Shown: positions 1-64,000 of the stretch, piece by piece
How positions within the stretch are numbered: the first letter of the stretch is position 1
Layout: every line of letters begins with the position of its first letter
Source: Isurus oxyrinchus
Taxonomy: Eukaryota
NCBI GenBank assembly: GCA_026770705.1
Contig: JANJGN010000052.1
Location: 1,302,001 to 1,366,000, forward strand
Length of the DNA: 64,000 nucleotides
Direction: 5' to 3'
Notes under the pieces: generated by a model
Told to the model about the DNA's origin: nothing
The model's input: only the letters and a program-made list of their open reading frames with translations
Databases searched by the model: none
Translations under genes and position numbers: made by a program

Positions 1-193
1 AAGGGGCAATTAGAGATGGGCAATTAATATCGGCCACGCCAGTGACAGCCACATTCGATGAAAGAATTTAAAATCTCACAGCTCAGGAGGAAGCCACTCA
101 GCCCATCGTGCCTGTGCTGGCCCTTTGTAAAAACTGTCCAATTAATCCTAAACAAATGTTTATATTAAAATCAAGTTAAATCTTCAGACTTAC

Positions 194-290
194 TTTCTCA
201 CACAGATGAAGATGAAGATTCCAGCCAGGAAAACACTCAACATGATCCCAGCCGTGAACAATCCTACTGTCCATTTACTGGAGTCTCTAC
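194..290 (-). CDS. Gene C transmembrane exon ([33 protein letters not shown])
   Basis: tttttacag acceptor and gtaag donor, 97 nt, phase 1-2; uncharged hydrophobic stretch; same sequence as 43998-44094. Confidence 0.88.
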
Positions 291-3200
291 CTGTAAAAAC
301 AGCCATTAATTACTGCACTACAGTTTTACAATGATGCTCCGATGTATCTCGAGAAGCGATACACTCACTCAGTGTTTAAATACTCATTCTCGGGCACGCT
401 GACATTTATTGTCCATCCCTAGTTTCCCCTTGAGAAGGTGGTGGGGGGTCTTCCTCCTGAACCACTGGTTTGTCCCAAACTGGGAGACCAGTTCAGAGGG
501 CAGGTAAGAGTTAACCATGTTGGTGTTTGAGACTGGAGTCACATATACACCCAGACCAGTTAAAATGGACAGGTTTCGCTCCCTTAAGATCATTAGTGAC
601 CCATATTATATATGTAATTTCTATATATATGTATCAACTACCCTCCCTCAAATAATCAATTATCACCTCAATTTCACTCTGTTGTTTGTGGGATCTTGCT
701 GTGCACAAATCAGCTGTTGCATTTCCTACATGATGACAGTTAGCTCACTTTGAAACTGCTTCACTGGTTATCGAGCGTTTTGGGAATTCCTAAGTATTTT
801 ATCAACGCAAGTCTTATATTTCGATTTAATCCATGTAACATTTATATATAATATTTATCAATGTGATCCCTATAGCATAAATTTATAATATTTATCAATA
901 TAATCTATGTAACATTTATATATAATTTTTATCCATTTAATCTCTGTAATATTTATATATAATGTTTCTCGATTTAATCCATGTAACATTTATATATAAT
1001 ATTTATCAATGTAATGTATGTAACATTTATATATATTTATTCATTTAATCTGTGTAACATTTATATATAATTTTTATCAATGTAATCTATGTAACATTTA
1101 TATAAAATGTTTCTCGATGCAATCGATGTAACATTTATATATAATATTTATCAATATAATCCATGTAACATTTATATATAATTTTTATCAATGTAATCTA
1201 TGTAACATTTATATAAAATGTTTCTCGATGCAATCGATGTAACATTTATATATAATATTTATCAATATAATCCATGTAACATTTATATATAATATTTATC
1301 AATGTAATCCATGTAACATTTATATATAATTTTTATCAATGTAATCTATGTAACATTTATATATAATATTTATCGACGTAATCTATGTAATATTTATATA
1401 TAATGTTTCTCAATGTAATCTATGTAATGTTTATATATAATATTTAGTCGTTTGGGAGGAGAACCTGAGTATTGCTGAGAAAGGACATTTTGTCAAAGCT
1501 TTCTGTCTTGCACCCAATGAAGCAGCTTATCTGGGGGAGAGGGTTCCAGACTTCCACTCCCCTTTGTGTGAAGAAGTGCTTCCTGCCATCACCCCCTGAA
1601 CGGCCTGGCTCCAATTTGACCAAGTGTTGCCATTGTCACATGAGGTCAGGTGATTCAAAGCTTGGTCAAAGGGGTCAGTTGTAAAGAGCATCTTAGAGGA
1701 GGTAGAGAGAGAGGTGGAGAGGTTGAGGGAGGGAATTCTCGAGTTTAGGGATCAATCCAGCTGAGTGGAGATCGATCCTGAGTGAGTCTCTCACCTTTGA
1801 CCCACAGATACACCTTGAACATGGCTTCCCCGTGTGGGTTTTGAACCGAGCAGGATGCAATCACTCCCCCCTCATCCTGGGGTCTCATCAGGGTGAGGGA
1901 ACCAGTCACCAGATGCCCATCTCTGACCTGCCACGACACAAAACCTCCGTGTGTTTGGTTACCACTGATGTTGGCACTGGGCAGGTGCCAGGTGAGGTTT
2001 CCGGCTGGGTTGGAGGTGGCCACACAGACGCAGGTGACCCCCTCTGATCTCCGAGTGCACTCCGACTGCTGGGAAATCTCCGGCTTATCTGAGGAGGGAA
2101 GGACAACAATGAGACAACGTCACAGCAAAGTTAGAGCGTAAGATAGAATCTTCACACTGAAACACTCATTCCTGCCTTTGTTACCTCCGCACTCGACTAT
2201 CCCAACACTCTCCTGCCCGACCTCCCATCTTCCACTCTCCGTAAACATCAGCTCATCCCAAACTCTGCTGTCCCCATGTCCTAACTCACACCGAGTCCCG
2301 TTCACACATCACTCCCTGTTGGTCACTGAGCTACACTGGCTCCCGGTCCGACAATGCCACAATTTTAAAATTAACATCGTTTCAAATCCCTCCTTACCCC
2401 CTCCCTATCTCTGTTACCTCCTCCAGCCCCTACAACCCTCCTTATCTCTGTAACCTCCTCCAGCCCCTTCAACCCTCCCTATCTCTGTAACCTCATCCAG
2501 CCCCTACAACACTCCCTATCTCTGTAACCTCATCCAGCCCCTACAACCCTCCCTATCTCTGTAACCTCCTCCAGCCTCTACAACCCTCCGAGATCTCTGT
2601 GCACCTCCAATTCCAGCCTCTTGACCTTCCCCCATTCCTATCGCTCCACCATTGGCGGCCGTGCCTTCAGCTGCCTGGATCCTAACCTCTGGAATTCCCT
2701 CCCTCATTTCTCACCTCTTTCGGACAAAATCTGACCACCATCAAAAGCATCTTCCCTTCACCCCCACCCCGTTGGCATTCCACAGGGATCATTCCCTCCA
2801 GGACACCCTGGTCCACTCCTCCATCACCCCTAGCACCTCAACCCTCTCCGATGACATCTTCCCATGTATTTGCAGAAGGTGCAACACCTGCCCCTTTACT
2901 TCCTCCCCCCTCACTGTCCAATGACCCAAACACTCCTTCCAGGTGAAGCAGCGCTTCATGCAGACTTCCTTCAATTTAATCTACTGCATTCACTGCTCCC
3001 AGTGCAGTTTCCTCTACATTGGAGACACCAAACACAGACTGGGTGATCGCTCTGATGAACACCTTCGCTCTGTCCACAAGCATGACCCAGATCTCCCTGT
3101 CGCTTGCCATTTTAACCCCCCACCCTGCTCTCATGCCCACATGTCCGTCCTTGGCCTGCTGCATTGTTCCAGTGAAGCCCAACACAAACTGGAGGAACAG

Positions 3201-6200
3201 CACCTCATCTTCCGACCTGGCACTTTACAGCCTTCCGGACTGAATATTGAGATCAACAATTTCAGATCATGAACTCTCTCCTCGATCTTCACTGCTTTTT
3301 GAACCCTTTTTTTATGTATTCATTTTATTTGTTTTACTGGTTAACTGTTTTCCACTTATTTTTATTATTATTTGAAATTCATTTCCATTTTTATTGATTG
3401 TTTTATCCGCAGATTTTAGTCTATTTTCGATCTTTATTCCCTCCACCGTCCCCTCCCCCTGCGACACCCCCACGAGGGCCATCTGTCTCTTTCCAGAGTG
3501 CTTACCCTGGTCCGCCCATTATCACACTCTGCTTAATGTCACCATTAGCACCTCCTTTATCCAATACCACCACTGTTAACAACCCTTTGACCTTTTGTTT
3601 ATGACATCTTCCACAATCTCTCCATTGCCTCCACCTATCGCTGGTTTTCTATCCAGCTCCACCTGTCCCATCGCCCCCCCTTAGACAGGATATATTTCAC
3701 CACATGTCTACTTCCCTTTAGCTCTGAAGAGGAGTCTTACGGACTCCAAACGCTAACCCTGTCTTTCTCTCCACAGATGCTGCCAGATGCTCAGAATCAG
3801 CTGGATGGACAGAAAGACCAATGAGTGGCTTAGATCAAGAGGAGAGGTTCAGCAATTAAAAGGGTTGTTCAGGACAGTTAGAGAGAGAAAGGTCGACAAG
3901 TACGGAGATTGGAAACGAAGACCTGACAGCCTTGTCCTGACAACCATTGAAGGAGAAACTGAGAGCAAAAACAGAAAGGGAGAGGAAAAATTGGATGTGT
4001 GGATAACGTGGACTGAGCGAGGATTGAAGAAAACTGGATTAAATACAACACGATCCCAATGGCTCCACGGAGACCACGGAGACAACAAACAAACAAATGT
4101 ATCTCCACACTCACATTCCACAGTGATGGTTATGAACCCCTCCACTGCTCCATGTTCATTCTCTGCCACACACTGATAGTCACAACCTGGGCCCCCTCTG
4201 ACCTATCAGGTTGGGATAAACAATCCCAAGGGTCAATACAAGGAAGAGCTCTCCCTGCTCAATATCACTCATTAAAAAAGGACCAGTTTTGTCTTCAACC
4301 CAGTGAAGTTTGTGGGATTTTGCTCTGCACAATGTATCCTATTACAGCTAATATAGAATGAAGGGTGTCCATACTTACATTGCACAGTTAGTATGAGGGT
4401 CCCCTCCGATGAAACAGATGGATATCTCACTCTGCAGCTGAGATTGTGTCCGTGGTGTTTGAGTGATGGGATCAGGGTCAGAACAGAAGTATAGGACAGA
4501 GTGACACCATGCTGAGTTACAGTGTCTGAGACTGATCCAGGTACGTCAGTGGGAGTGTCCCAGGTTAAGACAGGTGCTGCTGTTCCATTGCACGTTGTGT
4601 TGAAGGTGCAGCTTACATCCACACGCTTTCCTGCAATAATTTCAGCAGGGAATATTGTGGGTTTATCTGTGAAATCTAACACACAGAGAATGGATCCTTT
4701 TAGAGAAATATAACGTGAAGCATCAGTTCAAATAGAAACCACAGTCCCACAAGAGAAAGCACTTTTACAAGGATGATATCAGAACTGAGAGATTACAATG
4801 ATCAGGAGAGAATTTCCTATTTTCAGACTTAGTGGATTTTCTGTCACTCAGATGAATTCACTTCCACTTTGAGACAATTGAATTGACAATCCCAGGTGAG
4901 GGTGGGGGAGCAGCTCACAGTTCCTGACACACTGGCTTGTTACTTTCTCCGAAATCTGCCAGATTTAAATTCTATCCAGTTCCCAGCAGGAGAGAATCCA
5001 TTTGAACCAATCACTGAACCGGCATCTAAAGCAGGTGATAAGGATATTGATCACATTGCTGTTTCTGGGAGCTTCCTGTGCAGAAATTGGCTGCTGTGTT
5101 TCCCATATTACAACAAGGGCTACATTTCAGGAATTATTTCATTGGTTGTGAATCCATTTGCGACCGACAGAGGTGGTGAAAGGTGCTAAAGAAATGTGAA
5201 TCATTCTTTTGTCGATATGTAAGACTGTCAAACAGCGTTAGGGAGATCAGTGGGAGTGGATATCCCGAAAACATTGATGGACACAGTCAATACATTTAAT
5301 CATTGATATTAAAGTGAGTATTAGAGGTTGCTTTAGGAATGAACTGGAAGCTATCACCAGGTTATTGAGAATCAGACAGTGTGTTATAATAAGCTGTGTT
5401 TTGTGTTAATATGTAAACATCACAGTTTGTGTTATTTCCCATTGAGTGTTGAATGTGAATTGTTGAGTAATTATAACACAGCACTTACCAGAAACGTGAA
5501 GCTGGGTTACAGGGTAATAGTTATGGCTCGGACCATTGTCAAATTCTATTCTGAAAAAATAAGGTCCTGCATCTTCCCGTGTGATGCTGTTTATAATCAG
5601 GGAACAGTCGCCATCTTTCAGGTCTCCAGACAGCCGGGTCCGATGGTGGAACCGTGGTAACTCGTGACTGTGATCCTTGGAGTGAAAGGCAATGGGAGCC
5701 CAGGGAATATGTTTCTCATTATTAAACCAGACTCCACCTCGCGGTTGGTTTTCCAGACACGATGGATAACTGTAATGACATGGAATCTGTACACACGAAC
5801 CTTCCTGAGCTGTCACCTCTCGTGGAGTGTCACCTTTCCACTCTTGTGACAGTCCAACTGGGGAGAGAAATCTCAATATTTATCTCTGAATGGTTTGTGG
5901 ATCCACTGAACCCGATATTTACAGATGAGGCTGAATTTGGAGGATGGTTAATACTGAGGAGAATGGCAACAAATTATTTTGGCAGGAAGAATAGAAAAAC
6001 AGAATATTATTTAACTGGAGACAGGCTGCAGAATGCAGTACAGAGGGATCTGGGTGTCCTTGTACATGAATCACAGAAAGTCAGCATTCAGGAACAGCAC
6101 GGAATGAGGAAGGCAAGTGGAATGTTGGCCTTTATTGCAAAGGGATGGAGTATAAAAGGAGGGAAGTCTTGCAACAGCTGCACAGGGTGTTGGTGAGATT

Positions 6201-9200
6201 GTAACAGGATCATTGTGTACAGGCAGTTCAGAGAAGCTTCACTGGGCTGATTCCTGGGATTAAAGGGTTTGTCCTGTGAGGAAATGTTGAGCAGGTTGGG
6301 CCTGTATCCATTGGAGTTTAGAAGAATGAGGGGTGACCTTATTGAAATATATCCGATTCCGAGGGGGCTTGACAGGGTGGATGCTGGGAGGATGTTTCCC
6401 CCTCGTGAGGGAATCTAGAACCAGGGAGCACAGTTTCGGAATGAGGGCTCTCCCATTTAAGACTGAGATGAGGAGGAATTTCCTCTCTCAGAGGGGCGCT
6501 AGCCTGTGGAATTCTCTTCCCCAGAGAGCAGTGGAGGCTGGGCCATTGAATAGACTCAAGGCTGAGTGAGGCAGGTTTTTGATCGACAAGGGAGTCAAGG
6601 GTTTGTGGGACAGGCAGGAAAATGGAGTTAAGGCCACAACCAGATCAGCGAGAAAAGGCTCGAGGGGCCGAATGGCCTGCTCCTGTTCCTATTTCTAATG
6701 TTCTTATGTTGTTGTGTTATGAAGAATATTAAAAGAGGGATAAAAGGGATAGCGAGAGAGAGAGAGGGAGAGAGTGAGAGAGAGAGAGTGAGAGAGAGAG
6801 AGATAGAGAGGGAGAGGTGGGGAGAGGTGTAGAGATAAAATTCCAGAGCTCGGGGCCCCAGGCAGCAGAAGGCAGGGCTTCCAATGGCACAACGATGGGA
6901 ATCGGGGGTAGCTCAAGAGACCGGAATTAGAGGAGTGCAGAGATCTCAGAGGATTGTAGGGGCTGGAGGAGGTTACAGAGATAGGGAGGGTTGTAGGGGC
7001 TGGAGGAGGCTCCTGAGATAGGGAGGGTTGCCATGGCTGAAGCAAGAGGTGAGGATTACTGTAATGGGGAGGAAAAATATTCAAAAATTGTGACATTGAG
7101 ACTTTGCTTGACCAGGAGCCAGTCTCGGTCATCGAGCAGAGCGGGTGATAAGGGAATGGGACTTGGTGTGAGTAAGGACGTGGTCAGCAGTTTTGGATAG
7201 CCTCAAGTTTATGGAGTGTAGAGCGTGTGTTGGAACAGTCGAGTCTGGAGGTAATGAAGGTGTGGATGAGGGTTTCAGCAGCAGATGAGCTGAGACAGGG
7301 TGATGTCGTGCGATGTTACGGAGGTGGAAATAGACGGTGTTAGTGAGGGCGCAGATATGAGGCCGGAAGCTCATCTCAGGATCAAATGGGACAACAAAGC
7401 TGTGAACAGATTGGCTTCAATCTCAGAGAGCTGCCAGGGAGAGGAATGGAGTTGGTAGCGAGGGAACAGAGTTTGGAGCGGGGAATGAAGACAATGGCTT
7501 CAGTCTTTCCAATATTTCATTGGAGGGAATTTCTGCCCATCCAGTACTGGATGTTGGATAAGCAGCCTGATAATTTAGCAGCAGTGGAGGAGTCGAGAGA
7601 GGTGGTGGTGAGGTAGAGCTGGGCATCCTCAGTGGACAGGTGAAAACTAACACTGTTCAGATGATGCTGCAAAGCCATTGCAAGTGATTCTCTGGCTACG
7701 ATGAGATGGATAAGAATGGAGCCAGGGGAGAGCAGTCCCACCCAGCTGGACGACAGTGGAGAGGTGTTGGAGGAGGATGGTGTGGTCGAGCATGTCAAAG
7801 GCTGCAGACAGATCGAGAAGGACGAGGAGGGAAAGTTGACCTTTGTCACAGTCACACAGGATGCCATTTGTGACTTTGATAAGAGCTGTTTCAGCACATT
7901 GGCTGGGGTGGGAACCTGATTGAAGGGATTCAAACATGGAGATCCGGGAAAGATGGGAAAGGATTTGGGAGATGGAAACACGTTCAAGGACTTTGCAGGG
8001 GAAAGAGAGGCTGGAGATGGGACGGGGGTTTACACGGACAGTGTGAGGGGTGGAAGGTGTAGTGGGGAGGAGACTCTTCACTCAGGGGGGAGGTGTCATC
8101 ACCCCTCAGCTCGGTTTACGTTACAGCTATGATGTGGATTCAATCACACACAATAAGCTCATGGATCTGGGAGCAGAAATAGACAAATCATTAAAAATAG
8201 TGGCGCTGGTTAACACGGCCAAAAAACAAGCAAATCAAACACTATTATTTCCCATTGAGTGTTGGATGTGAATTGTTGAGTAATTATAACACAGCACTTA
8301 CCAGAAACGTGAAGCTGGGTTTCAGGACGGTCGTTGTATCTATTCCTGCTGTCAAATTCTGTTCCGAATAAATAATATCCTGCATCTTCCCGTCTGACAT
8401 TGTTTATAATCAGGGAACAGTCACCATCTTTCAGGTCTCCAGACAGCCGGGTCCGATGGTGGAACCGTGTTAACTTGTGATTGTGATTCTTGGAGTGAAA
8501 GGCTATAGACCGTTCATTCCATGTTTCCCAATTCCTTCTCATATACCAGATTCCGACTGGTGATCTCGCTACTAAATATGATGGATAACTGTAATTACAT
8601 GGAATCTGTACACACGAACCTTCCTGCGCTGTCACCTCTCGTGGAGTGTTGACTTTCCACACTTGTGATAGTCCAACTACGGAGAGAAATATCAATATTT
8701 AACTCTGAATGTTTTCTCAATCCACTATACTCAATATCCACCCCCTCCATCACTGGGGCACAGTGGCTGCAGTCTGGATAATCCACAGGTCACACAATGA
8801 ATGCCCCAAGGTTTTACCACAGATCGAAGAGAATTCTGGACACAGGAGTGGACAAGTTCATTCTACATTGGCTCATGGCCCTCAGGAACCTATTTAGTGA
8901 AGTCAGTCTGCCACCCAACACAGTGTCTACAAGACGCACTGATTGAAGTGAGTTCACTGCTGATTTACAATGTAGGACAATGGATTTGGAGCCTTCAGAA
9001 TTCCCCCATTATCACCATCATGAATCAGTAATTGGCCTAGCTGTCCTAGATCCTCAGTGTCTAAGGCAGTGGTTCCTATTGTGATGTAAGTATAATAATT
9101 TTCATAATATTTTATAGTATATTGTGAAGTAGGTTTATGGGGGTACGCATGATGGGTCTGCATGTGATTTAAATACATTTGGAGTTAATTAGATTGGAAG

Positions 9201-12200
9201 TTTAAAATGATCAAAAGGAACTAGGTGCTTGACATGCTATTGAGGAAACATGGATGCTGCTTAGCATGGAAGGTATGAAGAGAATTTGCATTTTTATTTC
9301 AATGAAGGGGTTGTTGGATTTCAAAGGAATCTTAGCTTGTTTACAACTAGCCAGATAAGCAAGACTAAGGAATGTGCTTATTTTTCTCAAAGGCTCCTGG
9401 CAATATGGGCACCACAAAAGAATTTGTTATGAGGAAGAGACAGTTTGAAAAACATTTGGAACAATAGAATTTTCATGTTACAAAGAGAGAAATATATATC
9501 TATCAGGGAGAATGAAAGGCTATGTGTCAGAATGCCATGTAAGATCTAACACGAGTATGTGATATAGTCTTAATGAAACCTCAAGCATTTGTGCACAAGC
9601 CTGCTATCCAACAGAACTGAAGTTGGGGAAAAGCCACTTGGAATTCCTCTGTGCAGGGTATTGCTATTGTATTGTGTTAACTTGCTGAGTTGTTTTAAAT
9701 CTAACATCTATTTTTAGTCTGTTGCCTTAAAGGGAGTGTAACTGGGAGTCAGGTTAATTTGGAATTTTAAGAATTATTATAGTGGTAATTGTAGAGTTAT
9801 GTATGTGCTTGAAAGCTTTTATTTTGAGAGCAAGAATTTTAATTTAATTTTCAAATCTCTCAAGGCCTTGGTGTAATTATTGCTTCTGAATTCAGTGCAC
9901 ACATCTCATAATAAATACAAATTTGGAATTTTAAGAATTATTATGGTGGTAATTGTAGAGTTATGTATGTGCTTGAAATCTTTTATTTTGAGAGCAAGAA
10001 TTTTAATTTAATTTTCAAATCTCTAAAGGTCTTGGTGTAATTATTGCTTCTGAATTCAGTGCACACATCTCATAATAAATACAAATTGCAAAATCATTAC
10101 GATAGTGTGACCACCTTTCTCTCATGGACTTGGTCTGCCTGGCACACATTACCTGCCAAGTGATAACACTATTGTAATATGCCTTTCAGGGACAGCAGCA
10201 TGACATCACTCGAGGGGAAGTGTGTCATGTGATTTTAGAACTGGGGATAGCTTAAGTAAGTTCTATGTGTATTTGTGTGTGTTAGGGATAAGGTATATGT
10301 TTAAGTTCAAGTTTAGTTTGATTTCTGTATTTGTGTGTTAAGAAAGGGGGAAACTTCAGTTTTGGTTTCATTTTCGTTTAGCAATCTAATGGGGTTTGAT
10401 GTCTCTTGAAGGAAAGTCAAAACAAACACAATGTGTAAGAAACTGTGCTATTGCTAAGCAACAGTGATCCATAGGGACGGACTCATAGAGACAGAGAAAA
10501 ACAGAAATGTGCTTTCAGTTCTGTTGAAAGGAGTTGCCAGGAGAAGCAGCAAAGGAGCGGGACAGATAGTCAGTCCCAAAGTAAAGAAGAAGCCAAAACT
10601 ATCGAGTGGAACAGGAGAAAGAGCCAAGAAGACCTTCTACTCCAAAGAAGATCAGGAATCTGAAAAAGGTCCTGTTAAGTCGAGATAAGATTGAGGAGCA
10701 GAGGAGGGATCCAAGCTAAAAGAGAAAAAGCAAAAGGACACAGACCTAAAGCAAAAAAGGCTGATTAGAAGCCAGAAGATCATAGGAGACAGCCAAATGT
10801 TGATGTCTTCTTACTATGACCATGTGAAGCCATGGTGTTCCATTGGCATGACTGAGCATTGGAGAGACAACGCGTAGAAGGAAGGCTGAATGCATGTGGC
10901 GATCCAGGGGGCAGGAACATGGGAAGGAGAGTTTGAAATCATGGAAGTGGACCCTTGTGGAAGGTCTCTGAGTGAAAGTGTCATGTTAGAGAAGATTCCA
11001 AAGAGAGTACTTGACGAGTAGAGATTGGAAACTCTCATGTGAAAGATACAGTTTTGTAAGACCAGTTGCCTCATGGTGTAACAAGTGTCTGGAGTCAGTT
11101 GAGTTGAAACCCATAGCATTTGTTCCAATTGGGGTCTATCACTTGGTTACAGAATGTGGTGTCCCTGACCACAGGTCGTCTATTGGTTTGCATGAACTGT
11201 GTACTTAGTGTGAACATGAGAGTATAAGATAGTTATTGTAACTTGTATTCTACTTATGAATCTGTAAATGTATAGGTCTGGGTGAAGGAGTAATGTAATA
11301 TAATCAGTCTTTCCTAGTTTAATAAATGTTTTATTCTTTTGTTAGAAGATCATCAGATGACTCCTGTGACTCTGTTCAGTAGCCGCACTCCACATTCCTA
11401 AATAAAAAATAAAAGTTAGGACCTATCAAGCTGAGCTCCACCCTGGGATCTGACTTGCCCAGTAGTAACATCAGCTGGGATGATAACACCATCCAGTCCA
11501 AGTTTCACTTTGGCCTGTGAGCAGAACACAGCTCACACAGTTTGGCCGCAGGTGTCTCCCAGCTTTCTATCCTTGTTCTCATGTCCCTGTTCTAAATAAA
11601 TGAACCCACAATGCATTTACCCAATTCCGTATCAGTGGCTGGTGCCTTTATATCATTATAAAAACACAACATTGTGATCAGCGGTGGCCAAACATTCTGG
11701 CAGCAAGATTCAGTACAGGTATGATGTGGTGAACAGCCTTAGATCGAGCTACATGACATGAGACGACCCTCGACGCTTCGGTCAGACCAGAACAGAGACA
11801 CAGCATCAGAGAGGGTTGAAATCGCAGTGTACTGACTGCTCAGGAAACCTTTGAAGACACAGTGATGGGACAGAGCACAAGTAAAGAGCTGGGGAGCAGA
11901 CGGATCCCTCGTGGTGAGATTACAGCACACGGCCTGTAGGTCAGTGAGTGGGACAGTGTGTATCGCCAGGACCAGCAGCGGGTTAGCTCAGTCAGGGAAG
12001 GCGAGTGACCAGGGTGTGGGCTGGATCGATAGTGAGCGAGGGAGAGTCAAACACACAAAAACCGTTATAAAAATCAGCCCAGAGAAGTTAGTGATTATAA
12101 CGGGCGGCTTCGAGATTGCTGAACAGCAAATTGAATAAAAAACAAAGACTTCTTTACTCTGTGGTGTGTTCCTGCCACAACCCGTCTCCGTGGGCGGAGC

Positions 12201-14877
12201 TTCGGAAAAGCGCACGAAAGGGGCTAAAGCGACACTCATCCCAGATCCTGTAGGAGAAGGAAGGTCAAAGGAATATTGTCAGAATGTCCACGAAATTCCC
12301 CAGTTTGAACTGGGATGTAGCTGACCGACTATCTGAATTCAGAATGTTTAAACAGCGTACAGAGCTCTGGTTTCCTGATTCAGCTGTGACTGAACCAGAC
12401 GAGCCACCCATAAAAATTCACCTCGCGATTGGGAATGAAGGTCTACACAGGCTGAACACGTCAGGATTAACAGCAGAAGAGCGAAAGGATCCCCAATAGA
12501 TATGGACGACATTGGAAGACAGGTTCAGAATCAGGTTAAACTTCATATTCATCAACTAGAGTTTATGTCATTTCATCAGCTTACACAATCCATAGACCAC
12601 TTCATCAGCCGATGTAGAGAAAAGGGTACGCACTGTGATTTCAAACACAGAGCCTGCAGACAGAGTTGTTGAGTTGGTGATCGCATCCACTCCCATGGAA
12701 GCCTTCCAGAAAGATCTGCTAGATAAGACCAAAACCTACAGCATTGAAGAGCTACTCAAGGATGGACATAAATACGAAGTGATCCTCGCAGGTCAACGAA
12801 GCTTACAGGTCCTCAGTACAACATCAATTGTTGACACACTCACTAGAACATCCAGACCTAGTGAGACGTGTGGAAGGTGTGGCCTTCTGCAAGCACCAAG
12901 GAAATGCCCAGCTTTCCACCAATCCTGCAAGGCTTGTGGCAGAAAGGGCCATTGACAGCGGCAGGGCACTAGAGCAAAGGCTGATGCCGCTACAGAGAGC
13001 CGTGTGCTGATCCAAACTAACCCTACACAACGGGGAACCTTCAAGCAATAAGAATGACCATCCACTATCCCATCAGGAACATATACATGTGGTGACTGAC
13101 AAACCAGGAAATGGCGATGATGTGCACGGTGAGACGAGGAGCGGTGATCGATATTCTACCTCTCACACATATCCTGACGTGGCTTGCCAATAAATTATGG
13201 ATTGAGGTCTTTATTGATCTCTCTGGGCACATCAAATAAACTGAAAATGTCCCAAGGGGTGGGATTTTCTGGCCCCACCCACTGCCAGGATTGTCCGGAC
13301 CAGCCGAAAGCCAAAGGATTTATGTCTGTCCCAGTCTCAGAAACTACTCCATCACCTCAGTTCATGACATAACATTGAAATATGCAGCAAGTTTCAACAA
13401 TATTGGCAATTTCAAGGGAGCTGGAACATCACACCTGCAGGAGAATGCAAGTCTGTCAGACTCCTTGCATTAAAATAATTGCAATCCAACTTTGCCATTC
13501 TATCTTCTGCCAATAATTTCTCTGCCTTCCAGGTTCATTTGCTCTCTCTTCTAATTTTGGCTGTGCATCTCCCTTTGGTCAACCTCTTCTTGGGATCCCA
13601 TCCCCTGCCATGTTAGTTTAAAGCCTCCCCAGTTGCATCAAGGGTAAAATGCCAATTGAAACAAGGGGCAACATCGAAGAATGACAATCCCACAGATCAA
13701 TGTGAGCAATTAAAGACACCTCCAGACAAAGTTCCCACCACAACGCCTGGGCGTAACAGCAGATTACCTCTATGCTTTAGAGACTTAAATATTCAACAGA
13801 TCTATACATTTATGTAATTGTCAAGAATTATGAAAATGATACCAGAAACCTCTTGTTCCCTGTCCTTGTCAAAGATCCATCCCTGCAGCGGGAGCCTGAA
13901 GAGTTATTGATGTGGGGCTTAATTTGTCAGATTGTAGAATGATCTGGAACAGAAGGAAGCCATTTGGCCCATCGAGCCTGTGCTGGGCCTTTGAAAGATC
14001 TGTCCAATTAGTCCCACTCTCACCTCTGCTCTCTCCTCCACAGCCCTGCAAAATGTCACCTTCAAGTATTTATCCAGTTCCCCTTCTGAAAGTTCCTGTT
14101 GAATCTGCTTCCACCGCCCTTTCAGGCAGTGAGTCAATGGTCTCTCTCTGAGCTGCAAAGTGCTAATATTCTGTGAAATTTAAACTCTGCAGCAGGTTAG
14201 AGACAATCATGATAACTCAGAATATTTGACAGTTTTACACACAGACAGCTTTGCCTTCCTTCTCTCTTTCAGTTATCTTGCTCCCTTTTTGAAGTATCTA
14301 GCATGGCGAGAATGGACAGGAAGTGTGACACTGAACAGCCTGTCTATTCTAGGAGCTGCTGTGTTGTCTTCATGGGAAGTCCTGACTTAGATCAGCAAAA
14401 GACACAAAATTTCAGGGCATTGTTATCCGTGTCCTAGCATCGGGATAGACCTCAACCCCCAGTTTTTATCCCTGATTCTCTATTCAGCCGATCGCTTCCC
14501 TGTCACTCACTGACCTACACTAACTCCCAGTACAGCAATGACTCAAATTTCAAATTCTCATCATTGATTTCTTACCACACCATCCCCCCTCTACACTCCC
14601 GATCCCTGTAACCTCCTCCAACCCTAAAACCCTCTGAGATCTCTGCTCTCCTCCAATTCTGCTGTCAGACATGGAGTCAGTGTATATCAGTGAGCACAGG
14701 GGTGATGGGTGAATGGGACTTGGTGTGTGTTTGTACACTGGCTCACTGCTGAATCGTTTCCCAATCACAGCTCAATAAGAATGATCTTTTACAAAGACTA
14801 TTAACCATAAATCTGTCCAAGCTGACGATGATATTACCTTGGAGAAGTGACAGGAGGAAGTAAGATTTCCCGATCAT
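194..14877 (-). CDS. Gene C: Siglec-like receptor (leader-V-V-C2-C2[MAG-d5-like]-TM), 3'-partial; cytoplasmic exons lie beyond the window start
   Basis: Exons 14838-14877, 8302-8676, 5489-5857, 4379-4675, 1795-2088 and 194-290 join in frame. The TM exon matches that of gene A. Confidence 0.8.
827..1445. repeat. AT-rich 37-bp minisatellite (atgtaacatttatatataatatttatcaatgtaatcc), about 16 copies
   Basis: Periodicity read directly; only about one unit at the paralogous site 44595-44630. Confidence 0.9.
1795..2088 (-). CDS. Gene C membrane-proximal C2-set Ig exon (YKPEISQQSECTRRSEGVTCVCVATSNPAGNLTW...CSVQNPHG...VKG), MAG domain-5/Siglec-10 d5 type
   Basis: Polypyrimidine+cag acceptor and gtgag donor, 294 nt, phase 1-1. 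The C-x8-CxC...SNP...C-x3-N pattern matches the juxtamembrane domain of MAG and Siglec-5/10. Confidence 0.85.
2400..2600. repeat. 37-bp tandem repeat (ccctatctctgtaacctcctccagcccctacaaccct), about 5 copies, LINE-associated
   Basis: Direct periodicity; reverse-strand relatives at about 6930-7030 and 23460-23870. Confidence 0.8.
2700..3786 (+). mobile_element. Penelope-like retroelement 3' fragment (GIY-YIG endonuclease remnant plus pLTR)
   Basis: ORF 2943-3272 NLIYCIHCSQC..LYIGDTKHRLGDR..EH is a GIY-YIG pattern; degenerate hammerhead-like core near 3724-3752. Confidence 0.8.
3787..4097 (+). mobile_element. RTE-clade LINE 3' fragment
   Basis: MLRISWMDRKTNEWLR resembles the RTE ORF C-terminus; (caaa)n tail; paralogous copy at 44645-44895. 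Confidence 0.6.
4115..4181 (-). pseudogene. Gene C relic: 3' 67 nt of a repeated-type C2 exon (..[21 protein letters not shown]), acceptor deleted
   Basis: Matches the 3' end of exon 44912-45193 together with its downstream flank; homology stops at 4181. Confidence 0.85.
4379..4675 (-). CDS. Gene C Siglec domain-2-type C2 exon ([10 protein letters not shown]...[18 protein letters not shown]...LSCRV..TVQ)
   Basis: 297 nt, phase 1-1; the C-x5-C..P..W pattern is like CD33 domain 2. Confidence 0.9.
5489..5857 (-). CDS. Gene C second V-set exon (essential Arg present, PYFFRIEF)
   Basis: 369 nt, phase 1-1; EGSCVQIPC...DCSLII...DAGPYFFR is the Siglec V-set signature. Confidence 0.92.
5915..6705 (+). 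mobile_element. CR1-type LINE 3' fragment
   Basis: QRDLGVLVHESQKVS and FKTEMRRNFLSQR..LWNSLP motifs; near-identical copy at 21770-22560. Confidence 0.8.
6760..8045 (-). mobile_element. L2/CR1-group LINE reverse transcriptase fragment
   Basis: PISSL..KVLER..QSG...ETALIKVTN..LVLLDLSAAFD.LDH RT motifs, frameshifted; paralogous copy at about 23100-24590. Confidence 0.8.
8302..8676 (-). CDS. Gene C first V-set exon (divergent; essential Arg replaced by Gly, YYLFGTEF)
   Basis: 375 nt, phase 1-1, open frame; Siglec V-set cysteines retained. Confidence 0.88.
9080..11488 (+). mobile_element. Two adjacent probable solo-LTR-like insertions (about 9080-10168 and 10172-11488); internal ~165-bp tandem duplication at 9758-10085
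   Basis: TG...ATAACA termini, AATAAA near the 3' ends, no coding capacity. Family not identified. Confidence 0.45.
12284..13200 (+). mobile_element. Degenerate Ty3/Gypsy gag fragment
   Basis: FRMFKQR..LAIGNEG..; CGRCG..PRKCPA..CKACGRKGH zinc-knuckle; interrupted by stops and frameshifts. Confidence 0.7.
14838..14877 (-). CDS. Gene C leader (signal peptide) exon, coding part [13 protein letters not shown]
   Basis: acaATG context, 40 nt, gtaat donor; conserved in all three genes. Confidence 0.85.
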
Positions 14878-14950
14878 TGTCCACTCCCAGATATTTCATT
14901 AGCTTCTGACTCTCAAACTCTGAAAGAGAAAGGAGTTAATGAGACCTCAC

Positions 14951-15410
14951 CTCTTGTCCGACAGCTCTCAAGAGATCAGAACTGCTTTTGGACAATGTCT
15001 TGACAGACTAATTTAATTCTCTGTGGGATGATAGGTACTCTGCAGAGAATACAAGGCTTTAAGAAAGAAAAACATTGAAGGATTTGCATTTCTATTGCAC
15101 CTTTCACCACCTCAAGACGTCCCAAAGCTCATGTCTCTGCAATTCCCTCATCCCTTGAGCTAGAAAGATGTTCTGTACAACAGACTTGAGCCTCACACCC
15201 TGATCTCAATAATCAGTAGAAATCTTTCAAATGCATGAATCATTGGAATCTGTCTTTATAAAGTCACAACATCAACAAAGGACGGTGTTGGTCATGGAAG
15301 TGAATTCCAATCGTTCCGTTACTTACCCAGGACCCGTCCGACTGCTCGTCTGGAGAGGAACTGCCCACCCGCTCTGCTTGAGCTGAATGACCTCTTCCTG
15401 TGCTGCTCCC
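14951..15410 (-). other. Gene C putative non-coding 5' exons (14951-15039, and an exon ending at the donor next to 15327)
   Basis: Conserved ctgcag acceptor and gtgag/gtaagt donors at equivalent positions in all three genes. Confidence 0.5.
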
Positions 15411-15452
15411 TCTGTGTGTTAATTAGAAAGGGTGGATGTGTCACTGTGAGAC

Positions 15453-15466
15453 AAAATGAGGAAGTG
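15453..15466 (+). promoter_or_regulatory. PU.1/ETS-like site (aaaatgaggaagtg) just upstream of gene C's putative first exon
   Basis: Close match to the PU.1 consensus; positional counterpart at 62797-62810 in gene A. Confidence 0.45.
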
Positions 15467-15689
15467 GGTAACCAGTGAGAAGATCGAGGATGTTTTGTGC
15501 TCTCAGCAAAACGTTTACCATCTGATGATCTGTCAGCTCATATATGGGCATCTATAGTCATGAAGCTTCTCCATTGGCTCCGTGGGATTAGACTCCTCCC
15601 CCTCACCTCGGAGGCTGAAACTCAGGCGATAAGAGTTCCCAATACAGGTCTCTGGCCTTATGATTCATTTCAACGATCCCTGTTATCAT

Positions 15690-16675
15690 TACGGAGAGAG
15701 TGCTGCACTGTCAGTGGGACAGTACTGTGGGAGTGCTGCACTGTGGGAGGGTCAGTACTGAGGGAGTGCTGCACTAGCAGAGGGTCAGTAATGTGGGGGT
15801 GCTGCAATATCAGAGGGTGAGCAATGTGGGAGTGCTGCATTGTCAGAGGTTCAGTAATGAGGGAGTGCTGCAATGTAGGAGGGACAGTAGTGAGGGAGTG
15901 CTGCACTGTCAGAGGGTCAGTAATGTGGGAGTGCTGCACTGTCAGAGGGTCAGTAATGAGGGAGTGCTGCACTATCAGATGGTCAGTAATGTGGGAGTGC
16001 TGAACAGTCAGCGTGTCTGTACTGAGTGAGTTCCACACAGTCGGAGGCTCAGTATTGAGGGGGTGCCGGACTGTGGGATGGTTAATACTGAGGTAGAGCG
16101 GAGTAAGAGCAGATATCCTTTCATGGCAAAGTTTAACTGGAATTTATTTAAACAGAGATTCTTGTACTGTGTGTTATTGCAAAAGAAAGGATTTGAGGAA
16201 CTAAGTCTTGTTCCCGTAAGCCTAAAAATAATTTTCACTGATTTCAATGATGTAGCAATGAAACCTCCCTCTTTGGGCACCAATCTTGATTGAAACAACT
16301 TGCGCAGCACAGTGGGAGTACTGATAGAGTGCTGCACTGTGGGAGGTTGAGTACTGAGGGAGTGCTGCACTGTCAGAGAGTCTGTACCACGGGAGTGCTG
16401 AACTGTCGGAAGGTCAGTAGTGAGGGAGGGATACAGTGTCAGAGAATCAGTACTGAGGGAGTGCTGTACTGTGGGTGGGTGAGTACTGAGGGAGTGCTGC
16501 ACTGTCAGATTGTCAGCCATGAGGGAATGCTGCACTGTCAGAATGTTAGTGCTGACGGGGTGCTGCACTTGAAAAGGGTCAATAATGAGGTTGTGCAGCA
16601 CTGTCAGAGGGACAGTAATGAGGGAGCGCTGCACTGACGGAGGGTCAGCACTGAGGAAACGCTGCACTGTCAGTT
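15690..16675. repeat. Degenerate 33-bp satellite arrays (gagggagtgctgcactgtcagagggtcagtact)
   Basis: Same unit as 40159-42818 in the opposite orientation; interrupted at about 16075-16305. Confidence 0.85.
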
Positions 16676-17334
16676 CTGATTGTGGTCCGCAATGTCCTAA
16701 GTGCATTCTAGGCACTGCCCAAGATTCCGCCTGATGTCTGTGTAACAACAACATCATGTACAAGTCAAGAATAATTCTCACTGTGTCAGTGCAGCAAGAC
16801 AGCTTTGGAATGGCACCACCACTGGCAGGAGTGTGCAACTACAATGTGACATGTTTACATTGGAAATTTCTATTATAAAGATGGGCAATGGAATTCATAT
16901 GATGGAGAAAATGTGACAACATGAAGTAATGTCTTTGAGCCAAGAATTTGGCTGCAAAATAAGAATTTTAATCTATAAATATCTACAGAACAGGCTGAGC
17001 ATTTTAATCACTTGAGTTAATCAATGTAATTTTATTCATAACCCAAATGCCTCCTACAATCTATCGCAGCATTAAAAAGGTGCAGTATTCAGAAAGCACA
17101 TTCCAATCAGAGAACAGAGTTTAGCAACATCACATTTCTGTTCATTCCTATTCGACCATGTTGGCTGCACACAGCCAGACAATGCCGTGGTTATGATGTG
17201 TCCACACAGCAGGACTGGGGAGCACCAGGTATAAGGAAAAGTTTCAGCTTGCTGAGGAGAAGAAGGAGAATCTCTCGTTCCAGGTTTCTCTCCGTACATT
17301 AAGAAGCAGGCATGCCGATGTTTCATTGCACTCT

Positions 17335-17995
17335 GTCTGCTGATGGGAGTCCGCTTGGAAATTGCTGTTTGTGCTGATGGAAAGAATAAGCTTTTCATAA
17401 ATCGAGGGATTGAAAACAAACACAGGGAGGTTATGCTGAACATTTACAAAGCTCTGGTTAGGTCACAACTAGAGTATTGTGTCCAGTTCTGGTCTCCTCA
17501 CTTTGGGAAGGAAGTGAGGGTCCTTGAGAGGGTGGGGAGGAGATTGAGCAGAATGGGTCCAGGGATGAGGGATTTTAGCTACAAGGTTGGGTTGGAGAAG
17601 CTGGGGTTGTTCTCCTTGGAGCAAAGGAGATTGAGGGGGGATCTGATCGAGGTGTACAAGATGATGATGGGTTTAGATAACGGTAGACAAAGAGAAGCTG
17701 TTGCCATTAGCTGATGGTACAAGGACTGGGGGACACAGATTGAAGGTTTTGGGCAGAGGGGGGATGTGAGGAGGAACTTTTTTACACAGCAAGTGGTAAT
17801 GAGCTGGAACTCGCTGCCTACGAGGATGGTGGAAGCGGAGACGATGAACGATTTCAAAAGGAAATTGGATGGACACTTGAGGGGAAATAAACTTGAAGAG
17901 ATACAGGGATAGAGTGGGGGAATGGAACTGACTGGATTGCTCTACAGAGAGACAGCATGGAGTCGATGGGCCAAATGCCGTTCTTCTGTTCCATG
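17335..17995 (+). mobile_element. CR1-type LINE 3' fragment in the putative 3' UTR of gene B
   Basis: YKALVRSQLEYCVQFWSP...GLFSLEQRRLRGDLIEVYK is the CR1 ORF2 C-terminus. Confidence 0.85.
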
Positions 17996-18019
17996 ATGAG
18001 ATTGTTGCTGTACAATGCT

Positions 18020-18159
18020 TCAAACAGTCTGTCGACTTCCTTTCACTGTTTGTTCCTCCCAGACACAGACTCCAGCGATAGTGATAGCCACAGCCACAAG
18101 GAATATCACAGCTCGTATTCCCAGGATCAGGATCACGTGCAGAATCTCTCCTCCACTGT
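18020..18159 (-). CDS. Gene B terminal TM/cytoplasmic exon: (D)SGGEILHVILILGIRAVIFLVAVAITIAGVCVWEEQTVKGSRQTV*
   Basis: tgtgttctctag acceptor; phase-1 reading gives a hydrophobic segment with a single Arg, a 12-aa tail after Trp and TGA at 18020-18022. Confidence 0.78.
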
Positions 18160-21100
18160 CTAGAGAACACACAGAAAGAAATCATCACTGACTCTCCGCT
18201 TTCAATCTCTCACTCTGGCTGAGCAATCAAGCTTCATATCACTGCAACATTTGCTGTAATATTGACCCATCCACTGGGATTCAATGTGGAATGAATGTTT
18301 TCACTGTAAACACTCTAAGAGTGGACAATCGGAACTTTCCCCTTAGCGTGGAACATTGGTGAGAATGGATCATTGTGCTGTTGGACTCCCTGTCCAATGT
18401 TTCTCTCCATCGCTGTGTACAGGATTGTGCTGTAGAAAATTCTGGAAACGTTTTGTGAAGGATGGAAATCCATCTCGGACGTGTGTGCGAATCGGGCAGG
18501 ATCGAGATGGAATCCCCCATGGACTTACACCCCCCGCTTAATAAACAGTTCCAATCTTTACCCAGAGAGAGGGGAGAATGTGGAACTCGCTCCCACTGGG
18601 AGTGGTTGATGTGAACAGTATCGATGTATTTACGGGGCAGGAGGGTCAGTAACCAGAGGGACACAGATTGACGAACTGGAGGGGGAGATGAGGAGAATTT
18701 GTTTTGACAGAGCGAGTTGTTGTGCTCTGGAAGGTGCTGCCTGAAAGGGCGGTGGAAGCAGATTCAATAGGAACTTTCAAAAGGGGAATTGGATAAACAC
18801 TTGAAGGAGGAAGATGGGGGCAAAGTGGAGTGGTGGTTAGTGGATCTGATGGGATAGAACATTGAAAGACCTGGCACAGGCACAATGGGCTGAATGGCTT
18901 CCTCCTGTGCTGTATCATTCTCCACTTCCATGATCTCTCCCCCAGTCAGTAACCACTCCAGATCCCTCTTGAAGGCAACAGAGCAACAGCAACCACCACA
19001 CCCACAGACAGCACATTCCCGAGGATCACTGCTCTCTGGGAAAAGATGAACTCCCCAACATCCAGCCTATTCCTGCTTCCCAGAGAGTGTAAACCCTTCA
19101 GGGAGGCACTGAGGAAGTTTTCAATAAAATGACATCAAATCTACCGTTTTAGAAATAATTTAATTCCGATGAACTCACAGCTTGTGAGGCAAACTGGGAA
19201 GTGGATTTGCTTGAAAAGCTGAGAGATGCAAGGGTTAAGTTCTACTGTGCACCACTGGTGGTACAGTGTAACTACAGCGTGACGTTTACATAGGCAATCC
19301 CTATTATAAACAAGGACATTGGACATCAGGTGAAATACGGGCAGTGGAAAAGTGAGAACATGATGTAAGCTTTTCACCAACAGGGATTCCCTTCCTAAAC
19401 CTCTCCACCTCTCTCTTACTCTCAGATACTCAAACAAAATTTCACACAGATTCAGGTAAGGAGGAGTTGGGACAATTGACTGGTCAAAGGGTTAGGTTTC
19501 AGGAAGCTTCTTAAAGGAGGATAGAGAGTTGGAGAGACAGAGAGTATCTGTGAGTGTCTCTATGCATCTGAGTGTCTGTAATAGACTTTGCAATTTCCAT
19601 ATTCTTCCATAAACATGAAAGAGAACAAAAATCTCAGAATCCAGGTCAACTCTCCAGTGCGGCACTGAGGGAGGTCAGGTAACCCACTGGGGAGTATTGT
19701 GCTAGTGTGTTTGTTTGTGTCTTTGTGTGTGCTCATATACGAGGGATTGTGTATCTGCAGGTGTCTATTTAGGTCTGTATATTTGTGTGTGTTTGTGTCA
19801 TGTTTCAATCTGAGACAGATGATGAAATCTGTGTACACTCACATTCCACAGTGATGGTTATGAATCCCTCCACTGCTCCATGTTCATTCTCTGCCAAACA
19901 CTGATAGTCTCCAGTGTCCCTGGATGTAACGTGAGGAATCACCAACCACAGCTCATTGTTGGAACTTGTTCTGTTCATTGTGATATTCAGATATCAGGGC
20001 AGGACTCAACAAGACAGATCGCATGTTTACCAACAGAGAGTGAACAACAATTTATATTTAAAGGGAAGAGAGTGCTGATTGGTTGGCAAGTGGTCTCTGA
20101 TAGGTGGATGTGTTGCCATGGAAAATAATGTGTGTGAGATTTAAAGTTTAAACAGCTTGTCTCTTCATTCAGCAACAATCAAATAAAGATCAATTAACTT
20201 CTATCGACTGTGAAGCTAATTGAGAGGCATGAGAATGTGGACACTGAGAACGGGCTGCACTGTCAGAGGGTCTGCGCTGAGGGAGTGCTGATGTAGAATG
20301 AAGGGTGTCCGTACTTACCTTGCACAGTTAGTACGAGGGTCCGCTCCGATGAAACAGATGGATATCTCACTCTGCAGCTGAGAGTGTGTCCGTGGTGTTT
20401 GAGTGATGGGATCAGGGTCAGAACAGAAGTATAGGTCAGAGTGACACCATGCTGAGTTACAGTGTTTGAGACTGATCCAGGTACGTCAGTGGGAGTGTCC
20501 CAGGTTAAGACAGGTGCTGCTGTTCTATTGCACGTTGTGTTGAAGGTGCAGCTTACATCCACACGCTTTCCTGCAATAATTTCAGCAGGGAATATCGTGG
20601 GTTTATCTGTGAAATCTAACAGACAGAGAATGGATCCTTTTAGAGAAATATAACGTGAAGCATCAGTTCAAAGAGAAATCACAGTCCCACAAGAGAAAGC
20701 ACTTTTACAAGGATGATATCAGAACTGAGAGGTTACAACGATCAGGAGAGAATTTCCTGCTTTGAGACTTTGGTGTTTCTGTCTCTCAGCTTAATACACG
20801 TTCACTCCGAGACACTTGAACTGATAATAGTGGGTGAGGGTGGAGGAGCAGACCAGAGTTTGGAGTGCACTACCTCATCATTCACTCAGCGATCTGGGCC
20901 ATTTAGTACTTTGCAATTGGAAGGAGATTGCTGTGCGCAAATTGGCTGCTGTGTTTCTCACATTACAACAGTAACTACAATTCAGGAATCAGCTCATTGG
21001 CTGTGAAGTGACTTGGTACATATTGAGGTGGTGAAAGGCTCCATAAAAATGTGAATCTTTCTTTTGTCGATATGTCAGTCTTCGAGACAGGATTAGAGAG

Positions 21101-24100
21101 AACGACGCGAGTGGATAACCTGATAACATTGATGGACACAGTCAATACATTTAATCATTGATATTAAACAAGTATTAGAGGTTGCTTTAGGACTGAACTG
21201 GAAGCTATCACCAGGTTATTGAGAATCAGACAGTGTGTTATAATAAGCTGTGTTTTGTGTTAATATGTAAACGTCACAGTTTGCGTTATTTCCCATTGAG
21301 TGTTGAATGTGAATTGTTGAGTAATTATAACACAGCACTTACCAGAAATGTGAAGCTGGGTTGCAGGATAGTAGCTGTAACTATTACTGTTGTCAAATTC
21401 TATTCTGAAATAATAAGGTCCTGCATCTTCCCGTCTGATGTTGTTTATAATCAGGGAACAGTCGCCATCTTTCAGGTCTCCAGACAGCCGGGTCCGTTGG
21501 TGGAACCGTGGTAACTCGTGACTGTGATCCTTGGAGTGAAAGGCTATAGACAATGTTCTCCATTCCTCATTATTAAACCAGACTCCACCTCGTGGTTGGT
21601 TTTCCAGACACGATGGATAACTGTAATGACATGGAATCTGTACACGCGAACCTTCCTGCGCTGTCACCTCTCGTGGAGTGTCACCTTTCCACTCTTGTGA
21701 CAGTCCAACTGGGGAGAAAAATATCAATATTTAACTCTGGATGTTTTATGGATCCACTGAACCCGATATTTACAGATGAGGCTGAATTGGGGGGATGGTC
21801 AATACTGAGGAGAATGGCAACAAATTATTTTGGCAGGAAGAATAGAAAAGCAGAATATTATTTAAATGGAGACAGGCTGCAGAATGCAGTACAGAGGGAT
21901 CTGGGTGTCCTTGTACATGAATCACAGAAAGTCAGCATTCAGGAACACCACAGAATGAGGAAGGCAAGTGGAATGTTGGCCTTTATTGTGAAGAGATGGA
22001 GTTTAAGAGGAGGTAAGTCTTGCAACAGCTGCACAGGGCGGTAGTGAGATTGTAACAGGATCATTGTGTACAGGCAGTTCAGAGAAGCTTCACTGGGCTG
22101 ATTCCTGGGATTAAAGGGTTTGTCCTGTGAGGAAATGTTGAGCAGGTTGGGCCTGTATCCATTGGAGTTTAGAAGAATGAGGGGTGACCTTATTGAAACA
22201 TATCCGATTCCGAGGGGGCTTGACAGGGTGGATGCTGGGAGGATGTTTCCCCCTCGTGGGGGAATCTAGAACCAGGGAGCACAGTTTCGGAATGAGGGCT
22301 CTCCCATTTAAGACTGAGATGAGGAGGAATTTCCTGTCTCAGAGGGGCGCTAGCCTGTGGAATTCTCTTCCCCAGAGAGCAGTGGAGGCTGGGCCATTGA
22401 ATAGACTCAAGGCTGAGTGAGGCAGGTTTTCGATCGACAAGGGAGTCAAGGGTTTGGGGGACAGGCAGGAAAATGGAGTTAAGGCCACAACCAGATCAGT
22501 GAGAGCAGGCTCGAGGGGCCGAATGGCCTGCTCCTGTCCCTATTTCTTATGTTCCTACATTCTTACCATCTTAAAATATTAAAGCTGCAGAGTAAACATG
22601 CAAGTGACTGACCCGCTCGGCCCACCTTCCATCTGGGGGTCCCATGGGGAGGACCCTTCCTGAGCCAGATCCACCAGCCAACATGGTCTGGATCCGAGCA
22701 CAGGAGACACGGGGGGGAGTGACTAACAGGCTCCTTGTGACAGGCCCCATCTGTCCAATGGCTGGCTTTCAGCTGCCAAGGCCAGAGTGGTCCTTGCTAA
22801 AACCAGCTCAGGACAGGTCAGGACCCCTGTGCAGACCCCCTCCAGCGCTGCAGCCTCTGTACAAACCCCTCATGCGCTTGTGGAGAGACACAAACAAGGC
22901 TGCACATTACCGAGGAGAATCCCCTCTACGGACTAAGGGGCTGACTCATCACCTTAAACTCAGCAAATGAGGAGGCTCTCGCTCGGTATCGGGGCTTGGC
23001 ATTCGCTCAATAAAAATAATCAAATTACATTTTGGTCAGAAATCTAAGCAGGTTGTACATTCCCTCAAAAATAAGACTCGAGCTGGGGTCGCGGGTCAAA
23101 GGGCAACAACTTATATTTACACAACAACTTTAACATGACAAATCACCCCAAGGTGCTACACAGGAGCGTCATAAAACAAAGTATGTCACCCAGACACGTG
23201 TGGAGATATTAGCGACAGCTGACCAGAAGAGGTCGGTGTTATGGAGAATCTTCAAAGAGGGATGAAATGGATAGGGAGAGAGAGAGAGAGATAGAAATAG
23301 AGAGAGAGAGAGAGCGAGAGTGAGAGAGAGGGATGGAGAGGGGTTGAGGGAGGGTATTACAGAGCTCGGGCCCCAGGCAGCTGAAGGCACGGCCGCCGAT
23401 ATTGCAGTGATGGGATCGGGGGATGGTCAAGAGGCTGGAATTGGATGAGCACAGAGACCTCAGAGGGTTGGAGGGGCTGGAGGAGTTTGCAGAGGTAGGG
23501 AGGTTTGTAGTGATTGGAGGAGTTATAGCGATAGGGAGGTTTTTAGGGGCTGGAAAAGTTAAGAGAGATTGGGGAGTGTAGAGTCTGGAGGAGTTTGCAG
23601 AGGTAGGGAGGGTTGTAGTGACTGGGGGAGGTTACAGAGGTAGGGAAAGTTGTCGGGACTGGAGCAGGCTACAGAGATAGGGAAGCTTTTAGGGGCAGGA
23701 GGAAGTTACAGAAATAGGGAGGTTTGTAGTGGCTGGAGGAGGTTGCAGAGATTGGTAGGTTTGTTGGGCAGGATCAATTTGCAGATATAGGGAAGCGGTA
23801 GATACTTCAAGAGGTTACAGAGAATGGGATGGTTGTAGGTACTGGAGGAGGACGAGGAGATTGCAGGGATAGTGAGGAAACAAAGATGAAAATTGTGACA
23901 TTGAGACTTTGCTTGACCAGGAGCCAGTCTCGGTCATCGAGCAGAGCAGGTGATAAGGGAACGGGACTTGGTGTGAGTAAGGACGTGGTCAGAAGTTTTG
24001 AATGGCCTCAAGTTTATGGAGTGTAGAGCGTGTGTTGGAACAGTCGAGTCTGGAGGTAATGAAGGCGTGGATGAGGGTTTCAGCAGCAGATGAGCTGAGA

Positions 24101-27100
24101 CAGGGTGAAGTCATGCGATGTTACGGAGGTGGAAATAGACGGTGTTAGTGAGGGCGCAGATATGAGGCCGGAAGCTCATCTCAGGATCAAATGGGACAAC
24201 AAAGCTGTGAACAGATTGGCTTCAATCTCAGAGAGCTGTCAGGGAGAGGAATGGAGTTGGTAGCGAGGGAACAGAGTTTGGAGCGGGGAATGAAGACAAT
24301 GGCTTCAGTCTTTCCAATATTTAATTGGAGGGAATTTCTGCCCATCCAGTACTGGATGTCGGATAAGCAGCCTGATAATTTAGCAGCAGTGGAGGAGTCG
24401 AGAGAGGTGGTGGTGAGGTAGAGCTGGGGATCCTCAGTGGACAGGTGAAAACTAACACTGTTCAGATGATGCTGCAAGGCCATTGCAAGTGATTCTCTGG
24501 CTACGATGAGATGGATAAGAATGGAGCCAGGGGAGAGCAGTCCCACCCAGCTGGACGACAGTGGAGAGGTGTTGGAGGAGGATGATGTGGTCAGCCGATC
24601 GCTCCCCTGTCACTCGCTGTCCTCCACTGGCTCCCAGTCCAACAATGACTCAATTTTCAAAATCTCTTCATTGATTCTTTATCCCTCCATCCTCCCTCTC
24701 TACTCCCTGTCACTGTCACCTCCTCCAGCCCTGAAACCCTTTGAGTTCTCTGCTGTCCTGCAGTTCTGCTGTCATTTCAGCAGGGAATATCGTGGGTTTA
24801 TCTGTGAAATCTAACAGACGGAGAATGGATCCTTTTAGAGAAATATAACGTGAAGCATCAGTTCAAATAGAAATCACAATCCCACAAGATTTTTATATAT
24901 TTTTATACTCCATTCCCTTTGAAATAAAGGCCAACATTCCAAATACATTGTGCATTTAAGTAAAGAGCCATTAATTTTGTCTTTTTATCATTTCCCCCCC
25001 TCTGACACTATTTGCTGATGTATTTTTATGTTTGGACACTGTGTCCCTTCCTGTCACAATCCCACAAGAGAAAGCACTTTTACAAGGATGATATCAGAAC
25101 TGAGAGGTTACAATGATCAGGAAATTATTTTAAACAGGATTAGAGAGATCGATGAGAGTGGATAACCTGATAACTTTGATGGACACAGTCAATACATTTA
25201 ATCATTGATATTAAAGTGAGTATTAGAGGTTGCTTTAGGACTGAACTGGAAGCTATAACCAGGTTATTGAGAATCAGACAGTGTGTTATAATAAGCTGTG
25301 TTTTGTGTTAATATGTAAACATCACAGTTTGTGTTAATTCCCATTGAGTGTTGAATGTGAATTGTTGAGTAATTATAACACAGCACTTACCAGAAACGTG
25401 AAGCTGGGTTACAGGATAGTAGTTGTAACTATTACTGCTGTCAAATTCTATCCTGAAGAAATAAGGTCCTGCATCTTCCCGTCTGATGTTGTTTATAATC
25501 AGGGAACAGTCGCCATCTTTCAGGTCTCCAGACAGCCGGGTCCGATGGTGGAACCGTGGTAACTCGTGACTGTGATCCTTGGAGTGAAAGGCTATGGGAG
25601 ATCCAGGAATCTGATTCTCGTTATTAAACCAGACTCCGACTCGTGGTTGGCTTTCCAAATGTGATGGATAACTGTAATGACATGGAATCTGTACACACGA
25701 ATCTTCCTGCGCTGTCACCTCTCGTGGTGTGTCACCTTCCCACTCTTGTGACAGTCCAACTGGGGAGAGAAATATCAATATTTAACTCTGGATGGTTTGT
25801 AGATCCACTAGACTCGATATCCACCCCGTCCATCACTGGGGCACTGTGGCTGCAGTGTGGACCATCTACAGGACACACAGGGATCTCCCCAAGGTTTCAC
25901 AATGGATGGAAGAGAATCCTGGACCCAGGAGTGGACAAGTTCATTCTACATTGGCTCATGGTGCTCAGGACCCTGTTTAGTGAAGCCAGTCTTCCACCCA
26001 ACACAGTGTCTCCAAGTCATGTGTTTTTCAAATTATCCGTTCATGGGATGTGCCCAGCATTTATTACCCATCCCATGTCCATCAGAGGCATTTAAGAATC
26101 AATTGTATTGCTGTGGGTTTGGAGTGACATGTAGGCCAGACTCGGTAAGGGTGGAGATTTCCTTCCCTGAAGGGGATCAGTGAACCAGGCTTTTTAATCC
26201 CATTCATCTGCTGTGATGGGATTCATACCCAGGGCCCCTGAGCATCACCCTGGGCCTCTGGAATACTAGCCCAGTGACAATACCTCTCTACTGCTGCTTC
26301 CCCTTAGTGAAGCCAGTCTTCCACCCAACACAGTGTCTACGAGACCCACCCATTGAGATCCATTCAGTGCTGATTTACAAGACAGGACAATGGATTAGGA
26401 GCCCTCAGAACTCCCCCCATTATCACCGTCATGAATCACTAATTAGCCTAACATTCCTGTCTGCTCTTCAACACAGCTGATTAGCTAATCTGATTCAATC
26501 TGATTGGTGCACTTTGTATCTTCATTGTCTAAGGAATCACTTTGGACCCTCATTGTCTAAGGAATCTCTTTGGATCCTCATTGTCTGAGGAATCTCTTTG
26601 GATCCTCATTGTCTAAGGAATCTCTTTGGATCCTCATTGTCTAAGGAATCTCTTTGGATCCTCATTGTCTAGGGGATTATTTCTGATCCAAACCCCATAT
26701 TGTTGTATTGTTGATTCCGATGCAGCATTGTAGACTGACTTGTCGCCAAGCTCAGCACTGACCCTACTCCAGCAGACACTGTGAAACACACTAACAAAGC
26801 GCCTCTCGCCTGAGCTCTGCATGTGTCGGAGGTGCCGCTGCGGTGGGTTCATGACTTTCAAAGATGGTGTTGTTTATTTGTTCAAACTGAACTGGGCCCC
26901 ACATGAAACGCTGATACCAGAAACTTCTTGTTCCCTGTCCTTCTGAAACATCTGTGATTCAGCAGGATTCTGAAGATTTGCTGATAAGGGTCTTAAATTG
27001 TCTGATTGTTGAATGATACAACACAGGAGGAGCTCATTTGACCCATCGTGCATGTGCTGGCTCTTTCCCAATTCCTCTCCAGCACCTTTCGCACATCCCT

Positions 27101-28272
27101 GCAAATTTCCCTTCAAGTATTTATCCAGTTCCCCTTCTGAAAGTTCCTGTTGAATCTGCTTCCACCGCCCTTTCAGGCAGTGAGTCAATGGTCTCTCTCT
27201 GAGCTGCAAAGTGCTCAGATTCTGTGAAATTTAAACTCTGCAGCAGGTCAGAGACACTCATGATAACTCAGAATATTTGTCACCTTTACACACAGACAGC
27301 TTTACCTTCCTTCTCTCTTTCAGTTATCTTGCTCCCTTATTGAAGTATCTAGCAAGGTGAGAATGGACAGGAAGTGTGACACTGAACAGCCTGTCTATTC
27401 TAGGAGCTGCTGTGTTGTCTTCATGGGAAATTCTGTCTAATATCAGCAAAAGACACAAATTTCAGGATATTGCCATCAGAATCCTAGCACCTGGATATAT
27501 TTCATCCCCCAGTTTTTATCCCTGACTTTCTGCTCAACCCATTACTCCCCGTCTCTCACTGACCAACACCCGACATCACCTGAAGTTTAAGATTCTGCTC
27601 TAGCTGCTACAATCCTGCCTAATTGTGTAACCGTTTCCAGCCCCTACAACACTCATGATAACTCAGAATATTTGACAGTTTTACACACAGACAGCTTTAC
27701 CTTCCTTCTCTCTTTCAGTTATCTTGTCCCTTATTGAAGTATCTAGCATGGTGAGAATGGACAGGAAGTGTGACACTGAACAGCCTGTCTATTCTAGGAG
27801 CTGCTGTGTTGTCTTCATGGGAAGTTTTGAATAAAGGCAGCAAAGGACACAAATTTCAGACCATTGCTATCGGAGACCTCGCAGCAGGATAGACTTCATC
27901 CCCCAGTTTTTATCTTTGCTTCTCTACTCAACCCATCACTCACTGACCAACGTCCGATAGCACCTGAATTTTAAGATCCTGCTCTCGCTGCTACAATTCT
28001 GCTGAACTTTGTAACGTCCTCCAGTCCCTACAACTCTCTGAGATCTCTGATCACTTCCAATTCTGCTGTCAGACAGGGAGTCAGTGTATATCAGTGAGCA
28101 CAGGGGTGATGGGTGAATGGGACTTGGTCTGAGTTTGTGCACAGGGTCACTGCTGAATCGGTTCCCAATCACAGCTCAATAAGAATGATCCTTTACAGAG
28201 ACTATTAACATTAAATCTGATGATGATATTACCTTGGAGAAGTGACAGGAGGAAGTAAGATTTCCCAATCAT
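18020..28272 (-). CDS. Gene B: activating-type Siglec-like receptor (leader-V-V-C2-TM with Arg, short tail), predicted 403 aa
   Basis: Exons 28233-28272, 25391-25759, 21343-21708, 20319-20615 and 18020-18159 join in frame (1212 nt). This assumes the broken C2 exon at 19843-19995 is skipped. Confidence 0.72.
19843..19995 (-). pseudogene. Gene B broken repeated-type C2 exon (3' half only)
   Basis: Matches the 3' ~150 nt of the 282-nt exons; the 5' half and acceptor are replaced by about 185 bp of unrelated sequence. Confidence 0.8.
20319..20615 (-). CDS. Gene B Siglec domain-2-type C2 exon
   Basis: 297 nt, phase 1-1, near-identical to 4379-4675 and 55596-55892. Confidence 0.9.
21343..21708 (-). 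CDS. Gene B second V-set exon (PYYFRIEF; first Cys replaced by Arg)
   Basis: 366 nt, phase 1-1, open frame. Confidence 0.9.
21770..22560 (+). mobile_element. CR1-type LINE fragment (duplicate of 5915-6705)
   Basis: Near-identical sequence and ORFs. Confidence 0.8.
23100..24590 (-). mobile_element. L2/CR1-group LINE fragment with expanded 37-bp repeats
   Basis: DPQLY..LSGCLSDIQYWMGRNSLQLNIGKTEAI RT C-terminal motif; paralog of 6760-7790. Confidence 0.75.
24716..24810 (-). pseudogene. Relic 5' end of a domain-2 C2 exon between V1 and V2 of gene B
   Basis: Intact acceptor, then [12 protein letters not shown], then diverges and reads MTAELQDSRELKGFQGWRR*. Confidence 0.75.
25391..25759 (-). CDS. 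Gene B first V-set exon (PYFFRIEF)
   Basis: 369 nt, phase 1-1, open frame. Confidence 0.92.
26522..26671. repeat. 28-bp tandem repeat (tcattgtctaaggaatctctttggatcc) x5
   Basis: Exact 28-bp spacing; about 2 copies at the paralogous site 60950-61010. Confidence 0.9.
28233..28272 (-). CDS. Gene B leader exon, coding part [13 protein letters not shown]
   Basis: 40 nt, gtaat donor; putative non-coding exons upstream (28346-28434; donor next to 28706). Confidence 0.85.
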
Positions 28273-30019
28273 TGTCCACTCCCAGATATTCCATCCACTT
28301 CTCACTCTCAAACTCTGAAAGAGAAAGGAGTTAATGAGACCTCACCTCTTGACCAACAGATCTCTAGAGATCAGAACTCCTTTTAGACAATGACTTCAAA
28401 GACTAATTTGATTCCCTGTGGGATGATAGGTGTTCTGCAGAGAGTTACAAGGCTTTAAGAATGAAAAACAATGAAGGGCTTGCATTTCTATAGCACCTTT
28501 CACCAGCTCAGGGCATCCCATTTTCCTCATCCCTTGAGCAAGAAAGATGTTCTGTACAACAGACTTGAGCCTCACACCCAGATCTCAATAATCAGTAGAA
28601 ATCTTTCAAAGGCATCAATCATTGGAATCTGTCTTTATAAAGTCACAACATCAACAAAGGACGGTGTTGGTCATGGAAGTGAATTCCAATCGTTCCGTTA
28701 CTTACCCAGGACCTGTCCGACTGCTCGCCTGGGGAGGAACTGCCCACACGCTCTGCTTGGGCTGAATGACCTCTTCCTGTGCTCCTCCCTCAGTGTATTT
28801 AATTAGAAAGGGTGAATGTGTCTCTGTGAGTCAAAATGTGAGTTGGTTTGTGTGAATTTGAGAAACCAACTCTTTGTCTTCCACCGTAAGCAAACTGGTA
28901 ACCCCTTTGGTGTCAAGAATGTGGTTGAATTGCCTCTTCCTGTTCCTGTGTAACAGTCTCGAGGGGCTGAATGGGCCTCCTCCTGTTCCTGTGTAACAGG
29001 CTCGAGGGGGCTGAATGGCCGCTCCAGTTCCTGTGTAACAGGCTCGAAGGGCTGAATGGCCTCCTTCTGTTCTGTAAACTTGTTGTGATTCTGTAACTGC
29101 CTCTGTTTATAAATTCAGCTGAATCGTCAGCTCTTCAGTCTCTTCCTTGTATCTCTGGATTCAGTCCCAAGGGAGTGCTGCACTGTCAAAGGGTCAGTAC
29201 TGGGGGAGTGCTGCACTGTCAAAGGGTCAGTACTGAGGAAGTGCTGCACTGTCAGAACTGCCATAGTTCGGATGATGTTTGAAATTAGCAACATGTCTCG
29301 TGTAAAATAAATCATCAGCTCTATATAAATAGATTGTCCTGTACGTTTCACTTTACTGCAAATTGTTCATGGTTTCATTTCCTTGTTAACCAGGCTCATG
29401 TGATGACTATTTTTAAATAATGTTTGTTATTTGGAACAAGGGGCCATGCCTGAACAGATAACTGTCGGATCAAGCAGCTGGGTTTTTTCTTGAACCTGGC
29501 TTCATTCAGATGTTTGCTGCTGGACATGAGATCATTAATGTGTGAATGTAGAATCGGAGTCACCTCAGTGAACAGCAGCATTGGTTGAACAGCCTGATCT
29601 GCAATAAGAACTGCTGAACACAATGTCCGTTCAGAACAGCTCGGTCCCCGATCAGAGAAACAGCCTCAGACAGAACCAACTGACGCTGGAATCCATACAA
29701 TTCATCAACGTGTTGGGAGTGAGTTTGATGTCAGAGATGGAGTGTTACTGGGAAGGAGGGAACCCGTCAGGATGAACAGCTCGATGTACGACAAGGAAAG
29801 GATGAGCTAAGAGGGGTTGGTCACGGACAGACGGAGCGTGTGAAGACTCAACAAGCTAATGGCAGGTGAAGAGCTGGAAAGGTGTCTTTTCAACACAAGG
29901 TTTAGACACAGAACTTGATGTTTGATCGGGTATTTCAAACCAGAGAAACTCTTTACAGGGTGAATGGACCTTGTCAATAATCCATCCAGCCAACCTCGCC
30001 TGGAGATTAGTCCAATATT

Positions 30020-30290
30020 AGACACTAAACCGAGTCCTCCGTCTGCCCTCTCGGGCGGGTGTGAAAGATCCCACAGCCACTATTTGGAGGAAGAGCAAGG
30101 GGGAATTCTCCCCGGTGTCCTGGCACCAATATTTATCCCTCAACCAACATCACCAAAAACAGATGATCACATTGCTGTTTGTGGGAGCTTGCTGTGCGCT
30201 AATTGGCTGCTGCGTTTCCTACATTACAACAGTAACAACACTTCGAAAAATGGTGAACTCAACTGTAAAGTGTTCTGGGACATCCAGAGA
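30020..30290 (+). mobile_element. Deu-domain-type SINE (SacSINE1-like) body and tail
   Basis: aaaccgag..gtctgccctctc..aaagatccc..gaagagca..ttctccccggtgtcctggc..cacattgctgtttgtgggagcttgctgtgcg matches my recollection of shark DeuSINEs; not database-verified. Confidence 0.55.
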
Positions 30291-30769
30291 CCATGCTGTA
30301 CAGAAGAGATTTGACAGGAGCAGCAAGTGTTTTACTTACAGGAGAATGAGTCCCCAGGGTTGTAGAGTCAATCCTGTCAGATGAATGACTAACTGGAGAC
30401 ACTTCAGGGAGCTGATCTAATTCTGGAAATGTTCAGTTTACCAGGATCGGAGGAGAGATGATCTCCCTCTCCTGACTGCATCGGACACGAGGTGAACTGG
30501 CTCTGGGAGGAGGGTCAGTGTTAACCCAGTTTTTCTGTGTTTGAGGGAGATGTGAAACTGGGGAAGTCACGTGGTTTTTTGGTGTGGTCACTCCATGTCT
30601 TTATTTGGTGCAGCACTCATTTAGTTCCTGTCGTTGTTTCAATGCTACAAAACCACAGCGCATTCTGGACTATTTCTGCCTGACCTGCTGTCAGATACAC
30701 ACAGTCTGACAGAGAGGTGGAAAAGTGGTCCCTAGCAACGTGTGAAACTGTGAACTCGACTCAGTCAGA

Positions 30770-30772
30770 ATG

Positions 30773-30811
<39 letters not shown>

Positions 30812-31650
30812 TCACACACATACACACATACACACATTTTCTCTTGTTCATTCTTTTAAACACACACACTCCCTCTCAAACACGCACACCCTCTCTCGCA
30901 CACTCCCTCTCTCAAAAACATACACCCTCTCTCTCAAACACACACACACACGCTCTCACACACACGCTCTCTCACATACACACTCTCTCTTTCACACACA
31001 CACTATCTAACACGCACAGATTCTCTCTCTATCTTTCTCTCTCACACATAAGCTCTCTCTCTAACACAAACATTCCCTTTCTCTCACACACACTCTCTCT
31101 CTCACACAATTCAGCTACCTCACTCTCTCATGCGCACACACTCTACCTCTCTTTTGCTCTCTCACACATTTTCTCTTTCTCTCTATCCTTCTCTCTCGCA
31201 CACATACGCACTGTCACTCTCTCACACACACATTGTCTCTCTTTCTCACACACGCACTCACTCTCTCTCTCTCTCTCTCTCCAAGACAGAAGATTGGGGT
31301 TTTCAAACCGTCTCAAGGTTACAGCTCAAAACCAGATGGACTCTCCCCAGTGAGGGAGTGCTGAGGGAGTGCTGCACTGTTGGAAGGTCAATATTGAGGG
31401 AGTGCTTCACTGTCAGAGGGTGAATACTGAGGGAGTGCTGCACTGTCAGGAGGTCAGTACTGAGGGAGACCCTGCTCGATCAAAGGGTCAGTACTGAGGC
31501 AGTCCTGAACTGTCGGAGGGTCAGTACTGAGGGAGTGCTGCACTGTCAGAGGGTCAGTACTGAGGGAGTGCTACACTGTCGGAGGGTCAGTGCTGAGGGA
31601 GTGCTGCACTGTCGGAGGGTGAGCGCTGAGGGAAAGCTGCTCTGTCAGAC
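30770..31650. repeat. (CA)n/(CT)n low-complexity tract followed by 33-bp satellite (31350-31650)
   Basis: Read directly. Confidence 0.9.
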
Positions 31651-32139
31651 CTGCCATATTTCAGATGATGTTTGAAATTAACAACATGCCTCATGTATAA
31701 TTATATATCATCAGCTCAAAATAAATAGATTATTCCTGTACGTTTCACTTTACTGTAAATTGTTGGCAGTTTCATTTCCTTAGAAACCAGGCTTGTGTGA
31801 TCACTATTTTTAAATAACATTAATAATTAAGATGCAACAATACACACNNNNNNNNNNNNNNNNNNNNNNNNNNNNNNNNNNNNNNNNNNNNNNNNNNNNN
31901 NNNNNNNNNNNNNNNNNNNNNNNNNNNNNNNNNNNNNNNNNNNNNNNNNNNNNNNNNNNNNNNNNNNNNNNNNNNNNNNNNNNNNNNNNNNNNNNNNNNN
32001 NNNNCACACAGACACATAGACTCACTCAGACACACACACACACTCACATATGTTCACACTGACACACGCTCGCGCAGGCAGACACACTCATGCTCACACA
32101 GACAAGCAGAGAGACAGCCACACACACACACATATGTCA

Positions 32140-34395
32140 GAAATAAAAAGTTAGAGTCCAATAAAAATTTAAATGAATATATGATTGATAGCTTTGCTTG
32201 TCTTCGAGGTGTAGATTGTTGAAGTTTGCAAAGTTGATTGGTTTCCTGTGGCATCCTTGTGGTGACTTGATTCAGATTTGGACTTGTTGAAGATGTTCTG
32301 TTAGCTTCAGAAAGAGAGAGAGAGAGAGAGAGAGAATTTCTGCTCTTTTCCAGCAGTGTTTTTGGGTGACTGCCATCTTTCTTTTTCCTCCTACTTTCTC
32401 TTATATCTGCTTGACAGAACCTGTTGCTAAACTCCTGTCTGTATATTCCCAAAGGGAATTCGATCAGCATGTCTTGCATTCATTGTTATAGGCCAAGTAA
32501 TCCCATTTTTTGATCTTTGCATCTCTGAAACATTTGATGCATTTCAAGATATAAATCAACAGGAGATGGAGACATTTCATCCTCCACAAGGGGTTTTGAA
32601 TGATTGATGAATATCTGCATGGTGAGCAGTTCCCATTATCTTGATAGACCTACAGTGATCAAAGCCCAGCACTTTGCATTTTTAAGGGAGTCCCAGTTTC
32701 AAGTGGACCCTGACACATCTCAGTGAGAACCTTCATGCAACATGTCTGTAGTGCAATTCATTTGAAGCTTTCCAGAGAAGTGATCACATTTGCAGTATCA
32801 GCAATCAGGTGACTCGTGACAGCCATTTTTGATCAGAGCCTAATCTGGTACTTTTGAAAAACAGGTCTCCTTTAAACAGTTCAATACATTTTTGGCTTGT
32901 TGGTTAAGTTGAAGGAAGCTCTGTTATGACATAACAGATGGTAAATGCTGAGCTGTTCAAATCCTGGAGGGAAACTTGAAACAACTGTCACAACTAATTT
33001 CCAACTTGTATGTTTTGAGATGTGGGCTTTGAATTCAGTAGTAATGAGGTTAAGAGGTTTAACAGGTAATTCTGTTCACCTCAACAGGTTCACCACTTGT
33101 CTGATGCAGTCAGGAGAGGGAGATCATCTCTCTTCCGATCCTGGTAAACTGAACATTTCCAGAATTAGATCAGCTCCCTGAAGTGTCTCCAGTTAGTCAT
33201 TCATCTGACAGGATTGACTCTACAACCCTGGGGACTCATTCTCCTGTAAGTAAAACACTTGCTGCTCCTGTCAAATCTCTTCTGTACAGCATGGTCTCTG
33301 GATGTCCCAGAACACTTTACAAGTGAGTTCACCCTTTTTTCAGTGTAAGAGGATTTTATAAAACTAAATTAAACATTGATTAACAAGAAAAAATGATTTT
33401 TAAGCATACACATCTGTCTATAAATTACTACTATAATAACTTCTAAATCCCTTAATTAATTTAACTTCCATTTACACACGTCAGAATTAAAAAGTTAGAG
33501 TCCAACAAAAATTTGAAAGAATATATGATTAATACCTTTGCTTGTCTTTGAGGCGTAGATTGCTGAAGTTTGCAAGTTAATTGGTTACCTGTGGCATCCT
33601 GGTGGAGATTTGATTCAGATTTGCATTTTGTTGAAGACGCTCTGTTATCTCTGTTAAGGCAACAGTAAAAGACAGAGATTTTAAATGTCCCAGGAACAGT
33701 AAACGATACGCTGAACAGTTGAGTTCAAAGTGAATTCTCTTAACTTCAGTCCCTGGAGGCAGCAGCTTGGTACATGCAGGCTGAAGGCTTTTCATCATTG
33801 TAAGATCTTAAAAACACCGACCCTTACACACAGTCTTCACTCCTTGATACATATTTTCCCCTTTGAATGCAAATTCCCATTGTTTCACTATGTCTTTGGA
33901 CTTTATCTTTGTAATAATACAAATCTCTCATAGCCCTAAGTTTTACCAGTAATCTTTGGCAAAAATAAACACACTGTTTCTTATCTTCACCTGGCTGGGT
34001 GACACATTTCTCTCCTTCTTTGAAAACAATCTCGTTTGGTTTAACTTAAAATGCAAATTGCCCCCTTTACACTTCACATTCTAAAACTTCCCCATGTTTA
34101 CCTAATAAACAGTTCAAACCTAACTTCTCTTCTTCCATCAAAACACCCAGACCAGCTTCCTCTAATTCCAATAAGTTTCACACAAACACATCACAGACAC
34201 ATGTGGACACAGACACATGGACTCTATTTTACAATAAATTCCAATAACATTATGGAGATTATTATATATTCCTGACATGCTGTCACTCAGTCGCAGTTTC
34301 CTGTCAGAGGGACATTATCTTTGTTTGTGTGTGTTTGTGTGTGGGTAAGTGGATGTGGGTGTGTATGAATGTGTGTGTGTGAGAGTGTGTGTGTG

Positions 34396-34431
<36 letters not shown>

Positions 34432-34800
34432 AGTGTATGTGTGTGTGAATGTTGTTACAACTGGGTGACGGGCAGTGAACTGGCTCCCTTTCTATTCAAC
34501 CCCCATGGTTGGTTGCAAAAAGGGTTTAAAATATAGTTTCCCCCAAATGCAATTTCCATAACAAGTCATACACACGCTCACACACAGCCACACATACACA
34601 CGCTCACACACAGGCACACATACACACGCTCACACACAGGCACACATACATACGCTCACACACAGGCACACACACACAGACACACAGGTGCACACACATA
34701 CACACACAAACGCACACAAACACAGACAAGCACAGACACACACCGCACTGACACCCACACACAGACAGGCACAGACACACACACACGCTCACACAGGAAG

Positions 34801-34848
<48 letters not shown>

Positions 34849-35700
34849 ACAAACACACACACAGATATCAGAGGTAAAATAATTATGGAGCCCAATTAAA
34901 AAAAAAATCCAAGAGTTATTATACTGCAGCATAGTTTGTGAAGTTTGAAGCTGTTTTAAATTAGTTAGTTTGCTGTAGAATCCTGTATTTCATCTGGCTC
35001 AGACTTGCACATTATTGAAGACACTCTGTTAGCTTCAGACAGAGAGAGAGAAAGAAGGGGGGAGAGAGAGAGAGAGAGAGACAGGGATAGAGGGAGAAAT
35101 CATTTCTGTTCTTTTCTAGCAGGGTTTTTAGATGACTGCCATATTTCTTTTTCCTCCTCCTTTCTCTTATATCTGCTTGGCAGAACCATTTGTTAAACTC
35201 CTGTCTGTATATTCCTGAAGGGAATTCAATCAGCATGTTTTGCATTCATTGTTAAAGGCCAAGTATTCACGTTTTTTATCTTTGCATCTCCAAAACATTT
35301 GATGCATTTCAAGATATAAATCAACAAGAGATGGGGATATTGCATCCTCCACAGGGGGTTTTGAATGGCTGATGATTATCCGCTTGGTGAGCAGTTCCCA
35401 CTGTTTTGATAGAACTACAGCTGCTCAAAGTCCAGCACTTTGCATTTTAATGCTTTCCTTTTAAGAGTGTCCCTGTTTGCAGTGAACCCTGACACACCCC
35501 AGGCGTGACCTTCCTGCAACAGGTCTGCAGTGCAATTCATTTGAACTTTACCAGAGAAGTGATCAACTTCACAGTATCAGCTATCAGATGACTTGTGTCA
35601 GCCATTTTTGATCTGTGTACAATCTTGTATTTCTTTGCAAAACAGGTCACTTTTAGACAGTTCAATACATCTTTGGTCAGTTAGTTAAGTTGTAGGAAGC
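32140..35700. repeat. Dispersed LTR-like repeat copies (about 32140-32930 and 34865-35700, partial copy 33480-33650) with CA/TG microsatellites
   Basis: Two diverged direct copies of about 800 bp; no coding capacity. Confidence 0.55.
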
Positions 35701-37461
35701 TCTAAATCACAGTTTGCTGTCAGGATATTGTCTTTGGGTGTGTGTTTGGGTGTGTGTAAGTGAGTGTCTGTGTGTGTGTGAGAATGTGAGTGTGTTTGTG
35801 TCTGTCTNNNNNNNNNNNNNNNNNNNNNNNNNNNNNNNNNNNNNNNNNNNNNNNNNNNNNNNNNNNNNNNNNNNNNNNNNNNNNNNNNNNNNNNNNNNNN
35901 NNNNNNNNNNNNNNNNNNNNNNNNNNNNNNNNNNNNNNNNNNNNNNNNNNNNNNNNNNNNNGTGTGTCTGTCTGTAAGTGTGTGAGCGTGTATATGTGTG
36001 TTTGTGTATGTGTGTGAGCATGTGTATGTCTGTTTGTGATGTGTGTGTGCGTGTCTGTGTGTGTGTGTGAGTGAGTGTGTGTGTCTCTGTATGTGAGTAT
36101 GTGTGTATGGGTGTGTCTGTGTATGTGTCTGTGTGTGTGTGTCTGTGTGTGTTTGTGAGAGAGAGAGAGCAAGCGCTTCACAGAGTGAAACCTCCCTGAG
36201 TGTGGCCGCTGTGTTTAACATTTAAGCCACACAGACAGGATGTGGTTAAACGGTGAAACCACAAGGAGTGAGTGTGTATTCCAGTGACTATCTCTCTGTG
36301 GGTTTCCTGTTGGTTTCTGTGAACTGCCTGTGGTTTTAAAAAGAATCTTCCAACCCCACATGCACGGCATCAAATAAGGATTTGGAAGCTGCTGCTCAGA
36401 GAGTAACTAGTCCCCCTAAAATTCACAGCCCCTCAAACACAGATTAACAGCATTAATCCTGACCGTCAGCCCACTCACTCATTGCCTCTTGTCTCAGACA
36501 CTAGAAAGTGGAAGTTAAGGCCGGATTTTCACTCCCGGGTCGGGGGACACAGAGACGGCAGGAAAAAATAACAAAATATGTCTCGAGCACACAGAGCTCC
36601 AAGGGAAGGGTCGTGCTGCAGCTAAGGTGTGAGACATGGCACATTCCCCGGATGCAGCATTGAGGCTTGTATGTCTACACAGCTGATGTAGGTGCACATG
36701 GAACACATGTGAATGAGCACTGTGATGCACACACACCCTGGAGAGTAATATCCCTCCATGCACTACATATCAGGCTAACATCAACTCATGTTGTCATTGC
36801 TGACTCACAGGGTTGAAGAAGGTCACAGAGACGGCTCATCTTAAACCCCTCGATTAGATCACCCCTTAATCTTCGAGACTCGAGGGAACACAAGCCTGGT
36901 CTGTGCAACCTGTCCTCGGGATTTAACCCTTTCAGCTCCGGGATCATCCTGGTGACACTGCACAGCACCCCCTCCAAGGACAATATATCCTTCCTAAGCT
37001 GCTGGACTCAGAACTGAACCCAGTGACTCCAGATTGGGTGTGCAGGGACCTTAATAAAACTGTGCCAGACACTTCAAAAATCTCTTCAATTCAACCTTGT
37101 AAACGCAGTAGGAAAAATCCCACGGGGCCATTGTATCTTAGCAACATCGTAAACTTGGTCAAAAGAATCTCCCTGGTCACCCCTGAGTGTTACTCATATT
37201 GTAAACACAAAGTATACAGCTCCTCCAGTCTCTGAGAAGCAAAATTATGACACTAGAGCACCACCACTGGCAGGAGGCTGTAATTACAGTGTGACATGTT
37301 TACATGGGAATGTTCCATTACCAATGACACAGGAATTTAAATAATCAGAAGGGCATGTGACAACAGGAAGTGGTGCCTTGGAGAATGAAATTATTCACTA
37401 GAGTACGTATTTAATTTGATAAAAATGTACAGAAATGTCAGGACATTTTAATTGCTTCTTT

Positions 37462-39530
37462 TTTTTATTCATTCACTGTCACTGGCTAGGCCAGAATTTA
37501 TTGCCCATCCCTAATTGTCCTTGAGAATATGGGGGTGAGCTGTCTTCTTGAGCTGCTGCAGTCCCTGTGGTGTATGTACACCCACAGAACTGTTTGGGAG
37601 GGAGTTGCAGGATTCTGACCCAGCGACAGTGAAGGAACGGTGATATATTTCCAAGTCAGGATGGTGAGTGACTTGGAGGGGAACTTCCAGGTGGTGGTGT
37701 TCCCATGTGTCTGCTGCCCTTGTCCTTCTAGATGTTAGTGATCATGTGTTTGGAAGGTGCTGTCTAAGGAGGCTTGGTGACTCCCTGCGTTGCATCTTGT
37801 AGATGGTACACACACTGCTGCCACTGTGCGTCAGTTGTAGAGGGAGAAAACGTTTGTGGACGGGGCGCAAATCAAGCGGGGCTGCTTTGTCCTGGACGGT
37901 GTCGAGCTTCTTGAGTGTTGTTGGAGCTGGACACATCTAGGAAAGTGGAGAGTATTCCATCACTTCTGACCTATGCCTTGAGGTTGATGGACAGGCTTTG
38001 GGGAGTCAGGAGGCGAGTTACTCACCACAGGATTCCCAGGCTCTGGCCTGCTCTTATAGTCACAGTGTTTATATGGCTAGTACAGTTCAGTTTCTAGTCA
38101 TTGGTAACCCCCAGAGTGTTGATAGTGTGGGATTCAGCAATGGTGATGCCATTGGACATTAAGGGGAGATGGATATATTCTCTCTGGTTGGAGATGGTCA
38201 TTGCCTGGCACTTGTGTGGCATGAATGTTACTTGCCACTTGTCAGGCCAAGCCTGGATATTGTCCAGGTCTTGCTGCATTTGGACATGGACTGCTTCAGT
38301 ATCTGATGAGTCATGAATGATGTTGAACGTTGTGCAATCATCAGTGACCATCCATAATTCTGACCATCTGATAGAATGAATGTCATTGCTGAAGCAGCTG
38401 AAGATGGTTGGGCCTAGGACACTACCCTGAGCAACTCCTGCAGTGATGTCCTGGAACTGAGATGACTGACCTCCAACAACCACAACCACCTTCCTTTGTA
38501 CTTGGTATGAATCCAACGAGTGGAGAGTTTTCCCTGTGACATGACATGGCAGATGATGTGTGCTTGGTGCTCCAAATCCACAAGGGAAAATTGGTCATGC
38601 TATCACAATAGTTTGCAATTTGTATTTATTACAAGATGCGTGCACTGAATTCTGGAGTAATGAGTTGACCACAACCTTTAGAGATTTTAAAAATTTGATT
38701 AGGATATTTATTAACAAAATAAAAGATTTCAAGCACAGACATAATACCACGGTTAGTTACAACTAAAATAAATTCTCAAATTCCTAATTAACCTGACTCC
38801 CAGTTACAGAGCCCGTTTAAGGCAACAGTCCAAAATACAATTTTAGATTAAAAACAAAATCAGCGAGTTAACACAGCACACACTTGACACTGGAAATCCA
38901 AATGGATTTCTCCAACTTTATTTACTGAACATAACAGACTTATGCACAAATGCCTGGAGGCTTCTTCAAGCCTGTTTCACACACTCCTGTTAGATCTTAC
39001 ATGGCCCCCAACATAGCCTTTCATTCTCCTTTATAAATGTTTCTCACTCTTTGATGTGTAAATTCTTTGGAACTGTACATTTCCCATAATATAAACTTTC
39101 TTGTTGCCAATATTGTCAATGAAGTTTGGGTAAAATTAAAAAAAAACTCCTTAGCTTTGCTTATTGGGCTTGTCCTAAACAGAACGACATCCCTTTGAAA
39201 TCTAAACAACCCCTTCACACCTTACATGCTAAGGCAGCCTCCATGTGTTCTCATTAGCATTTCAAGTACATTTCTACATCTAGCTTCTTTTGATAATCTC
39301 AAGCTTGCAGTCTACCTGACTCCAGGTGTAATTAAAACACACAGACAGACCCATCTACACTCACACCCATAAACCTAGTTTACAACAAACCAGGAAAATA
39401 TTATGCAAATTATTATACTTTCGTACCACCACTGATTCCCATTGACTCCAGTTATGCTCGGGCTCCTAGATGCCAAACTCGGTCAAATGCAGCCTTGATG
39501 TCAAAGGCAGTCACTCTCACCTCACCTTGT
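37462..39530 (-). mobile_element. CR1-group LINE 3' portion with a nested ~0.9-kb LTR-like insert (about 38536-39427), in the 3' flank of gene A
   Basis: GVAQGSVLGPTIFSCF..DD..MQQDLDNIQAWPDKWQVTF RT motifs. Confidence 0.7.
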
Positions 39531-39721
39531 ATTAACAGATGTAAAATTATACATAATTCATAAGCTTCTCACAATCTTTTACAGCATGGAAAAAGGTGCA
39601 GCATTCAGAAAGCTCACTCAGAACAGATTTAAAAAAAAGTTGAGCAACATCATATTTGTGTTCATTACTATTTGGCCATGTTGGCTGCACACACCCCACA
39701 GCCCCACTCCCTGTTTCACAC

Positions 39722-39970
39722 TCAGTTTTTCTGGAACCTGATCTGTGCGTATTCCGTGTCCTCGCTCCTATGCACAGTCCTGTCACCGCCGGGCAGCTTT
39801 GAAAAGTTGATGTTGGCATAGAAAAGCTCGTCGGGTTTGTCAGGGTTCCCATGTCCAACATCGCCTCCCACTGGACCTTCAGAGAGATCCCGGGGAGCTG
39901 GGGTCTCCCCCTCACTAGTTGTGTCTCTGGTTGTGTTCCGGGGCTCAGTAATCAGCACGTTCTGTTTACC
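39722..39970 (-). CDS. Gene A last exon, with ITIM (LFYANI) and ITSM-like motif (TEYAQI)
   Basis: tttctctgtag acceptor, phase 0, 249 nt including TGA; motif order matches CD33-related Siglec tails. Confidence 0.9.
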   Translation of the reverse strand, partial: GKQNVLITEPRNTTRDTTSEGETPAPRDLSEGPVGGDVGHGNPDKPDELFYANINFSKLPGGDRTVHRSEDTEYAQIRFQKN

Positions 39971-42900
39971 CTACAGAGAAATGGAAACAGAAGACATCCT
40001 CACATCATTTACTGGCACTGATAGGGTTAAATTATTGTGCAGCCTCATTAGTGTCAGTCGTGTCTCAGTGGGTTTAAGCCTTTTTTTCACTCTCTTTCTC
40101 TGTCTCTCTTTCTCTCGCTTTCTCTCTCTCTTTATAATTTAATCTCTATCGCACTCCAACAGTGCAGCACTCCCTCAATACTGACCCTCTGACAGTGCAG
40201 CACTCCCTCAGTACTGACCCTCTGACAGTGCAGCACTCCCTCAATACTGACCCACTGACAGTGCAGCACTACCTCAGTACTGACCCTCTGACAGTGCAGC
40301 ACTCCCTCAGTACTGACCCTCTGACAGTGCAGCACTCCCTCAGTACTGACCCTCTGACAGTGCAGCACTCCCTCAGTACTGACTCTCTGACAGTGCAGCA
40401 CTCCCTCAGTACTGAACCTCTGAAAGTGCAGCACTCCCTCACTACTGACCCTCCGACAGTGCAGCACTCCCTCAGTACTGACCCTCTGACAGTGCAGCAC
40501 TCCCTCAATACTGACCCTCTGACAGTGCAGCACTCCCTCAATACTGACCCTCTGACAGTGCAGCACTCCCTCAATACTGACCCTCTGACAGTGCAGCACT
40601 CCCTCAGTACTGACCCTCTGACAGTGCAGCACTCCCTCAGTACTGACCCTCTGACAGTGCAGCACTCCCTCAGTACTGACCCTCTGACAGTGCAGCACTC
40701 CCTCAATACTGACCCTCTGACAGTGCAGCACTCCCTCAGTACTGACCCTCTGACAGTGCAGCCCTCCCTCAGCACTGACCCTCTGACAGTGCAGCACTCC
40801 CTCACTACTGACTCTCTGACAGTGCAGCACTCCCTCAGTACTGACCCTCTGACAGTGCAGCCCTCCCTCAGCACTGACCCTCTGACAGTGCAGCACTCCC
40901 TCACTACTGACTCTCTGACAGTGCAGCACTCCCTCAGTACTGACCCTCTGACAGTGCAGCACTCCCTCAGCACTGACCCTCTGACAGTGTAGCACTCCCT
41001 CACTACTGACCCTCTGACAGTGCAGCACTCCCTCAGTACTGACCCTCTAACAGTGCAGCACTCCCTCAGTACTGACCCTCCGACAGTGCAGCACTCCCTC
41101 AGTACTGACCCTCTGACAGTGCAGCACTCCCTCAGTACTGACCCTCTGACAGTGCAGAACTACCTCAATACTGACCCTCTGACAGTGCAGCACACCCTCA
41201 CTACTGACCCTCTGACAGTGCAGCACTCCCGGAATACTGACCCTCTGACAGTGCAGCACTCCCAAAATACTGACCGTCTGACAGTGCAGCACTCCCTCAC
41301 TACTGACCCTCCGACAGTGCAGCACTCCCTCAGTACTGACTCTCTGACAGTCCAGCAATCCCTCAGTACTGACCCGCTGACAGTGCAGCAGTTCCTCAGT
41401 ACTGATCATCCGACAGTGCAGCACTCCCTCAGTACTGACCCTCCGACAGTGCAGCACTCCCTCAGTAATGACACTCTGACAGTGCACAACTCCCTCAGTA
41501 CTGACCCTCCAACAGTGCAGCACTCCCTCACTACTGACCCTCCGACAGTGCAGTACTCCCTCAGTACTGACCCTCTGACAGTGCAGCACTCCCTCAGTAA
41601 TGACCATCTGACAGTCCCGCACTCCCTCAGTACTGACCCTCTGACAGTGCAGCACTCCCTCAGTGCTGACCCTCCGACAGTGCAGCACTCCCTCAGTACT
41701 GACACTCTGACATTGCAGCACTCCCTCACTACTGACCCTCTGACAGTGCAGCACTCCCTCAGTACTGACCCTCTGACAGTGCAGCACTCCCTCACTACTG
41801 ACCCTCTGACAGTGCAGCACTTCCTCAGTACTGACCCTCTGACAGTGCAGCACTCCCGCAGTACCGACCCTCCGACAGTGCAGCACTTCCTCAGTACTGA
41901 CCCTCTGACAGTGCAGCACTCCCGCAGTACCGACCCTCCGACAGTGCAGCACTCCCTCAATACTGACCCTCTGACAGTGCAGCACTCCCTCAATACTGAC
42001 CCTCTGACAGTGCAGCACTCCCTCATTACTGACCCTCTGACAGTGCAGCACTCCCTCAGTACTGACCCTCTGACAGTGCAGCACTCCCTCAGTACTGACC
42101 CTCTGACAGTGCAGCACTCCCAGAATACTGACCCTCTGACAGTGCAGCACTTCCTCACTACTGACCCTCCGACAGTGCAGCACTCCCTCAGTACTGACTC
42201 TCTGACAGTCCAGCACTCCCTCAGTACTGACCCGCTGACAGTGCAGCACTTCCTCAGTACTGATCATCCGACAGTGCAGCACTCCCTCAGTACTGACCCT
42301 CCGACAGTGCAGCACTCCCTCAGTAATGACACTCTGACAGTGCACAACTCCCTCAGTACTGACCCTCCGACAGTGCAGCACTCCCTCACTACTGACCCTC
42401 CGACAGTGCAGTACTGCCTCAGTACTGACCCACTGACAGTGCAGCACTCCCTCAGTAATGACCATCTGACAGTCCCGCACTCCCTCAGTACTGACCCTCT
42501 GACAGTGCAGCACTCCCTCAGTGCTGACCCTCCGACAGTGCAACACTCCCTCAGTACTGACGCTCTGACAGTGCAACACTCCCTCAGTACTGACCCTCCG
42601 ACAGTGCAGCACTCCCTCAGTACTGATCCTCTGACAGTGCAACACACCCTCAGTACTGACCCTCCGACAGTGCAGCACTCCCTCAGTACTGACACTCTGA
42701 CAGTGCAGCACTCCCTCAGTACTGACCCTCCGACAGTGCAGCACTCCCTCAGTACTGACACTCTGACATTGCAGCACTCCCTCAGTACTGACCCTCTGAC
42801 AGTGTAGCACTCCCTCAGTTCTGACATCAGGTGCCTTGTCATTAATGTGTTCAGGTTTCTGGTCAAAGAGCGAGTGATGGAGGGAGACAGAGGCTGGGAG

Positions 42901-45900
42901 CGAGAGACAGTGCTGACCACTGAGCCATTGCTGACTTCACAAGGAGATATCTGTGTGTAACCCGGCTGAGAATCTGGTATATGTGTTGTGTACACACTGA
43001 GGTTGAAGCTTTGGAGTGAGTGTAAACAGCTCCTGTACCTGGTGCTTCACAGAGAGTGGACTGGGGGTCAATGCAATGTCACTGGTCCCTGAAACTCTCT
43101 CCTCCATCGCTGTCTTTCTCCTGCAATAACACAATATCACACTGTGGTTATCATATAGCAGAGAGTCAGTGCAGCACAGACACAGAGCCCACTGTAACCT
43201 TACACCAACGACTGGACTGTCTCTAGTTCCAATAAGGGGTATCAGCGTGACATCACTATAATGGAAGTGTGTCATGTGATCCAATCTTAGTTTCACTTTT
43301 GCTTTGAGCAGAGCACACACTCACAGCTCTGATGCCTTCAATCTTTATCCGTATGTATAACTGTTCTCGTGCCGAGTCTTGATAAACAAACCGACAACAT
43401 TCTCACCCAAACCCTGTGAGCGATTGGTGCTTTGTTTCTTGTACAGTAAATAAGCCCAAGGTATAATATCATTATAATAACACGCCATATCTTTGACCCG
43501 CCCTCCACCCCTGCACTTCCCCCCATAGCCCTTCAAATGTTCCCCCTTCAAGTATTTATTCATTTACCCTTTTGAAAGTTCCTATTGAATCTGCTTCCAG
43601 CGCCCTTTCAGGCAGCACCTTCCAGATCACAGCAACTGATTATTATTCATCTGGATAACGGGCAATGAAAAACACTCTCTGGATCATAAGGGACAAAGTG
43701 ACCAGTTTCGGAGAGGCACCTGGCGCTTAACACAAGGGAAACAATCACCGACTTCAGGAAAGAACATTGAAGCAAATATCAATCCAGGAGTAATCGTGCA
43801 GAGTGAGGAATCTCTGGGTCTCGTGATCGTTTACCTGGATACAGGACAATGAAAGGTTCTCTCCGGATCAGAGTGGACACAGGGATCACTTACGGAGAGG
43901 GACCTGGTGCTGATCCCAAGGGAAACAATCACCGACTTAAGGAAAGAACATTGAAGCAAATGTTTATATTAAAATCAAGTTAAATCTTCAGACTTACTTT
44001 CTCACACAGATGAAGATGAAGATTCCAGCCAGGAAAACACTCAACATGATCCCAGCCGTGAACAATCCTACTGTCCATTTACTGGAGTCTCTACCTGTAA
44101 AAACAGCCATTAGTTACTGCACTACAGGTTTACAATGATGCTCCGATGTATCTCGAGAAGCGATACACTCACTCAATGTTCAAATACTCATTCTCGGGCA
44201 ATGCTGACATTTATTGTCCATCCCTAGTTTCCCCTTGAGAAGGTGGTGGGGGGTCTTCCTCCTGAACCACTGGTTTGTCCCAAACTGGGAGACCAGTTCA
44301 GAGGGCAGGTGTGAGTTAACCATGTTGGTGTCTGAGACTGGAGTCACATCCACATCGAGACATGCTTCCCTCCCTAAAGGGTATGTAGTCTCTACACATG
44401 TAACAACCAACCTCACTGAAATAATCAACTATCAGGTCATTATCACACGGTGGTTTGCGGGATCTTGCTGTGCACAAATCAGTACCTGTGTTTCCTACAT
44501 TACAAAAGTGTGCTCACTTCGATAATGCTTCATTGGCTGTTGAATGTTTAGTAATTTCTAAGCAATTTATGAATACAGGTATTGCATTTCAAAGTAATCC
44601 ATGTAACATTTATATATAATATTTATCAATTAAAGAATGAGAAGTTCAGCAATTAAAAGGGTTGTTCAGGACAGTTAGAGAGAGAAAGGTCATCAAGTAC
44701 GGAGATTGGAAACGAAGACCTGACAGCCTTGTCCTGACAACCATTGAAGGAGAAACTGAGAGCAAAAACAGAAAGGGAGAGGAAAAATTGGATGTGTGGA
44801 TAACGTGGACTGAGTGAGGATTGAAGAAAACTGGATTAAAAACAACACGATCCCAATGGCTCCACGGAGACCACGGAGACAACAAACAAACAAATGTATC
44901 TCCACACTCACATTCCACAGTGATGGTTATGAACCCCTCCACTGCTCCATGTTCATTCTCTGCCACACACTGATAGTCTCCAGTGTCCCTGGATGTAACG
45001 TGAGGAATCACCAACCACAGCTCATTGTTGGAACCTGTTCTGTTCATTGGGACATTAAGATGTCGCCACGTCAGGTTAGAAGCTGGGAAGCTCTCGACAG
45101 AGCAGATTATCACTGCAGAATTCCCCTCAATTATATTGATCGATGAAGCGTTAATCATATCAAGAGAAGTAAATGAGAGATCCTGTGGAGCATCTAAGAA
45201 CAAATCAAGTGTTTAATGTGAGCAAGCACAGTTTACAGCAAGACTCCATGCATTATCTCTCTGTATCTGATGTCTGTATGCATAGCCAGGTCCCTCCACT
45301 CCATATAACTTCCACTGTCAAATTTATAATGGGCACTGCCTATGTAAACAGTCAAACTGCAGTTACATTCTCCCACCAGTAGAGGTGCTGTCCACCTAGA
45401 ATGAAAGGAATTTGCTTTCACATCCTCAGGATGTCCCCAAGGGCTTGACAGGCAATGATTGTATTTGATCAATGGAGCACTGAGGGGTAAATATACAATT
45501 CTCTGTTCAGGAGGTTGCTCATCCAATTCAGGGACTTGTTGATCTGTAGTTTACCTTCGTTCCATCCAGAATTGGAGCTGATACCGAGACTCCAGTGCAG
45601 TGAGTGCTTGTGTGTGCATGTGGGTGTGCATTTGTGTATATGTGTTCAAATCTGAGAGAGATGTTGAATTCTGTGTACACTCACATTCCACAGTGATGGT
45701 TATGAACCCCTCCACTGCTCCATGTTCATTCTCTGCCACACACTGATAGTCTCCAGTGTCCCTGGATGTAACGTGAGGAATCACCAACCACAGCTCATTG
45801 TTGGAACTTGTTCTGTTCATTTGGACATTAAGATGTCGCCACGTCAGGTTAGAAGCTGGGAAGCTCTCGACAGAGCAGATTATCACTGCAGAATTCCCCT

Positions 45901-46684
45901 CAATTATATTGATCGATGAAACGTTAATCATATCCAGAGAAGTAATTAAGAGATTCCGTGGTGTGTCTAAAAATAAATAAAGATTTTAATGTGAGCAAGC
46001 ATAGTGCGCAGCAAGACTCCATGCATCATCTCTCTGTATCTGATGTTGGAATGCCTTTCCAGGTACCTTCCCTCATGAAAAATTACTGTCACATTTATAA
46101 TAGGCATTTCCTATGTAAACTGTCACACTGCAGTTGCATTCTCCCACCAGTAGAGTTGCTGTCCATCTAGAATGAAAGAAACATCGTTTAACACTCTCAA
46201 GATGCCCCCAAGGGATTGAAAGCCATTGAATTGTATTTGATTGATGGAGCACTGAGGGGTAAATCTACCATTCTCTGTTCAGGAGGTTGCTCATCCAATT
46301 CAGGGTCTTGTTGATCTGGAGTTTACCTTCCTTCAACACAGAATCGAAGCTGATACCGAGACTCCAGTGCGGCCCTGAGAGAGAAGAGGGACCTCACACG
46401 TGTTTATGTGTACGTGTTTGTGTTTGTACATATGTGAGTATGTTTGTGTGAGTAAATGCATGCATGTGTCTGTGTGTGCATGTATGTGTTTGCGCATATG
46501 TGAGTGTGTCTTTGTGTATATTTCTGTGCATGAGTGAATGTGTGTACATGTGTATGTGTATGTGTGTGCATGTGTGAGTGTGTGTGTGTGAGTTGAGTGT
46601 GTGTATGTTTCTGTGTATATTTTTGCACGCGTATGTTTGTGTGTGTAAATGTGCATGTATGTGTCTACACGAGTGCATGTTGTG

Positions 46685-46730
<46 letters not shown>

Positions 46731-47751
46731 AGTGATGTTGAAGTTTGCATTAACTCACATTCCACAGTGATGGTTATGAATCCCTCCACTGCTCCATGTT
46801 CATTCTCTGCCACACACTGATAGTGTCCAGTGGCCCTGGATGTAACGTGAGGAATCACCAACCACAGCTCATTGTTGGAACTTGTTCTGTTCATTGGGAC
46901 ATTAAGATGTCGCCACGTCAGGTTAGAAGCTGGGAAGCTCTCGACAGAGCAGATTATCACTGCAGAATTCCCCTCAATTATATTGATCGATGAAGCGTTA
47001 ATCATACCAAGAGAAGTAATTGAGAGATTCCGTGGTGCATCTAAAAACATAGAAAGATTTTAACGTGAGCAAATATAGTGCACAGCAAGACTCCATGCAT
47101 CATCTCTCTGTATCTGATGTCTGAATGCATTTCCAGGTAACTTCCCTCACGATAAGGTCTTATGGCACATTTATAATTGACACTGCCTATGTAAACTGTC
47201 ACACTGCAGTTGCATTCTCCCACCAGTAGAGGTGTTGTCCATCTAGAATGAAAGAAGCTTGCTTTCACATCCTCAGGATTTCGCAAAGGTTTTGAGAGGC
47301 AATGAATTGCATTTGATCGATGGAGTACTGAGGTCTATATCTACATTTCTCTGTTCAGGAGGTTGCTCATCCAATTCAGGGTCTTATTGATTTGGAGTTT
47401 ACCTTCTTTCAACACAGAATCGGAGATGACACCGAGACTCCAGTGCAGCACTGAGAGAGGACACGGAACTCACATGTGTGTATGTGTTTGTTTGTGTTTG
47501 TGTTTCTGCACAAGTGTGTGTGCTTGTGTGTGTATGCACACATGTATCTGTGTGTGCGCATGCACGCATGTCTGTGTGTCTATGTCTGTCCATGAGTGAG
47601 AGTACGTGTATGTGTGTGTCTTTGTGTGGGCATGAATATGTGTGTGTGTTTGAGATGGGTGTGTATTTTCCTGTGTATGTGTTTGTACGTGTATGACTGT
47701 CTGTGTATACTTATGCATGTGTATGCTTACACATGTGTGTGCGTGTGTGTA

Positions 47752-47812
<61 letters not shown>

Positions 47813-50800
47813 TGTTGAAGTTTGCAGTAACTCACGTTCCACAGTGATGGTTATGAACCCCTCCACTGCTCCATGTTCATTCTCTGCCACACACTGATAG
47901 TCTCCAGTGTCCCTGGATGTAACGTGAGGAATCACCAACCACAGCTCATTGTTGGAACTTGTTCTGTTCATTGGGACATTAAGATGTCGCCACGTCAGGT
48001 TAGAAGCTGGGAAGCTCTCGACAGAGCAGATTATCACTGCAGAATTCCCCTCAATTATATTGATCCATGAAGTGTTAATCATATCAAGAGAAGTAATTGA
48101 TAGGTTCCGTGGTGCATCTAAATACAAATAAAGGTTTCATTGTGAGCAAACACAGTGCACAGCAAGACTCCATGATACATCTCTCTCTATTTGGTGTCTA
48201 TGTGCATTTCCAGGGTTCTTTCCTGTTTTAAGTTCCTATGTCAACTTTTATAATGGTCACTGCCGGCGTTTTTCTTTTTGCACATTCATGGGAAGTGGCT
48301 GTATCTATCTAGACCAGCATTTATTACCCATCCCTAATTGCCCTTGAGGAAGTGGTGGTGAGTTTTTCACCCCACAGAATTCCCAGCCTCTGACCGGCTC
48401 CTGTAGCCACAGTATTTATGGCCGGTCCAGTTAGTTGTTTGGTTAACATCCCCCAGGATGTTGATCGTGGGGGATTCAGTGATGGGAAAGTGATTGAATA
48501 TCAAGGAGAGATGGTTAGATTCTCTCTTGTTGGAGATGATCACTGCCTGGTGCTTGTGTGGTGTGAACATTACTTGTCATTTCTCAGCCCAAGCTGAGTG
48601 TTGTTGAGCTCTTGCTGCGTGTGGATATGTAAACTGTCACGCTGTAATTACAGAGATAAAAACAAAAAAACTGCGGATGCTGGAAATCCAAAACAAAAAC
48701 AGAATTACCTGGAAAAACTCAGCAGGTCTGGCAGCATCGGCGGAGAAGAAAAGAGTTGACGTTTCGAGTCTTCATGACCCTTCGACAGAACTTGAGTTCG
48801 AGTCCAAGAAAGAGTTGAAATATAAGCTGGTTTAAGGTGTGTGTGTGGGGGGGCGGAGAGATAGAGAGAGAGAGAGGGGTGGAGTGGGGGTGTGGTTGTA
48901 GGGACAAACAAGCAGTGATAGAAGCAGATCATCAAAAGATGTCAACAACAATAGAACAAAAGAACACATAGGTGTTAAAGTTAAAGTTGGTGATATTATC
49001 TAAACAAATGTGCTAATTAAGAATGGATGGTAGGGCACTCAAAGTATAGCTCTAGTGGGGGTGGGGAGAGCATAAAAGATTTTAAGATATTTAAAAATAA
49101 TGGAAATAGGTGGGAAAAGAAAAATCTATACAATTTATTGGAAAAAAAAGGCAGGGGGAAACAGAAAGGGGGTGGGGATGGGGGAGGGAGCTCACGACCT
49201 AAAGTTGTTGAATTCAGTATTCAGTCCGGAAGGCTGTAAAGTGCCTAGTCGGAAGATGAGGTGCTGTTCCTCCAGTTTGCGTTGGGCTTCACTGGAACAA
49301 TGCAGCAAGCCAAGGACAGACATGTGGGCATGAGAGCAGGGTGGAGTGTTAAAATGACAAGCGACAGGGAGGTCTGGGTCATTCTTGCGGACAGACCGCA
49401 GGTGTTCTGCAAAGCGGTCGCCCAGTTTACGTTTGGTCTCTCCAATGTAGGGGAGACCACATTGGGAGCAACGAATGCAGTAGACTAAGTTGGGGGAAAT
49501 GCAAGTGAAATGCTGCTTCACTTGAAAGGAGTGTTTGGGCCCTTGGACGGTGAGGAGAGAGGAAGTGAAGGGGCAGGTGTTACATCTTTTGCGTGGGCAT
49601 GGGGTGGTGCCATAGGAGGGGGTTGAGGAGTAGGGGGTGATGGAGGAGTGGACCAGGGTGTCCCGGAGGGAGCGATCCCTACGGAATGCCGACAGCGGCG
49701 GGGGGGTGAAGGGAAGATGTGTTTGGTGGTGGCATCATGCTGGAGTTGGCGGAAATGGCGCAGGATGATCCTTTGAATGCGGAGGCTGGTGGGGTGATAA
49801 GTGAGGACAAGGGGGACCCTATCATGTTTCTGGGAGGGAGGAGAAGGCGTGAGGGCGGATGCGCGGGAGATGGGCCGGACACGGTTGAGGGCCCTGTCAA
49901 CGACCGTGGGTGGAAAACCTCGGTTAAGGAAGAAGGAGGACATGTCAGTGGAACTGTTTTTGAAGGTGGCATCATCGGAACAGATGCAACAGAGGCGAAG
50001 GAACCCTCATCTCCTCAACCCCCTCCTATGGCACCACCCCATGCCCACGTAAAAGATGCAACACCTGCCCCTTCAGTTCCTCTCTCCTCACCGTCCAAGG
50101 GCCCAAACACTCCTTTCAAGTGACGCAGCATTTCACTTGCATTTCCCCCAACTTAGTCTACTGCATTCGTTGCTCCCAATGTGGTCTCCTCTACATTGGA
50201 GAGACCAAACGCTGACTGGGCGACCGCTTTGCAGAACACCTGCGGTCTGTCCGCAAGAATGACCCAAACCTCCCTGTCGCTTGCCATTTTAACACTCCAC
50301 CCTGCTCTCTTGCCCACATGTCTGTCCTTGGCTTGCTGCATTGTTCCAGTGAAGCCCAACGCAAACTGGAGGAACAACACCTCATCTTCCTTCTAGGCAC
50401 TTTACAGCCTTCCAGACTGAATATTGAGTTCAACAACTTTAGGTCGTGAGCTCCCTCCCCCATCCCCACCCCCTTTCTGTTACCCCCCTCCTTTTTTTTC
50501 CAATAAATTATATAGATTTTTCTTTTCCCACCTGTTTCCATTATCTTTAAATATCTTAAAATCTTTTATGCTCTCCCCACCCCCACTAGATCTGTACCTT
50601 GAGTGCCCTAACATCCATTCTTAATTAGAACATTCGTTTAGATAATATCACCAACTTCAACACCTCTGTGTTCTTTTGTTCTATTTTTGTTCTATATGTG
50701 TTCTTTTGTTCTACTGTTGTTGACATCTTTTGATGATTTGCTTCTATCACTGCTTGTTTGTCCCTACAACCACACCAACCCCCTCCACTTCTCTCTCTCT

Positions 50801-52471
50801 CTCTCTCTCCACCACCCCCCCCACCCCCCACACCTTAAACCAGCTTATATTTCAACTCTTTCTTGGACTCGAACTCAAGTTCTGTTGAAGGGTCATGAGG
50901 ACTCGAAACGTCAACTCTTTTCTTCTCCGCCGATGCTGCCAGACCTGGTGAGTTTTTCCAGGTAATTCTGTTTTTGTTTTACGCTGTAATTACTGCCTTC
51001 CACCAGAGGAGACACTGTTGTGCTAGAAGAAAAGAAAATGCCTTTCACATCATCAGGATGTTCACAGGGATTTGACAGTGGAGGAATTGCTTTAGAATAA
51101 TGGGGTATTGAGTGATAAACCTACAATTCTCTGTGCAGGGGGCTGCTCGTCCAATACAGGGACTTGTTCAGCTGATGTCGTCAGTGTTTCAGAGCAGAAT
51201 CTGGAGCAACACTCCAGTGCAGCACAGGGAGAACAGACAACACACACATGTCTGTGTGTGTGTGTGAGCAAGCACACGTGTGATTCTGTATGAATGTTTC
51301 TGTGTGTGAGCATGCAGGCGTGCACACCTGTGCACATGTGGGATTCAACATGAATGCTTGTTTGTGTGCGCACTTGTCTNNNNNNNNNNNNNNNNNNNNN
51401 NNNNNNNNNNNNNNNNNNNNNNNNNNNNNNNNNNNNNNNNNNNNNNNNNNNNNNNNNNNNNNNNNNNNNNNNNNNNNNNNNNNNNNNNNNNNNNNNNNNN
51501 NNNNNNNNTCACGTTCCACAGTGATGGTTATGAATCCCTCCACTGCTCCATGTTCATTCTCTGCCACACACTGATAGTCTCCAGTGTCCCTGGATGTAAC
51601 GTGAGGAATCACCAACCACAGCTCATTGTTGGAACTTGTTCTGTTCACTGGGACATTAAGATGTCGCCACATCAGGTTAGAAGCTGGGAAGCTCTCGACA
51701 GAGCACATTATCACTGCAGAATTCTCCTCAATTATATTGATCGATGAAGCATTAATCATATCAAGAGAAGTAATTGAGACATTCTGTGGTCCATCTAAAA
51801 ACATATAAAGATTTTAATGTGAGCAAGCACAGTGCACAGCAATACTCCATGCATCATGTCTCTGTATCTGATGTCTGAATGCATTTCCAGGTACCTTCTC
51901 TCAGGATAAGAACTTATTTCACATTTACAATGGTCACTGCCTATGTAAACTGTCACACTGCAGTTACATTCTCCCACCAGTGGAGGTGTCCATCTAGAAT
52001 GCAGGAAACTCCCTTTCAGATCCTCAGGATGTCCCCAAGGGCTTCAAAGGCAATGAATTGTATTTGATCAATGGAGCACTGAGGGGTAAATCTACAATTC
52101 ACTGTTAAGGAGGTTTCTCCATCCAATTCAGGGTCTTGATGATCTGGAGTTTACCTTCCTTCAACACAGAATCGGAGCTGATACTGAGACTCCAGTGCAA
52201 CACTGAGAGAGGAGAGGGTACCCACACGTTTTTGTGTGTGTATGTGTGTGTTTACTTGTGTGTGTGTATGTTTCTNNNNNNNNNNNNNNNNNNNNNNNNN
52301 NNNNNNNNNNNNNNNNNNNNNNNNNNNNNNNNNNNNNNNNNNNNNNNNNNNNNNNNNNNNNNNNNNNNNNNNNNNNNNNNNNNNNNNNNNNNNNNNNNNN
52401 NNNNNNNNNNNNNNNNNNNNNNNNNNNNNNNNNNNNNNNNNNNNNNNNNNTTTCTGCATGTCTGTATGTAT

Positions 52472-52540
<69 letters not shown>

Positions 52541-54667
52541 TGAGTGATGTTTGTAGTTTGCAGTAACTCACATTCCACAGTGATGGTTATGAACCCCTCC
52601 ACTGCTCCATGTTCATTCTCTGCCACACACTGATAGTCTCCAGTGTCCCTGGATGTAACGTGAGGAATCACCAACCACAGCTCATTGTTGGAACTTGTTC
52701 TGTTCATTGGGACATTAAGATGTCGCCACGTCAGGTTAGAAGCTGGGAAGCTCTCGACAGAGCAGATTATCACTGCAGAATTCCCCTCAATTATGTTGAT
52801 CGATGAAGCGTTAATCATATCAAGAGAAGTAATTGAGACATTCTGTGGTGGATCTAAAAACATATAAAGATTTTAATGTGAGCAAGCACAGTGCACAGCA
52901 AGACTCCATGCATCATGTCTCTGTATCTGATGCCTGAATGCGTTTCCAGGTACCTTCCCTCAGGATAAGAACTTATTTCACATTTACAACGGGCACTGCC
53001 TATGTAAACTGTCACACTGCAGTTACATTCTCCCACCAGTGGAGGTGTCCATCTAGAATGCAGGAAACTCCCTTTCAGATCCTCAGGATGTCCCCAAGGG
53101 CTTCAAAGGCAATGAATTGTATTTGACCAATGGAGCACTGAGGGGTAAATCTACAATTCACTGCTCAGGAGGTTGCTCCATCCAGTTCAGGGTCTTGATA
53201 ATTTGGAGTTTACCTTTCATCAACAAAGAATAGGAGCTGATACCGAGGCTCCAGTGCAGCACTGAGAGAGGAGAGGGAACCCACACGTTTTTGTGTGTGA
53301 ATGTGTGTGTTGGCTTGTGTGTGTGTATGTTTCTGCACAATAAGGATCTGTGTGTGTGCACGCATGCATGTGTGTTTGTGTGTGTGTGCGCACGTGTGTC
53401 TGTCTGTGCGTGTGTGTGTGTGTGTGAGTGTGTGTGTGTGTCTGAGTGTGTGCGTGTGTGTGTGAGNNNNNNNNNNNNNNNNNNNNNNNNNNNNNNNNNN
53501 NNNNNNNNNNNNNNNNNNNNNNNNNNNNNNNNNNNNNNNNNNNNNNNNNNNNNNNNNNNNNNNNNNNNNNNNNNNNNNNNNNNNNNNNNNNNNNNNNNNN
53601 NNNNNNNNNNNNNNNNNNAACTCACGTTCCACAGTGATGGTTATGAACCCCTCCACTGCTCCATGTTCATTCTCTGCCACACACTGATAGTCTCCAGTGT
53701 CCCTGGATGTAACGTGAGGAATCACCAACCACAGCTCATTGTTGGAACTTGTTCTGTTCATTGGGACATTAAGATGTCGCCACGTCAGGTTAGAAGCTGG
53801 GAAGCTCTCGACAGAGCAGATTATCACTGCAGAATTCCCCTCAATTATATTGATCGCTGAAGCATTAATCATATCAAGAGAAGTAATTGAGACATTCTGT
53901 GGTCCATCTAAAAACATATAAAGATTTTAATGTGAGCAAGCACAGTGCACAGCAATACTCCATGCATCATGTCTCTGTATCTGATGTCTGAATGCATTTC
54001 CAGGTACATTCCCTCAGGATAAGAACTGATTTCACATTTACAATGGTCACTGCCTATGTAAACTGTCACACTGCAGTTACATTCTCCCACCAGTGGAGGT
54101 GTCCATCTAGAATGCAGGAAGCTCCCTTTCAGATCCTCAGGATGTCCCCAAGGGCTTCAAAGGCAATGAATTGTATTTGACCAATGGAGCACTGAGGGGT
54201 AAAACTACAATTCTCTGTTCAAGAGGTTTCTGCATTCAATTCAGTGTCTTGATGATCTGGAGTTTACCTTCCTTCAACACAGAATCAGAGCTGATACTGA
54301 GACTCCAGTGCAGCACTGAGAGAGGAGAGGGAACCCACATGTTTTTGTGTGTGTATGTGTGTGTTGGCTTGTGTGTGTGTATGTTTCTGTAAAATAAGGA
54401 TCTGTGTGTGNNNNNNNNNNNNNNNNNNNNNNNNNNNNNNNNNNNNNNNNNNNNNNNNNNNNNNNNNNNNNNNNNNNNNNNNNNNNNNNNNNNNNNNNNN
54501 NNNNNNNNNNNNNNNNNNNNNNNNNNNNNNNNNNNNNNNNNNNNNNNNNNNNNNNNNNNNNNNNNNNNTCTGCATGTGTGTATGTATATGTGTGTGTGTG
54601 TATGTGTGTGTGTGTGTGAGTTGAGATTGTGTGTTTCTGCATGTGTGTATGTATATGTGTGTGTGTA

Positions 54668-54734
<67 letters not shown>

Positions 54735-57700
54735 CTGAGTGATGTTTGAAGTTTGCAGTAACTCACATTCCACAGTGATGGTTATGAACCCCTCCACTGC
54801 TCCATGTTCATTCTCTGCCACACACTGATAGTCTCCAGTGTCCCTGGATGTAACGTGAGGAATCACCAACCACAGTTCATTGTTGGAACTTGTTCTGTTC
54901 ATTGGGACATTAAGATGTCGCCACGTCAGGTTAGAAGCTGGGAAGCTCTCGACAGAGCAGATTATCACTGCAGAATTCCCCTCAATTATATTGATCGATG
55001 ATGCATTAATCATATCAAGAGAAGTAATTGAGAGATTCTGTGGTGCATCTAAAAACAAATAAACATCAATTAACTTACACTGACTGTGAAGCACTTTGAA
55101 AGACACTTAGAATGTGAAAGGTGTGATATCAATATAGGTTCTTTCACCACAAAGCCCATAATCCAGGCAGACACCTCAGTTCAGTACTGAGGGAGTGCTG
55201 CATTGTCGGAGGGTTAGTACTGAGGGAGTGCTGCACTGTCGAAGGGTCAGTACTGAGGTAGTGCTGCACTGTCAGTGGATCAGTACTGAGGGAGTGTTGC
55301 ACTGTCAGAGGTTCAGTACTGAGGGAGTGCTGCACTGACGAAGCGTCAGTACTGAGGGAGTGCCGCACTGTCGAAGGGTCAGTACTAAGGGAGTGCTGCA
55401 CTGTCAGTGGATCAGTACTGAGGGAGTGTTGCACTGTCAGAGGTTCAGTACTGAGAGACTGCTGCAGTGTCAGAGGTGAATTTGTATCAGTTAAAGACGA
55501 TTGATTTGTAGCTAAACACAATGAATTTGTGGGATCTTGCAGTGTACTATGTGGAGCTTTCTAGCTAATGTAGATGGAAGGGAGTCGGTACTTACCTTGC
55601 ACAGTTAGTACGAGGGTCCGCTCTGATGAAACAGATGGATATCTCACTCTGCAGCTGAGAGTGTGTCTGTGGTGTTTGAGTGATGGGATCAGGGTCAGAA
55701 CAGAAGTATAGGTCAGAGAGACACCATGCTGAGTTACAGTGTTTGAGACTGATCCAGGTACGTCAGTGGAAGTGTCCCAGGTTAAGACAGGTGCTGCTGT
55801 TCCATTGCACGTTGTGTTGAAGGTGCAGCTTACATCCACACGCTTTCCTGCAATAATTTCAGCAGGGAATATCGTGGGTTTATCTGTGAAAACTAACAGA
55901 CAGAGAATGGATCCTTTTAGAGAAATATAACGTGAAGCATCAGTTCAAATAGAAACCACAGTCCCACAAGAGAAAGCATTTTTACGAGGATGATATCAGA
56001 ACTGAGATGTTTTAACGATCCTGATAGACTGTTAGACACGATTAGAGAGATCGATGGGAGTGGAATACATTTAATCATTGATATTAAAGTGAGTATTAAA
56101 GGTTGCTTTAGGACTGAACTGGAAGTGATCACCAGGTTATTGAGAATCAGACAGTGTGTTATAATAAGCTGTGTTTTGTGTTAATATGTAAACGTCACAG
56201 TTTGTGTTATTTCCCATTGAGTGTTGGCTGTGAATTGTTGAGTAATTATAACACAGCACTTACCAGAAACGTGAAGCTGGGTTACAGGGTAATAGTTATA
56301 GCCCGGACCATTGCCAAATTCTATTCTGAAAAAGTAAGGTCCTTCATCTTCCCGTCTGATGTTGTTTATAATCAGGGAACAGTCGCCATCTTTCAGGTCT
56401 CCAGACAGCCGGGTCCGATTGTGGAACCGTGGTAACTCGTGACTGTGATCCTTGGAGTGAAAGGCAATGGGAGCCCAGGGAATCTGTTCCTCATTATTAA
56501 ACCAGACTCCACCTCGCGGTTGGTTTTCCAGACACGATGGATAACTGTAATGACATGGAATCTGTACACACGAACCTTCCTGCGCTGTCACCTCTCGTGG
56601 AGTGTCACCTTTCCACTCTTGTGAGGGTTCAGCTGGGGAGAGAAATCTCAATATTTAACTCTGGATGGTTTGTGGATCTACTGAACCCGATATTTACAGA
56701 TGTTGCTGAATTGGGGGGATGGTCAATACTGAGGAGGACTGCAACAAATTACAGGAAGATATACATTCTGATGAAGAATCATACGGACTCGAAACGTTAA
56801 CTCTGTCTTCCTCTCCACAGATACTGTCAGACCTGCTGAGATTTTCCTGCAATTTTTGTTTTAGTTACAGATTTCCAGCATCTGGAGAATTTTGCTTTTA
56901 CATTACAGAAAGATATTAATAAACTTGCAGAATGGGCAGGTCATTGACAAATGAGTTTCTGCGTTAATAAATGTGAGGCATTACATTTTGTTCAAGAAAA
57001 TGAGGAGCTTGAATCTTACCTCGAAAATAAGAATCTAATTGGGGTAGAGGAACAACGTGATCTGGGGCAGAAATACAGGAATCAGTAAACGTGGGGACAC
57101 AGGTTAACAAGGGAATTAAACATACAAACTAAACACTCGAGATTATTTCTCCAGGGATTGAATTGAAAAGTAGAGAAGTGATGTGAAACTTGTCCTGATC
57201 CTCGGTCTGACTGCACCTGGAGTCACGTGTGCAGTTCTGGCCCCCATATTGTAAAAAGGATATGGAGACACTGGAGAGGGTGGTAAAAAGCTTCACAAGG
57301 ATGATCTCCGCAATGTGAGGCTTTACCTATCAGGAGAGGATGTACAGGCTGGGTCTCTGTTCTCTTGAACAGAGAAGGTTGAAGGGTGACCTCATTTGAT
57401 CTTTGAAGTAATGAAAGGTTTTGATCGAGTAGACATGGAGAGAGTGTTTCCACTCCTCACAATGAACAAAATTAGAAGCTGACAATATAAGATCCTCACT
57501 AATAAATCCAATGGGGAATTCAGGAGAAACTTCTTTACCCAGAGAGTGGGGAGAATGTGTACTTCAAGAATCACTTCATTGGCTGTGAATCAGTTTAGGA
57601 TCGTCCTGAGGTGGTAAAAGGCGCTATGGAAATGTGAGACTTACTTTTGTATTTTGAAAGCAGGTTTTCAAGGATGAGATGGGAACTGAGAGGTAACAAC

Positions 57701-60700
57701 AATCAGCAGCAACTTTCCTATTTTCAAACTTGGTGGGGAATGTGTCACTGAGCTGAATACACTTTCACTCCCAGTCCCTTGACTTGACAACACCGGGGTG
57801 TGGGTGATGGAGCAGTCCACAGCTCATGGAACCCTGGCTCATCGTTCTCTCAGAGATCTGGGTCACTGATCCCATTGCTCTCTGTGGGAGCTTCCTGTGT
57901 ACAAACTCACTGCCACGTTAGACAGTGACTATACTTCAAGAATTTCTTCATTGTCTGTGAAATGATTTGGTACGTGCTGAGGTGATGAAAGACGCTATAG
58001 GAATGCAAGTCTTTACTTTGTCGATTTGTCAGACTTTTAAACAGGATTAGAGAGACTGATGGGAGTGGATAGCCTGATAGCATTGATGGACACAGTCAAT
58101 ACATTTAATCATTGATATTAAAGTGATTATTAGAGGTTGCTTTAAGACTGAACTGGAAGCAATCACCAGGTTATTGAGAATCAGACAGTGTGTAAAAATA
58201 AGCTGTGTTTTGTGTTAATATGTAAACGTCACAGTTTGTGTTATTTCCCATTGAGTGTTGGATGTGAATTGTTGAGTAATTATAACACAGCACTTACCAG
58301 AAACTTGAAGCTGGGTTACAGGGTAATAGTTATGGCTCGGACCATTGTCAAATTCTATTCTGAAAAAATAAGGTCCTGCATCTTCCCGTCTGATGTTGTT
58401 TATAATCAGTGAACAGTCGCCATCTTTCAGGTCTCCAGACAGCCGGGTCCGATGGCGGAACCGTGGTAACTCGTGACTGTGATCCTTGGAGTGAAAGGCA
58501 ATGGGAGCCCAGGGAATCTGTTTCTCATTATTAAACCAGACTCCACCTCGCGGTTGGTTTTCCAAATGTGATGGATAACTGTAATGACATGGAATCTGTA
58601 CACACGAACTTTCATGAGCTGTCACCTCTCGTGGAATGTCACCTTTCCACTCTTGTGACAGTCCAACTGGGGAGAGAAATATCAATATTTAACTCTGGAT
58701 CTTTTTTCGATCCACTAGACTTGATATCCACCCCCTCCATCACTAGGGCACAGTGGCTGCAGTGTGGACCATCTACAGGACACACAAGGAACTCCCCAAG
58801 GTTTCACAATGGATGGAAGAGAATCCTGGACACAGGAGTGGACAAGTTCATTCTACATTGGCTCATGGTCCTCAGGACCCTGTTTAGTTTTTTCAAATTA
58901 TTCATTCATAGCATTTATTACCCATCCCATGTCTATCAGAGGTATTTAAGATTCAACCAAATTGCTGTGGGTTTGGAGTGACATGTCGGCCAGACTGGGT
59001 AAGGGTGTCAGATCTCCTTCCCTATACCAGGCTTTTTAATCCCATTCATCTGCTGTGATGGGATTTACACCCAGGGCCCCAGAGCATCACCCTGGGCCCC
59101 TGGAATACTAGCCCAGTGACAATACCTCTCTGCTACCGCTTCCCCTTAGTGAAGCCAGTCTTCCACCCAACACAGTGTCTACAAGACCCACCAATTGAGA
59201 TCCATTCAGTGCTGATTTACAAGACAGGACAATGGATTAGGAGCCCTCAGAACTCCCCCCATTATCACCGTCATGAATCACTAATTAGCCTAACATTCCT
59301 GTCTGCTCTTCAACACAGCTGATTGGCTAATCTGATTCAATCTGATTGGTGTTCATTCCCTCTTCAATGTTTAAGGAATCACCAATCACTCGGCCTCTAG
59401 TTATTCTCTTGCCCACAAGAGGGAACATTCTCTATCTACCCAGTCAATCAAAACCTTTTATCTAAACCTAATGGTGCTTGAGTATATAGTCGGGAATCCA
59501 GGGCAATGGAGCCTCAGGAGAAGAGATGGAAACCCTGTGAGGTGGAACGTCACTGAGGCCATCCGAGTTGAAGCGACTTTTGGAGAGAATTCCAAGGCAA
59601 GATCTTCGAAGTTGAAGATTGGAATCCCTCATGAGAGAAACAGAGTTTCAGTGAGATTGGTTGACTGACAGTGTTCACTGATGTCCGGGTGGGTTGTTGT
59701 GAAATCCATGGGCTCTATCTTGGTCGCGTTTACGATTTAATGAGTAGTACGGCTGTGAGACCACAGTTTGCCTGTTAATTCACATGAGCTCATATTAATC
59801 CAGAATGTTAGGGTATAAGGTGGATATTGTGAATTATTTTATCTTTCTGACCTGGTGCAGTAAAGTTTATTTTTGTTTGTTTAAAAGCCATGGAAACTCT
59901 GTTTCTCTCATGAGGGATTCCAATCTTCAACTTCGTACATCCTGCCTTGGAATTCTCTCCAAAAGTCGCTTCAACTCGGATGGCCTCAGTGACGTTCCAC
60001 TCACAGGAATCTTGTAGCTTTATTCTCTTCGCAGGCGTCTTAAATCTCAAACCTCGTCTACTTGAAACAAAATATTATTGGTTCCTAACTGTAAATTACG
60101 AAAAAAAATTGGTTTCTGTTCCTCCATCAGCAACTCTTCAGAATCCTGCTGAAGTCACGGATATTTCAGAAGGACAGGGAACAAGAGGTTTCTGGTATCA
60201 GCGTTTTGTGTGGGGCCCAGTTCAGTTTGAACAAATAAACAACACCATCTTTGAAAGTCATGAACCCACCGCAGCGGCACCTCCGACACATGCAGAGCTC
60301 AGGCGAGAGGCGCTTTGTTAGTGTGTTTCACAGGGTCTGCTGGAGTAGGGTCAGTGCTGAGAGGGTCTGCTCAAGGATCATAACAACCTGCACTTGCACC
60401 TTCCAAGTAATAAGATTTTGTAAATGTATTCATTCATGGGATGTGGGCGTCGCTGCCAAGGCCAGCATTTGCTGCCCATCTCTAATGTCCCGTGACATAA
60501 TCTCTGTAGCAGAGTAGAGACAATCATGATCACTCAGGATATTTGACATCTATCCACATGAGCAGCTTTGCCTTCCTTCTCTCTTTCAGTTATCTTACTC
60601 CCTTATTGAAGTTTCTAGCATGGTGAGAACTGGATGGTTTGCTCGGACATTTCAGAGGAACCACGTTGCTATGAGTCTGGAGTCACATGTAGGCCAGACC

Positions 60701-62236
60701 AGATATAGACGGCAGATTTCCTTCCCTAAAGGCCATTAGTGAACCAGATGGGTGTGTATGACAATCGATGATAGTTTCATGGTCTCCATTACTGAGACTA
60801 ACTCCCATTAGTGTAAACAGAGTGAACAGTTTTCCATTGATCCCACCTTTCCCGTTCTCTCCGGTATTTTACACACTATTGCTCGAAGTTTTGATTCTGC
60901 CAAGGACCCCTTGGAAAATTATGGACCCCAGTTAGACAACCAATGGAATAAGAAATCTCTTTGGATCCTCATTGTCTGAAGAATCTCTTTGTATCCTCAT
61001 TGTCTAAGGGATTATTTCTGATCCAAACCCCATATTGTTGTATTGTTGATTCCGATGCAGCATTGTAGACTGACTTGTCCCCAAGCTCAGCACTGACCCT
61101 ACTCCAGCAGACACTGTGAAACACACTAACAAAGCGCCTCTAGCCTGAGCTCTGCATGTGTCGGAGGTGCCGCTGTGGTGGGTTCATGACTTTCAAAGAT
61201 GCTGTTGTCATTTTTTTTGTTCAAACTGAACTGGGCCCCACATGAAATGCTGATACCAGAAACTTCTTGTTCCCTGTCCTTCTGAAACATCTGTGATTCA
61301 GCAGGATTCTGAAGATTTGCTGACAAGGGTCTTAAATTGTCTGATTGTTGAATGATACAACACAGGAGGAGCTTGTTTGACCCATCGTGCATGTGCTGAC
61401 TCTTTCCCAATTCCTCTCCAGCACCTTTCGCACATCCCTGCAAATTTCCCTTCAAGTATTTAGCCAGTTCCCCTTCTGAAAGTTCCTGTTGAATCTGCTT
61501 CCACCGCCCTTTCAGGCAGTGAGTCAATGGTCTCTCTCTGAGCTGCAATGTGCCCAGATTCTGTGAAATTTAAACTCTGCAGCAGATCAGAGACACTCAT
61601 GATAACTCAGAATATTTGACAGTTTTACACACAGACAGCTTTGCCTCCCTTCTCTCTTTCAGTTATCTTGCTCCCTTATTGAAGTATCTAGCAAGGTGAG
61701 AATGGACAGGAAGTGTGACACTGAACAGCCTGTCTATTCTAGGAGCTGCTGTGCTGTCTTCATGGGAAGTTTTGAATAATGGCAGCAAAGGATACAAATT
61801 TCAGGTTATTGCTATCGGATAACTCTCATTAGGATAGGCTTCACCCACCAGGTTTTATCCCTGCTTCTCTATTCAATCCATCAATCCCCATTGCTCACTG
61901 ACCAACGTCTGACAGCACCTGAATTTTGAGATTCTGCTCTCGCTGCTACAAACCTGCCTATCCCTGTACACTCCTCCAGCCCCTACAACCCTCCAAGGCC
62001 TCTGGTCTCCTCCAATTCTGCTGTCAGACAGGGAGTCAGTGTATATCAGTGAGCACAGGGGTGATGGATGAATGGGACATAGTGTGAGTTTGTACACTGG
62101 CTCACTGCTAAATCAGTTCCCAATTAGAGGTCAATAAGAATGTTCTTTTACAAAGACTATTAACCATAAATCTGTCCGAGCTGATGATGATCTTACCTTG
62201 GAGAAGTGACAGGAGGAAGTAAGATTTCCCGATCAT
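39722..62236 (-). CDS. Gene A: inhibitory Siglec-like receptor (leader-V-V-C2-8xC2-TM-ITIM/ITSM tail), 15 coding exons, predicted 1252 aa
   Basis: Exons 62197-62236, 58298-58666, 56264-56632, 55596-55892, eight 282-nt exons, 43998-44094, 43039-43120 and 39722-39970. All have GT-AG boundaries and compatible phases; the sum is 3759 nt = 1253 codons including stop. Siglec V-set motifs and CD33-like tail motifs are present. Confidence 0.88.
40159..42818. repeat. 33-bp satellite, about 80 copies (cagtgcagcactccctcagtactgaccctctga), in the last intron of gene A
   Basis: Clear 33-bp periodicity; it generates the spurious [11 protein letters not shown] / [11 protein letters not shown] ORFs. Confidence 0.97.
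43039..43120 (-). CDS. Gene A cytoplasmic exon ([27 protein letters not shown])
   Basis: ttgcag acceptor and gtacag donor, 82 nt, phase 2-0, bridging the TM exon and the last exon exactly. Confidence 0.82.
43998..44094 (-). CDS. Gene A transmembrane exon ([33 protein letters not shown])
   Basis: 97 nt, phase 1-2, uncharged TM. Confidence 0.9.
44912..45193 (-). CDS. Gene A repeated C2 Ig exon 8 (membrane-proximal)
   Basis: 282 nt, AG/GT boundaries, phase 1-1, open. Confidence 0.9.
45685..45966 (-). CDS. Gene A repeated C2 Ig exon 7
   Basis: 282 nt, AG/GT boundaries, phase 1-1, open. Confidence 0.9.
46759..47040 (-). CDS. Gene A repeated C2 Ig exon 6
   Basis: 282 nt, open; carries the ATGHYQC variant of DTGDYQC. 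Confidence 0.9.
47836..48117 (-). CDS. Gene A repeated C2 Ig exon 5
   Basis: 282 nt, AG/GT boundaries, phase 1-1, open. Confidence 0.9.
48652..50980. mobile_element. Penelope-like element with inverted arms and a 13-bp target-site duplication
   Basis: [39 protein letters not shown] on the minus strand (49192-49521) with an inverted copy on plus; acgctgtaattac at 48639-48651 and 50981-50993. Confidence 0.88.
51513..51794 (-). CDS. Gene A repeated C2 Ig exon 4
   Basis: 282 nt, open; donor visible next to an N run. Confidence 0.88.
52572..52853 (-). CDS. Gene A repeated C2 Ig exon 3
   Basis: 282 nt, AG/GT boundaries, phase 1-1, open. Confidence 0.9.
53626..53907 (-). CDS. Gene A repeated C2 Ig exon 2
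   Basis: 282 nt, AG/GT boundaries, phase 1-1, open. Confidence 0.9.
54767..55048 (-). CDS. Gene A repeated C2 Ig exon 1 ([43 protein letters not shown]...[14 protein letters not shown])
   Basis: 282 nt; C..W..DxGxYxC Ig signature. Confidence 0.9.
55180..55475. repeat. 33-bp satellite, about 9 copies
   Basis: Read directly. Confidence 0.9.
55596..55892 (-). CDS. Gene A Siglec domain-2-type C2 exon
   Basis: 297 nt, phase 1-1 (an alternative in-frame acceptor lies 9 nt downstream). Confidence 0.9.
56264..56632 (-). CDS. Gene A second V-set exon (starts AEPSQEW; PYFFRIEF)
   Basis: 369 nt, phase 1-1, open. Confidence 0.92.
56690..57560 (+). mobile_element. CR1-type LINE fragment interrupted by a ~140-bp Penelope-type solo pLTR (56763-56902)
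   Basis: [11 protein letters not shown] motif; insert flanked by ttacag(g/a)aagatat at 56749-56762 and 56903-56916. Confidence 0.7.
58298..58666 (-). CDS. Gene A first V-set exon (PYFFRIEF)
   Basis: 369 nt, phase 1-1, open. Confidence 0.92.
62197..62236 (-). CDS. Gene A leader exon, coding part [13 protein letters not shown]
   Basis: 40 nt, gtaaga donor; putative non-coding exons upstream (62310-62398; donor next to 62669). Confidence 0.87.
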
Positions 62237-62789
62237 TGTCTGCTCCCAGATATTTCCTCAGCATCTAACTCTGAAGTTCTGAAAGAGAAAGGAGTTAATG
62301 AGACTTCACCTCTTGTCCGAATGCTCTCGAGAGATCAGAACTGCTTTTAGACAATATCTTCACAGACTAATTTGATTCTCTGTGGGATGATAGGTGTTCT
62401 GCAGAGAGTTACAAGGCTTTCAGAAAGAAAAACAATGAAGGACTTGCATTTCTATAGCACCTTTCACCACCTCAGGATGCCCCAAGCTCATGTCCCTTGA
62501 GCTAGAAAGATGTTCTGTACAACAGACTTGAGTCTCACACCCAGATCTCAATAATCAGTAGAAATCTTTCAAAGGCATCGATCATTGGAATCTGTCTTTA
62601 TAAAGTCACAACATCAACAAAGGACGGTGTTGGTCGTGGAAGTGAATTCCAATCATTCTGTTACTTACCCAGGACCTGTCCGACTGCTTGCCTGGGGAGG
62701 AACTGCCCACACGCTCTGCTTGGGCTGAATGACCTCTTCCTGTGCTGCTCCCTCTGTGTATTTAATTAGAAAGAGCTGATGTGTCTCAG

Positions 62790-62810
62790 TGAGTCAAAAT
62801 GAGGAAGCTG
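62790..62810 (+). promoter_or_regulatory. Adjacent AP-1 (TGAGTCA) and ETS/PU.1-like (aaatgaggaag) motifs upstream of gene A
   Basis: Motif matches at the edge of the conserved promoter block. Confidence 0.4.
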
Positions 62811-63324
62811 GAACAAAGTGGGAGAACAGCACTTTGCTGTGCACTGTCAGTAAACCCTGTGTCTGTATAAGAATATAAGAACAGAACAAGTAGGATCAGC
62901 TGGACACCCTGACATTTTCATTCTTTATATTCCATCCACTCATTATTTTATCCACTCACGGAAACTATTTATCTCCCTCTGCAGCCTCTTTGTGTCCTCC
63001 TCAGAACTAGCTTTCCTGCCCAGCTTATATATTTCCTACCTATCTTCACCACACAGTCAGAAAATCTGCCTACAGTACAGTCAGTCCCTTCATCCAAGTC
63101 ACTAATGTAGATAGTGAATAGTTGAGGCCTCAGCACTGATCCCTGTGGCTCTCCACTAGTTACAGTTTACCAAGCTGAAAATCACCCATTTATCCTGGCT
63201 CTCTGTTTCCTGTCAGTTAGCCAGTCCTCTATCCATATTAATATATCACCCCCAACACCATCCAATTTCACCCTGTGCAGTATCCTTTGATGTGGCACCT
63301 TATCGAAAGCCTTTTGGAAATGCA

Positions 63325-64000
63325 ATGTCATGAAGAGATATTTGTGTGTAACGTGTGCTTGGAAATAATATTTTCAAATAGAATTCTAGTGGTGGTCCAT
63401 GTATAGGGGTGTGTCTGTGTGTGTCTTAATTGGATTAAAGCCAGCTGGTCTGTGTGCTTTGATGTTTAGTAGTTTTGAGATGTTAATTGGGTGAATTGTG
63501 AGGAGAACAGTAAAGTGTTCATTTGCAATTGTTGAATAAACCATTCCAGACTGGGGGTAAAGTCTTGCACCTAGTTAGAAGGAGCCAAAAGATGTGTTTT
63601 TTCTTGAACTTACTAATGAAATTGGTGCTATGAAAGGGGGTTTTATTGTTCGAAGAGCTGGAGTTCAGAAGACCGAGTGATACAATGGAAAATTTACATT
63701 CAAAGGGAAAGCTAGCTATATAAAGGAAGGAGTTTGTGTGTGTGAGGCAGGAGCATTTCAGACCGAACCAGCCTGTAGCCTCCAACCAACTTGCAAAGGA
63801 ACCTCATTCGGAACTCGTAATGTCAAATGTGCTTTGCCTGGTGTCTATATTATGTCAATGGTTCATTGTTGCCTTAGTAGAGATTTACGTGGGGTTGATT
63901 AATTTGGTGATTTGTTAAAAAGTTATTATAATAGTTATTTGTAGCCAATGTGTATGTGTTAATTTTGTTGTTAAATTAATAAATGGTTTATTTAGTTTTA
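63325..64000 (+). mobile_element. Probable LTR-like insertion (truncated by the window end)
   Basis: Starts TGTCATG; composition and motifs resemble the LTR-like segments at 9080-11488. Confidence 0.4.

What the first reader, a model, noticed from the sequence alone, without database searches (positions are those of the whole stretch)
18020..62236. Paired inhibitory/activating Siglec-like receptors with shared ectodomains in a probable shark locus
Seen: genes A and B have the same leader peptide and near-identical V-V-C2 exons but opposite signalling ends. A has an uncharged TM plus LFYANI/TEYAQI. B has a separate terminal exon (18020-18159, not in the ORF track in this frame) encoding ILHVILILGI-R-AVIFLVAVAITIAGVCVW and a 12-aa tail with no Tyr. 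Established: this is the architecture of paired receptors such as human Siglec-5/14 and Siglec-11/16, where a basic TM residue recruits an ITAM adaptor (DAP12; FcR-gamma for LILRA/PIR-A) and counters sialylated pathogens that exploit the inhibitory partner. Inference: an independently evolved paired-Siglec system in cartilaginous fish. I cannot confirm it is undescribed.
Basis: partly seen in the sequence, partly recalled or inferred. Interest (0 to 1): 0.9.

Follow-up and report, generated by a model that had tools for sequence, protein, structure and literature searches.

The report
Shark Siglec-like inhibitory and activating receptors
A shark genome segment holds three neighbouring Siglec-like immune-receptor genes, two with inhibitory tails and one that is spliced onto a short membrane anchor with a buried arginine. 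This is the classic inhibitory/activating receptor design, here in cartilaginous fish, where I found no paper describing it.

Summary
The minus strand carries three tandem Siglec-like genes with an identical leader: A (62236 to 39722), B (28272 to about 17060) and C (14877 to beyond the window start).

- **A:** V-V-C2, eight intact I-set exons, an uncharged TM, and a tail with LFYANI and TEYAQI.
- **B:** V-V-C2, then a terminal exon (18159-18020) encoding a TM with an arginine and a 12-residue tail without tyrosine.
- **Splice:** Two of those runs show exon-only depth.
- **Cassette:** the core ILGIRAxIF...GxCV is invariant at the C-terminus of Siglec-like, CD22-like, sialoadhesin-like and SLAM-like models from six shark species.

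Corrections:
- The A and B ectodomains are not near-identical: the V domains share about 88% of residues and C2 96%.
- A has eight extra Ig exons, so this is a mixed multigene cluster, not a strict pair.
- The spliced contigs differ from the window's B at four coding sites, so they come from another allele or a near-identical paralogue.
- All six assembly gaps are intronic or intergenic.

Adaptor coupling and sialic-acid binding are inferred. RefSeq already auto-names such shark genes as Siglecs, and this scan found the cassette before on other DNA of this genome.

The parts
62197..62236 (-). Gene A leader exon ([13 protein letters not shown], phase-1 donor)
58298..58666 (-). Gene A V-set exon 1 (keeps the YFFR arginine)
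56264..56632 (-). Gene A V-set exon 2 (YFFR; extra BC-loop Cys)
55596..55892 (-). Gene A C2-set exon
44912..55048 (-). Gene A array of eight intact 282-nt I-set exons: 55048-54767, 53907-53626, 52853-52572, 51794-51513, 48117-47836, 47040-46759, 45966-45685, 45193-44912. Four assembly gaps lie in its introns, so the copy number is uncertain.
43998..44094 (-). Gene A uncharged TM exon ([32 protein letters not shown])
43039..43120 (-). Gene A cytoplasmic exon 1 ([27 protein letters not shown]). It matches C. carcharias model P0051.
39722..39970 (-). Gene A last coding exon with ITIM LFYANI and ITSM-like TEYAQI; stop at 39724-39722
28233..28272 (-). Gene B leader exon, peptide identical to A and C
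25391..25759 (-). Gene B V-set exon 1 (YFFR)
21343..21708 (-). Gene B V-set exon 2 (YYFR). The window reads Arg at the inter-domain Cys codon 21646-21644, whereas all laid contigs read Cys.
20319..20615 (-). Gene B C2-set exon; its donor at 20319 is joined to 18159 in contigs
19843..19992 (-). Gene B truncated I-set pseudo-exon: only the 3' half, no acceptor, stops upstream. It is skipped by the observed splice.
18020..18159 (-). Gene B arginine-TM exon, coding part: TM with Arg (codon 18115-18113), a 12-residue tail without Tyr, and the stop
17060..18019 (-). Gene B probable 3' UTR of the same terminal exon. Depth is continuous in X1 and X4 down to about 17064. There is an AATAAA at 17036, and the stretch contains a LINE fragment.
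17008..17176 (-). Remnant in B of the A-type 3' UTR (77-87% identity to 39522-39696). The ITIM-coding part is missing.
193..14877 (-). Gene C: leader 14877, V1 8676-8302 (arginine lost, YLFG), V2 5857-5489, C2 4675-4379, I-set remnant ending at 4115, and an A-type TM at 291-193 identical in protein to A. Its tail lies outside the window.

Best explanation
The window is part of a tandem multigene cluster of Siglec-like receptors in a lamniform shark.

**Shown**
- Gene A, and by its identical TM probably gene C, is an inhibitory-type member: Siglec-type V-set domains, an uncharged TM, and a tail with an ITIM (LFYANI) followed 23 residues later by an ITSM-like motif (TEYAQI).
- Gene B is an activating-type member: the same leader and a related V-V-C2 ectodomain, with the C2 exon spliced directly to a terminal exon that supplies a TM helix with a buried arginine and a 12-residue tail without signalling motifs.
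- The arginine-TM exon is an old, conserved cassette that sharks attach to several receptor families.
- B still carries a truncated I-set exon and a piece of the A-type 3' UTR.

**Inferred**
- B-type proteins need an acidic-TM ITAM adaptor (of the DAP12, FcR-gamma or CD3-zeta kind) for signalling. A-type tails recruit SH2 phosphatases. Both bind sialylated ligands through the YFFR arginine.
- From the remnants in B, B descends from an inhibitory-type gene whose 3' end was lost.
For: - **Siglec identity:** the V exon matches solved Siglec-5, MAG, Siglec-8, Siglec-10, CD33, Siglec-7 and sialoadhesin (E 3e-15 to 2e-12), with the YFFR arginine and the CxxxxC / CSL cysteines aligned. Pfam hits are V-set, Ig_CD22, C2-set_2 and I-set.
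- **Gene models:** three identical leaders and phase 1-1 exons with ag/gt borders.
- **Splice:** the joint 18159/20319 skips 2159 nt with CT..AC ends on the plus strand, which is GT..AG on the minus strand. It is seen in X1 (143 nt on the shorter side), X4 (161 nt) and X2 (28 nt). In X1 and X4, intron bins 18212-18539, 19032-19359 and 21000-21327 have about zero depth while exons and the 3' UTR are covered.
- **Conservation:** eight library proteins end in this cassette at 65-80% identity (E 1.8e-13 to 7e-4). RefSeq or GenBank names them CD33-like, Siglec-12, Siglec-13, CD22-like, sialoadhesin-like, SLAM family member 9-like, and one hypothetical protein. The species are Scyliorhinus torazame, Chiloscyllium punctatum, Hemiscyllium ocellatum, Rhincodon typus and Mustelus asterias. 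The later searches add a ninth, P0012, and Chiloscyllium plagiosum as a sixth species. The core ILGIRAxIF...GxCV is invariant in 10 aligned sequences, the window's exon included.
- **Same tail elsewhere:** the inhibitory tail (LLYANINF...TEYAQIRFQ) recurs in many elasmobranch family members.
- **Mixed tails on one chromosome:** in S. torazame and C. punctatum, arginine-TM and ITIM forms with 76-96% identical ectodomain stretches lie on the same chromosome-scale contig.
Against: - The spliced contigs are not identical to the window's B. Four coding differences (18087, 18054-55, 20526, 21646) are all non-synonymous, and each restores the family consensus. The transcripts may therefore come from another allele or a near-identical paralogue, and the window's copy may be slightly degraded (Cys to Arg in V2).
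- All three runs come from one sample, their RNA nature is a guess by the tool, and they are contigs, not reads.
- No adaptor sequence was available, so the coupling is unproven.
- A and B ectodomains differ by about 12% in the V domains and by eight Ig domains, so the same ligand cannot be assumed.
- Whether both V exons, or all I-set exons, are included in mature mRNA was not shown.
Confidence: 0.72

Rival explanations
1. This is a mixed multigene family, not a true pair. A, B and C are diverged paralogues with different ligand specificities. B is not a counter-receptor that mirrors A, and activating and inhibitory members simply coexist, as in KIR/LILR-like or NITR-like families.
For: - A and B V domains are only 87-88% identical, with changes clustered in '[10 protein letters not shown]' versus 'NNENQIPGSP' and 'DNGPSHNYY' versus 'DSSNSYNYY'.
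- Intron flanks are as similar as the exons or more so, so no exon-directed homogenisation is visible.
- A has eight extra I-set exons.
- C shares B's V-V-C2 layout.
- Dozens of family members per species carry three tail classes.
Against: - The leader is identical and C2 is 96% identical.
- The genes are adjacent and have opposite signalling ends, which is what defines paired families in the broad sense.
- Ligand overlap is untested either way.
Confidence: 0.4
2. The window's gene B is itself a decaying or non-functional copy. The spliced transcripts come from a near-identical functional paralogue elsewhere in the cluster.
For: - All four coding differences between window and contigs are non-synonymous and move away from the family consensus. 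One is the loss of a conserved cysteine in V2.
- No contig from any of the four runs supports the window base at 21646 or 20526.
- An earlier scan note reports another such exon about 28 kb beyond the window (unverified).
Against: - All B exons are open with intact splice sites.
- 3' UTR contigs at 17154-17374, 17465-17587 and 17854-18046 match the window with 0 differences.
- One difference in 278-298 nt of C2 is far less than the 4% between the A and B C2 exons.
- An allelic difference or an assembly error explains the data equally well.
Confidence: 0.2
3. The arginine-TM form is a non-signalling variant: a decoy, or a form that is retained or shed. The arginine would then serve as an ER-retention or assembly signal with a partner other than an ITAM adaptor.
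For: The tail has no motif, and no adaptor was identified or tested here.
Against: The ILGIRA core and downstream helix positions are invariant across three or more receptor families and several shark orders. That fits a conserved intramembrane protein-protein contact. In all well-studied vertebrate cases, such a basic TM residue with a short tail pairs with the Asp of DAP12, DAP10, FcR-gamma or CD3-zeta (PMC6288428, and established knowledge).
Confidence: 0.1
4. The terminal exon is a chance open reading frame in non-coding DNA.
For: A few other hydrophobic 21-residue windows occur by chance in the window.
Against: It has a canonical acceptor in the right phase, it is joined to the C2 exon in contigs, and it is conserved at the C-terminus of eight library proteins from five other shark species (E down to 1.8e-13).
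Confidence: 0.01

Closest known systems
Human paired Siglecs: Siglec-5/Siglec-14 and Siglec-11/Siglec-16
   Same: - Neighbouring Siglec genes with related N-terminal domains.
- One member has an ITIM plus an ITIM-like tail.
- The other has a basic residue in the TM and a short tail (PMC6288428, PMC4042635).
   Different: - The human pairs are kept almost identical in the ligand-binding domains by gene conversion. Here the V domains are about 88% identical with no sign of conversion.
- The shark genes have two V-set domains.
- A carries up to eight extra I-set domains.
- The shark TM cassette is shared with CD22-like and SLAM-like receptors.
- DAP12 coupling is shown for the human receptors and is untested here.
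Human/chimpanzee Siglec-12 (two V-set domains)
   Same: Two tandem N-terminal V-set domains followed by C2-set domains and an inhibitory tail. The N-terminal V can lose the essential arginine, as in human Siglec-XII R122C (PMC6288428). Gene C's V1 here reads YLFG in place of YFFR.
   Different: RefSeq uses the name 'Siglec-12' for several shark models only by best hit. Orthology is not shown, and the shark duplication of the V exon is probably independent.
CD33-related Siglecs in general
   Same: - V-set with CxxxxC, CSL and YFFR.
- C2-set second domain.
- A membrane-proximal ITIM and a distal TEY-type motif 23 residues apart. That the same spacing occurs in human Siglec-7 and Siglec-9 is my own recollection, not tested here.
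   Different: - Published work states that fish genomes lack CD33-related Siglecs (PMC7226832, teleost-focused).
- Solved-structure scores do not separate CD33-related Siglecs from MAG or sialoadhesin as the nearest relative.
- No phylogeny with tetrapod Siglecs could be built here.
Other vertebrate paired Ig-superfamily families (KIR/LILR/PIR, teleost LITR, Xenopus CEACAM and FcR-like)
   Same: Tandem clusters that mix ITIM-bearing members with charged-TM, short-tailed members, expanding in a lineage-specific way (PMC5112662, PMC2413239, PMC4810170).
   Different: The ligand-binding domain here is a Siglec-type V-set, and the lineage is cartilaginous fish.

Membership tests
Siglec (I-type lectin) family | N-terminal V-set Ig domain with the essential F-strand arginine (YFFR-type) | tested here: met
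   The alignment to Siglec-5 places '[11 protein letters not shown]' on 'edtgsyffrve'. YFFR or YYFR is present in A V1, A V2, B V1, B V2 and C V2, and lost (YLFG) in C V1.
Siglec (I-type lectin) family | Siglec cysteine pattern: CxxxxC in strand B, Cys in strand E (CSL), and no canonical F-strand Cys | tested here: met
   'scvqipc' aligns with 'lcvlvpc' and 'dcsl' with 'ncsl' of Siglec-5, and DAGPYFF has Phe at the canonical Cys position. The window's B V2 reads Arg for the first Cys, but all contigs read Cys.
Siglec (I-type lectin) family | V-set followed by C2-set domains, a single-pass TM, and best sequence matches to Siglecs | tested here: met
   Pfam C2-set_2 and I-set hits. The top 17 solved-structure hits are Siglecs. 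The I-set exon also hits MAG and Siglec-8 among many Ig proteins.
Siglec (I-type lectin) family | Binding of sialic acid | not testable with these tools
   This needs recombinant ectodomain and glycan arrays.
Paired inhibitory/activating receptors (as defined in PMC6288428) | Highly homologous extracellular domains recognising similar ligands | tested here: inconclusive
   Leader 100%, C2 95.9%, V1 87.7% and V2 87.4% amino-acid identity. A has eight more Ig exons. Ligands are unknown.
Paired inhibitory/activating receptors (as defined in PMC6288428) | Inhibitory member with cytoplasmic ITIM | tested here: met
   LFYANI fits [SIVL]xYxx[ILV] and TEYAQI fits TxYxx[VI] in exon 39970-39722. This is motif level only; phosphatase binding is untested.
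Paired inhibitory/activating receptors (as defined in PMC6288428) | Activating member with a basic TM residue and a short tail without motifs, expressed as such | tested here: met
   Exon 18159-18020, spliced to C2 in contigs of three runs and conserved across sharks. Caveat: the contigs may derive from an allele or a close paralogue.
Paired inhibitory/activating receptors (as defined in PMC6288428) | Association of the activating member with an ITAM adaptor (DAP12, FcR-gamma) | not testable with these tools
CD33-related Siglec subgroup | Phylogenetic grouping with tetrapod CD33-related Siglecs, not with MAG, CD22, sialoadhesin or Siglec-15 | tested here: inconclusive
   Bit scores: Siglec-5 59.5, MAG 56.5, Siglec-8 56.3, CD33 55.2, sialoadhesin 50.5, Siglec-15 33.6, CD22 21.9. 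The domain is clearly not CD22-type or Siglec-15-type, but CD33-related and MAG are not resolved. No tree was built.

The most novel reading that the evidence does not exclude
Siglecs of the CD33-related design would be ancestral to jawed vertebrates and later lost in teleosts, not a tetrapod or mammalian innovation. That design is a YFFR V-set, an ITIM plus a TEY-type tail, and adaptor-coupled activating partners. Unverified scan notes place a hepcidin gene about 30 kb away; from my own recollection, human HAMP lies beside MAG and CD22, so this may be the ancestral locus. In addition, sharks would use one universal arginine-TM docking cassette to convert members of at least three receptor families (Siglec-like, CD22-like, SLAM-like) into activating forms.
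Probability: 0.3. Interest if true: 0.7.

Novelty: new member of a known kind. Interest (0 to 1): 0.55.

Why it matters
- Paired inhibitory/activating Siglecs are discussed mainly as a recent primate answer to pathogens that exploit inhibitory Siglecs. The teleost literature states that fish lack CD33-related inhibitory Siglecs (PMC7226832).
- An expanded, expressed cluster in sharks, with both tail types and a conserved adaptor-type TM cassette, shows the same design in the oldest living jawed-vertebrate lineage.
- It offers concrete genes for testing when Siglec-based self-recognition and its activating counterpart arose.
- It also points to a shark-wide TM cassette whose partner adaptor could be identified.
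- The value is comparative and evolutionary. The principle itself is well known, and RefSeq already auto-annotates such shark genes as Siglec-like.

Tried and rejected
- **Second copy of the arginine-TM exon:** blastn and tblastn found none in A or C, and no A-type TM or ITIM exon in B. Only a 47-170 nt remnant of the A-type 3' UTR survives in B.
- **C2 exon search:** The search for homologous proteins gave a single hit, a partial C. carcharias 'Siglec-12'. A cassette-region search added only orectolobiform models and no lamniform model carrying the cassette. That blank is uninformative given the word and length limits.
- **The look-up of encoding contigs:** I therefore could not fetch orthologous DNA, compute dN/dS for the cassette, or check gene order in other sharks.
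- **Species:** the C. carcharias and Cetorhinus proteins at hand match window exons at 97% or less. The species is therefore 'lamniform, Carcharodon-like' only.
- **Literature:** eight searches found no paper on shark Siglec pairs. The library lacks most subscription journals, so this is not proof that none exists.
- I neither built nor searched the joined A or B protein.
- **Chance ORF and pseudogene-only readings:** considered and largely rejected (see rival explanations).
Full report
**What is in the window**

Self-comparison and motif searches show three tandem paralogous genes on the minus strand, not two. Each starts with the same leader exon, [13 protein letters not shown] followed by a phase-1 gt donor, at 62236 (A), 28272 (B) and 14877 (C). 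All Ig exons are phase 1-1 with ag/gt borders.

- **Gene A** has two V-set exons (58666-58298, 56632-56264) and a C2-set exon (55892-55596). Eight intact 282-nt I-set exons follow, between 55048 and 44912. Then come an uncharged TM exon (44094-43998), an 82-nt cytoplasmic exon (43120-43039) and a last exon (39970-39722) carrying LFYANI and TEYAQI. A 33-nt minisatellite of about 81 copies fills the last intron.
- **Gene B** has two V-set exons (25759-25391, 21708-21343), a C2 exon (20615-20319) and the 3' half of an I-set exon with no acceptor (about 19992-19843). Its terminal exon starts at 18159.
- **Gene C** has a divergent V1 (8676-8302), V2 (5857-5489), C2 (4675-4379) and an I-set remnant. 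Its TM exon (291-193) is identical in protein to A's, and its tail lies outside the window.

**Assembly gaps (tested first, as asked)**

- Gaps 51380-51508 and 53467-53618 start 4 and 7 nt after the donor GT of an I-set exon.
- Gaps 52276-52450 and 54411-54568 lie inside CA-repeat introns.
- Gaps 31848-32004 and 35808-35961 lie between genes A and B.

No exon or reading frame crosses a gap. The gaps do make the number of I-set exons (eight) uncertain. I did not fill them or look them up.

**The observation**

The terminal exon follows '...ttctttctgtgtgttctctag'. In phase 1, the G of any upstream Ig exon plus AC gives Asp. The exon then reads DSGGEILHVILILGIRAVIFLVAVAITIAGVCVWEEQTVKGSRQTV, with the stop at 18022-18020. 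Hydropathy is that of a TM helix interrupted by one Arg.

'Near-identical ectodomains' overstates the case. A versus B is 87.7% (V1), 87.4% (V2) and 95.9% (C2) at the protein level. Flanking introns (93-94%) are at least as similar as the V exons (about 91%).

**Are they Siglecs?**

The V exon's best solved-structure matches are Siglec-5, MAG, Siglec-8, Siglec-10, CD33, Siglec-7 and sialoadhesin (E 3e-15 to 2e-12). Siglec-15 and CD22 score far lower. The alignment places the shark YFFR on the essential arginine of Siglec-5. It also reproduces the Siglec-specific cysteines (CxxxxC, CSL, no F-strand Cys). Pfam gives V-set, Ig_CD22, C2-set_2 and I-set. The defining sequence features of the family are therefore met. 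Sialic-acid binding itself cannot be tested here.

Two tandem V-set domains are unusual but known in Siglec-12 (PMC6288428).

**Is the arginine-TM exon used?**

I laid contigs of four public runs on 16900-21800.

- Three runs from one sample (X1, X2, X4; organism A; RNA by the tool's guess) each contain a contig that joins 20319 directly to 18159.
- The joint skips 2159 nt with CT..AC ends on the plus strand, which is GT..AG on the gene's strand. The shorter side of the joint is 143 nt in X1, 161 nt in X4 and 28 nt in X2.
- In X1 and X4 the intron bins have essentially no depth. The V2, C2 and terminal exons, and the stretch from 18159 down to about 17064, are covered.
- That pattern fits spliced RNA and a 3' UTR of about 1.1 kb ending near the AATAAA at 17036.
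- The large run of organism B (X10) covers introns and shows no such joint.

Caveats apply to this result:
- It rests on one sample.
- It rests on contigs, not reads.
- The contigs differ from the window at 18087, 18054-55, 20526 and 21646.
- All four differences are non-synonymous, and each restores the residue found in paralogues and orthologues: Ala to Val and Glu to Arg in the cassette, Arg to Gly in C2, and Arg to Cys in V2.

The transcripts may therefore come from another allele of B or from a near-identical paralogue. Three 3' UTR contigs match the window without any difference, which favours the same locus.

**Is the exon conserved?**

A full HMMER scan with the 46-residue exon found eight proteins that end in the same cassette (E 1.8e-13 to 7e-4, 65-80% identity). 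A ninth hit aligns internally in seven repeated stretches and is not a cassette match.

- RefSeq or GenBank names the eight 'CD33-like', 'Siglec-12', 'Siglec-13', 'CD22-like' (twice), 'sialoadhesin-like', 'SLAM family member 9-like', and one 'hypothetical protein' with a similar ectodomain.
- They come from Scyliorhinus torazame, Chiloscyllium punctatum, Hemiscyllium ocellatum, Rhincodon typus and Mustelus asterias.
- Two later searches added a further S. torazame model (P0012) and three orectolobiform models, one of them from Chiloscyllium plagiosum, a sixth species.
- In an alignment of ten cassettes the core ILGIRAxIF...V....GxCV is invariant.

This rules out a chance ORF. It also argues for a conserved contact inside the membrane. 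The cassette is a module shared by several receptor families, not something particular to gene B.

**The family**

A search with the V-C2 part of a cassette-bearing bamboo-shark protein returned 73 proteins. All are from sharks, skates and rays, and RefSeq auto-names them Siglec-5, -8, -10, -11, -12, -13, CD33-like or MAG-like.

Their C-termini fall into three classes:
- the LLYANINF...TEYAQIRFQ tail seen in gene A;
- a second tyrosine-rich tail (...YENC...YANC...VYGNV);
- the arginine cassette.

In S. torazame and C. punctatum, cassette-bearing and ITIM-bearing members with 76-96% identical ectodomain stretches lie on the same chromosome-scale contig. The window is thus one slice of an elasmobranch-wide expanded family that mixes inhibitory-type and activating-type members.

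**History of gene B (inference)**

- B keeps a truncated I-set exon, and 47-170 nt of the A-type 3' UTR at 17008-17176.
- B has no A-type TM and no ITIM-coding sequence.
- A and C have no copy of the cassette.

B therefore looks like an inhibitory-type gene whose 3' end was deleted or replaced. It now terminates on the cassette and probably still uses the old polyadenylation region.

**Mechanism**

By analogy with all well-studied cases, a basic TM residue with a motif-less short tail pairs with the TM aspartate of an ITAM adaptor. ITIM/ITSM tails recruit SHP-1 and SHP-2 (PMC6288428, and established knowledge).

The arginine sits about one third of the way into the helix from the outside. That position does not tell DAP12-type from FcR-gamma-type partners. 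Which adaptor is used, whether A and B see the same ligand, and the 'counter-trap' role are all untested.

**Comparison and novelty**

The design matches the paired Siglecs of primates (PMC6288428, PMC4042635) and other paired Ig-superfamily clusters (PMC5112662, PMC2413239, PMC4810170). It differs in several ways: the looser similarity of the ectodomains, the V-V layout, A's long I-set array, and the shared cassette.

The fish-Siglec literature I could read says only Siglec-1, CD22, MAG and Siglec-15 are regularly present and that fish lack CD33-related Siglecs. It does not mention cartilaginous fish (PMC7226832). The whale-shark genome paper mentions Siglec families only in passing. I found no description of shark paired Siglecs, but subscription journals are not covered.

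RefSeq models already carry Siglec names. This scan has also already reported the cassette on another piece of the same genome, with the same conclusion. I class this as a new member of a known kind, of moderate interest.

**Limits**

- The joined proteins were neither built nor searched.
- The hepcidin neighbour is known only from unverified scan notes. Its link to the CD22/MAG/HAMP locus rests on my recollection of the human gene order.

Noticed in passing
window 8302-8676 (-): Gene C's N-terminal V exon reads ...AGYYLFGTEFD.... The essential Siglec arginine (YFFR) is replaced by Gly. The exon is only 64-70% identical to the other V exons. This parallels the arginine-mutated primate Siglecs, such as Siglec-XII.
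   Followed up: partly
window 21644-21646, 20526, 18087, 18054-18055: At all four places where the window's gene B differs from the laid contigs, the window has a non-consensus residue and the contigs the family consensus. This includes Arg in place of the conserved inter-domain Cys of V2. It could be a private allele, an assembly error, or contigs from a near-identical paralogue.
   Followed up: partly
window 40159-42825: A 33-nt minisatellite of 80.8 copies (91% matches) fills the intron between gene A's two cytoplasmic exons and gives long spurious ORFs on both strands. Shorter copies lie near 55144-55521 and 29127-29351.
   Followed up: partly
window 56264-56632, 21343-21708, 5489-5857 (-): Internal V exons carry an extra cysteine (YPSCLENQ) where N-terminal V exons have His (YPSHLE). 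This may be a V-V inter-domain disulfide. An earlier scan note made the same point on neighbouring DNA.
   Followed up: no
window 49192-50541: An inverted duplicate of a retroelement-like ORF (about 49192-49943 and 49719-50541, mirrored translations) sits in the middle of gene A's I-set exon array, between exons 4 and 5.
   Followed up: no
window 17343-17714 (+) and 38094-38516 (-): These are reverse-transcriptase-like LINE fragments. The first lies inside gene B's probable 3' UTR and draws very high contig depth from elsewhere in the genome.
   Followed up: no
proteins P0020, P0022, P0026, P0031, P0036, P0042, P0044, P0057, P0058 and others: A third tail class occurs in elasmobranch Siglec-like proteins...YENC...(D/N)(I/L)YANC(N/D)...(V/I)Y(G/A)N(V/I) at the C-terminus. 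It has an ITAM-like YxxC-x7-YxxV spacing and several YxN motifs. It is not present in this window.
   Followed up: no
window 27254-28041: A tandem duplication of about 400 nt (27254-27658 versus 27649-28041, 86% identity) lies in gene B's first intron just downstream of the leader exon. It has a single-copy counterpart in A (61593-61993).
   Followed up: no

Follow-up and report, generated by a model that had tools for sequence, protein, structure and literature searches.

The window, by which we mean the whole 64,000-nucleotide stretch of Isurus oxyrinchus DNA analysed here, carries on its minus strand a Siglec gene model with an open frame of 1,249 amino acids. The model comprises a leader, two V-set domains, one constant domain, eight repeats, a transmembrane (TM) span, and an ITIM-bearing tail. 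The leader exon (62197..62236), which encodes the signal peptide, gives an N-terminus common to annotated shark proteins. It is followed by the V-set exons V1 (58298..58666) and V2 (56264..56632), each with the essential Arg and the latter with an extra BC-loop Cys, and by the first constant (C2-set) exon, C1 (55596..55883). Beyond the repeats lie a TM exon of type T1 (43998..44094), whose span contains no charged residue; the first cytoplasmic exon (43039..43120), which is in frame in the joined model; and the last coding exon (39722..39970), which contains the ITIM LFYANI, a distal TEYAQI motif, and the stop codon. We take LFYANI to fit the ITIM consensus and TEYAQI to be an ITSM-like motif. 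We left out a 40-nt candidate cytoplasmic exon (43795-43834), which the model does not need to stay in frame and which only a few genes have.

Upstream of the leader, a minus-strand exon at 62669..62753 has visible splice sites and is probably a 5' untranslated exon. The same sequence is also the first cytoplasmic exon of a second tail type, T2; tblastn matches to it lie both downstream of T2 TM exons and, for most leaders, about 520 nt upstream. The idea that T2 genes are tail-less was rejected, as T2 has its own tail exons with three YxN motifs.

The stalk is encoded by eight minus-strand exons: R1 (54767..55048), R2 (53626..53907), R3 (52572..52853), R4 (51513..51794), R5 (47836..48117), R6 (46759..47040), R7 (45685..45966), and R8 (44912..45193). 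Each is 282 nt long, AG/GT-bounded, phase 1-1, and open, and any two differ by 6-16 nt and by 2-10 amino acids over 93, in agreement with the sequence-only reading, which had described open phase 1-1 exons a few residues apart. Its other descriptions largely hold as well. Five of the seven spacings (in order 1141, 1054, 1059, 3677, 1077, 1074, and 773) lie within its range of 1054-1141 bp, with 3677 and 773 outside; every exon encodes three or four N-glycosylation sequons of the kinds it named (4, 4, 4, 3, 4, 4, 3, and 3 in R1 to R8, 29 in total); and N runs are present in four introns, across R1-R5. R2 and R4 do have in common GPQNVS and a C as the last base, but the C is not exclusive to them, since R5 ends in C too. 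Because 282 nt is a multiple of three and the phases are 1-1, gain, loss, or skipping of a copy keeps the frame. The 3677 gap between R4 and R5 contains a 2.3-kb intronic retroelement insertion (48652..50980), which consists of two inverted fragment copies with a 13-bp target-site duplication and marks a clade of sister genes. Its fragments give a weak GIY-YIG match (E 9e-4, below the Pfam cut-off), and the element is presumably Penelope-like.

Multiple features identify the heads as those of a Siglec. In a PDB search with the V domain, the top 17 rows are all Siglecs, MAG, CD33, or sialoadhesin (best E 5e-17), the best matches being Siglec-5, -8, -10, CD33, and MAG. The F-strand Arg is present in both V1 and V2, a YFFR aligns with YFFR of Siglec-5, and both domains score above the cut-off for Pfam V-set and Ig_CD22. 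Siglecs have a characteristic cysteine pattern, with Cys in the B and E strands, none in the F strand, and an extra Cys towards domain 2; the V-domain Cys positions align with those of Siglec-5, and C1 has an extra Cys. In Pfam the stalk repeat scores as Ig_3/I-set, not as C2-set, and its match in MAG is to residues 318-385. Like Siglecs, the window gene combines C2-type Ig domains, a single TM span, and tyrosine signalling motifs. Thus, the open model and the PDB matches confirm the earlier proposal of an ITIM-bearing Siglec whose stalk these exons form. The predicted heads may bind sialic acid, and the tail may signal through SHP-1/2. Sialoadhesin (Siglec-1) has one V domain, 16 divergent C2 domains, and no known ITIM; the window gene, with two V domains, C1 plus eight near-identical repeats, and an ITIM tail, resembles it only in its long stalk.

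Splicing of the repeats was followed in four probable-RNA runs from three studies. The runs consist of short contigs that are presumed to be RNA and come from different individuals or species, and they bear on the family rather than on the window gene. With reads aligned on R1, a repeat-to-repeat joint appears in all four runs and cover collapses outside the exon; C1-to-repeat loose ends occur in runs X1 and X5, and a repeat-to-T1 loose end in X1. A genome search found no genomic copy of the junction pattern of spliced repeats. At the family level, then, repeat exons are spliced to one another, in line with the sequence-only reading, and we infer that the mRNA of the window gene would include all eight. 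An unlikely alternative, though compatible with the reading preferred below, is that the exons are a cassette set for alternative splicing, with mRNAs carrying variable subsets and each gene giving several stalk lengths. The exons are all symmetric and interchangeable, and NCBI models from a basking-shark relative include isoforms (P0038 and P0039) that differ by one repeat; however, all eight acceptors and donors look canonical, and the read junctions are not assignable to array positions.

The window gene appears to belong to a multi-megabase cluster in which related gene copies number in the hundreds. Near-identical copies could partly be false assembly duplications, which may inflate this count by a factor of up to about two. 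Counted genome-wide as exact matches to 26-29-mers, the stalk exon has 1,007 copies (reversed control, 0), the V exon 568, and the TM exons at least 185 (T1) and at least 101 (T2). The cluster is spread over many separate scaffolds; Siglec exons span one of these, C52, end to end, and it alone holds 57 T1 and 32 T2 TM exons. The 1.264 Mb surveyed contain 81 near-full repeats, of which 74 are intact (frame and both splice sites kept), 31 partial repeat fragments, and 21 leader-to-TM units with 0, 1, 2, 3, 7, 8, 9, or 11 repeats. All checked exons are open in 16 of the 21 units, and most long-stalk genes of the region (7, 7, 8, 9, and 11 repeats) are open.

Thirteen sister genes having the same intron insertion carry 7-10 repeats each in N-free sequence. 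In three of them the layout is 4+4, and the R2-R4 introns match those of the window by position at 0.2-1.5% difference. The array is therefore independent of the N runs. An assembly artefact, which might be suspected because sister introns can be as little as 0.2-1% different and the cluster lies on so many scaffolds, is very improbable: the eight units are mutually distinct in exon and intron, the layout recurs in N-free sisters, the junctions are spliced, and other species have such arrays. Such an artefact could make the genes seem too many, but it could not produce the array itself.

The introns bear on the origin of the array. Those upstream of R2 and R4 are most alike, with 18/480 differences versus 24/480 and 28/480 for the other pairs. 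Two N-free sisters were compared at the donor flanks: one shows R1 paired with R3 and R2 with R4, whereas R3 does not pair with R1 in the second. The two-unit duplication, R1-R2 to R3-R4, suggested by the sequence-only reading is thus plausible, with donor-flank pairing in one of the two sisters examined. The R2-R4 introns are 4-6% apart, and R2-R4 group in the tree (96/81). Given these distances, the block duplication would predate the copying of the whole gene (0.2-1.5%). A single Siglec gene that grew recently through local tandem duplication and so converged on sialoadhesin would account for R2-R4, and for these it survives. For the whole array it is refuted, and overall we regard it as quite improbable: the R6-R8 introns differ by about 14% and have their nearest relatives in units of other genes, there are at least 13 sister genes, and gene models from catshark, sevengill shark, and stingray (P0018, P0052, P0055, and P0084; four other species) also have this domain in arrays of 7-10. 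The recent, gene-specific elongation proposed earlier does not stand. Copy number does vary, as had been predicted, in a comparison that covers sister genes (7-10). Rather than a single recent elongation, the stalk array appears to be an old, churning module.

Exons and introns tell different histories. Within the exon core (codons 21-93), silent divergence is 0.019-0.024 whether the introns differ by 0.029 or 0.144 (1,128 pairs). Among nine sister genes, same-position pairs differ by 0.012 in the intron and 0.008 in the core, and different-position pairs by 0.142 and 0.012, respectively; the introns are thus not hypermutable. Core and intron distances are uncorrelated (Mantel r 0.02, p 0.37), a comparison with little power since the core varies little, while the intron halves correlate with each other (r 0.35, p 0.001). 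Homogenisation of the cores is what gives the exons their young appearance. Core silent divergence of about 1-2% against 14% in introns points to ectopic recombination or gene conversion, and unequal crossing-over together with short gene conversion would yield both uniform cores and changing copy number. Conversion templated by RNA through retrocopies is unsupported: the one degenerate pattern searched for, modelled on a repeat-repeat junction after splicing, had 0 matches in the genome.

As in concerted evolution, silent sites in the shark genome are homogenised relative to flanks, and across elasmobranchs paralogues are, with exceptions, more alike within than between lineages. The stalk domain can evidently diverge between species, being 59-69% identical to those of stingray and sevengill, but it is 92-97% identical within those species, and all 13 of 13 Heptranchias copies fall in one clade. 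In whale shark and zebra shark, copies instead pair by position, and catshark copies are merely 84-87% alike. It is improbable that purifying selection on DNA or RNA (splicing enhancers or RNA structure), rather than conversion, keeps the core uniform. Conservation does climb inside the exon and drop at its edges, and the core is matched at 99% or more by contigs from a second organism; yet the domain has drifted between lineages while staying uniform within them, and it would be unusual for such constraint to act on about 50 silent sites in each exon.

Together, the structural and evolutionary data make it probable that the eight exons form the stalk of an open-frame ITIM Siglec, that this 282-nt exon is reused 0-11 times per gene with cores likely kept uniform by ectopic recombination, and that the glycosylated stalk would act as a spacer. 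Taking about 4 nm for each Ig domain, it would add about 30 nm to the distance between the membrane and the sugar-binding heads. With the exon kept uniform and its number varying, receptors whose heads are nearly identical would project to different heights from the cell surface.

Whether height matters is a separate issue. It is possible, though less likely than not, that the array is a neutral by-product, a frame-safe exon beside TG microsatellites in a recombination-rich cluster that multiplies and decays with height unselected. Much of the array may indeed be neutral churn, given that nine of the 13 sisters have one defective repeat (among eight examined, two have stops and two have frameshifts; in four sister genes one exon has lost its acceptor) and that partial fragments are numerous. 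In addition, sisters with near-identical heads differ in stalk length, and the pN/pS of the repeat, about 0.6-0.7, is a weak sign of selection on its protein. Against neutrality, long arrays recur in sharks and rays, most long-stalk genes of the surveyed region are open, and 74 of 81 near-full copies retain frame and both splice sites, a figure that is not decisive since homogenisation itself could maintain it. Beyond the spacer reading, we tentatively consider it possible, if rather unlikely, that sharks and rays use hundreds of Siglec genes as a mix-and-match system in which recombination centres on the universal stalk exon. Reshuffling would affect tail type, height (0-11 repeats), and the heads, which comprise 1-7 V domains whose binding loops are mosaic and some of which lack the Arg; height would be selected because it decides between sugars of the own cell and those of another cell or microbe.

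Known systems share parts of this design. CD33-related Siglecs and sialoadhesin have an N-terminal V-set domain with a conserved Arg and C2-type domains that hold it off the membrane, and the 15 functional Siglecs of humans carry 1-16 C2 domains each (PMC13324755). The shark gene shares with them the V-set domain with its Arg, the C2-type domains, the TM span, and the ITIM-type motifs, but here there are hundreds of gene copies, two V domains, and a variable number of one homogenised stalk exon. The Xenopus FcR-like XFL family, with at least 75 genes, combinatorial architectures, and D3 repeated up to seven times, is likewise a large paired Ig-receptor cluster with a repeated domain, and chicken CHIRs exceed 100 genes; XFL, however, lacks the Siglec V domain, and the accessible portion of the source reports no exon-core homogenisation (PMC2413239). 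In mammalian KRTAP1, short-tract gene conversion makes the coding regions evolve in concert, and the flanks diverge as usual (bioRxiv 10.1101/282418); there whole small genes are homogenised, and in the shark a single internal exon, across positions and genes, with its number also varying. Paired primate Siglecs (5/14 and 11/16) are linked, highly similar products of duplication and gene conversion with different tails (PMC13358205 and PMC13324755); conversion there unifies the ligand-binding ends, whereas in the shark the stalk exon is most uniform and the V loops are variable.

Annotated elasmobranch proteins include the same family and architecture, with 7-10 repeats, under names such as 'sialoadhesin-like', 'hemicentin-like', 'CD22-like', and 'Siglec-10/12/13', several of them misleading; those found are names only, and no description of the whole family turned up. 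The literature searched, which mostly excluded subscription papers, yielded none on an expansion of shark Siglecs or on such a stalk array, and the available parts of PMC8455134 and PMC13262535 mention Siglecs in passing only.

The homogenised core carries a caution: near-identical repeat exons need not be recent duplicates. With hundreds of gene copies versus 15 functional human genes, this would be the largest Siglec repertoire that we have found described, in the most ancient surviving lineage that has adaptive immunity, where automatic annotation hides it under names like hemicentin-like. Stalk length has long been assumed to influence whether sialic acids are recognised in cis or in trans, and the sisters with 7-10 units, whose heads and tails are near-identical, and their neighbours with 0-11 provide a natural series on which stalk length and such recognition could be compared.

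The joined gene model, made up of a leader, two V-set exons (V1 and V2), one constant exon, the repeats, a transmembrane (TM) exon and two cytoplasmic exons, encodes an open 1,249-residue protein with 34 sequons. The best solved relatives of its V domain are Siglec-5, -8, -10, CD33, and MAG, and the essential Arg falls in register in the alignment. Its tail carries LFYANI and TEYAQI, by consensus an ITIM and an ITSM-like motif, respectively. The proposal of an ITIM-bearing Siglec is thus upheld at the sequence level, and the gene is not sialoadhesin; white shark and basking shark supply its nearest database proteins (at most 94% identity in V). Its last intron contains a 33-bp minisatellite of ~81 copies (window 40159-42825) that, judged from exon spacing, seems to vary in length among its sister genes.

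The stalk is encoded, as the sequence-only reading had it, by eight repeat exons (R1 to R8) of 282 nt, all phase 1-1 with AG/GT borders and open frames, which differ from one another by only 2 to 10 residues and contain 3 to 4 sequons apiece. The spacing of 1054-1141 nt, claimed for most of them, holds for five of the seven intervals; R7-R8 measures 773 nt, and the R4-R5 intron is lengthened to 3.7 kb by a 2.3-kb insertion that carries a 13-bp target-site duplication. This insertion is the marker of a clade. A search with its junction gave 40 scored matches, 14 of them non-self and full length, and the 13 at 96-99% were analyzed as sister genes. All 13 are free of N and have the architecture leader-V-V-C-repeats-T1, T1 being one of two TM exon types in the cluster; heads are near-identical throughout the clade. 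All 13 V2 copies compared (sisters and window; window 56264-56632) have an extra BC-loop Cys that is found in 0 of 13 V1 copies, which would fit a disulfide between V1 and V2 and genuine use of the two in tandem. The suspected copy-number variation is seen between sisters, whose near-full repeats number 7, 8, 9, or 10, with 4-6 of them ahead of the insertion and 3-4 behind it. Nine of the 13 contain one defective repeat; among eight examined, four had lost the acceptor, two had stops, and two had frameshifts. An acceptor-less repeat would be skipped in frame.

Position-matched introns of the window gene and three sisters differ by 0.2-1.5%, the R2-R4 introns by 4-6%, and the R6-R8 introns by ~14%, the latter having their closest relatives in other genes. 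These divergences indicate that the unit types are old, that duplication of R1-R2 into R3-R4 is intermediate, and that whole-gene copying is youngest. The terminal C said to be shared by R2 and R4 is present, but R5 likewise ends in C. Among 48 units (1,128 pairs), silent divergence in the core (codons 21-93) is ~0.02 whatever the intron divergence, while codons 1-20 follow the intron. In the 9 of 11 genes passing extraction, same-position pairs (n=108) average 0.012 in the intron and 0.008 in the core, and different-position pairs (n=216) 0.142 and 0.012; diversity is lowest mid-exon and climbs to both ends. With pN/pS near 0.7, selection on the protein cannot account for the uniform silent sites, and conversion or crossing-over inside the core is the simplest inference. 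A similar coding-versus-flank split is described for KRTAP1 genes (bioRxiv 10.1101/282418). The weak pN/pS and the many broken repeat copies are compatible with the main rival explanation, that neutral churn accounts for the array.

Exact short patterns matched 1,007 repeat, 568 V, 185 T1, and 101 T2 exons, totals perhaps inflated by haplotype duplicates and undercounted by exact matching (16 of 20 T1 recovered in the surveyed region). Most matches sit on a dozen or more scaffolds; the 4.17-Mb cluster scaffold C52 alone has 57 T1 and 32 T2. Single T2 and V matches lie on large scaffolds beyond the cluster (G000:C34:15134624 and C25:36073492). The surveyed 1.264 Mb of C52 holds 81 near-full repeats (74 intact), 31 partial repeats, and 65 V, 20 T1, and 10 T2 exons. 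Its 21 leader-to-TM units carry between 0 and 11 repeats and from 1 to 3 V domains, and in 16 of them every exon checked (full-length exons of the modelled types) is open. In 6 of the 21 the essential Arg is missing from the outer V but kept in the inner V; one such gene lies partly inside the window (V at 8302-8668). V variation clusters in three loop regions, in a pattern that looks mosaic. A unit at C52:1861984-1891863 has seven tandem V exons, mostly of 2.3-kb period, without a TM match; the basking-shark model P0001 likewise has seven V domains.

The T2 tail is of a different kind from that of T1 and has three YxN motifs; the spacing of the last two resembles that of an ITAM, and the final one also fits an ITIM. 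About 520 nt upstream of most leaders (window 62669-62753), the exon that is first in the cytoplasmic part of T2-type genes recurs, apparently as a 5' untranslated exon, hence one exon with two roles. At C52:952263-962806 and 2134020-2144560, a MAG-like head, ~28% identical to the window V and without the F-strand Arg, is followed by two copies of the same repeat exon (~97% identity) and by a TM exon of type T2, so the stalk exon is common to distant heads. T1 genes at C52:1142298-1165407 and 1501427-1518164 are followed by 2-3 tandem two-exon tail cassettes that vary in their tyrosine motifs and may serve as alternative tails. At three loci (C52:1176639-1176731, 1428363-1428455, and 1529342-1529434) an in-frame shortening leaves a repeat exon of 93 nt, both splice sites intact, that would encode a 31-residue linker instead of an Ig domain. 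A truncated neighbor (window 19843-28272) terminates in the acceptor-less 3' half of a repeat exon, as do many cluster units.

Four probable-RNA runs, which come from three studies and two organisms, gave contigs that were aligned to R1; their cover spans R1 and falls near zero in the adjoining intron. In all four runs a repeat is joined directly to the one that follows, and a pattern search of the genome found no match to this spliced junction. Loose ends match junctions of the first constant exon with a repeat (runs X1 and X5), of a repeat with T1 (X1), and of a repeat with T2 (X5). This shows splicing of the repeats at the family level, not of all eight exons of the window gene.

Among 108 relatives, the automatic gene models rich in repeats have 10 in Heptranchias and in Hypanus, 8 in Scyliorhinus canicula, 7 in S. 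torazame, and 5 in Carcharodon. A tree was built from 96 domains, 8 of the window and the others of 30 chosen proteins; all 13 Heptranchias copies form one clade in it, 21 batoid copies form another, and the window copies intermingle with those of white shark and basking shark. Whale-shark and zebra-shark copies group by position, which is evidence against homogenization in that lineage.

Like this cluster, the Xenopus XFL genes form a large paired Ig-receptor cluster (at least 75 genes) with a repeated domain, D3, present up to 7 times (PMC2413239); the general kind is therefore already known. A literature search found no published account of a Siglec family this large with one homogenized, length-variable stalk exon common to sharks and rays.

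The exon is established as frame-safe, variable in number, homogenized in its core, and spliced at the family level. Unequal crossing-over and conversion via the core would alter stalk length and keep the units interchangeable. An Ig domain is ~4 nm long, and an N-glycosylated rod of eight would add roughly 30 nm. C2-type domains are described as holding the V domain at a distance from the membrane (PMC13324755). The shark stalk may raise two Arg-bearing V domains clear of the cell's own glycan coat, and on engagement the ITIM would dampen activation.
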